NCBI GenBank assembly: GCA_013115125.1
Contig: JABANN010000046.1
Location: forward strand, 62,001-102,830
Source of the DNA: Perkinsus olseni
Taxonomy: Eukaryota
Length of the DNA stretch: 40,830 bases
Reading direction: 5' to 3'
Part shown: positions 1-40,830 of the stretch, one piece after another
How positions within the stretch are numbered: the stretch's first letter is position 1
How the letters are laid out: each line of letters starts with the position of its first letter
Notes under the pieces: model-generated
What the model saw: the letters and a program-made list of their open reading frames with translations, nothing else
Told to the model about the DNA's origin: nothing
Database searches by the model: none
Made by a program: the position numbers and the translations under genes

Positions 1-1809
1 AGGCGTGCCGCTTCACCTGACCAACACGAATAGCGGAGCGTAACAGGAGAAAACTCCCCTCACGGAGTCCCAAAGCTCTCGCCCGTTGTCGTCGACGTCC
101 ACGGCGATCTTAACAGGCTGAAAAGCAATAAGCAGATCAGAGCGCACTCGCTCGAACTGATTGAAGCTACATGTTTTCTAACAGCAGCCGAGGCCCCTCG
201 AGGTACAAATCGCAGCTCGGGGTTGATCGGAGGTGGTGCAGCCGGCACTTCAGTCTGACAAATCACAGCGGTGCGGCTCAACCATCGTAGCTGTGGGCCT
301 ACCAGATGAGGAACGATGGCACTCAGGTCCAGACCGGAGTCAGTCTGCAGCTGCGTTTCCGACACCCGCTTCACCACCCTCGCAGACCCATCCACCTGAA
401 CGCTACCAACTTTTCCGCATCACATAAGCCGATCGATTCACCTTATTATTCACTTCGAGCATGTAATCAGGAGTGTGTAAATCCTGTACCATAGCCTCAT
501 ACCTGATGATGACGAAGCACTCCACCGCTCAAACTTAGCTCTCAATGTCCTCACCGTGGCCCTGGGTCCTGCAACATGAACCGCGAGAGAGCCCCAACCG
601 GGAGCTTAGCAGACAAAACTTCATCTGGGATGGTCACTGGATACCTGCCGGGCAGCACTGACCCGCCGATCGGTTCACCGGACCAACTCTGGGTTCCATG
701 TGAGGTCTGGCATCATGAACTTGATCTTAGCGGCGGTGCGGTAATTGTCGAACCTCGTGGCCGGCGGTTTCGCTTGCAGGCCGGCCCAGTCCACTTTATT
801 CAACATGTTGAAGCTAGGCTTATCGTCATCCCACTGGAAAAGGACAGTCGAGAGGGATCCTGACTGTGTATGCTCACGTAAGCGTCATCTTCAGCGGCCA
901 GTTTCGGAGGAGTTTCCTCTTCCAGTGGCGCGGCCGCCTCAATGGGGTACTCGGGCTGAGCAAAAACGTGCGCATCAACCGCCGGAGAGCGACAGCGCTA
1001 TCATCGATGATGGGCTTGCCTCTTCCTTCGCACGCCGACTCATAAGAGCCATCGTCGTCTGTCCCCAGTGAGAGGCTCCCAGGACTACTATCCAGCAGTA
1101 CCACAGAGGCTTGCATCGAATCATTGACCAGTGTGGTGGAAATTATGGTATTGGCTGGGAATATAAATCTTTTTTTTTCGATCACGCTCCTCTACCGGTC
1201 AGGGCTCGGCCGCTAATTGACGAACACAACACCCCTGACTGTAGGAAGTGTTACTCTACGTCGTAGTGACTATGATGATTATAAGAGTGGAAACGGCGAT
1301 GAGACAGAACTCCTGCTCTCATCGGGGATGCCCACGACGAATTCTAAATGGCTACTTCTACTACTGACGACCAAGATTAACGACGACGACGATGGTGGTG
1401 GTGGTTTTGGTGGTGGCAAGTGTAGCTTTCCCAACTGCAGCCTCCCTAGTTTCAAGAGTGTCAAGTGACTCTTGCAGGCAAACGATGATATATAATGGGA
1501 AAGACTTAGCTACATCGCGGGTGCCCGACGTCTGCTGATCCTTTTTCGCATTGGCCCTGGACTACCACCAGAGTGATTAGAAAATGCGTTGCATCTCACA
1601 GAGATGATCAGCAAGAAAATTGAGGCTACCTCTACTCAGGTTAGACGAGAGCGACTATTCGCATTCTGGCGCGCTAGGAGTCAGCGGCTTGACAACGAAA
1701 ATAATGGTACTACAATGATAGTCAATGATGACGAACAGGAGGAGGCAGCAGCAGCAGCAGCAGCAGCAGGGAGACCGAAAAACAGCAGAGTTGGGATGAG
1801 AAGCAACAT
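1..1809 (-). CDS. Hypothetical multi-exon protein with N-terminal signal-peptide-like segment; runs off the window's left edge
   Basis: ATG at 1809 gives MLLLIPTLLFFGLPAAAAAAASSCSS (hydrophobic leader). Further minus-strand open segments with GT-AG breaks at about 60-395, 506-860 and 1060-1185. No recognisable domain; exon chain not resolved. Confidence 0.35.
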
Positions 1810-1905
1810 GTACTTACTACGTGATTTGATAAGCACAGGAGTCAGTTGACAAGTGAGGAGGTACGAGACAGAATGAAAAAACGAGGACGAAGATCACCAG
1901 CAACA

Positions 1906-3988
1906 TCAGGCACCGAGAGTGCCGCAGATTGAAGACCGATCGATAGAGTCGATGGTGGAGGCGGCTAGAGTTTCGCTGGAGATGGACTCTCTGCTGTCGA
2001 TCCGTGCCGCACCCAAGTGTCGCAACTTAGCACTATGACCACCTGCCAGAAGCATTGCACGCCACACGAAACTTCGCTCCGCTCACCTAGGCCAGCATCT
2101 GTGCCAGAATGCTGCGAGGATTCGATTTTCCTTCTCTCTGCTGTGATATCTTGGAAGACTTCACGGTAAAGCAAATGACTTTCTATCACTGACTTCGCGT
2201 CATCTATCTCGTCCGCTCGTCCACACAACTCGATGCAGGGCCGCTCTCCCCCTGCCTCATCCGTATCCGAATACCGGGCGTAATGGAGAGCAGTCTGTTC
2301 AGCTAAAGCTGACAAGTTGCTGAATCGAGGCCCAACCACCCACTGGACGCTGTCGCTTTCAATAGGGTATCTGCCCAGGACAGATCAACTGCTGCCCGAA
2401 GTGAAGCGTCTCTTACTTTGTTATGAAAAACTCAAGCCGCCTTCGAGCGAGGGTTAGAGCAGGCTCTGAAGGCCCCTCGATAATCACCATTGAACCTGTT
2501 GGTGACTCTCGGGATACCTCTATTATTCGGACCTGACAGGACGACATCCTAGGAGGTCCCCGGTTCGATCCCGGCACCCCTCACATTAACGCCAAATTCA
2601 TCCTGAACGCTCTTCACATTAGCGCCTCCTTTCCCTATTGTAAGGCCGAGTAGCCTCCGTGTTGTGGCAAATTTGACAACCAAATTCCGCGGTTTTCCGA
2701 GATCTGTGAGATTCTCAGAGGCTGCCGCGGCCGTCTTCACCGTAGACGACGACGACGACGACGACGACGACGATGAAGATGATCGCTGTAGCGTTGTCTT
2801 CCAAGGGCCACTTGTCCGCACCTCCATCCTCTCATCACCGGCCCGCCTTTGACTTCTCCCTCCAGTCTGGCAACAACACCGAAGTCCAACACGTCCGTAG
2901 AGGGAGGGCACACTCACAGTGGCTCTCGGCTGTTGATGTTTTCTAAGGGCGAGTAAACGGCGATGATGGAAAGACTGGATCACCAATTGGTGGTCGACGT
3001 GGATGCTCAGAAGCATACAAGCTCGTGCTGTGGTGTGGGCGAACCCTATCAAATGTACTCTGGGGTGGTCACAAAGTGAAGTCTGGACTGATATCTGCAG
3101 GACAAGGTGAACCGCTGCGGGGGGGAGGCTGCCCGCCGTACCAGTGAAAGTTTAACCCTGACGGCGATGTATTTCATGCAGGCCCGGCCATCATCAGAAA
3201 TCAACCAATCAGCCAACGACTGAGGTACTTCATAAATTTCAGTCTTCAACTTGGTCAAGGAGGAGGCACCTAGGGCGACAACGACCTTTAGCAATCCATC
3301 GACCCAGGTTCAATCCCGGCACTACTACATTCAACAGGATCATCCTGCAGATGCTCAGGACTCGCCTGAGGCTGAAGAGGTGCACGTAGATGGTCAAGCT
3401 CAACGATGGTCTCCTCCCGGTCAGAAGGCAGTGGTCCCTCATCACCGTCGGGCTGCTGATTGACATAATACAGTCCGTCCCTAACAACCCTGACAACACC
3501 AGGCCTCCAGCAGGGCGGCGTGGAGGCGCTCCCCAGTGACAACACCTGAACGAACAGCAACTGCGATAACAACAACAACAACAACATCTTCACGGTACTA
3601 CTTCAACCGTGTCACCCGGACCCGGTTGGAAGCTTCCCGGAGTAGCCCTCTTCGGAACACACCGGACCTGGTCGAAAGGATCTTTCTAGATCTCCAGCAG
3701 ATCGACGACCTACCGCCTCCACTGGAACGATCCTAGGCTGCCAGACATTGCTCTGGAACGCTATCCGCACCTGAGAGCGGGAGCTTTCGAAGTCGTAAGG
3801 ATGCTACTACTAGTCCGACCAACCTCGCTAGCTTTTAAGTCGATCCCCGCCAGATGTGCCGTGAACCTGCCGACGACGGACACAATACGCCTGGTCATGA
3901 AAGGACTACAATAGTACCATTTATTCTCGTAACCTTGAACCTCAACGGGCGCCGAGTAACACTGTACAGCGGCAGACGGCGGCTCCAT
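1906..3988 (-). CDS. FMR1/FXR-like RNA-binding protein (Agenet-Agenet-KH0-KH1-KH2), multi-exon
   Basis: Spliced peptides VEVQGYENKWY; PCWRPGVVRVVRDGLYYV...ETIVELDHLR; EIYEVPQSLADWL; RLLGLTIGKGGANVKSVQDEFGVN|VRII...IIEGPSEPALTLARRRLEF (KH GxxG); IESHLLYREVFQDITAERRKIE. Order and residues parallel FMRP. Stop TGA at 1906-1908. Confidence 0.8.
2552..2583 (+). pseudogene. tRNA-like 3' fragment (variable loop, T-arm/B-box) antisense inside KH-gene intron 2533-2584
   Basis: GGAGGTC CCCGG TTCGATC CCGGC ACCCCTCA; removing 2533-2584 joins FGVN|VRIIE. Confidence 0.75.
2745..2772. repeat. (GAC)n microsatellite encoding poly-Ser in the KH gene
   Basis: gacgacgac run; reads SSSSSSSSS in minus ORF 2549..3052. 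Confidence 0.85.
3301..3325 (+). pseudogene. tRNA-like T-arm/B-box fragment antisense inside KH-gene intron ~3270-3328
   Basis: GAC CCAGG TTCAATC CCGGC ACTAC. Confidence 0.7.
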
Positions 3989-4083
3989 TCACAGCAGCAG
4001 CCGGGAAAAACTGATAGGAAGATGGGAGCCCAACTTCAAGGGGAAATGATAACCAAACAAGATCTTTTCGGTGAAATGCTGCA

Positions 4084-7000
4084 TTATGGGCATTTGTGTG
4101 CATCACCCGTGGTGGCAGAATTAGTCCGTGGTGACTCATCATGAGCTGCGGCAGGGAGGGGACTGCCGTCTTCGTGGGCTACGAGAGGGTACTTCATACC
4201 ACTCCTTTCCCGAATCCTATCCGCTACCAGTTCCCTCTTCTCCTGATCCCCCCATTGTTCGCCTGCGTTTTGCGGCCGGCGGGGAGACCGCACCCTGCTC
4301 TGGTCCATCCGAGGGGTCGTCAAACCATGCATGATCATCCCTGCAAAATAGATGCCGCTGCCCGGGTTCGAACTCGAGACCTCCGCGCTCACAGTGCTCG
4401 CTGGGCGGACCATCTCTTCTTGTCGTCCACTTGGAGGAACATGTCAATAAGATCCTTCGCTACCTCAGAGACGTCCTCCCATTCTGCAAATGCGAAGCTA
4501 TACCTAACCACCCGGGTTCTATCCCCACACCTGACATACCTTACTCTGCATTTAAAATCTTCTGGTCCAGCAACCCTCCCTGACCGTCGGGGTCCTCATC
4601 CACCGAGAATGGCGGTGTCGCCGACAACAACACGTATCTGGCCGACACGACTCCGAAGCATACAACAACTTCGTCCCGCCCTAGGCAGACGAAGACAGTC
4701 GTCAATCGACCCACGCGAGTCCGGCCCGGCGTATCTCGCCAGACTCCTACTTCTGGTCGACCCTCATGGGCGAATTTCGAGGCGCGCGACGCAAGTATTA
4801 CAGTATGACTCCCAACGCCCAGCAATCCACTTTGTTGTCGTAAGTCACTCTGCGGCCAAGCTTCAACATGACCATCTCCGGGGCAAAATAGTGAGGCGTC
4901 CCGCAATAAGTCCCTACGGAATAGCCGCCTATCAGTCCTACTACCAGGAAACCCTACCAGCTGCCTCGCCGGTAAGAGGATTTGTGTGGCGTGCCAGGCC
5001 AAGATCTGATATTTTACCATGACGTTGGTCGGCCGTAAGGAGTATCTTCAAAGATACTATCCTCACACAACCACAGGACACACAATCGAAACGACCAAGC
5101 ACGAGCGAGATCAACAAAAAGCAGCGGCCCCCTTCCAACAGAGACTAAAACCGTACGTACATTCTCGGGCTTGAGGTCCCGATGGATGATATTATGACTG
5201 TGCATGTATGCAACGCCGCTGCAGAGATCACGGAAGAGCACCTGAGCGTCCGGCTCTCGGTACCTGGCAAAATGATGGGGGATCGGACAAGGAGTGGTAC
5301 TAGTACGCGCCGTGATTGAGGAGCCTTTCGAGAAGGTCTCCACCTTGCATTAATTCAGTAACAATGAAGAGGCTTCGATGGTTCTCAAAATACGTATAGA
5401 ATTTGACGATCGCCGGATGGTCCAACTCGCGTAGGACCTCAAATTCGGATCTGATCGACAAGAGTTGGGAAAGGAGTGGTACGAAATACCCACTTGCCCG
5501 GCCCTACCTAAATGTGACACTGTTGGACTTAGTGCTCTGCTGGAACTTGAGTAACTTAGCCAGATCGAGCTCCTTGATCGCAACCTGCTTGCCACCCTCC
5601 TTCTTCTCCGTCGCGCTATGAACCGTGGCGAAGTTCCCTTGTCCGAGAGGGGCGTTGATGTAGTACCTGTCCCCGCCCCGTGACCCGATAGATCCATCAG
5701 CCCCCCCCCTCCCCTTATTACAAATCCTCCATTGATCGTCCGGCTGTGTCTCTGGGCGGGTCGGAGTCTTCGCAAGTTGACGCTGAACTGATCGCCTTCT
5801 TGCCAAGGGGCCTCCCAACCTCAGAGCTGTCATTATCCCCGAACAGAGCACCGTTGTATTTATATTCTGTCAGGATAGCTCTGAATGTGAATTCCTGGGG
5901 ACACGACGCAGACAGTCGAGTTGGTAGAATCGCCATCCATCATCCTACTATCCCAGGCTCTATTCCCACCGCCACCGCATCTTTTCCTTGACACGCCAGA
6001 GATACATGATCACCCGACTTCAGCGGATGCATCTGAGACACCCCGGGCATTTATCAAATGCCCCTGGTCGTCGTCGTAGGCGGCCTACGTGCTTCCTAGG
6101 GAGCCTCTTATCGTTGAGGTAAGTCCCATTGGTCGACGAGTCTATTATATGGAAGGCCTTACCGTCATGCTCCAGAGTAACGTGCCTGAACACAGAGTGT
6201 CTTCACACCAGTGTAACGTCAATTTTGCGTACGAGCCAGATACCCTGTCATCGTTCAAGACGATGCTGCAAGAAGGGCTACGACCGATGGTGATGGAGCT
6301 ACGCAGACCTGCAGTGACCCGCGAGGTCGAAGGCCGCCACTGATACCTAAGGGGACGTATTTTCCAACCGTCCCTCTGGAAGGGGCCGTAGGACTTGATA
6401 TCGCCGCTGAGCTGAGCTATGACGGGGTCCTGTTGCCCGACGGTATCGCGGTCCCTCCTCCTCCGATGGACAGGCACTTCCTCCCGAACTGATAGAAATA
6501 CCGTAAAACCAAGACTCACAGCGCCAACTGTACCCTGAGTAGCTGCCGGAGGCATTGCCTGAGTCATCCCTACTACGACGGCACCATCCATAATCTCCTC
6601 CTCCAGCGGATCCTCGTAGCCCAATGGCTTCCATAAGGCCACGAGAAGAGGCTCAGGATGCCCCCTTATGAAGGGGCTCGTCACCAAGGAAAAGCTCTCT
6701 CCCGGCCTGGAGCACAGAGGGTCCATGTGTTACATGGCCGACTCCACCGCACCTTAAGACTTCGGTCTTGTTCGCTATTAGTCGCCTGGAGCCGATGTAG
6801 GTGCCGTTCCGAGAGACATCAGTGATGGTGATTTCGTCCTCTTGACCCGATTTCGATGGGTCGTGATCCAGTCGAACCTACTCAACTACTTCGACTGGGG
6901 AGCGTCGTATGAAGCCTACATGGACGGTAGAGACCTTGGGGTCTTGGACCTCCACATCGTTAGTACCATCCCTGCCAATGCGCCACGATGATCGGTCCGA

Positions 7001-7242
7001 CCAGAGCTCCAGGGTCTGCTCTTTGTTCTTCCACTGACTGGTGTTGATAGTCAAATATAACGTCTGCGATAGACACGGGAGTAGCGATTCTAACCAGGAG
7101 TGGATAGGCAGGCCCATACACCTATCAAGACGGGAGTCTCAAATTCGGAGTCGCCTGTGAGAGGAGGCGGAGGCTGCCAGTCCTGAGTAGCCGTCGCAAG
7201 TTGCGTTGCTGAGCATGAATCCCGAGCCGGCGAAGTAAACAT
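4084..7242 (-). CDS. CHK2/Cds1-like Ser/Thr kinase with TQ motifs and two N-terminal FHA domains, multi-exon
   Basis: MFTSP..SATQLATATQ; FHA1 WRIGRDGTNDVEVQDPKVSTVH; FHA2 ITIGRSPSCSIVLNDDRVSG...LKSGDHVSL; kinase LGQGNFATV, VAIK, HRDLKPEN, KISDLGLAR, TYCGTPHYFAPE, DCWALGVIL, KRWSAQRAL|DDHAWF. Confidence 0.88.
4353..4392 (-). pseudogene. tRNA 3'-half-like fragment (His-like) in sense orientation filling kinase intron 4341-4392
   Basis: (CT|)GTGAG CGCGG AGGTC TCGAG TTCGAAC CCGGG CAGCGGCA; the GT donor falls in the would-be anticodon loop. Confidence 0.7.
4510..4536 (+). pseudogene. tRNA-like T-arm plus acceptor fragment antisense inside kinase intron 4504-4544
   Basis: AC CCGGG TTCTATC CCCAC ACCTGACA (Leu-like 3' end); splicing joins ILNAE|YSFAF. 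Confidence 0.65.
5950..5979 (+). pseudogene. Degenerate tRNA-like T-arm fragment antisense at the donor of kinase intron ~5895-5975
   Basis: ATC CCAGG CTCTATT CCCAC CGCCACCGCA. Confidence 0.45.
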
Positions 7243-7784
7243 GTAATGAGTTATGATGAAACTGAGAAAATGCACATCAACCGAGCCTCTGTGTGGTCTC
7301 GAACCATGGAAGCGATCCTGAGACAAGCGCTGCTGGCTGGCGGAGAAATTGAAGATCGTGACGCGCGACTTGCGACGCTAGCACAACAACTTACGCCTAT
7401 CATGAGAGGGTTCGGTCCCTCTACTCACCGAATAACCATCGGCTTCAATGAGCTAGATACAGTAGCTGCAGGCCGCGACCAGTTGTGCGTGGGCTCCGTC
7501 TGTGCATTGCGCAGGTTTTCGCGCGCGCCCGAATTAGAACGTGCCGCTACGACGAAATAATTGTGTATCTACATGGGGGTCGCAGCCCTACGTGGGGTCC
7601 GAGAGAGGTCGAAGAGTAAGTGGGGAGTCGGCCATCACGCGGTGGGCTGTGCTAGCTCCGCCGTCCATTTGAATCGCGTTAGATTCCATCCAGACACGCC
7701 GCAGGACAAGTATCGATACGGACGTCATTCGGCCTCGAGTGGCCACTGTGAACATGAAGGTAGAAGTGTGTTTGATCGAAATAC

Positions 7785-7855
7785 TGCGCCCGCCGGGAGT
7801 CGAACCCGGGTCACAAGCATGGGAAGCTTGTATGATACCGTTACACTACGAGCGC
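7785..7855 (-). tRNA. tRNA-Gly (anticodon CCC)
   Basis: Reverse complement GCGCTCGTAGTGTAACGGTATCATACAAGCTTCCCATGCTTGTGACCCGGGTTCGACTCCCGGCGGGCGCA: 71 nt, paired acceptor, anticodon (CAAGC/GCTTG) and T stems, A and B boxes. Confidence 0.96.
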
Positions 7856-7899
7856 TCTTGTTTATGGAGGTGTAAAGAAAGTCCGGACCAGCGTTGACA

Positions 7900-9595
7900 A
7901 TGCGGGCTGAATCCAGAAAACCATCCCTCGCCAAGAGAGCGCTGAACCGCATCGCTTCCGTTGCTTGCATCGGTCCGTCAACCACTCTCTCTCAGGCGAA
8001 TCATCCTGAATGGCCAGAAGATGACCTTTTCCTTCTCAACGAGCCCGATCACCAAACCCCCGATCAGGGCATGTTCTACTCTAGACGCCGCCAGTTCGTT
8101 GGCGTATGGCGCCTCACTAAAAATGTGATCCACTGGTATCTTGGATGTGCGTGAAGGTCTCCATCTAGGTACTCAGTTTATCGTGGGATGCCGAGGAGCC
8201 TCAGGACATAGTTAGGGCCGTCGAATCAGAGAGAGAGTGGAGGAATGACCAGACCGGACTGGTATGGCCTACGAGGCTCCGTCGTCTTCCATCTAGTGCA
8301 CTCTGCCCGGTAGTAGGTGCTCACCGTGGTGAACCTCGAGGTCCTCCCCCAATGGCTGGCTCCCTCAGTTTTGTCGCAGCGGTATGAGTTATTGAGCTTA
8401 GCAGAGAGGTCGGAGAGCGGCTGCTGTTGCTTGAAGCTGATATGCGATCGTCTGATCAACTACCAGATACAACGAATGCGCTGTCTGTTACTTCGAGCTC
8501 TACCGGCTCCCAGTGGGCATCCTGCGGTCCCAGAGTAAAAGGGCGTGCTCGCACTACTTCCACACGGAGTGCATCAAGCGACTGGTTGCGAAGAACGCGT
8601 AGGAACTCCCCTGGGCCTCTGTTGTTAGAGTTTGCATGCTCAGGCATGAGGCGCGTAACGCGGGCCATGCTGCTGTGCGGGAGTGCCCTATATGTCGAGC
8701 CAAGTTCAGTGACATCAAAACCTTGCCAGACGTCTTCAAGGTGAGCTCAAGCTACCACTAGGATCTTCGCTCGTCGTCAACTCGGTTGAGGAGTCTTCAC
8801 AAGCTCGGAGTAACCTCAGGATCCCCGAGCATGGTTTCAACTCTGCGATATAGACTGTGGTGGCACTCTCGACAAGGAAGAGGTCCTGGGCGCCCTCGGA
8901 GCGGTTTTACCCGTGGAGAGAGACAAGCTCGCTGAGTAGGTCACATGGCTCTACGCGTTTGGTCATGTACCATTCAGGGCGATCGAGGAGAACTGGGTGG
9001 TCTGGGACCCCGACAACGATGGCTCCATTACTCTCACCGAGTTTGTTGAGCCTCGCAGAGGCCTCCGAGAGTAGACCGCATTAATTAGATGCCGGGCCCG
9101 AGGATCGAACCTTCGACCGCAGATACCTTCTGAGGAACTTCAATGTCATCAAGACAGAGAACCTCAATATACGGCCTGATGACATCCCGGACCTCGATTC
9201 CCATCCGCTCGAATGGTTTAACTTCTGGGACGGCAATGGCAATGGTGGGGCGCTTTGCTTCACAGCAGCATTCAGGCAGATACCTCAGCAGGTTCTCTAG
9301 AGCGGAGCGAGATCGTCCGGGCTATCGTGAGAACCTTCTGCGTGAGCCCCAGTGGCGAGCCTTCTTTCAAGCGTGCTTTCGACTTGAGGGAGATGGCTCT
9401 GTTCATCTGGGACTCGCTCGGGTGAGGGAACGGCTCGACACGAGAGATTTAGGATAGCCCGTCAGGTATCACGAGTTCGGAGAGCTCACTTTTGAGGAGT
9501 TCAATGCACCTTTCGGTGTCGGAGATCAGATATACCATAACTACATCCATGGCATGTACTTTGGCGAGAACGAAGAGCACAACTTTGCCTGGTGA
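7900..9595 (+). CDS. RING-H2 zinc finger plus EF-hand protein (putative Ca2+-regulated E3 ligase), multi-exon
   Basis: Spliced ECAVCYFEL...ACSHYFHTECI...ECPICR (C3H2C3), then EF loops DIDCGGTLDKEE, DPDNDGSITLTE, DGNGNG|SLERSE and degenerate GELTFEEF; stop TGA 9593-9595; start uncertain. Confidence 0.8.
9090..9120 (-). pseudogene. tRNA-like T-arm fragment antisense inside RING/EF gene intron 9071-9122
   Basis: Minus strand GCGGTC GAAGG TTCGATC CTCGG GCCCGGCA; splicing joins GLRE|YLLRNF. Confidence 0.65.
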
Positions 9596-9943
9596 CAAAA
9601 ATTCTCCTTGCGCCTTGTGTTCACCAGTCCTCAACCTGCTCTGTCGTGGCAACTACTGCTTACTGGGCTTCACTCGGGCTTCACTTTCCTGAGATTCGCC
9701 GAGAGGAGGAATAGACAGAAGTGACAAAACCGTGCGCGTAGGGGCGGCCGCACGGGGGGGGGTGAGTCTGGCATTACTTGATTTTGAAACTAGTCTTTAT
9801 AGAGCGAGATGCGGAGCCGGCCGCGGCTGTAGGCCTCCGCGTATGAGTACCCAACTCGCATGCATGAGCATGCGTTCCAGATTTTGCTATAGAACCTCGT
9901 TATCTGTCACCTCCCTTTAAGTCTGGTCTTACCGTAGCGTTTG

Positions 9944-10346
9944 ATGATGCCCTTGGGAAGGCGCTGGGATGATCTGCTTGCTGGTAGCTACCCTAGACAC
10001 GTCGCTTGCACAGCCGAGGATCTCATTCACGAGATAGTTGACGGTACAAGTCGAGAGGTCTCGAGGGAAGCTGTAATGCGCTTGCCGACTAAGCGAACCA
10101 CAGCGGCCTTGCCAGGTGAGGGATGTCGCCGCTGAGCATGTCAGGAAGCTGAAAGAGGAGGGCTCAAAGGGGACGGCGAGAGCTCACCGTGATGTAGGCC
10201 TGCGACCAGCTCGCTCGTTGCATGCACGATCGTCTGATCGCTTTGAGAGGAGAAGTTCGGTGACTAAATTGGCGGTTATAGGGTCCTATGAAATAAAGGC
10301 TAAAGCGTCGGCTGTACGGCCGAGTCGCGCGGAGGAATATGAATAA
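9944..10346 (+). CDS. Possible small spliced hypothetical protein
   Basis: Short open segments separated by plausible GT-AG introns (EDLIHEIVD, EHVRKLKEEGSKG, YEIKAKASAVRPSRAEEYE*); no family recognised. Confidence 0.25.
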
Positions 10347-11614
10347 GGCGCAGAATATCTCGAGAAAGGCGCCCACCTGCAACTTTTAATAAGCACCATC
10401 ACACGACGTTAAAGGACGTTAACTCGTCGTTCTGGTGAAGCGAACACTGCGTGTTGTGGCAGCCGAGGCACTGCGTCCGCTTACAGTCGGCTGATTCCAA
10501 ATCCTCGATCATTGAGCCCCAGGTGGACGAGGGGGATGATGATGCGAAATCGCATTCGAATGACGAGAATATGATATTGAAGGAGCTGGATTCAACGTAA
10601 GAACAGTACCCTTCCGCAGGGTTCCAGCGTTCCCTGTTAGTTTCCTCAACATCGCCATACTCGACCGTTTGCTGCGAGGTATCGGTGACGGCAGGGAAGG
10701 AGTATTCGCAGCACAGATACTTGATGATGTGCTCAAAGTGACCGTGGAAGCATCCCTCATGCCACTGTGTTCATTCCACGCCGCAATCAGACTGACTGAG
10801 AATGCAACACCCGAGTTTTGCTGTCTGGAATCCCATCTTTCATCTACTCTCTTATTGTCGTCAGCAACTCATCCTAGCTCCAGCGCAGTCGCCGTTCTGC
10901 AAAGCCGCTCGGGCTTCGGTATCGACGGAACCCGTCGATCGGGCTTTGACAGGCCTGGTCGATAACCCCCGCCGGTGTAGGGCACCCCCAAAGACGCAGC
11001 TCGACCTTCGGAATCATAGCACCTCCGCCGCGTTGCCTTACTGTTGTCGGTCAGGGTATCGTCGCAGACCGGTTGCTGGAGTTGGCCAGTGGGGCGGCTA
11101 GTCGGTCCACCCTCCTCGAGCTGTCTGATGGTATCAGTGTACATGATCTGTGCCGTGAGGCTGATCGCATTGCAAGCGAAGTGTTCTCATGCGAGTTGCA
11201 GAAGAGGTTGAGCTCTTGTTCGTGACAGACCTCATGTGTTGCGTGCCATCTAGTGATGGGAAGCCTAGTTCTACGGGAGCAGGCACTGCTGTGATAATAA
11301 AGTCGAATGATAGCGTTGATTGGCCCGTCGCTGGTCTAGCTGAGTGGTGCATCACCTGTTGTGATCCGCGCGAAAGAGCCAGCAGACTGTATGGTGGCGC
11401 CATTTTAGGGAATCCCTCTGGAATGCAGAACTCAATTCGTGATACTCTTGTGTCATTTGCCGCTCGTCGCTAGTATGATATTGTGGGCATGAAATCAGTA
11501 TCTCTTCATGTTACTTCAGTCCCGCAATATTCGGGAATCCCAAGGAGAGGTTACATTGTCCCTCCCCACAGCACTAGCAACACACAAAGTTCGATAAATA
11601 ATCATCAGCTTATT

Positions 11615-12037
11615 TCACACAACGGGCATGTCTGATGAATCTTCCCTGTCCGGCATGGGCTCGAAGGAGTCGGTGCCGGGTACTTTCAAAAGCAAATTCA
11701 CATTTTCACCATCTGTAAGGCCCGCGTCTCTCACCGTACAGTGGTCTTCAAGAATCTGACTACGACAAGGGCTACCAGGTCTGCGCACCCTCATCGAGCC
11801 TTTACTAAGTTGTTAAAAACTAAGCGGACGTTGTCAGCGTCAACAGGCTCCTGCTCCATCATAGCCGACACCTTGTGCTGACAAAGGCGAACAGATCTCT
11901 CACGCCAGGGTCGGGTCTGCTGCCCTCACCTTGATGCCTGCAATCAGCTCGTCGTTACGTGTTAGTATGCAAAGTATTATGTCCTCAGTGGGCCTTTCGA
12001 CTTTGAGGCACAGCGAGCTCGAGGGCCGACATAACAT
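11615..12037 (-). CDS. Small ubiquitin-like domain protein (elongin-B-like), 3 exons
   Basis: Spliced LCLKVERPTEDIILCILTRNDELIAGIK|HKVSAMMEQEPVDADNVRLVFNNL|ILEDHCTVRDAGLTDGENVNLLLKVPGTDSFE; ubiquitin-fold pattern RL.F..ILED..T.....L.DG..V.L. Confidence 0.7.
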
Positions 12038-12235
12038 TTTTGTATATTTTTTGAACTTTTCCGAGAAAAGACATCCGCCAGGAGACTTCGGCTGGACGGA
12101 GACCTCGACCGATCGGACGTGGTGTTGTTGTTCGCGAATCGTGGCGCGCGCGAAGTGATTTTCATGGATCGATTTTCGACAAATTGTGGGCTTGTTTTGC
12201 AACGAAGCGACGTAGATGAAGATTAAAATCTTTTT

Positions 12236-12626
12236 CCTAAGGAGAAAGTATATTTTCTAAGGAAGAAATCTCGCTCGCCCTCGGCATTTTTCTAAGGAGC
12301 CTTTGCGCTTTTCTAAGGAAATTTTGCACTTTTCTAAGAAGATTTTGCATCTTCCTAAGGACCCTTCCCGCGCGTAACTACCACCTCTTACACACCCCAG
12401 CCTTCGGGTTTTTGGTGATGGTCGCCCGAAGGGCGACCTGAGTCGGGTTTCGGGTTCACGGGGGTTACGGTCTGTGCTCCACTAGGTCTTGGTTTTCTTT
12501 TTTTAACGCCTACCAGCCGAAGTAACCTTCAGTCGCTGTCTTGTACGCGCGCGTGCCCGCACGACGCGCCGGCGTATTTTCGGGCGAGCGAGATTTCTTC
12601 CTTAGAAAATATACTTTTTCCTTAGG
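12236..12626. repeat. 391-bp element bounded by 45-bp inverted repeats, with an internal 21-bp-period array and central hairpins (MITE-like or regulatory)
   Basis: 12236-12280 and 12582-12626 are reverse complements with 1 mismatch; CTAAG cores at 12292/12313/12334/12355; hairpin GGTCGCCC-GAA-GGGCGACC at 12420-12438. Confidence 0.85.
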
Positions 12627-12752
12627 TTTCTGCATTTCACCCGTAGATGAACTCGTGGCTTCGGCGCGTGAGGGTGAACCCAACAAGAATCCTGAGCTCA
12701 CGGGCCGACCCAAATGCTCGCTTCACAGTCTTGTCTTCTTATTTCGCCCTCA

Positions 12753-13649
12753 ATGGCTGTCGGAAAGCCCTTGCTTGCGAACCCCACCATAAAAAGGTTA
12801 CCTATGGCAGCATAGAGTTCTAGTCCATCGTCATCAGCAGGTACTCCCTGACGACGAAGGCCGCTGCCACTCTCGGGGCGGGTGACCTCGAAGCTGCCGT
12901 GAAGGTCCCTCCTGGTGCTGATGAATTTGAGTGGATCGCCGTGAAGACTTTGGACATCTTCAACGAGATCAACCTCCTACTGGGGGCCATCAGTGACTTT
13001 TGTAAAGGGCGACGCCTTAAACGATGGGCCGGAGCGCAACTGAGCAGGTACCAATGAGTCCTGTCCTGAGATGAGGGCTGGCAAACATTACGAGTACGCC
13101 TGGGCCGACGAGACCAAGTACCTCACGCCGACACGCTGCTCAGCCCCTGTGTAAGCGCCTGAATCAGTTCTTCAGAAGATTGCATTGTGTGGAAGCAGAT
13201 ACACCGAGCTCCTCATGAAGTGGGTGGACTCCCACCTCGCGGATAAGACCATCTTCCCTACCGAGGAAGGTCCTTGCTGTGCGCTCAAGGCTTTTGGGAG
13301 GCTCATCGTCAGGTGTACCATTCCCGGACAACTTCATACCGACTGTCAAGAAACTGTTCAGAAGGCTCTTTCGAGTGTAACATGTTGTCAACCAATTTTG
13401 AATCTTCCTATGACGACCTCTTAGATACGCACACGTGTACCACAGCCATTTCAGACAGATCGTAGATTCAGGCGCCGAGGCTCATGTTAACAACGCGTTC
13501 AAACACTTTATGTACTTCGTTATGGTAGGCCGAGGGACGACGCTCTCAGTTATCTTCCTTCCACGCAGGAGTTCAACTTGATCGAGCAGAAGGAGTGCAC
13601 TCCCTTACTGGAGCTCATTCGAAAGCTCTGTGGTCGTCTGCCTGCATGA
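12753..13649 (+). CDS. MOB1: MOB kinase activator (MOB1/phocein family), multi-exon
   Basis: ATLGAGDLEAAVKVPPGADEFEWIAVKTLDIFNEINLL, CPEMRAGKHYEYAWAD, YTELLMKWV, IFPTEE|GVPFP, KKLFRRLFRV|YAHVYHSHF, AHVNNAFKHFMYFV|EFNLI. Confidence 0.95.
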
Positions 13650-13785
13650 TACTATAATTCCCATGTGCTGCTGCCGTGAAGTGACTGTGAAGCCTTTGAT
13701 GATTTCTTCTGAAGAAATCGATCAAGTTGCGTTGATGCAAGTCGGAGAGGGGTTGGACTGCTCGTTAATTTAGGAATTAACGTAA

Positions 13786-16252
13786 ATGCCTGAGGACGTG
13801 GTGAAAGAGTATGATGCTGTGGTAATAGGAGCCGGCATAGCTGGCTTGAACTGCGCCAAACGCCTCAAAGCGGCTGGAGCATCTACGGTAGTCCTCGAGG
13901 CTAGCTTCCATATTGGTGGACGATGCAGGTAGTACTGGTGGTGGAGCATGAGTTGGGGAAATAGCGGTATCGAAGGATCGGGGCTGCAGTTGGATGACAG
14001 GAGCATGTCGGCAAATTGCTCTATGCCAGTTCACGAGCAAGCAAAATCTTTTATTGGTCATTATTAGCGAATTTTACACCTATTCAGAGAGGGGCTTGAG
14101 AGGGGGAATGATGTAGTCGTGAGGGCTGGCCTGATGCTGGATACCGCACCAAAGGGAATAGTCTGCGGTACGTGGAACTGTGGGCTGCGGGTCCTTGTCT
14201 AGAAGGGTCGGTTGATAATGAGCACTTCAGGACGCTTCATGAGAGTGACATGAAAGCACCGGGCTCTCATGGATGGTGGATGCATACAGAGGGCAGCATA
14301 GGTCGAGGCAGCAGCCATTTCGACGTTGGTGAGTGAGGGTGGAGTAACAGCGGAGGCCCTATGGTGTTGCCAAGGTGCCGAGTTCATACACGGCGACGGC
14401 ACGAGCCTGTATCGAATGGCCCAAGAGAAGGGATGGAACTTACAGAAGGTGCTACTCAAAGGGCAAGGGTTTGATATATGCGCATCCCTCCTTCTTAGCT
14501 CTTCACGTGGGCTCAAGGCGATGGCGGTCCGAATGATGAGATGGTCAATGGTGGTGCTGGCTACTACTATGTGGATGGACAACTGTATCGGTTTGACGAG
14601 GTAGAAGCTGTCTTCGTTACTTCTTCTTTCGGTGTGGGATTCCGGATCTGTACGACTGAAAGGGTGAAAGCAAAGCGACAGAGTTTCCATTGTTATTGCA
14701 GTTGCCACCGGACTTCCGTGAAACGCATGAAATCCTGTCGAGAATGGCCGACGAGTATCCTGTGGCGCACAGCGAAGATATGGAGGCGGTTTTGAGGTCG
14801 AGGGGCGTATCAGATCGTTCGGAGAGGTTGGTGCAAGCTGGATATGGCAATACTGCCGGCGGGGCATTTCGAGTACTCAGTTGGCGTGCTAACTGTGAAG
14901 CGGTAGGTCCCCGGTTCGATTCGAGGCTAGGATACATCTAATCTGATCATCAGGAGCATTTCTATGAACGTGATGATGGCGACCATGACTTCCAAGTCGA
15001 GCAGGGCTTCGGGGATTCGGTCATCGGAGAGCTCGAGAAGGATGCTGGCGAAGTAGTTCTCGTCGCCTTGGACCCCCGCTGTGACTTGGTCGAGTCAGGT
15101 GCGAGTCCGCCACCGCGTCATCAGTGTAGCCATGGGGGCCGATGGAGTTGCATCAGTTCGATGCTCCAACGGTCGAGTGTTCAGAGCCCCACACGTTATC
15201 CTCTGCGTAAGCCCGTTACCATCGTCATACGTGTGGACTTTTCCCCTCCCAGGTACCCGTGCCGGTACTACAGGGCAGCTATGGCCCGACCGAAAGCATC
15301 GCGATGAGCCCGCCCTTGCCCCAGTGGAAGGAGAACGCCATCCAAGATGTGGGCGCTCCGCTGTTGGGGCCGTGGGGGGGATTTTTTTCTCAGATGACGT
15401 GCTCACCCTCCTTGAAAGTGTACGCTAAGTTCAGTAGGAGATTCTGGCCGGCTGATATGCATGGTATGATCTTCGCTCTGCCGAACCTCATACCGGAGGT
15501 CTGGACGGATCATGGCAGCGACAACATTCTCTGTGGTGAGTTCTCCGACTGCTAGTGCTCATACCACGTGCAGTATGGCTCAGGATTCACTATGGCTTCT
15601 TGGGCGGAGCGATGCGGTTCGATGCCGCCGGCTAGGCTGCTGGAGGCCTTCCTTGAGCAGCTCGATCGGGTCTTTGACGGCAAGGCTAGTGGGGCTTATG
15701 AGGGAGGTGAGGGAGGGAGGGAGCCTATCCTTGGAGACTTGGGTCATCCAGGTCTCTGAGATGCTGTTGCTAATGGTGCTTCGCTGCTACGCTTCGCTTG
15801 TTAGGTATGGTTTTCGACTGGGGGAAGGTGCCTTATATTCGGGCTGGTTACTGCCCGCCTTCCGTGACAGAGCAAGAGGACACGAGACGGAAACTTGCTG
15901 AGCCTATCGTATACGATACAGGTCGGTTGATGGCTCCTAGTCGGGCATGGAGCATTGGTGTTGAGCTCAGGTTACAGCCTTCATTTCGCAGGCGAAGCCG
16001 CTAATCCGGAGTGCTACATGACGGCCCATGGTAGGTGTCTCGGGTGGGTAGAGGCTCTCACAAGCAGGTGGTGGCCTTCTAGGTGCGATGGACTCCGGCG
16101 CTCGTGCCGCGGAAGAGGTTCTGCGGCTTTTGAAACCGGGCAAGACTACGGGTAATAGCCCTTCGCTGAGGGGGGCCGGTGGAGGAGATGTGGACGTGCT
16201 CTCAGGGTCTCCAGCTGCGTCGAAGGCTCAGCAGTTGTCTAGCAGGCTTTGA
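13786..16252 (+). CDS. Flavin-containing amine (polyamine) oxidase, multi-exon, C-terminal SRL
   Basis: DAVVIGAGIAGL...VVLEASFHIGGRCR (FAD GxGxxG and GG motif), FDVG|AEFIHG, KVYAKFSRRFWP, DWGKVPYIRAGY, LHFAGEA, TAH|GAMDSGARAA; ends QQLSSRL*. Confidence 0.92.
14903..14934 (+). pseudogene. tRNA-like T-arm fragment starting at the donor of amine-oxidase intron 14903-14953
   Basis: GT AGGTC CCCGG TTCGATT CGAGG CTAGGATA; splicing joins ANCEA|EHFYE. Confidence 0.65.
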
Positions 16253-16421
16253 TCGTGACAAAATGGGCAGGGGCGAAGGGGTCCCTCCCTCGCGACTACT
16301 GTCCACATTTCGGTTCCTGTGTTTCACGTTTGGCTTCAAGGCTATTTACTGTTTCTTCGTGATGGGAGTGGTGGAGTTGAGAACACCTTAGCTTAGGAGC
16401 AGCAGGGGAAAGATTCCGTCA

Positions 16422-16508
16422 TGGTCCGGTGGAAATATTGGGGTGGGGATTCGAACCTGGGTCGCGTGGATGAAAGTAAGGGCGCCTAACCGGCTGGAAT
16501 ACACCGGA
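16422..16508 (-). pseudogene. Intergenic tRNA-Glu(TTC)-like pseudogene with an insertion
   Basis: Minus strand TCCGGTG TATTCCAGCCGGTTAGG...CTTTCAT CCACG CGAC CCAGG TTCGAAT CCCCACCCCAATATTTC CACCGGA CCA; acceptor strands pair, anticodon and T stems do not. Confidence 0.7.
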
Positions 16509-16690
16509 CTGCTCGGGAACTGCAAATCTACCGTATTGCTCGGTGTTTGTTAGTAGCTGCGACACTGTAGTCTACGCATTTCTGAGCGATGCGTCTTCGT
16601 GAATTCCTAAGACTCGGCGAGCCCCTTTAGTCTGGCTCAGCGCTCCAGTGGGGAGCCTCCACGCACAATTTGTTTTAGTGCAAGTCTTTG

Positions 16691-19600
16691 ATGACAGCCT
16701 CCTCAGCTACTTCCAATGGAAGTCTCGGCAGTATTGTGAGAGTTAGTCCGGCTGAATGGAAGCAACCGGTGCCTCTGGACATGGTACTAAAGAGGGAAGG
16801 GGACTAGGGCTGTATTGCTCACCGACAAAACTTCCGCCCTCTCCGTCGCCCTCATCTCCTCCGCGGGTTCCAAGACACGCCACAGCGTTGGGAACCCTTT
16901 GAGCTGCCTTTTACACTTGTTCTGTGTAACAAGTGAAGGAGGAATCCACATTGTGAGTGTGCAGCGAAGGGTCCGATCGCGTTCCAAAATATGGGGCTCG
17001 CCGATTATTGTCAGACAGCACAAAGTGAACGTCGCATTTAGAAAATTAGAATGTCGTGCGAGGGGGTGGCTGCTGTTTCAGTTCGAAGAGCAGCTCCGGA
17101 CGCGGGACTTGGCTCTGGAATACCGAATACTGAGGTGGGCTGGGTTGCAACAACGGCAGCAGATGCTCGGTACCGAGGCAATTACGTAGTTAAAAAGGTA
17201 CATGACGGAGACAACGGAAATGGTGAGCAGGTGTGAGCGAGGAGAGGAGGGCAAGGACCGTTACAGGTAGTAGAATGTCACGCGTGGGGATTGAACCCTG
17301 GACCACAGCCATGGGAGTCAGCCGTGCTACCCATGGCGGAATAGGTTGAGGACCTAATATACCATTTCCAGACCCGGGGGGCTCACCAATTTGGCCTGGG
17401 TTGAATCAAATTGCCCTGGGGTTTTACTAATTTGTACTGGGCCATATCGAATTGCTCTCGAGTATTACTATTTTGCCTTGGGCAATTTCTGATTTGGTTT
17501 GGATATGGTGTAGATTTTCCCGTCGGTGAGAGTATGGTAATGTGTGCGTTGTTCAGGGATATCATCCCGTTCAAGGATACTCGAGCACATGTCGGACGGG
17601 CCGAGCATGACCGATATATTAATGCTTCGTAACCAGGCTGAGATGACCCTCTCAAGGGTCGCCTATATTCGCTAGATGGGTCAGCCCTAGTGCTGTCTAG
17701 GTACATACGCGGCGGTTCTAGTGCCTCCGGTATAGATGGTGGATTCATTGCCGCACAGGCGCCGTCGCAGTCGACTGCACTGGACTTCTGGTCCATGATA
17801 TTGCACCATGGGTAGTAGTAGTAGGGTATGGCCGACGGTGGCCATCTGCTTTTGGGATGATAGCGAATGAATCGTCAACGTGTCACTTCTCCTTTCAAAG
17901 TTGGAGAAATTTCCCCGCTGAGCTTGGTCATGCCCGGTCGTACGAGTGAGGACCGGACGCCTGCGAGTTGCGCGACCATGAGATTTCAACAGACTCAATT
18001 CGTCTATCAGAAATGCCCAAACATTACGCGATGTTGCCCCATGTATGGCTCCGGCGTAGTTCTCTAGGATCTCTCATACGGTATTTGCGTGATGCCGGCG
18101 CTAAGTGCTACTTCGGAACCATTGGTAGAGACGGTCGAGAAGTTACTGCTTTCTTGGCGATGTCGGCTCCGAACCGGATGATGAGTTTATCCTCACCTTG
18201 ATGTTATCTGCATGAAGATAGTGCACTTAGTGATACCTCGGCAGTGCGTCGACTCAGTTAGTGAACGTGCATGCCGTACCAGTAGAGAGTCGGGCGTACA
18301 GCGCGTTCTGGGGCTCTCTGAGTGTACCGGGCGACCCTTTGTCGATCAGCTGCGAGGTTATATTTGTACTATGTCAACTACGAGAAGGTGGTAGGAGTAA
18401 ATGTGCGCAATACTGGCCGTCGCCGATGGGGGCAAGTAATATCCGGGCGCGTGACGATTGAAGGACTTGGGTGATTATTATGGCCAGGTATGGTTGTTGA
18501 AAGCGATGGAATTTCGTGGCGAGTGAAGCTTGCGTTAGAGGAATCTTATCAGCATTATGGAGGAGGGAGCACGGCAGTAGCTCATGATGAGGATGATCAT
18601 GGCAGCGAATTCGACCTCGTCAAACGAGTGTAATTGCCGCCGCCGCCGTCTCTGCAGTGAGAGCTTGCGTGGGCATTGCTACTGTTCAGGTTTGAAGTTA
18701 GCGTGGAAGGGGACTATTCAATTCCTGTCAAGCAGGTCGTTCAGTACCAGTATCTATCATGGCCGGACCACGGCACTCCAGACGTTGACCAATTCGTTAG
18801 AGTTTTTCGAGTACTATCATCAGGGGCATTCTTCCCTCGCGAGTCCTCCTGCATTTCTCGGATTCCTACTGCCAGCCTCGCGCTTCACCATCGCGACGTA
18901 CGCAGTAAAGTAGTAAATCGACTGATTCGGAGTTGAAGAAAACTTTCCAAAAATCCGAAATTTTACGTAAAATTGGAATTATTGGGCCGAGTGTTTTCGT
19001 CTCTTGACCAATGGAGAGCGATTCTTTGATTTCACGGCGACAAAATACAAGGCGCGGTTGGTTCTACTCATAGGAAGGAAACCCTTTGTCGAAGGAGTAG
19101 CCGAAATATTGTTTACAGGTTTTCCACACAGCACGTCGGAGGGTGTTGAGAGGAAGCGGGGCACCCAGCGCGCCGATTTTAGTCCACTGCAGCGCAGGGG
19201 TAGGGAGAACAGGCTGCCTTATAGCACTGGAGCGGCTCGTCTCGGAGGCTATGGAGCAGAAGGAGAACGAAGAAGGGACCCCGGCTGTCAGCGTGTTGGC
19301 AACCTTAGAAGATATGAGGAATAGTCGAGCATTTATGGTAGTTCTGGGGCGCGATGGGGCGGACCTCGTGGTGGTCGTTCAACCCGATGAACTGAGGGGG
19401 TGGCGTTTACCCCCTGAAAAACATCGGATGGCTCTGGAGACATAGTCTCAGCGGAACTTTAGTGGTACGAAGGTTGTAACTGGAAAATTGGTTCCTCACG
19501 CTCGTACTCGAAACGCGAAGGGGTCACTGGGAACCTCCATCTCACTCTACCGTGTTGGGCCTGCCGTTTAAACTTGCTGTTCCGAGACTGAGTGACCCGT

Positions 19601-19750
19601 GGTGGTTTTGACTCCTCTTCCACTCAGGTGCAAACAACAGGCCAGTACCAATTGATCTATGAGGCAATGGCGATGCTAGTATCGTGCGGTTTCTTTGACG
19701 ACTCTGCCGCGACCGCTGGATCCGCTGCCGACTTAGATTCGGAAATTTGA
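16691..19750 (+). CDS. Classical protein tyrosine phosphatase (PTP), multi-exon
   Basis: KDRYR|DIIPFKDTR, DRYINAS, FIAAQAP..STALDFWSMI, KCAQYWP, YQYLSWPDHGTP, PILVHCSAGVGRTG, MRNSRAFM|VQTTGQYQLIY; start uncertain. Confidence 0.93.
17276..17332 (-). pseudogene. tRNA-like fragment antisense near the donor of PTP intron 17267-17556
   Basis: Minus strand GGTAGCAC GGCTGA CTCCCAT GGCTG TGGTC CAGGG TTCAATC CCCAC GCGTGACA (CCC anticodon-like loop, Leu-like 3' end). Confidence 0.7.
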
Positions 19751-20218
19751 GACTCTTTCATGGCTTAGTACAGCCTACGGTAAATAAGCATTCTCCGGGC
19801 AGCAGCAGTAGTGGCTTGAGTATACTTATTGGGAGAAAACGATGGGAGGGGTTTTCATTGGCCTTCCCGCGGTCGACCTGTGTAGCATTTATCATAATAC
19901 TTGATGGTGAAGTAAGTAGCCGGGCTAGTACTTGTGTGATGCCATATCATTCACGCGCGGAAATTATAATATTTACAGTTCGGTATTGAACAATAGTAGT
20001 ATATGTGAAAATGCCGCATGCAGAAATGAGGCCGCAATGCCAGGCAGCGCGAGAATGGTGGTCGATCTAATGCAGCAGCGATGAGGAGTTACAACCGCCA
20101 CGTGGCATAGCGGCCTGATCTTCCCATATCGCGTTTTTATCTTCATAAAGTGAGGTATATCCAATTCGGTTCGTCATCTACGGTTTCACCTCTACAGGTT
20201 TTTTGAACAGTTTCGGGA

Positions 20219-23200
20219 ATGGAGCCCAGCATTCGACTCTTCCGACTGCCACTGTCTGCCAGAATGCTCGCTGCGGCTGCCGGTGCGCGCCCTTGGGCAC
20301 TTGGCCGAAGGTGCGTCTCCTCAACGGCTGCGTCGCCCGTGGCGGACTTCGTCGATGCTCTGGAAGGGGCGGAGCGGAGAGTTCCGGAATGGTACAATCC
20401 CGAGTTCGTGAAGCTTCATGAGAAGGTGGTGCAGTATCTTCCAAATGCAAGTCTGGAGGGAGAACTTTTGCCATTGATGAAGGCGGTGTCGGCGATGCAT
20501 GGGTGAGGGGTTCTTGGGTAGTCGGGTGTAGTGAACCTCAGGCTAATCAAGGCGCCACTAGTGTACGCGAAAGTAGATAGCATGGCTCCTGTCTCGGAAT
20601 CAGTAGTTACCTCACGCCTAGTGGGGCTACAAGTTCTCCCGTGTCCTCGCTATGGGGAGGCGGTGCAGATATTGTCTGAGCCTCGCTTGCTGAGTCGGTA
20701 CCGCTAATTTGGTAGAGCAGTCGACTGCCAAGCTAGTGGGCGAAGGTTCGACCCTTGCACGCGGCGCCCTGGGTGTCCGGACGATAGTTTATTCTAGCAT
20801 TGTCACTATTTGTTTCATATTTTGCATACTTCACAGTAGTCGCGGGAACATGGATTGGAACTCTACTCCTTCAGGTTCGGCCTCTCAGAGTTGGTATCGG
20901 CCATTGAGACACGCCTGATATCCCTACTGGAAGGACTGCATGCTCCTTCCTTGGACAGGGCCACGTAAGAGCGGGAGTCTCTGACGTCTCGCGGATGACC
21001 CCTGTAGGAAGTTGGTAATAATCCATCAGATTCGTACGTTTATTGCTGTTGCTGGCCTCGTCCAGTGATGCTCCCGGTGTGATGAGCAGCAAGCTCCGTG
21101 AGTGCCTCGAAGCGGAAGCACTGGTAGCCAGATTGACTTTGCACCATCGGTGACGGCTCAGTCAGGTTCATATAGCCTCCTACTTGAAACCAAGTGACGG
21201 AGAGACCCTCATGAGCTTGGCTGCTATGATCATAGGTGAGCTGGTGGAAGTTTGGTACCGGACAGTTCTCTGACGGGCTCCTCAGGTTGCTCGCAGTTGT
21301 CGCTGTCTTCTTTACCACTGGCGACCGCCGTGCAGGAAGTTATAGATGAGAGGGTGGGAGACCTTCTAGAAGCACTCGATATGAGGATGTTGGCTCACAC
21401 CGAGCTGGCTGCTGCCAATCTTGGAGCGGGCAGAGGCACGGGGTGAGCTGGATCTCCATCGTAGCGTGAGGCAAGTTGTCAACATTGAGGTCCTCTCTCA
21501 TGGCTAGAGAAAATTCAGAACATCACTTAGAGTATCTATCACTGTTTGGAACTTCCAGAATAGTGGCTGTGTTCACCGAAGTCCAGCGCGCAAGAAGGCG
21601 AGATTACATTTACATGCCAGTCATGAGATTAGTAACGCAATAACGGCTATGAATCATTTCCTCAGATACTCCCGATTGATGAGTTTCTTCTGCGCCCAGC
21701 CGCTGGACGATTTGGAAAACATAGCCAACGTGAGTGGAGGTCTTCTGGGCAGTCTGCGATCCTCACCCTCTCATCACCACCCACAGGGGTGGGCTCGATT
21801 CGAGCTTCGAGATCGAGCAGAGCTTGGTTACAGCTCTCCCTTGCTCTCCCCTAGTTGCTCGCAAAGTAGGGATCGTGATTGAACGAAATGTTCCCGGCAA
21901 TCTTTCGGGTCGAACCAAAGTGTTTAACCGAGATTGTTGCTATTTTGACGCCCTTCTTGCTAGGGTTCCTCTCGATTCTTGCAGTTGCTGCTGATCCAAG
22001 CGACGACTCGCTCGTCCCACTTGGCCTTGACAGCCCAGCTCATCTCGAGCCTGGATAGCGTGCTAGCTAGAGAGGATGATGGCGACGGAGGGGAGGAGCA
22101 GGAAGACCAGTCGAGCCATGCCCTTACGGCGCTCTGGTCTCTGGTTGCCCTCGGCCATGGGCAGGTAGGCATGGGCGACGACCACTCATACACGCGAGGA
22201 CCGCAGCCCTTTGCGCAGAACCTGAATCCCGAGGGGAAGTTGCCTGGAACGATTAGCTCGCTGTTGGGGATGGCAACCACGTGGCAGTGCCTTGACGACC
22301 CCAAAATGGAGCGCCAGTTGCAGCAGCTCTGTCTGAACTTCGTCCTGGAGCATGGCGAGAAGCCCGAAGTGTCGTCACAGGTCAGACCACCGGTCGATTT
22401 TTCTCGTGTCTTCTGACCCTCCTTCAGGTGCCACCGATGCCGGACTGCGTAGCTCGGGCTGGGCTGAAGAACAAAGACTGGCAGAATGTCTGGTAGGCCG
22501 TCGGCGATGTGCTCTGGAGGGGCACGATGAAGTAGATTCACCCGCCGGCTGTTCGATGCTTCTGCGTCGCCAACAGGGCGAGCCGACCATCGTGGTGGAT
22601 GATATAAATGGTCGCCTCCGCACTCTGTTCGCTCACGATAGTGGAGTCGTGTTACACAACCATCGAATCTGATTACTCGGCTTTTATTACCGGACCATTG
22701 GGCTCCTTCTGGTAAACGAGGAATGCACGGGGTCAAGCGAACTCGCGGGGCTCGCGGAGATATTTTAGCAGATCGATGGAACTGACGGTGTATTCTAATA
22801 TTGATTTTAGGTCGTCCTTCGCGCTTGCTGACGATGCCGCTGTTGAGGAGTCGTCGGTAGCTTTTAGTGAGCTAGTGAGCTCTATTGAAGGAGAGGTGGA
22901 GGACATATTGGAAACTCTACCCGAGATCGGTAGAAACGTCATCCGCAGGGATCGAACCTGGGATCTCTCTTACGCTGGCAGATATTACCTACTCACCTAC
23001 CTGGAAAGCCGAGCTAGTGTCTAAGTTCTACGGAAGGGATCGTCTTTTCGCCGATAAATTTGGAGACGTCTTTATTCACGTTGATTGTGGCCCCGCCTGG
23101 TTGGAGGAGCCGCTGGACCCCTACGCCCAACTACTGCATCGACACGTACGTTAAAGTCGGAAGGGATGCGGCCAATCCCGCGTTAGGTACGATTGGCCGG

Positions 23201-23303
23201 CATGCACGTTGAGCGCCTGCGAGTGTCCGACTGGATCGAGATGAGTGATGAGGAGAAAAAGCAGATGGTGACCGAGTGGTTGGAGGCGGCGCAGCAGGAG
23301 TAA
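20219..23303 (+). CDS. RAP-domain protein with mitochondrial-presequence-like N-terminus, multi-exon
   Basis: Arg/Ala/Ser-rich N-terminus MEPSIRLFRLPLSARMLAAAAGARPWALGRRCVSS; helical exons; C-terminal VFIHVDCGP...LLHRH|VRLAGMHVERLRVSDWIEMSDEEKKQMV fits the RAP pattern. Treating it as one gene is inferred. Confidence 0.65.
20694..20766 (+). pseudogene. Full-length degenerate tRNA (GCC anticodon-like) inside a large RAP-gene intron
   Basis: GTCGGTACC GCTAATTTGGTAGAGC AGTCGA CTGCCAA GCTAG TGGGC GAAGG TTCGACC CTTGC ACGCGGCG: 73 nt, A- and B-box-like, stems poorly paired. Confidence 0.65.
22937..22965 (-). pseudogene. tRNA-like T-arm plus Ser-like 3' end, antisense in intron 22930-22981
   Basis: Minus strand GATC CCAGG TTCGATC CCTGC GGATGACG; splicing joins LPEI|DITYS. 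Confidence 0.72.
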
Positions 23304-23409
23304 AGCTTATTCGTAGTGCTAGTAGAGTTTCTTATCTTACTATCAAGGACGGCGTTGTGTATTGCAAGGGGGGAGCCGCCAGAGTTTCGGTCAATGTGGC
23401 CTTTGTGTC

Positions 23410-24245
23410 ATGGTGTGCTCGAAAGGTCGTCTGCAAGCGTCGGTTGAGGGTTCCCCTGAAGTGGAGGTCCTCCAGGACTCCGACGCAGCCATCGTTCGGT
23501 TCAAACTGGTACCCACGAGAGCTTTGGCTGGGCCTCAGTTTGATTGAGCAGGTGCTGACCTTGCCGCTGTCGATTGTGCGGAACTCGGTGGAGTCGAGTG
23601 CGTCAGCAGACTTGGCCATAGAGTCACAAGTGGAGCCCGTACTGAAAGATGTTGTCCAGGTGAGCAGGATGTGATGTTGATATTCTAGCCGGGAGGTGTA
23701 GGGTTCTATCCTCGGTCACGCTCTTTTTATTACCGCACTAATATCGTGTTTATTGGCTCAGGATGCTACTAAGGAGCCAGAGGATCCTGCAGCGCCTTCC
23801 AAAGAGGGCGTGATGCCCCCACCTGGTTTGGGGTTGGCCTACCGTTCTGAAGACCTCAGTGAATCTACTGAAAATTACCCTTGGAGGTAGTGGGATTTTC
23901 GGAATTTCGTGGCGCAGTGACGCTTCCAGCCTGGCGGGACGGGCTGGCTCAGAGGACCCCTGGAAGCGAGTGCCGATAAGGGCGTGTAAGGAGGAAGCTC
24001 ATTATCACGATTACACGGAGAGGTTCAAATGGGATTGGAACTCGGCACGATACATGCTCCGCGATGCCGAGCAGAGAAACCTACAACGACAGAAGTATCT
24101 TAGCTCGGCCTACGGACAATTGCATCCGCAGGAAGTGGGTTCAATCGGTCGGTGTGTGACTCGCCGATGCCTTTCGTAGGTCCTGGGTGGGCCCTCGGAG
24201 GGGAGGACTGGCGATGAGGGGGAGGGCCGCTACCACTTCGGGTAG
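23410..24245 (+). CDS. Hypothetical protein, multi-exon (may extend to ~24800)
   Basis: In-frame splicing MVCSKGRLQAS...IVRFKL|VLTLPL...KDVVQ|DATKEPE...WKRVPIRACKEEAHYHDYTERFKWDW...QE|VLGG...YHFG*. Confidence 0.55.
23683..23728 (+). pseudogene. tRNA 3'-half-like fragment followed by T5, in intron 23660-23761
   Basis: TTCTAGC CGGG AGGTG TAGGG TTCTATC CTCGG TCACGCTC TTTTT (Pol III terminator-like). Confidence 0.55.
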
Positions 24246-24927
24246 GTCATTTTTGGAATTCTGAATGCTATGAATTGTGTGAGGGGCTGGGCTCCGCGGC
24301 CTGCGAGAAGCTGCGTTCTGTAGAGCCTTTCCCTAATGGATCTCGTTGCCGGAAAAGATCCTAGCAAAAATGAGCACATGTTCGTATCCCTTTAAGAGAT
24401 CATACGGGTCGGAATGTCCTCACTATTTCCTACCCATTTGACGCCGTGTTCTGTCAGTCGTGATGATGACCCGGCTCGAGTTGGATGTGCTGGGAATCTT
24501 CCCAGGGCGGCCGGAAAGTAATTTTCGAGCGCGCCGCTCGTAGTAGTCGGTATTGGTTACACCCTTGTTGGTCTTCTGCAATTTGCAGCGGCTCGTTCTT
24601 TCAGTTTTGCAGGGCATTTTCAGGACAGTGACGAGAACCCGAAGGTAGGCCTCGTGCCCGCTTGCCGAAGCGTATCTTATCTTCACCCAGGCGCGAGGCG
24701 ATCGAACTACAGCATTGAGCTCCTTCGGCGAGGACCCATCCCGCCAGATGATCGACATGGTGGCGGGAGGGGAGGGCGAGGAGGGCTGTAGGCAACAATG
24801 ACCCATCAGCATGTACACTGTGGCTGCCTTTTTGGTGTAGCATTATTAGTGAGTATTCTGACTTCAACTCATCGCGCCGAGTTGCTGGTTTCGAGCTTAC
24901 GAGCAGCATTCTGTCTTTTCGCCCTCT

Positions 24928-25171
24928 ATGGATGATATCCTAACCTCGGATACTCCGACCATCCCTGCGCCTACCGAGAGCCCCTTGTCCAGCTCGTCTG
25001 CCTTCATAACGAGCTACCCAGCTGTTCTGCTTGCCTTGGGCCTGATGCTGCTCGCGTGGCTGGTGACCATATACAATTGCTTCCAACATCTATTGAACTA
25101 CTCCAGAGAGGATTTGCAAATGCACATTATCCGCATTGTGAGCTCGTTGCTAGCGGAGCGTTTCTTTGCCC

Positions 25172-25211
<40 letters not shown>

Positions 25212-26732
25212 AGGTCTTGGTGGCCCCCCTGTACGCCTCTGGGGCCTTCCTTGCGGTATGCCTGTCGAACGTAGACTTGGGGGTGCTTCTGGGGTCCATA
25301 CCCGAGATATGGGAAGCGGTGGTGGTCTACTCCTTTTTCTGCTTGATTCTGACGTATGTTGGCGGGGAGCACAATTGGATACAAAGTGAGTGACGGGCTT
25401 CGATGAGAAGCCCACCAGATTCCGTCACGCGCCACGAAATTCTGCTGAACAGGTACGCAGTATACAGCGCCGGATGGTATCCAGCAGCCGTGGCCACTGA
25501 ACAAGTGTTTTGGGAATCTTGCCCTCACGTCGGAGTTCCTCAGGGGAATGAAGAGATGTGTGCTTCAGTTTGTCGTATTGAAGCCGGTCATGACGGTCAC
25601 TGAAATTGTAAGTGTGCCAGCCGCCGGGATCGAACCTGGGTCCTTCGCAAGCGAGAGTGAGGCGTGGCTCATTTTCTCTCAGTTAATGCACATTCTGGGA
25701 CAGAGCGATAGTAAAGTGTGGACTATCATTCGGGAGGTCGCTTATAACTTATCATACTCGGTAGGTCTCTCTCGGGATCCAGAGGTCCCAGGTTCGATTC
25801 CTGCACCCGTCAGGTTGCACTATATGCCTTGGGCCTCCTGTACATATCTTCTAGACGCCATCCGAGTCTGCGAGACAAACGGCCCCTGGCGAAATTCGTC
25901 TCGGTGAAGTTGGTCATCTTCGTCACTTTCTGGCAGCAGTACTTCTTCGACCTCGTTTTCTCGAAGGATGATGAGGCGATCGGCATCAAGTGGAGCGCCT
26001 TCGTCGTGTGCATAGAGATGGCCATTTTCGCCATTCTCCTCACCTCCGCCTTTACCTGGCGGGAGTTCGAGTTCGAATGGGTTGAAGCATCACCTCCTAA
26101 AGTTGATGACATTGAGATGGACAAGGTTGAAAGTGAGGCCGCCGCGTTTACAATCGAAGAGACGCTTCTTGTGCTCCGATACATTTTGTCGGGCCTCAAT
26201 TCGTCCACCATGCTTGGGGTTGCCAGATGTTCTGCTTTGCAGGTGGTGTCCAGGGTGAGGATAGGGCCTCGACGGATGGGGAGCAGAGCCCTCGGGAGGA
26301 GCGGCCATCCGAGCCCGAACAGCAGCAGCCAGCTCACGTTTCTTATGGTCAGTTGTCTGCGCGCCGGAGTGTGTGTTTGATGGTCGTGCTGGCATTAGGT
26401 ACGAATAGTCGTATATTACCAACACAGGCGGACATACGGTTGGCCTTGGCGAATGCAAAGCGGTCGCTGTATCCGTCGGACGTGGCACTGGATACGTCCA
26501 GAAACTGGAGTACTCGATATCAAGGCCACGTGAGTTTCTGACCTGTCTCCTACGATCTGCTATGTATTTTTACGTTGTGCTGGCATTCATAGTGAAGACC
26601 ATTTAGGTACTGTTGGAGACCAGTCAAGCGTTTGTGGGAGAGGAGGATGAGGAGCTGGAGGAAGCCTCCGAAGCTCGGAAAGAGGACAGCATCGCATCAC
26701 CCGAAACTAACTCGGAAAAGTCGGTTGAGTGA
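24928..26732 (+). CDS. TMEM184 / organic solute transporter OST-alpha family membrane protein, multi-exon
   Basis: QHLLNYSREDLQMHIIRI|VLVAPLYA, EIWEAVVVYSFFCLILTYVGGE, MKRCVLQFVVLKPV, YNLSYS|VALYALGLLY, PLAKFVSVKLVIFVTFWQ, VCIEMAIFAI. Confidence 0.93.
25174..25210. repeat. (GCTT)n tetranucleotide microsatellite in first TMEM184 intron
   Basis: gcttgcttgctt run of about 9 units before the CAG acceptor. Confidence 0.9.
25615..25657 (-). pseudogene. tRNA 3'-half-like fragment antisense in TMEM184 intron 25608-25682
   Basis: Minus strand CTCTCGC TTGCG AAGGAC CCAGG TTCGATC CCGGC GGCTGGCA; splicing joins VTEI|LMHIL. Confidence 0.75.
25771..25813 (+). pseudogene. tRNA 3'-half-like fragment (Pro CGG-like loop) in sense orientation filling TMEM184 intron 25761-25813
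   Basis: CTCGGGA TCCAG AGGTC CCAGG TTCGATT CCTGC ACCCGTC AG, ending at the acceptor; splicing joins LSYS|VALY. Confidence 0.75.
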
Positions 26733-26992
26733 GCACTCCGTCACGCGCCACGAAATTCAACCGTGTTTCTCTCGCTTAGAAGTCCCCGACGGAAAAGCCT
26801 CAGCGATACCGACTGAGCCCCTTCTTGGTATTTTATGGTTTGTATTAAAACTTTCATGGGCCTCTCACCGGTCGCACTATCATTGCTGCTACACTTCATT
26901 CCGAAACAAAGAAGAAGTTCAGAACATTCCGAAAAACAAGATTTTTGTTTTTCGTGGTGGTTGTGCGATCCGTTCGTTTAGTGACTCCCACC

Positions 26993-29900
26993 ATGCCCTC
27001 TAAGCATGCAGCGAGTATAAAGGCTCATTCGTCCACTCCCGAAGGCCACGCTGGTCCGCCCTCGGTGTCCAGCCACGGCAGCATCCTCGGCAGCCCGGAG
27101 CTGGGGCCAAAGAAGAGCGATGGTGAAGATGATCATGAGAAGCGAGACTCTCGAGACTCCGTATGGTAGGTTGGGGTTATATGAATGGTCCGGCCGGTGT
27201 CCAGTTGGCGTCCCTAACGTATCTTGTTCATAGTGCGTCGACGAAGTTCCTGCCTTTCCGCATTGTCTCTGGACGCGCTTTTGACGACTTCCTGACTGGT
27301 TTGCATGTAGGGCGGTTGGGAGAGAGAAGATGGAGCTTGTGTTGAAGGACAACGACTCAGAGTTCCGAGATCTATGCGACGAGAAGGAGCTCGGGTAGGT
27401 GCAGCCGCGTCCTTCTACACCCGTTTTCGATAGTGGACGTTATAATAGTTCGTAAGTATTCCTTATGCATCCTTAGTCATATCACTAATGTGCTGATAAG
27501 CTTATATGAACTTAGCGTGATAGAGCGCCCCGAACCTTCAGGATCGTAATATTATAAATCCAGTATTAGAACACCATAGAGGGCCCGACCTTCAGGATCG
27601 TAATATTATATATCCAGTATTAGTATCCAGTATAGAGTATCCACTATTCAATCCACGAGTGTCGAAAAATGTGGTATGAGTAACCAGTGAATAATATGCA
27701 CTGAGTTTACTTACTATTGTGATGCCTCTATTCTTAGTTGGCAGTCAAGAGCAGTGACCCTGTTGTGGAACCGGAGGAAGAAGAATTTCGAAGACCAAGC
27801 CCTGGATACTCAGAAGGCCACGCGAGTTCGATTCACCCCGGAGGAGAAAAAATATTTCGAATTCTACAGGTAACTTTCCGACCATCGTCATCGCCTTTGA
27901 TGCTGCGTTATCTCCAGGGGTCGGTTGCCCCAGATGTGTCCGGAGGTGTTCATGAAGCTGCCGTTTCGCTCCGCTGTTTCCGACAAGCTCGAGGACGCCC
28001 CGAGAAAGATCTTTGTGGATATCGGCTCGGCTCCGGGAGGAATGAGTAGGCAACCTTCATGCCACAAACCTTTGCTGTGCGCCTGAGAATCTTTTGCGAT
28101 GTCGTAGTGTCTTCTGAACATTATAGGTAAATTCTTGCTCACCTCCCTGCACTGGTCCAAGGGGCACGCTTTTTCATTAGCGCCCGAAGATGGAGGTAAG
28201 CGGAGGATTTCGCTACACCGTGCCTTTCGATAGTGCTGGGATTGCTAGAAATGAAACGATTGACGTGGGAATATCTTGCCTGTGGAAAAATGTACAGCGC
28301 GTGCCATTTTGATATGCAAATCGCGAAATTTGACGTAACTTCCAGGATTTTACAAATATCTCGACGAGTTGAAACTTCAAAGGAACATAGAGAGAACAAA
28401 TACTGAATGACTTACTAATATACTAAAACCGTTTCACCACCCATTAACGAGAAACCGTCAGTAACATGATTTTGACAGAGGTGCCAGTTCACGGAATCGA
28501 TTAGGAAATGGTGTAGTAGGCCGCTCGTCAGTGGCGCTGGGATCGCCGTCTCCTGGGCAAGCCCCGATGGATTTCCTCAGGCCTTGAGATGAGGTACCAC
28601 AACCCCTCCCTGAAGTTCGAATGTGCGGATCTAGCCGAGAACGGCGCCTACAAGCGTATCGCCTCAGCACTGGAGAGCCGGGGATTCAAGAAGCACTCCC
28701 TGGACTTCATCAACTTAGGTATGTCCTCAGTGTGAATGATCCTGCCCTTCGTTGCATTGAGAGTGGTAGGTGTTGTCATTGATGTGGGGCAGTGCAACAG
28801 AGACGACGACCCTTACGTGACTGCGAAGAAGTCGGTGGAGGTGTGCAGGAATCAATTCCTGCTCATGCTCGATTTCCTCAAACCCGGCGGCTCCTGTAGG
28901 GCGTCGCGCGGCGAAGTCGAAAAAACATGCCGGGTATTCATCAGGCATGTGGATCCACAGCGGCTCCCATCTGGACACCTATCTATTCTATCTCAATTGG
29001 CTCAACCGTATGTTCGAGCGCTTGAGGGTCACCAACACGCTGGTAAGGCCGGTCGTTTAACCCGAGGCGTCATGCCGCTTGCCGCGTCCTAGGTACCGAG
29101 CCGGAGCCCTGTGTACACTATTGCTGAGAACTTTATACCTGGTGACAGCGACGCCGCATTAAAAGTAGGAGGCTATCAGGTCGCTTACGGTGCAGCTTGT
29201 TTCAGGCATGCGACGATTTCCGAGAGTTCCTGCTTTCTCACCCGGCCGATCCCTCAACACCGGAGATATGGCAGGTGGACTCTGTTGCGTCGCTGTGCAT
29301 GATGTGCCAAAGATACGAGTGTCCTGAAGGAAAAATATTATAGATTAGCATGCCCTGATAACAGAAGAATCTCATAACGATATTCGACACCACTGGTTCA
29401 CATTTTTCGTTCAAAAAATCACCCGGTTTCACCCGCTTCAAACAGCAGAAGTCATGATACTAGGGAGCGTGCATTTTTCCCAGGCAAATCCGGAAAACGA
29501 AATTTATTTTCGTTCACAAAGAGCTTTCGAACTTGACAGTTGGCTAGTCTTTACGTTTCGAAGTGTGGGGTTAAGTGATATATGGATCAACCGTTTCACA
29601 AAAAGTGTGCCTAAGAAAAATTCTCGCTCCTTTGTAACCGGGAAAACAGCACCACACGCCGCGGTAGATGGCGTGCCATCGTCGTTCAGGGTTGAATAGG
29701 ATTGCTCAGGTGAGCTCGTGGGCAGAAGTGCAGTCATTGCTCAACCCCAACTCCCAGCTGTTGAAAGACCTTCACGCGGTATGGAGAGAGAAGCGGGAGA
29801 AGTAGGGGAGTGTTAATCGATCATTTGGGCGAGCGCTTCTTACTTAGAGAGGTTGTGGATGAGTTCTTGTTAGGCTGGCTGGGACTCGTATTAATGCTGA

Positions 29901-30320
29901 ACGGTCTCTAAAGGAGGACTGCGGCGGTGACGAGCAACTCTATTTATCCAATAAAAACATACAGCCCCTCATGAAGGACCTCTCTGGGGTGAGTGAACGC
30001 GATGGTTGAAATGCCCGCTGTGGGATTCGAACCCGGGACCTCGGGCATGTGCGCCACTCAGGTCCGTGGCCGTGGTAACGACACGAGCGGAGATGAAGAC
30101 TTGACGGTTCCCACTGAACAATACACACACGTAAGATATCGCTTGCTGCGGGTGCAGTGACGGTGGTCGATCTCAGCCTCGACTCTATAACGAATCGCCA
30201 GCCCTGGCGTTCTGCGCTCTAGCAGCGTCAGAAGGGAAGGGCCGGAAGGAAGCGGCGCCAGCAGCGCCGCCAGCGCCCAAGGTCTCGTTCCGACCCCCGA
30301 CCAAACCCAGGGGCCTATAG
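26993..30320 (+). CDS. FtsJ/RrmJ-like SAM-dependent 2'-O-methyltransferase domain protein, multi-exon
   Basis: EFRDLCDEKELG|WQS..., KIFVDIGSAPGGMS|KFLL (FtsJ motif I), FECADL, NQFLLMLDFLKPGGS; final exon ends PTKPRGL* at 30318-30320. Confidence 0.8.
27520..27648. repeat. Tandem ~50-bp duplication plus TATCCAGTAT sub-repeats in an FtsJ-gene intron
   Basis: 27520-27569 and 27576-27623 share ACCTTCAGGATCGTAATATTATA.ATCCAGTATTAG; further TATCCAGTAT/TATCCACTAT units follow. Confidence 0.85.
30012..30043 (-). pseudogene. tRNA-like T-arm plus acceptor fragment antisense in FtsJ-gene intron 29989-30176
   Basis: Minus strand CG AGGTC CCGGG TTCGAAT CCCAC AGCGGGCA. Confidence 0.75.
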
Positions 30321-31195
30321 ACTGACTTGTTCATCATTTCACATCCGTTTTGTCTTGTGTGAGTCAATCGTCATTGACGACTGGGCGAGAACAAAGCGAA
30401 CCTGAACTGCAGCGACATTTTTGCTGCTTGCGTGGATGCTCGAATGATACCAATGGCAACGGTATCGTTACCAATTCACTCATTGAGACTACCGGACCTC
30501 GGAGGCCCATGCCCGGGCGCTGCCAGGGCCTTATCAAGGGGAAGCATGTGAGTCAAACTCACCTGCTCGACTGTATATTGCAGCTCGGCGGATGTGAGTG
30601 TGGCGTGTAGAATGTTCCGGTCCTACTCAGCTCGCCTGGAGAGGAGGCGCTGACGATAGGCCCGGGTGGGCCAGCCCGTTTTGTGACCGATCGAGAAGTG
30701 TCGCCGGCTTGTGAGGGGCTCCAGGCGAGGTAGATGGCCTTCGTGACGCCTCCGGTTTTTACCCCTTGTGTTAGCCTCTCAGTACCATACCCAAGTGTCA
30801 AGCCTGCGAGTTCCTATGTGAGCCGTTTCGACCGGCAAGCGGCCATGAGGTCGCTGATGGTGGCGTTTGTGTAGGTACGGAAGGGTTCTCCTCACGGTCT
30901 CATGGTCGGGGCTCGAAGAAGTTATTATAGGGTAACCGTAACGGCAGCACGCTCGATCGATTCTAGGATGGGTGTCCTGCTGTTCAGATCGATACGTTGT
31001 CCCCGCACGTACGGGATGGCCTGGAGTTGTTCGGAAGCCATTTGGAGTCCCATTGTTCTCTGTTGAACGAATCCTTTGACGATACATCGTCGAAGTAGAC
31101 CTCGTTGTGTTGTACATAGTGAGTGGTCTTTGAGTTAATAATAATAGGAAAGATGAGGCCAGAAGCTTAGCGGGAGTAACTAGATAGATTTAATT

Positions 31196-31222
31196 GAAGT
31201 GTGCCGGGGTTGAACCTGCGCG
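31196..31222 (-). pseudogene. Intergenic tRNA-like T-arm fragment
   Basis: Minus strand CGC GCAGG TTCAACC CCGGC ACACTTC. Confidence 0.55.
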
Positions 31223-31650
31223 GGGTTGGCGGAACGATATTATGGCATAGGAACTTGCCCACTCGAACAAATTCACACGCATGAAAGAATGACTGGAAGC
31301 ATTCACCCTCATCGCTCTCATATCGGTAGGGGTACATCTCAGTGAGAGTTCTTGCAGTCAGTCTCACTTCAACGTTGCACCTGAAGCATCTTCATGTTAC
31401 GCGACGGTTAAGTCCGACCCTACAGTAGTTGATTAATATTGCATGCCCATACCCAGTAGCTCAAGTAGATTGCGGCGATCGAGCTCTCTCTCTGGAGGGT
31501 ATAGTCTGGTAGGGCACGGTCGAACAACACCGTATCAACGTGTGACCTAATCAATGGTCTCATTTTTGCCCTCGTTCTTAAGACCCTTCAACTTCAATTT
31601 ATATCTTACCGGTTAGTCATCTTCTATTCACGTTCATTTGCACGATAGAG

Positions 31651-33944
31651 ATGGTCTGCTTGGGGGCCGTTGATGGCTCTTCTCTTTTCAAGGTCAGTCT
31701 CATCTTTGCTGCTGCCATGGGGGGAGTGTGCATGCAGGCTGTACAACTGTTGCTGCCGGCTATCAGATCCCAGCCCAATGGTGATGACGTCAAGCAGCAG
31801 AGGACCAACCCGCCTTCCTTCTATCTTCTCGTGTTGTAGTTGTGCTCCCCAGTAGTACCCTCCGTGGTGGGGCCCTCCTGACGCCCGACCAGGATAGTGC
31901 TGAGTTGAGGTCTGCAGGAGAGGTAATATTTGCTGATGGGAACCAATGTTCTCGGTTGGGCAAAGTCCGTTAACTTACCTTTGTTTCTTGACGTGGCTTT
32001 CCTGCATCAGTCCTCCGCGACGGATTCTAAAGACCAATTAATAGCAGATCTCCGCCGACAGCTAATGGAAGCGAAATCTACTGGTACTAGATCTCACGGA
32101 TGAGTCGCCTAGCGGGCTGTCGTTCTCTCGTCTATGGGTGCTCCTGTTGACGAATCGCTTCGTCAGGAGGTTCGGGGGAAGGCTCGGGTGGTGGTGGGAA
32201 GTGCCTGGTGGACGCGAAGAGGCGACACATGCGTATGTTCGACATGCTCAGGCTCGCCAACTATGACTGCCAATCTAAGGGAAAATTGATCGACAGGTAG
32301 TCCCTTGACAACCCCGAAGAAGGGAGGTACCATAAAACCCTCGATTCCTACGTTGTGGGAGATTCACGCAGAAATCTAGGCCTTTGTGGGTCCGTTCGGA
32401 GCAGCCTGTGCCTCGTTTGGGCCGTGCGAATGACCCCTGGTGTATCTGGTGGAGTAAGGTTCCTGCTGAGCAGTTACAAAGACGCTGTAGTTGTAGAGGT
32501 AGGCTCGTACTTGGGGGAAGAGTTGAAACAATTTACTCATGCCAAGAAGGTGAACTCAGCGTGAGTTGAAGGACAGCAGTGAGCCACGCGGCAGGTTTAC
32601 ACGTTCGAGCCAACTCCGGCGAAGAAGGCTAGAATAATGAAGGCTATTAAGAAACGGAATATGGAGAATATTGTGGAGTTTTATCAGGCAGCTATCACTG
32701 ATAAGACCGGTAGCTGTCATGAGTTTCAACATATTAAATGCGATAAGAAAGTTCATGTGATACTGCATATCATATTCTTCGTTATATTGTATTATGTTAA
32801 TACCCCTTTCCTGCCTGCCGAGGCCTTCGATTCATTCGGGACAGTCAGGTACGGTTAAGCTGCACTTGGAGTGTGCCCACTGGAAGCAGCAGTCCAAGGA
32901 GGGCTGCGTGTCGAGCCAGCAGGGTGGGTCAACCCTTCCCTTGCGGTAGTAGTAGTGACGTTTACAGTAGATACAGTAGGGGCACCACCACCGTGGCGAA
33001 GTCAGGAGTTCTTTGACAAGTACTCGATTGACGTGCCTGTACGATCGGATGGAATGCGGCCGGGCGGGAGCTGGTCACATCGCAGGCGTATCGCTTGGAC
33101 GACCCGGGCTTGATAAAAGAGCACATAACACTGTTGAAGGTAGATGTACAGGGCCATGAATATCAGGTAGGGCGCGCGCTTTTGTTTTCTATTAGATGTA
33201 TATTTGACAAATTGTGGTACTGCCATGGCAGGTGTTGCGAGGGGCGGAGCGGATATTGCGAGAGGACCCACCGGATATGCTGCATTTAGAGTTCAGTCCA
33301 CAGTTGATGAGAAAGAACAATAATGGTGATAATTTTGGGGCTTTAAAAAGGCTATCCTATTCGAAAAATTTGAGAAATTCTATTTTGCTGTTTTAAAATT
33401 TGTGCAAAAATTTTTTTGGGGGGCTTATTGGAGTTGGAAGTGGTTGCGAACGATGTTGGTCGTGGTGTCTGGTTCCCCTTGAAGGGTTCCTCAGGTTTGG
33501 AGGGCTCAGTAATGCTTGAATACATCTATTCCTTTGGGTATATCTGTTTTGATTGTGCAGCCTTCACGCCGCCAGCGATGGACAAGGATAAGCGGGACAT
33601 TCGAAGGTGATGCTCGAGAGGGGGGAACTTCTAGAGGCGTTCAGCCGTGGTGGCGGGCCCTTGCTTTTATTCTTGGAAACTGGGGCGCATTTTTTGGAGG
33701 AAAATTGCAGTGACTCACTCCTGCGATGAGGGAATAACGGCGAGATGCCTTCGTCCTCGACATTTGCCAATTTCGAATATCGCTAGGACTAAGTTGGAAC
33801 GTCTTTCAATAGCCCGGCAGTGATAAGGTTGTATGTAGTTACCACAAATATTTCGGTTCCAACCCTTACGATGGTCAGCAGGATGATACAGGGTCGGGCA
33901 AGGGGGACCATGGGCAATGGACTGACATACTCTGTGTTATATGA
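31651..33944 (+). CDS. FkbM-family (Methyltransf_21) methyltransferase with N-terminal hydrophobic anchor, multi-exon
   Basis: VVVEVGSYLGE, VYTFEPTP, FYQAAITDKTG, SLDD...ITLLKVDVQGHEYQ|VLRGAERIL, LHLEFSP, GQWTDILCVI*. Confidence 0.88.
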
Positions 33945-34127
33945 CATGTTATTGAACAATGAAGCTTCTGGCCAGGGATGCGTCTTGTTGGAGTAGGGGA
34001 AATAGCGAGCTTGGTGGGGAGTGCACTATTTATAGGAAGTGGGCCCTAGCATGCGGGAATATGGCGGACTAGGAATCCTTCCCGGAGGAGTACTTGTCGT
34101 GTAGGTTGTTGTCCTGTTGATCGCGTG

Positions 34128-36738
34128 ATGCTATCGATAAAGTCGGGCAACAGGCAGGCCGAGGAGAGCTCAAATGGGGAAGTGTCGATGTCTATGTTGG
34201 ACTCAGCGCATCATCAGCAGATGTACCAAAGGCAGCTGGTGTTGCCGGGAGATGTGATCAATGCTGAGAAGGGATTCTTGAAGGTAGTAGGGGGGCTGGC
34301 TTGATCGGAAAAGAGGGGCTATGCCTGTGGCTTGGCTAAGGAGGAGCACTGGTAGAGGGGAATAGACTGGGTAGTAATTTAGATGGTGTAGAATTTGGAC
34401 CTGGGGTGCGGTTTCACCACGTCCTGTAGAATCCACGAAAGCGCGTATGGTTGCGTGAGGATCTGAGGTGATTAGCGGGACTCAGCATGCCGTGATTCTA
34501 TCATTAATAACCCACCGTAGCCTCACGGCATCCTCACTAGCTGAGGATTGTGTCTTGTGTGTGGCGTGTGGGAAGATGCAGGATACCCTAGAGAGCTAGT
34601 AGCAGTAGGACGCCTAGCTTGGAAACGTTGAATGTATTATCGTATACCATACATATAGTTTGGAGTGTTCGTACTTGGATGGTTTGTTCGTGGATTGGTG
34701 TTTTGGGAAGTTGCAGTGTGTTCCAGTTCGTCATGCGAGTTGCTGTGACGAGGGTATCTCGGAGATAACGGATGGTTCGCAACTTCTCAACTGACTACTC
34801 AGTGTCTCGGTCTCGATACGTCGAGGGCACCAGCACTGGCATGCCGCGGTTCTCTGCGCGGATTGCGGTTCGATTGTGTAGGGTCGCGGCCTCCTAGTTG
34901 ACCCCGTCGACGGCAAGCTGGTTGCTACTGTCAGAGGGATATTAGAGAGGGTCAATAAGCTGCTTTACATACGTCCTTTGAAAGTACGACCGGGGAGAGG
35001 GCTCGTCGAGGGCGTCGTGGAGGGAAGTCTGATCTCAGAGCCGGTATACAGGGGAGGTCGGTGACGTTATCGTCGGACGAGTCGCTGAGGTGGGCGGAGA
35101 TAGATGGATGCTGGACTATGGCGGGTAAGCCGATGGTCTAAGGATCGATCCCGAGGTAGGGCATTTTGCGTTCAGAGGAGGATCCTTGGCGTCCTTGCCC
35201 ATTGGTGGTGTTAACCTTCCGCAAGGAGAGCAGCGTCGTAGGACTGATACCGACCGGATGAACATGCGTGCCATGTTCACTGAGGGAGATCTTGTCAGCG
35301 CTGAGGTAAGGCTTGCGAAGTTCCGAGGCAACCCCGGGAAGGATCGACTGTTTGCGGAGCTACTCTCGATGTTCGAGGCTCCCGCAGCTTCTCCCATGTT
35401 ATTCGCTGTTACCGTGGGTTGGAGCTTTCCTCTATACGTTGGCCTGTACATGGTATTTTCATCACGTTCCTTCGCACGGGGGGGCGCTGACTGCCACGCC
35501 AATACTATGATTGGGATTTTCGACCTTCTCTTGCAGACGTTGAGACCGCTCTTAGCGTCATCGTTATGGGTCTGACCTCTTTTTCACCCTTCAGATCCAA
35601 AAGGTGGTATCAGACACTGGAGATGTTATTTTGCATACTCGAAGTGCTAAGTACGGCAAACTGTATAATGGCCAGATGGTGCGAGGTAGGAAGGCTCAGC
35701 AGCAGCTGCTGGACCAGTCGAAGGCATGCTTCTCGGTAGTGTCCTCCTCCCTGGTGAGAAGACAGTCTTCCCATATTGTTGAGAATCTCCCTGCACCCTT
35801 CGATCATGTAAGTGGGACGTTTGCACTGTCTCGTTGTAGGGGTGTAGTAGTAGAGCGTAACATAGGTAGATTGGGCTCATTGGGAACTAGATTGAGCGAG
35901 GAGTGGTGGAGACGGTGGTTGTAACTTACTAATGGTATGAGCTTAGCGCGGTTGTGTTGTGTTGACAGCGCTCATTGGTGAAAATTTGATGATGCCTCGG
36001 CTGCTGTCTACTTTTCTGCGTGGACATGGCAACGCCATCCGTGCTGCTCCTCAGTTACAGCTTGTACTTGGCCTGAATGGTTGGATTTGGGTGGGTATGA
36101 GGCCGAAGCAGTCCGGGCATATTCAGTCTATTAACTTCACACAAACAGAGAAGGGGTCAGCTAGTCATCACCACCATTGATGCCTCAACCGAGTGGTCTT
36201 GTTGTAGGTTCCAGGAGGTTGACCAAGCCTCGAGACAGGCCATATCTCTCCTTTGTGCATGCGTACGTTGGGCGATTTCGTTCCGTAAAATTTTGTGATG
36301 AGCGTGTGATTGTCGAGGATATGCGTATCGTAGTGGGAGTGCAGAGGATGGTAATGGAGCTGTAACGTTCAGATTGAGGCTCTGGGCAGCTCCTTCTCCG
36401 AGGTTACAGTAGACTCGATGCTAGCTGTGGTGGACGCCGCCCGACGGAGAGGGCTGGAGGGCAAGGACTTCCTGTAAGGCATCAGAGTGGTTCCATCTGC
36501 GGGGCTGCGCTCAGCGGCGCCACGGTTGCCATCCGGGGTCTCTCTCATGACTCCGATGGGGTATTGATGGGCCGTTTGTGTTTGGGTGTAGCTCAGCCGA
36601 TCCTGGCTGTTGCGGTGGGATGCGTTTCTTTACAGGATTCCGGAAATCGCCCTAGAGTGCGCGAACGAGGCACGCGAAGTCGCGGCGGGAAGGAAGGTTA
36701 CGGAAGACGATGATGAGCAGATGGCTGATGCTTCCTAA
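34128..36738 (+). CDS. RRP4: Exosome complex component RRP4 (EXOSC2), multi-exon
   Basis: LVLPGDVI...GFLK|GRG, ERVNKLLYIRPLK|SRYTGEVGDVIVGRV, VNLPQGEQRRRT, FTEGDLVSAE|IQ, LHTRSAKYGKLYNG, LVLGLNGWIWV. Confidence 0.95.
35132..35167 (+). pseudogene. Degenerate tRNA-like T-arm fragment in RRP4 intron 35125-35175
   Basis: GATGGTC TAAGG ATCGATC CCGAG GTAGGGCA TTTT; splicing joins DYGG|GSLAS. Confidence 0.5.
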
Positions 36739-37548
36739 TGATACTGTCACGCTACGGCAAACGTTTTATCAGCAGGCGGAGCGATGTTGTTGTTATCAAT
36801 AGTTTTCTACAAGGGAAGCCGCTCTCGTATCCGAGCACACATAATTGGCGATAGCCTTGGAAATGCTACCTGATCAAGGCAGCCCCTGCACAAGGTGATT
36901 GTGGCCTAATTACCGTAGCTAGCAGAACGGTGGTGGAAGAACCGTGAGACTGTGTGGGTGAATACGTAAAGGAACCCGCCCTGTTGATAGTCGCGGGAGG
37001 GCACGAAGCTTAAACGAGGTGCAAAGAGGTGCAAACAGGGAAATAGCGCGCCCAGTATTTATGTGGATTCTGAGCTCGAGCGAGCTCACGATTGTGGGAT
37101 AAGTTCGACCTGTATGATGATGATGATACGGGTGGGGGGACTGCCGTACCACATTCTACTCGTCTGTACAACCATCGATGAGGTCAATAAGCCACAACTT
37201 TCGACTGCCACTGCGATTATACAAAGTTAGTCCACCCGTCCGTATCTGGTGTCACCCACCGAAGCTCCGCTGACAGAGGTGAGACCGTCTGCTTTGACGC
37301 ACTCGATCGACCTCGCCCGGCCCGTGTCATTGTGGGCGAGCGGTAACAGATCTCGAGCGGAACAGATCTTCCCATCTTTCAACGGCCCGAAAAGAAATTC
37401 CGGCTAGGGGGCACTTTCGCTAGAAGTTCATCGCCCCTCTTGGCTGCGCGTACCCCGAAATCACGATCCTTGATTGCGATAGCGCGGCCGCTGCGCTGCT
37501 GCTGCTGCTGCTGCTTGATCATAGGGTTCTCGATTCATTCGTAAGGTA

Positions 37549-38134
37549 ATGCGCCTCGTGACCTCCCTCCTCACTGTGGGTACTTCTGTTGCCATCGGTG
37601 TGCAGTCGGGTATTCGCCGCAGCCCTTCCCCCGTGTCACCCTCCAGCCCGATCCCGGTAGCAGCCTAGGAGTGCTGGTGTGGCGGAGGCTGTACTGGTGC
37701 TGTTCAGGCCCATGCGCGCGAAGTTGGTGGGAAGTGTCTCCTGGACCTCGATGATTTGGAGGTCGAGCTTTCTGTCAACAAACTGAACCGCATTGCTACT
37801 AAGTGCATTAGAAAAGGGACGTAGGTGGATCGTGTCTTCGTCCTTACTCTGTTGTACACCACTCTGTTGTTGTAGGGGAAAGTTGGAGGCGAAGATCGAC
37901 ACTTCATATTATGGGGACAACTCCTACACTTGCCAAGAACTCGCTCAAGCCGTCCACGATGCGACGCTTGCAACGGACGAATCTTACTACCAATCACTTC
38001 TTGGAAGCATTGGTGACCAGGGAGGAGAAATTGCTACGGACGACTCAGGACAGGATGGCCAATGGTCATGGCCCGCGGATCGAGCCCGCAGCCCCGCGGT
38101 GCGTGAGGCTCTCAGGATGGCGTTCTGCCAGTGA
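37549..38134 (+). CDS. Small putative secreted hypothetical protein
   Basis: MRLVTSLLTVGTSVAIGVQS leader; exons AHAREVGGKCLLDLDD... and GKLEAKIDTSYYGDNSYTCQELAQ...MAFCQ*. Confidence 0.55.
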
Positions 38135-38464
38135 CCGAATACCACTCTTCCTTCGAATCCCCTTTTTATCACGCTATTACGAGCCTGTTATGCTACATGT
38201 GTATAAGAGTATGTGGATGTTACCAAGAGCTTATTTCAGTGTTGGTCTTCTACCAGGGCGTAACGCGCCCCTGTGTACTCATCATCTTTCCTGCAGTACT
38301 GTCGCGGAGTGTCTTGGCCATTTCTCGCTCCTATTTGGGCCAAATTTACTTGCTCTCGGCTCTCCAACAGATTAGAGGAGAGCACTCCTTCAAGACGACT
38401 TCGTTGTGCTCTGCGGAGTTGAGAGTGGAAATCTCGCGAATCAGGACTGGAGGATTTTCCCACT

Positions 38465-39177
38465 ATGCTCGCTCTGGCAGCCTTGGTGTCCCTCGCTTTG
38501 CTGGAGTCGACCCATGAAGCAGCCGGGCCCATTCGAGCCCTCGAAAGCGGAAACGGGCTCGTCGCGCCGCCGCTCGAGGTAAGTGGCTCAGGTGCGCGTC
38601 TTCCCTGTTGAGTCGCATGTCATATATACCTAGGCAAGTCGCGTCAAGAGAGACTTCGATATCCCGCCTCACGGGCGCGGGTAGGTGAGCTGAGAAAGTG
38701 GACCATCTTAGCATTATTCACGCCAGGTTGAACGGAAGCTGGTGCTTTGTCAATGGTGTGGCAAACGGTGAAGTGACTCAACTGCGTATTCAACAGCTTG
38801 GAACCTCTATGGTTATCAACTCCTACGTCGGTGACCCTCCCTCGTTCTCCCGGTAAGCACTCTTCGTTCTGTGGGATTCATCGTTCTTCCTACCCGTTCG
38901 GCCAAATACGGCCACATCAGAGACCTGGAGAATAAGAGTGTATTCCTTGTTCAGTACTCGGATCATCTTCGGACACTCCCATCGTGCCCAAGACAGTGAC
39001 TGCCACTCCTACCTCGGCAGTATTCACTCACACTGGTATAGAGAGCACGCTTACTACAGGACCGCATGTGCTCAAGCTAAGTTGAGAAGAGGAGCTTTGG
39101 TTGATGTCTTTATTGAGGAGTTCCTGGGAAGACACCAACTGGGAGTACAGTATGTCTACCTACTCCCACTTATGTAG
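38465..39177 (+). CDS. Putative secreted protein, paralog of 39586-40320
   Basis: Signal peptide MLALAALVSLALLES; LNGSWCFVNG, NSYVGDP, DCHSYLGSIHSHWYREHAYYRTA...DVFIEEF. Confidence 0.7.
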
Positions 39178-39585
39178 TGGTGAGTCACTGAGTCACCGCT
39201 ATGGGCTCTACAGTTACAGTGCATGGTTACGGGTGTTTAAGGTGTTGTTGTCATTACGGTGAAGGTGTCGAGTATCACGGGAAGGATCGATCGACGCTCG
39301 TACCTTGTACTTCCTTTATCTGATGAAGTTGCGGTCTAGGCCTTATAGCTCATCTCATCGTCATTCGATTCAGCGTCATCACCGTAGCCCTATCGTAGCG
39401 AGAACGGAGGCAGAGTCGTTCCCCATAAAGGGCGACCAGCCGGAGCAGGGTCTTTCGTCTCTTCGGAACCCCTTCCACTTCCCCGTATCGTGCCTCGCTT
39501 GTTACTCCTCGTCACTGTTTTAGGGCCTCCCGATGATCAGTAGAGGCCCATCCAGTTCTCCGCAGTTGCATCTCAGCCTTCCGTA

Positions 39586-40320
39586 ATGCTCATTCCCGCT
39601 GCTCTCACCTTTGTCGCTCTGCTGAAGGCGGTTTGCGTCGAAGGTCGCTCAAACGGCCCCGCCCACTCTCTTCGCAGTAGTAGTCCGGTGAGGAAGACGC
39701 TCCCTGAGCTGGAGGTGAGCATCGATGGCGGTGAGTCCCTGGGGCAGCGCTCTTCCTGGCAGGACGGGACCATTGGAAACGAAGTTCCCCCGACCCTTCT
39801 CCGAATTTTCGGCAAGTGAGTGAGTGTGGATTCGTGTTGCTGCTGGTTTGTTCCGATCGATTCTCTCAGGAACATCCATGGTCGATGGTGTTCCATCAAG
39901 GGCAACGTGGACGGTGAAAACGCCGGGGTCTACTTGAAGCACCATGACGCTGGTAACAAGCTCTTCAACTTGTACACAGGCGACCCGCTCGCACTTGATG
40001 AGTAAGGCTCAGGGTTCCTGGCAGGAACTTCCTGTATGCCTACCTGAGGTGTCGCTGTCTGTGTCATTATCAGTCAGGGAATTCTGCCAGAGGGGGCCTT
40101 CCCTCATGCTTACGATGACAACTGCCGTGTGTACTACGCCAACATACACTCCGACTGGTACCAGAAAGACGAGAAGTACCGGGCTGCAGTTGACGGTGCA
40201 GCAGCCGACGGGGCGTCCATCGCCGACGTTTTCATTCAAAGATTTTTCGAGAAGTACGGATCACGGATGGATGCTCAGAACCGCGTGGTGAGGAACGCGA
40301 GATGGATAGAAACTCTCTGA
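39586..40320 (+). CDS. Putative secreted protein, paralog of 38465-39177
   Basis: Signal peptide MLIPAALTFVALLKAVCVEG; IHGRWCSIKG, NLYTGDP, NCRVYYANIHSDWYQKDEKYRAA...DVFIQRF. Confidence 0.7.
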
Positions 40321-40830
40321 TGTGTCATCAACTCGCTTCGATCGTTTGTTCGCATGCTGTACTGTTCAAGATGTATCCGTTAGCATTACTCAAGTGACGA
40401 GTTTCAATGATAGGCCAGACTCGAGGCGGACGCTGAGCCGAAGGTGGCAGCTGTGATTGTTCGCTTCACGATAAGGCTTTTAATCTCTCCGAGTTCTACG
40501 ACAATGCTCGTTAAAGCTGTCTCTGTCTTCTCCGCCTTCTTGGGGCCCGCTTTAGTCTCGGCTCGCTTGGCGCGTTCCGCGGCACTTTGGGTTGACGAGG
40601 GCTCACGAGCTCCATTCCTCGAGGTAAGATTCTTGCTGCAGGGGATGATGATCGGCCGAATTGGGTTCATTCTCAGGCCACCAGAATCAAGTCGGGCATT
40701 CCTGATGATCTTGTCGAATTGGCGGGGTAAGGGCGGTGTGGGTGCATGCCAGGGGTGTGTAGTGAACCGCCTTTTCAATGATTGCCTACTGTAATACGTT
40801 ATTGTGGCCGATCTGTCCCCATGGCCTGTA

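What the first reader, a model, noticed from the sequence alone, without database searches (positions are those of the whole stretch)
2533..35175. Dense family of tRNA-like (B-box/T-arm) fragments inside spliceosomal introns of unrelated genes
Seen: about 15 introns in 10 different genes each carry a tRNA-like segment, usually variable loop (AGGTC/GAC) + xxxGG-TTCRANY-CCxxx + an acceptor-like 3' end. Introns: 2533-2584, 3270-3328, 4341-4392, 4504-4544, 5895-5975, 9071-9122, 14903-14953, 17267-17556, the RAP intron (element 20694-20766), 22930-22981, 23660-23761, 25608-25682, 25761-25813, 29989-30176, 35125-35175. Two more are intergenic (16422-16508, 31196-31222). Both orientations occur, copies resemble different isoacceptors, and they are not near-identical as young SINE copies would be. 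They explain the recurring AGIEPG peptides in the ORF track. Established: GGTTCGANYCC is the TFIIIC B-box, and TFIIIC-only (ETC) sites act as chromatin boundaries in yeast and mammals. Inference: roughly one site per 2.5 kb suggests a genome-wide system. Candidates are intronic TFIIIC docking sites, tRNA-derived intron-generating insertions, or a source of tRNA-fragment-like small RNAs.
Basis: partly seen in the sequence, partly recalled or inferred. Interest (0 to 1): 0.88.

Follow-up and report, generated by a model that had tools for sequence, protein, structure and literature searches.

The report
tRNA-derived repeats forming short introns
In this Perkinsus-like parasite genome, about a dozen short introns in unrelated genes are built largely from decayed copies of the back half of a tRNA gene, which suggests that tRNA-derived mobile DNA created these introns.

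Summary
The T-arm/B-box motif GGTTCRANYCC occurs 10 times in 40.8 kb against 0.55 expected. Only one occurrence is a real tRNA gene. Two sites, 5895 and 23660, are at noise level.

Thirteen copies lie in GT..AG intervals. Three are spliced out in RNA contigs of 4 runs, one is skipped by orthologue proteins, and five more pass a strict intron rule.

The copies hold only the tRNA 3' half plus a T-rich trailer. The A box is not enriched. T stems are mismatched, and at least three subfamilies share non-tRNA features.

Family introns have the usual 51-53 nt length and are nearly filled by the element. All 8 antisense copies sit 0-23 nt from the 5' splice site.

Best reading (about 0.5): an old tRNA-derived, introner-like element whose insertions became introns. 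TFIIIC docking, small-RNA roles and genome-wide extent are untested. The organism resembles Perkinsus. My searches found no such element in print.

The parts
2533..2584 (-). 52-nt intron. Antisense tRNA-3'-half-like element starts 1 nt after the first intron base (subfamily A).
   Evidence: Leave-one-out score 22.9 bits. Passes the strict intron rule. Two P. olseni partial proteins read two codons into it and stop. Offsets.
3270..3328 (-). 59-nt intron. Antisense element starts at the first intron base (subfamily A).
   Evidence: Leave-one-out score 14.9 bits. Skipped by P. olseni proteins P0004 and P0005 in tblastn. Aligns with intron 2533 at 28 of 34 positions, including 6-7 nt of upstream exon.
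4341..4392 (-). 52-nt intron. Sense element with trailer ATCTAWTT..TGCRG (subfamily C).
   Evidence: Leave-one-out score 11.7 bits. Passes the strict rule. Aligns end to end with intron 35125 at 42 of 62 positions.
4504..4544 (-). 41-nt claimed intron, almost wholly antisense element (subfamily B).
   Evidence: Leave-one-out score 11.8 bits. 28 of 35 identical to the start of intron 17267, counted from the 5' splice site. No transcript evidence.
9071..9122 (+). 52-nt intron. Antisense element (subfamily C trailer), 3 nt from the 3' splice site.
   Evidence: Leave-one-out score 20.3 bits. Passes the strict rule. Aligns with 4341 in the opposite orientation at 28 of 35 positions.
14903..14953 (+). 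51-nt intron. Sense element; the variable-loop AGGTC lies inside the 5' splice site GTAGGT.
   Evidence: Leave-one-out score 10.1 bits. Passes the strict rule.
16422..16508 (-). Non-intronic, full-length tRNA-like copy with a 7-bp acceptor helix and an encoded CCA.
   Evidence: Leave-one-out score 9.2 bits. Fold shown. Not called by ARAGORN at default settings or by the Rfam tRNA model.
17267..17556 (+). Claimed 290-nt intron. Antisense element at 17268-17311, 9 nt from the 5' end; minisatellite further in.
   Evidence: Leave-one-out score 20.3 bits. Offset. Minisatellite. Intron not confirmed by the joints shown.
20503..20874 (+). 372-nt intron holding a near-full-length sense tRNA-like copy at 20694-20766.
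   Evidence: Leave-one-out score 10.5 bits. RNA contig pieces of 3 runs end at 20501. GTGAGG at 20503 and CAG at 20872-20874.
22930..22981 (+). 52-nt intron. Antisense element 7 nt from the 5' end.
   Evidence: Leave-one-out score 21.9 bits. Passes the strict rule.
25608..25682 (+). 75-nt intron. Antisense element 7 nt from the 5' end (subfamily A).
   Evidence: GT..AG joint in 4 of 4 runs. Skipped by P. chesapeaki protein P0002. Leave-one-out score 25.0 bits.
25761..25813 (+). 53-nt intron. Sense element ending 1 nt before the last intron base (subfamily A).
   Evidence: GT..AG joint in 4 of 4 runs. Leave-one-out score 24.3 bits. 27 of 31 identical to intron 2533 in the opposite orientation.
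29989..30176 (+). Claimed 188-nt intron. Antisense element 23 nt from the 5' end (subfamily B-like).
   Evidence: Leave-one-out score 23.3 bits. Offset. Intron not confirmed.
31196..31222 (-). Copy outside any claimed intron (subfamily A).
   Evidence: Leave-one-out score 12.0 bits.
35125..35175 (+). 51-nt intron. Sense element (subfamily C).
   Evidence: GT..AG joint in 4 of 4 runs. Leave-one-out score 12.5 bits.
5895..5975 (-).
   Evidence: 2.3 bits, within the shuffle range.
23660..23761 (+).
   Evidence: 6.0 bits, within the shuffle range.
7785..7855 (-). Genuine tRNA-Gly(CCC) gene, used for comparison; not a family member.
   Evidence: ARAGORN. Rfam RF00005 at 62.3 bits. 5 of 5 T-stem pairs.

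Best explanation
These are old, decayed copies of a dispersed repeat derived from the 3' half of tRNA genes. Each copy holds a variable loop, a T arm carrying the B box, the 3' acceptor strand, a discriminator base and a T-rich trailer.

Copies that landed in protein-coding genes, in either orientation, are removed by the spliceosome and now make up most of a normal-sized intron. In effect this is an introner-like element of tRNA origin.

What the sequence shows about splice signals:
- In the antisense orientation, the reverse complement of the acceptor end and trailer lies at the 5' splice site (GTRAG or GTAG).
- In some antisense copies the reverse complement of the stretch just before the variable loop gives the CAG.
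- In the sense orientation, GT plus the variable-loop AGGTC can form the 5' site.
- In the sense orientation, the T-rich trailer followed by CAG forms the 3' site.

Shown here: the family, its tRNA-3'-half anatomy, its position in introns, its coextension with short introns and the 5' anchoring.

Inferred: that insertion created the introns, and how the element moved. It may have moved by retroposition of a Pol III transcript or by a DNA-level copy; neither was tested.
For: 1. It is a family, not a motif. All 15 copies are found by a profile of the other 14, at 9.2-25 bits against at most 7.8 in shuffles. This compares with 0 of 252 between these and 9 other RNA-confirmed introns, and 1 of 72 among those others.

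2. Only the 3' half is present. The A-box pattern is not enriched: 13 against 9.4, and 13 of 100 shuffles reach 13.

3. The copies are not tRNA genes. Their T stems keep 2-4 of 5 pairs, against 5 of 5 in the real tRNA. The Rfam tRNA model finds none of them.

4. Subfamilies share features that are not tRNA-like. Examples are the same mismatched T-stem strands (CCNGG..CCNGC..CCCAC) and the same trailers (ATCTAWTT..TGCRG; TGAC-AT).

5. Homology reaches the splice sites. 4504 against 17267 gives 28 of 35 from the 5' site. 4341 against 35125 gives 42 of 62 across the whole intron plus flank.

6. Ten of the 13 family introns are 41-75 nt long. Seven of them are 51-53 nt, the same mode as 12 non-family RNA-confirmed introns. 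The 30-nt core unit plus trailer leaves only 3-29 nt in 9 of the 10. The shortest Perkinsus intron in print is 39 nt (PMC3101222, passages). A pre-existing intron plus an insert would therefore be clearly longer than what is seen.

7. All 8 of 8 antisense copies start 0-23 nt from the 5' splice site, including those in introns of 290 and 188 nt. My estimate of the chance of that placement in the two long introns is about 0.014.

8. 7 of 15 cores lie in strict modal-size intron-like intervals, against 178 of 3000 random positions; binomial P = 1.1e-5.

9. Three family introns are spliced in RNA contigs and one is skipped by orthologue proteins.
Against: - No target-site duplications were seen by eye, and no terminal inverted repeats were found in the long introns.
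- No near-identical copies exist. The best pair is 27 of 31, and flank identity averages 39%. There is therefore no sign of recent activity.
- No presence/absence case could be examined.
- Splice sites sit at different offsets from the unit, unlike classic introners, which have fixed ends.
- Copies were ascertained through the B box, so copies with a decayed core would be missed and B-box conservation cannot be judged.
- Some of the similarity next to the 5' site is forced by the splice consensus itself.
- Only 4 of 13 family introns have transcript or orthologue support. One more has partial support (20503-20874; contig pieces end at 20501).
- The strict rule recovers only 2 of 7 RNA-confirmed modal-size introns.
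- Everything rests on one 40.8-kb window.
- The source tRNA genes were not identified.
Confidence: 0.5

Rival explanations
1. Neutral debris. tRNA-derived repeats or tRNA pseudogene fragments inserted everywhere, and survive only where they are harmless: in pre-existing introns and between genes. They have nothing to do with the birth of introns.
For: Two of the 15 copies lie outside introns (16422, 31196). One sits in the middle of a 372-nt intron. The copies are old and mismatched. No duplications or inverted repeats were found. P. marinus is reported to carry more than 500 copies of five tRNA gene types, so tRNA-related DNA is plentiful in the genus (PMC3706591, sections 10 and 13 read).
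Against: Family introns are not longer than other introns. In 9 of the 10 short ones only 3-29 nt lie outside the 30-nt unit, too little for a prior functional intron. 8 of 8 antisense copies abut the 5' splice site, even in long introns. Homology between copies runs into the splice sites.
Confidence: 0.2
2. Selected DNA sites. The B boxes are kept as TFIIIC-only (ETC-like) docking sites or other protein-binding sites inside genes. The tRNA-derived origin is then only the raw material.
For: The 11-nt core is intact or nearly so in all 15 copies, while the outer T-stem pairs and flanks have decayed. Both orientations occur, as a DNA-level site would allow. No A box accompanies the copies. That B boxes bind TFIIIC and that ETC sites exist in yeast and human is recalled knowledge, not tested here.
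Against: Core conservation is confounded by ascertainment, because every copy was found through the core. Nothing explains why a binding site should sit 0-23 nt from the 5' splice site. No occupancy or cross-species conservation data are available.
Confidence: 0.12
3. Intron transposition. One or a few introns that happened to contain a tRNA-like segment spread as whole introns, by reverse splicing into other transcripts, reverse transcription and recombination.
For: Some pairs align over the whole intron at similar length, for example 4341 and 35125 at 42 of 62. No transposon hallmarks were found.
Against: Both orientations relative to the host gene occur, 8 antisense and 5 sense. The subfamily C trailer occurs in both orientations (4341 against 9071), which reverse splicing cannot produce. 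The offsets of the unit from the intron ends vary.
Confidence: 0.08
4. RNA-level role. The tRNA-like parts are cut out of excised introns as small RNAs, or they fold to help splicing.
For: None beyond the resemblance itself.
Against: 8 of 13 copies are antisense to the host transcript. The T stems are mismatched. Predicted folding is no more stable than shuffles: mean z is +0.07 for 10 family introns and -0.13 for 9 others. No Rfam tRNA or tRNA-like hit was found.
Confidence: 0.03

Closest known systems
Introners and introner-like elements: intron-generating transposable elements of Micromonas, Aureococcus, fungi, dinoflagellates and Amoebophrya
   Same: Similar sequences make up introns in many unrelated genes and are coextensive with the intron. 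Related alveolates (Amoebophrya, Polarella) are known to carry introners (PMC7789003 and PMC12130899, passages read).
   Different: Described introners are DNA transposons, LTR or non-LTR retrotransposons, cryptons or helitrons. Neither survey's main text contains 'tRNA' or 'SINE'. Here there are no inverted or direct terminal repeats, no fixed ends, no young copies and no extra RNA stability.
tRNA-derived SINEs
   Same: A dispersed repeat with a tRNA-like B-box region whose stems need not pair, organised in subfamilies. The T-arm region closely resembles that of an unrelated tRNA-derived SINE-like repeat seen in metagenome contigs.
   Different: The A box is not enriched. Most copies keep only the 3' half, whereas 5'-truncated SINE copies would lose the tRNA head. 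No LINE-like tail, poly(A) or duplications were seen.
TFIIIC-only (ETC) B-box sites
   Same: A B-box consensus without an A box or a complete tRNA gene.
   Different: Here the sites are homologous repeat copies inside introns. Occupancy is unknown.
Amplified tRNA genes and Dada DNA transposons of Perkinsus marinus (PMC3706591)
   Same: The same genus-level background: hundreds of tRNA gene copies and mobile elements tied to tRNA genes.
   Different: Dada elements are 4.7-11 kb transposons that insert at the A box (TAGCTC) of intact tRNA genes. The elements here are 30-50-nt 3'-half fragments inside protein-gene introns. No link between the two was tested.

Membership tests
Introner / introner-like element | Introns of unrelated genes share sequence similarity | tested here: met
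There are 13 robust copies in about 10 genes.
Introner / introner-like element | Element coextensive with the intron and supplying splice sites | tested here: inconclusive
   Alignments reach the 5' site or span the intron in several pairs. 8 of 8 antisense copies lie 0-23 nt from the 5' site. But the offsets vary, and 3 introns are far longer than the element.
Introner / introner-like element | Transposition hallmarks (target-site duplication, terminal repeats) or young near-identical copies | tested here: not met
   No inverted repeats were found in the 3 long family introns scanned (17267, 29989 and the 34284-34881 intron), nor in two other long introns. The 372-nt intron 20503-20874 was not scanned. 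No duplications were seen by eye in the flanks. The best pair is 27 of 31 identical.
Introner / introner-like element | Presence/absence of the intron between strains or sister species | not testable with these tools
   No genome is held. The metagenome scan with a window protein found nothing.
Fungal introner-like elements | Unusually stable predicted secondary structure | tested here: not met
   Mean z of +0.07 for 10 family introns.
tRNA-derived SINE | Internal Pol III promoter with both an A box and a B box | tested here: not met
   The B box is enriched. The A-box pattern is not: 13 against 9.4.
tRNA-derived SINE | 3' tail (LINE-related, A-rich or simple repeat) and target-site duplications | tested here: not met
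   Trailers are short and T-rich and differ by subfamily. No duplications were seen.
Functional tRNA gene | Cloverleaf recognised by tRNA finders | tested here: not met
   ARAGORN at default settings finds only 7785-7855. The Rfam tRNA model finds only that gene. Relaxed ARAGORN gives 44-191 calls, which is noise.
tRNA retropseudogene | Copy of a mature tRNA with an encoded CCA end | tested here: not met
   CCA follows the acceptor strand in 1 of 15 copies (16422). The others continue into T-rich trailers like a gene's 3' flank.
TFIIIC-only (ETC) site | B-box consensus without a Pol III gene | tested here: met
   9 exact B boxes lie outside the real tRNA, and no tRNA model hit was found.
TFIIIC-only (ETC) site | TFIIIC occupancy without Pol III | not testable with these tools
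   This needs chromatin occupancy data.

The most novel reading that the evidence does not exclude
Perkinsus carries a so far undescribed class of intron-generating element derived from a Pol III gene: a tRNA 3' half plus trailer. Its sequence supplies spliceosomal signals in either orientation. The reverse-complemented trailer gives GTRAG or GTAG. GT plus the variable-loop AGGTC gives a 5' site. The T-run plus CAG gives a 3' site. On this reading the element has seeded on the order of a tenth of the organism's short introns.
Probability: 0.35. Interest if true: 0.8.

Novelty: new variant of a known kind. Interest (0 to 1): 0.62.

Why it matters
How new spliceosomal introns arise is a long-standing question. 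The known intron-generating elements are transposons of Pol II type or DNA transposons. A tRNA-derived element that becomes an intron in either orientation would add a new source. It would also link the unusual amplification of tRNA genes in Perkinsus to its intron-rich genes.

The idea is directly testable by scanning the public Perkinsus genomes and comparing orthologous introns. If the copies instead prove to be passive debris, the finding is a modest note on repeat content, and a warning that such introns give spurious 'AGIEPG'-type peptides and may break assemblies.

Tried and rejected
- Whole genome: none is held.
- A home-made dynamic-programming gene finder recovered only 4 of 15 RNA-confirmed introns exactly. 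I did not use it for any count.
- Rfam at E up to 10 finds none of the elements, either on the whole window or on 16380-17400. Relaxed ARAGORN is noise.
- Subfamily profiles and trailer-only patterns found no further copies above shuffles. The family appears closed at 15 plus 2 doubtful in this window.
- The inverted-repeat search in long introns found nothing relevant. RNA folding shows no excess stability.
- The metagenome scan with a window protein gave no relative.
In the first 30 loci only 1 match lies in a called tRNA. The contexts look like chance matches in GC-rich sequence plus an unrelated SINE-like repeat. This is uninformative for this question.
- Protein searches with 6145-6729(-) and 5504-5869(-) found nothing, so the kinase-gene introns 4341, 4504 and 5895 have no orthologue support.
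- Read laying showed only 15 of 63 joints, so absence of the other family introns from that table means nothing.
- Supplements of the introner surveys were closed and may list Perkinsus.

Full report
**What the window is**

The window is intron-dense eukaryotic DNA with about 53% G+C. One exon, 25814-26131, is 83% identical to a Perkinsus chesapeaki protein. Another, 3330-3587(-), is 89-92% identical to two P. olseni proteins. The organism is therefore a Perkinsus species or a close relative.

- The B-box/T-arm motif GGTTCRANYCC occurs 10 times, against 0.55 expected. None of 100 shuffles reaches 10.
- With one mismatch there are 27 matches against 9.9.
- A longer variable-loop-plus-T-arm pattern is also enriched, 21 against 11.3.
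- Only one of these sites is a real tRNA gene: tRNA-Gly(CCC) at 7785-7855(-), found by ARAGORN and by Rfam at 62 bits.
- The Rfam tRNA model sees none of the others, even in a 1-kb search around two of the longest copies.
- Relaxed ARAGORN settings produce 44 to 191 calls and are useless.

Besides those sites it finds only the real tRNA (12.1 bits) above the best shuffle score of 7.8 bits in 20 shuffles. In leave-one-out tests all 15 sites score 9.2-25.0 bits. Subfamily profiles and trailer-only patterns add no further copies.

**Are they in introns?**

RNA contigs from four runs, one on record as RNA, were laid on 16001-36000. They show GT..AG joints that remove 25608-25682, 25761-25813 and 35125-35175. 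Only 15 of 63 joints were displayed, so the other family introns in that stretch are neither confirmed nor refuted. Contig pieces of three runs end at 20501, next to GTGAGG at 20503. This fits a 372-nt intron, 20503-20874, around element 20694-20766.

tblastn of two P. olseni proteins shows that they skip 3270-3328 exactly. The P. chesapeaki protein skips 25608-25682 and 25761-25813.

My first check, an open frame after removing each claimed intron, turned out to be worthless. A comparable rule is met by 1424 of 1500 random positions.

I then applied a strict rule: 49-56 nt, GTRAG or GTAG at the start, YAG at the end, at least 25 open codons joined on both sides, and read-through stopped. It is met by 7 of 15 element cores against 178 of 3000 random positions, P = 1.1e-5. 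The rule is conservative and recovers only 2 of 7 RNA-confirmed introns of that size. It adds 2533, 4341, 9071, 14903 and 22930.

4504-4544, 17267-17556 and 29989-30176 remain unverified.

**Anatomy**

Each copy has these parts:
- a variable-loop-like RGGTC or GAC;
- a T arm with a nearly intact 11-nt core;
- seven 'acceptor' bases;
- usually an A (11 of 15 copies), read by eye from the alignment;
- a T-rich trailer like the 3' flank of a tRNA gene.

The T stems keep only 2-4 of 5 pairs, against 5 of 5 in the real tRNA. The A-box pattern is not enriched, 13 against 9.4, so only the 3' half of the tRNA is represented.

Two copies are longer. 16422-16508, outside introns, has a perfect 7-bp acceptor helix and an encoded CCA. 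20694-20766 lies in the middle of a long intron.

Outside the core the copies average 39% identity, with a maximum of 56%. They fall into at least three groups that share features no working tRNA would have:
- Group A: 2562, 3307, 22948, 25626, 25791, 31206. These share the same mismatched stem strands.
- Group B: 4515, 17287, 30023, 16447. The 3' stem strand is CCCAC or CCCCA, and two of them (4515, 17287), together with 22948 of group A, share the ending TGAC-A/G-T.
- Group C: 4364, 9101, 35142, 14913. These share the trailer ATCTAWTT..TGCRG.

They point to a few master copies, not to many independent tRNA genes.

**Relation to the introns**

None of 252 comparisons with nine other RNA-confirmed introns does so, and 1 of 72 among those nine does. 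The family is therefore a discrete subset of introns, not a general intron property.

Alignments run into the splice sites:
- 4504 against 17267: 28 of 35 from the 5' site.
- 2533 against 3270: 28 of 34, including 6-7 nt of upstream exon.
- 4341 against 35125: 42 of 62 over the whole intron and into the downstream exon.

Eight copies are antisense and five are sense to the host gene. All eight antisense copies begin 0-23 nt from the first intron base, even in introns of 290 and 188 nt.

Family introns measure 52, 59, 52, 41, 52, 51, 290, 372, 52, 75, 53, 188 and 51 nt. Twelve non-family RNA-confirmed introns measure 52, 54, 298, 63, 67, 110, 51, 77, 598, 55, 289 and 54 nt. The mode is the same. 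In nine of the ten short family introns, only 3-29 nt lie outside the 30-nt unit. A 39-nt minimum intron length is reported for Perkinsus (PMC3101222, passages read). An insert into an existing intron should therefore leave a clearly longer intron than is seen.

**Mechanism**

The most economical reading is that insertions of a tRNA-3'-half-derived repeat into genes became introns. In antisense copies the 5' splice site lies in the reverse complement of the trailer or acceptor end. In sense copies GT plus AGGTC, and a T-run plus CAG, serve as the splice sites. These placements are read directly from the sequences.

That insertion created the introns is an inference. The mode of movement is unknown.

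Several points weigh against a classic introner:
- no terminal repeats and no obvious target duplications;
- variable offsets between the unit and the splice sites;
- no young copies;
- no excess RNA structure, with mean z of +0.07 against -0.13 for other introns.

**Rival explanations**

- Passive debris fits the two non-intronic copies and the mid-intron copy. It does not fit the intron lengths or the 5' anchoring.
- A selected B-box (TFIIIC) site fits the well-kept core. But every copy was found through that core, so the argument is circular, and occupancy cannot be tested here.
- Intron transposition by reverse splicing is contradicted by one subfamily occurring in both orientations.
- An RNA-level role is unlikely, given the antisense majority and the lack of structure.

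**Literature**

- 'introner' with 'tRNA-derived' returned 0 papers.
- 'Perkinsus' with 'introner' returned 2 papers, neither describing this.
- 'tRNA-like', 'spliceosomal intron', 'intron gain' and 'insertion' together returned 1 unrelated paper.
- Searches gave nothing closer.
- The two large introner surveys do not contain the words 'tRNA' or 'SINE' in their main text (PMC12130899 and PMC9860276, term searches). Their supplements were closed and may list Perkinsus.
- PMC3706591 (sections 10 and 13 read) reports more than 500 copies of five tRNA gene types, and tRNA-targeting Dada transposons, in P. marinus. This shows that tRNA-related DNA is unusually mobile or amplified in this genus. It describes nothing like these intron elements.

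**Verdict**

The intron-generating reading is the best supported (about 0.5) but rests on one window. It would be a new variant of a known kind, an introner-like element of tRNA origin. Genome-wide extent, age, source genes and any TFIIIC role remain open.

Noticed in passing
Its first 11 bases resemble the start of the 25608 copy and the 31196 copy, but it has no T arm.
   Followed up: partly
window 2579-2584 (-), proteins P0004 and P0005: Both P. olseni 'partial' proteins end two codons into the tRNA-like intron 2533-2584. Their gene models, and perhaps their short contigs (1454 and 1927 nt), stop at this element. That would fit a repeat that breaks assemblies.
   Followed up: no
window 26348-26398 and 26530-26606 (+): Two RNA-confirmed introns of the same gene share a motif near their 3' ends. 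This was the only non-family intron pair above the alignment null.
   Followed up: no
window 17405-17483 (+): A minisatellite with a 41-nt period and 1.9 copies lies inside the claimed 290-nt intron. Contigs of two runs have loose ends at 17404 and one of them also at 17442, which suggests length variation.
   Followed up: no
window 25173-25211 (+): A perfect (TGCT) run of about 10 copies lies in a stretch that RNA contigs skip (25140-25218). Read laying flagged it as a repeat.
   Followed up: no
window 3095-3138 (-): One P. olseni protein (P0005) skips this 44-nt stretch. The other (P0004) reads a proline-rich segment there. This may be an alternative or mis-called short intron.
   Followed up: no
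window 7760-7784 (+): The real tRNA-Gly gene, antisense to the + strand, is preceded on the + strand by GTAGAAG 25 nt from its 3' end. This is the same arrangement as the antisense intron copies. I could not tell whether it lies in an intron of a + strand gene.
   Followed up: partly
loci L006, L013, L019, L025, L029, L031, L035 and about 25 more: Many low-GC metagenome contigs carry one near-identical tRNA-derived SINE-like repeat, often close to a contig end. Its T-arm region closely resembles subfamily A of the window. They are unrelated organisms.
   Followed up: no
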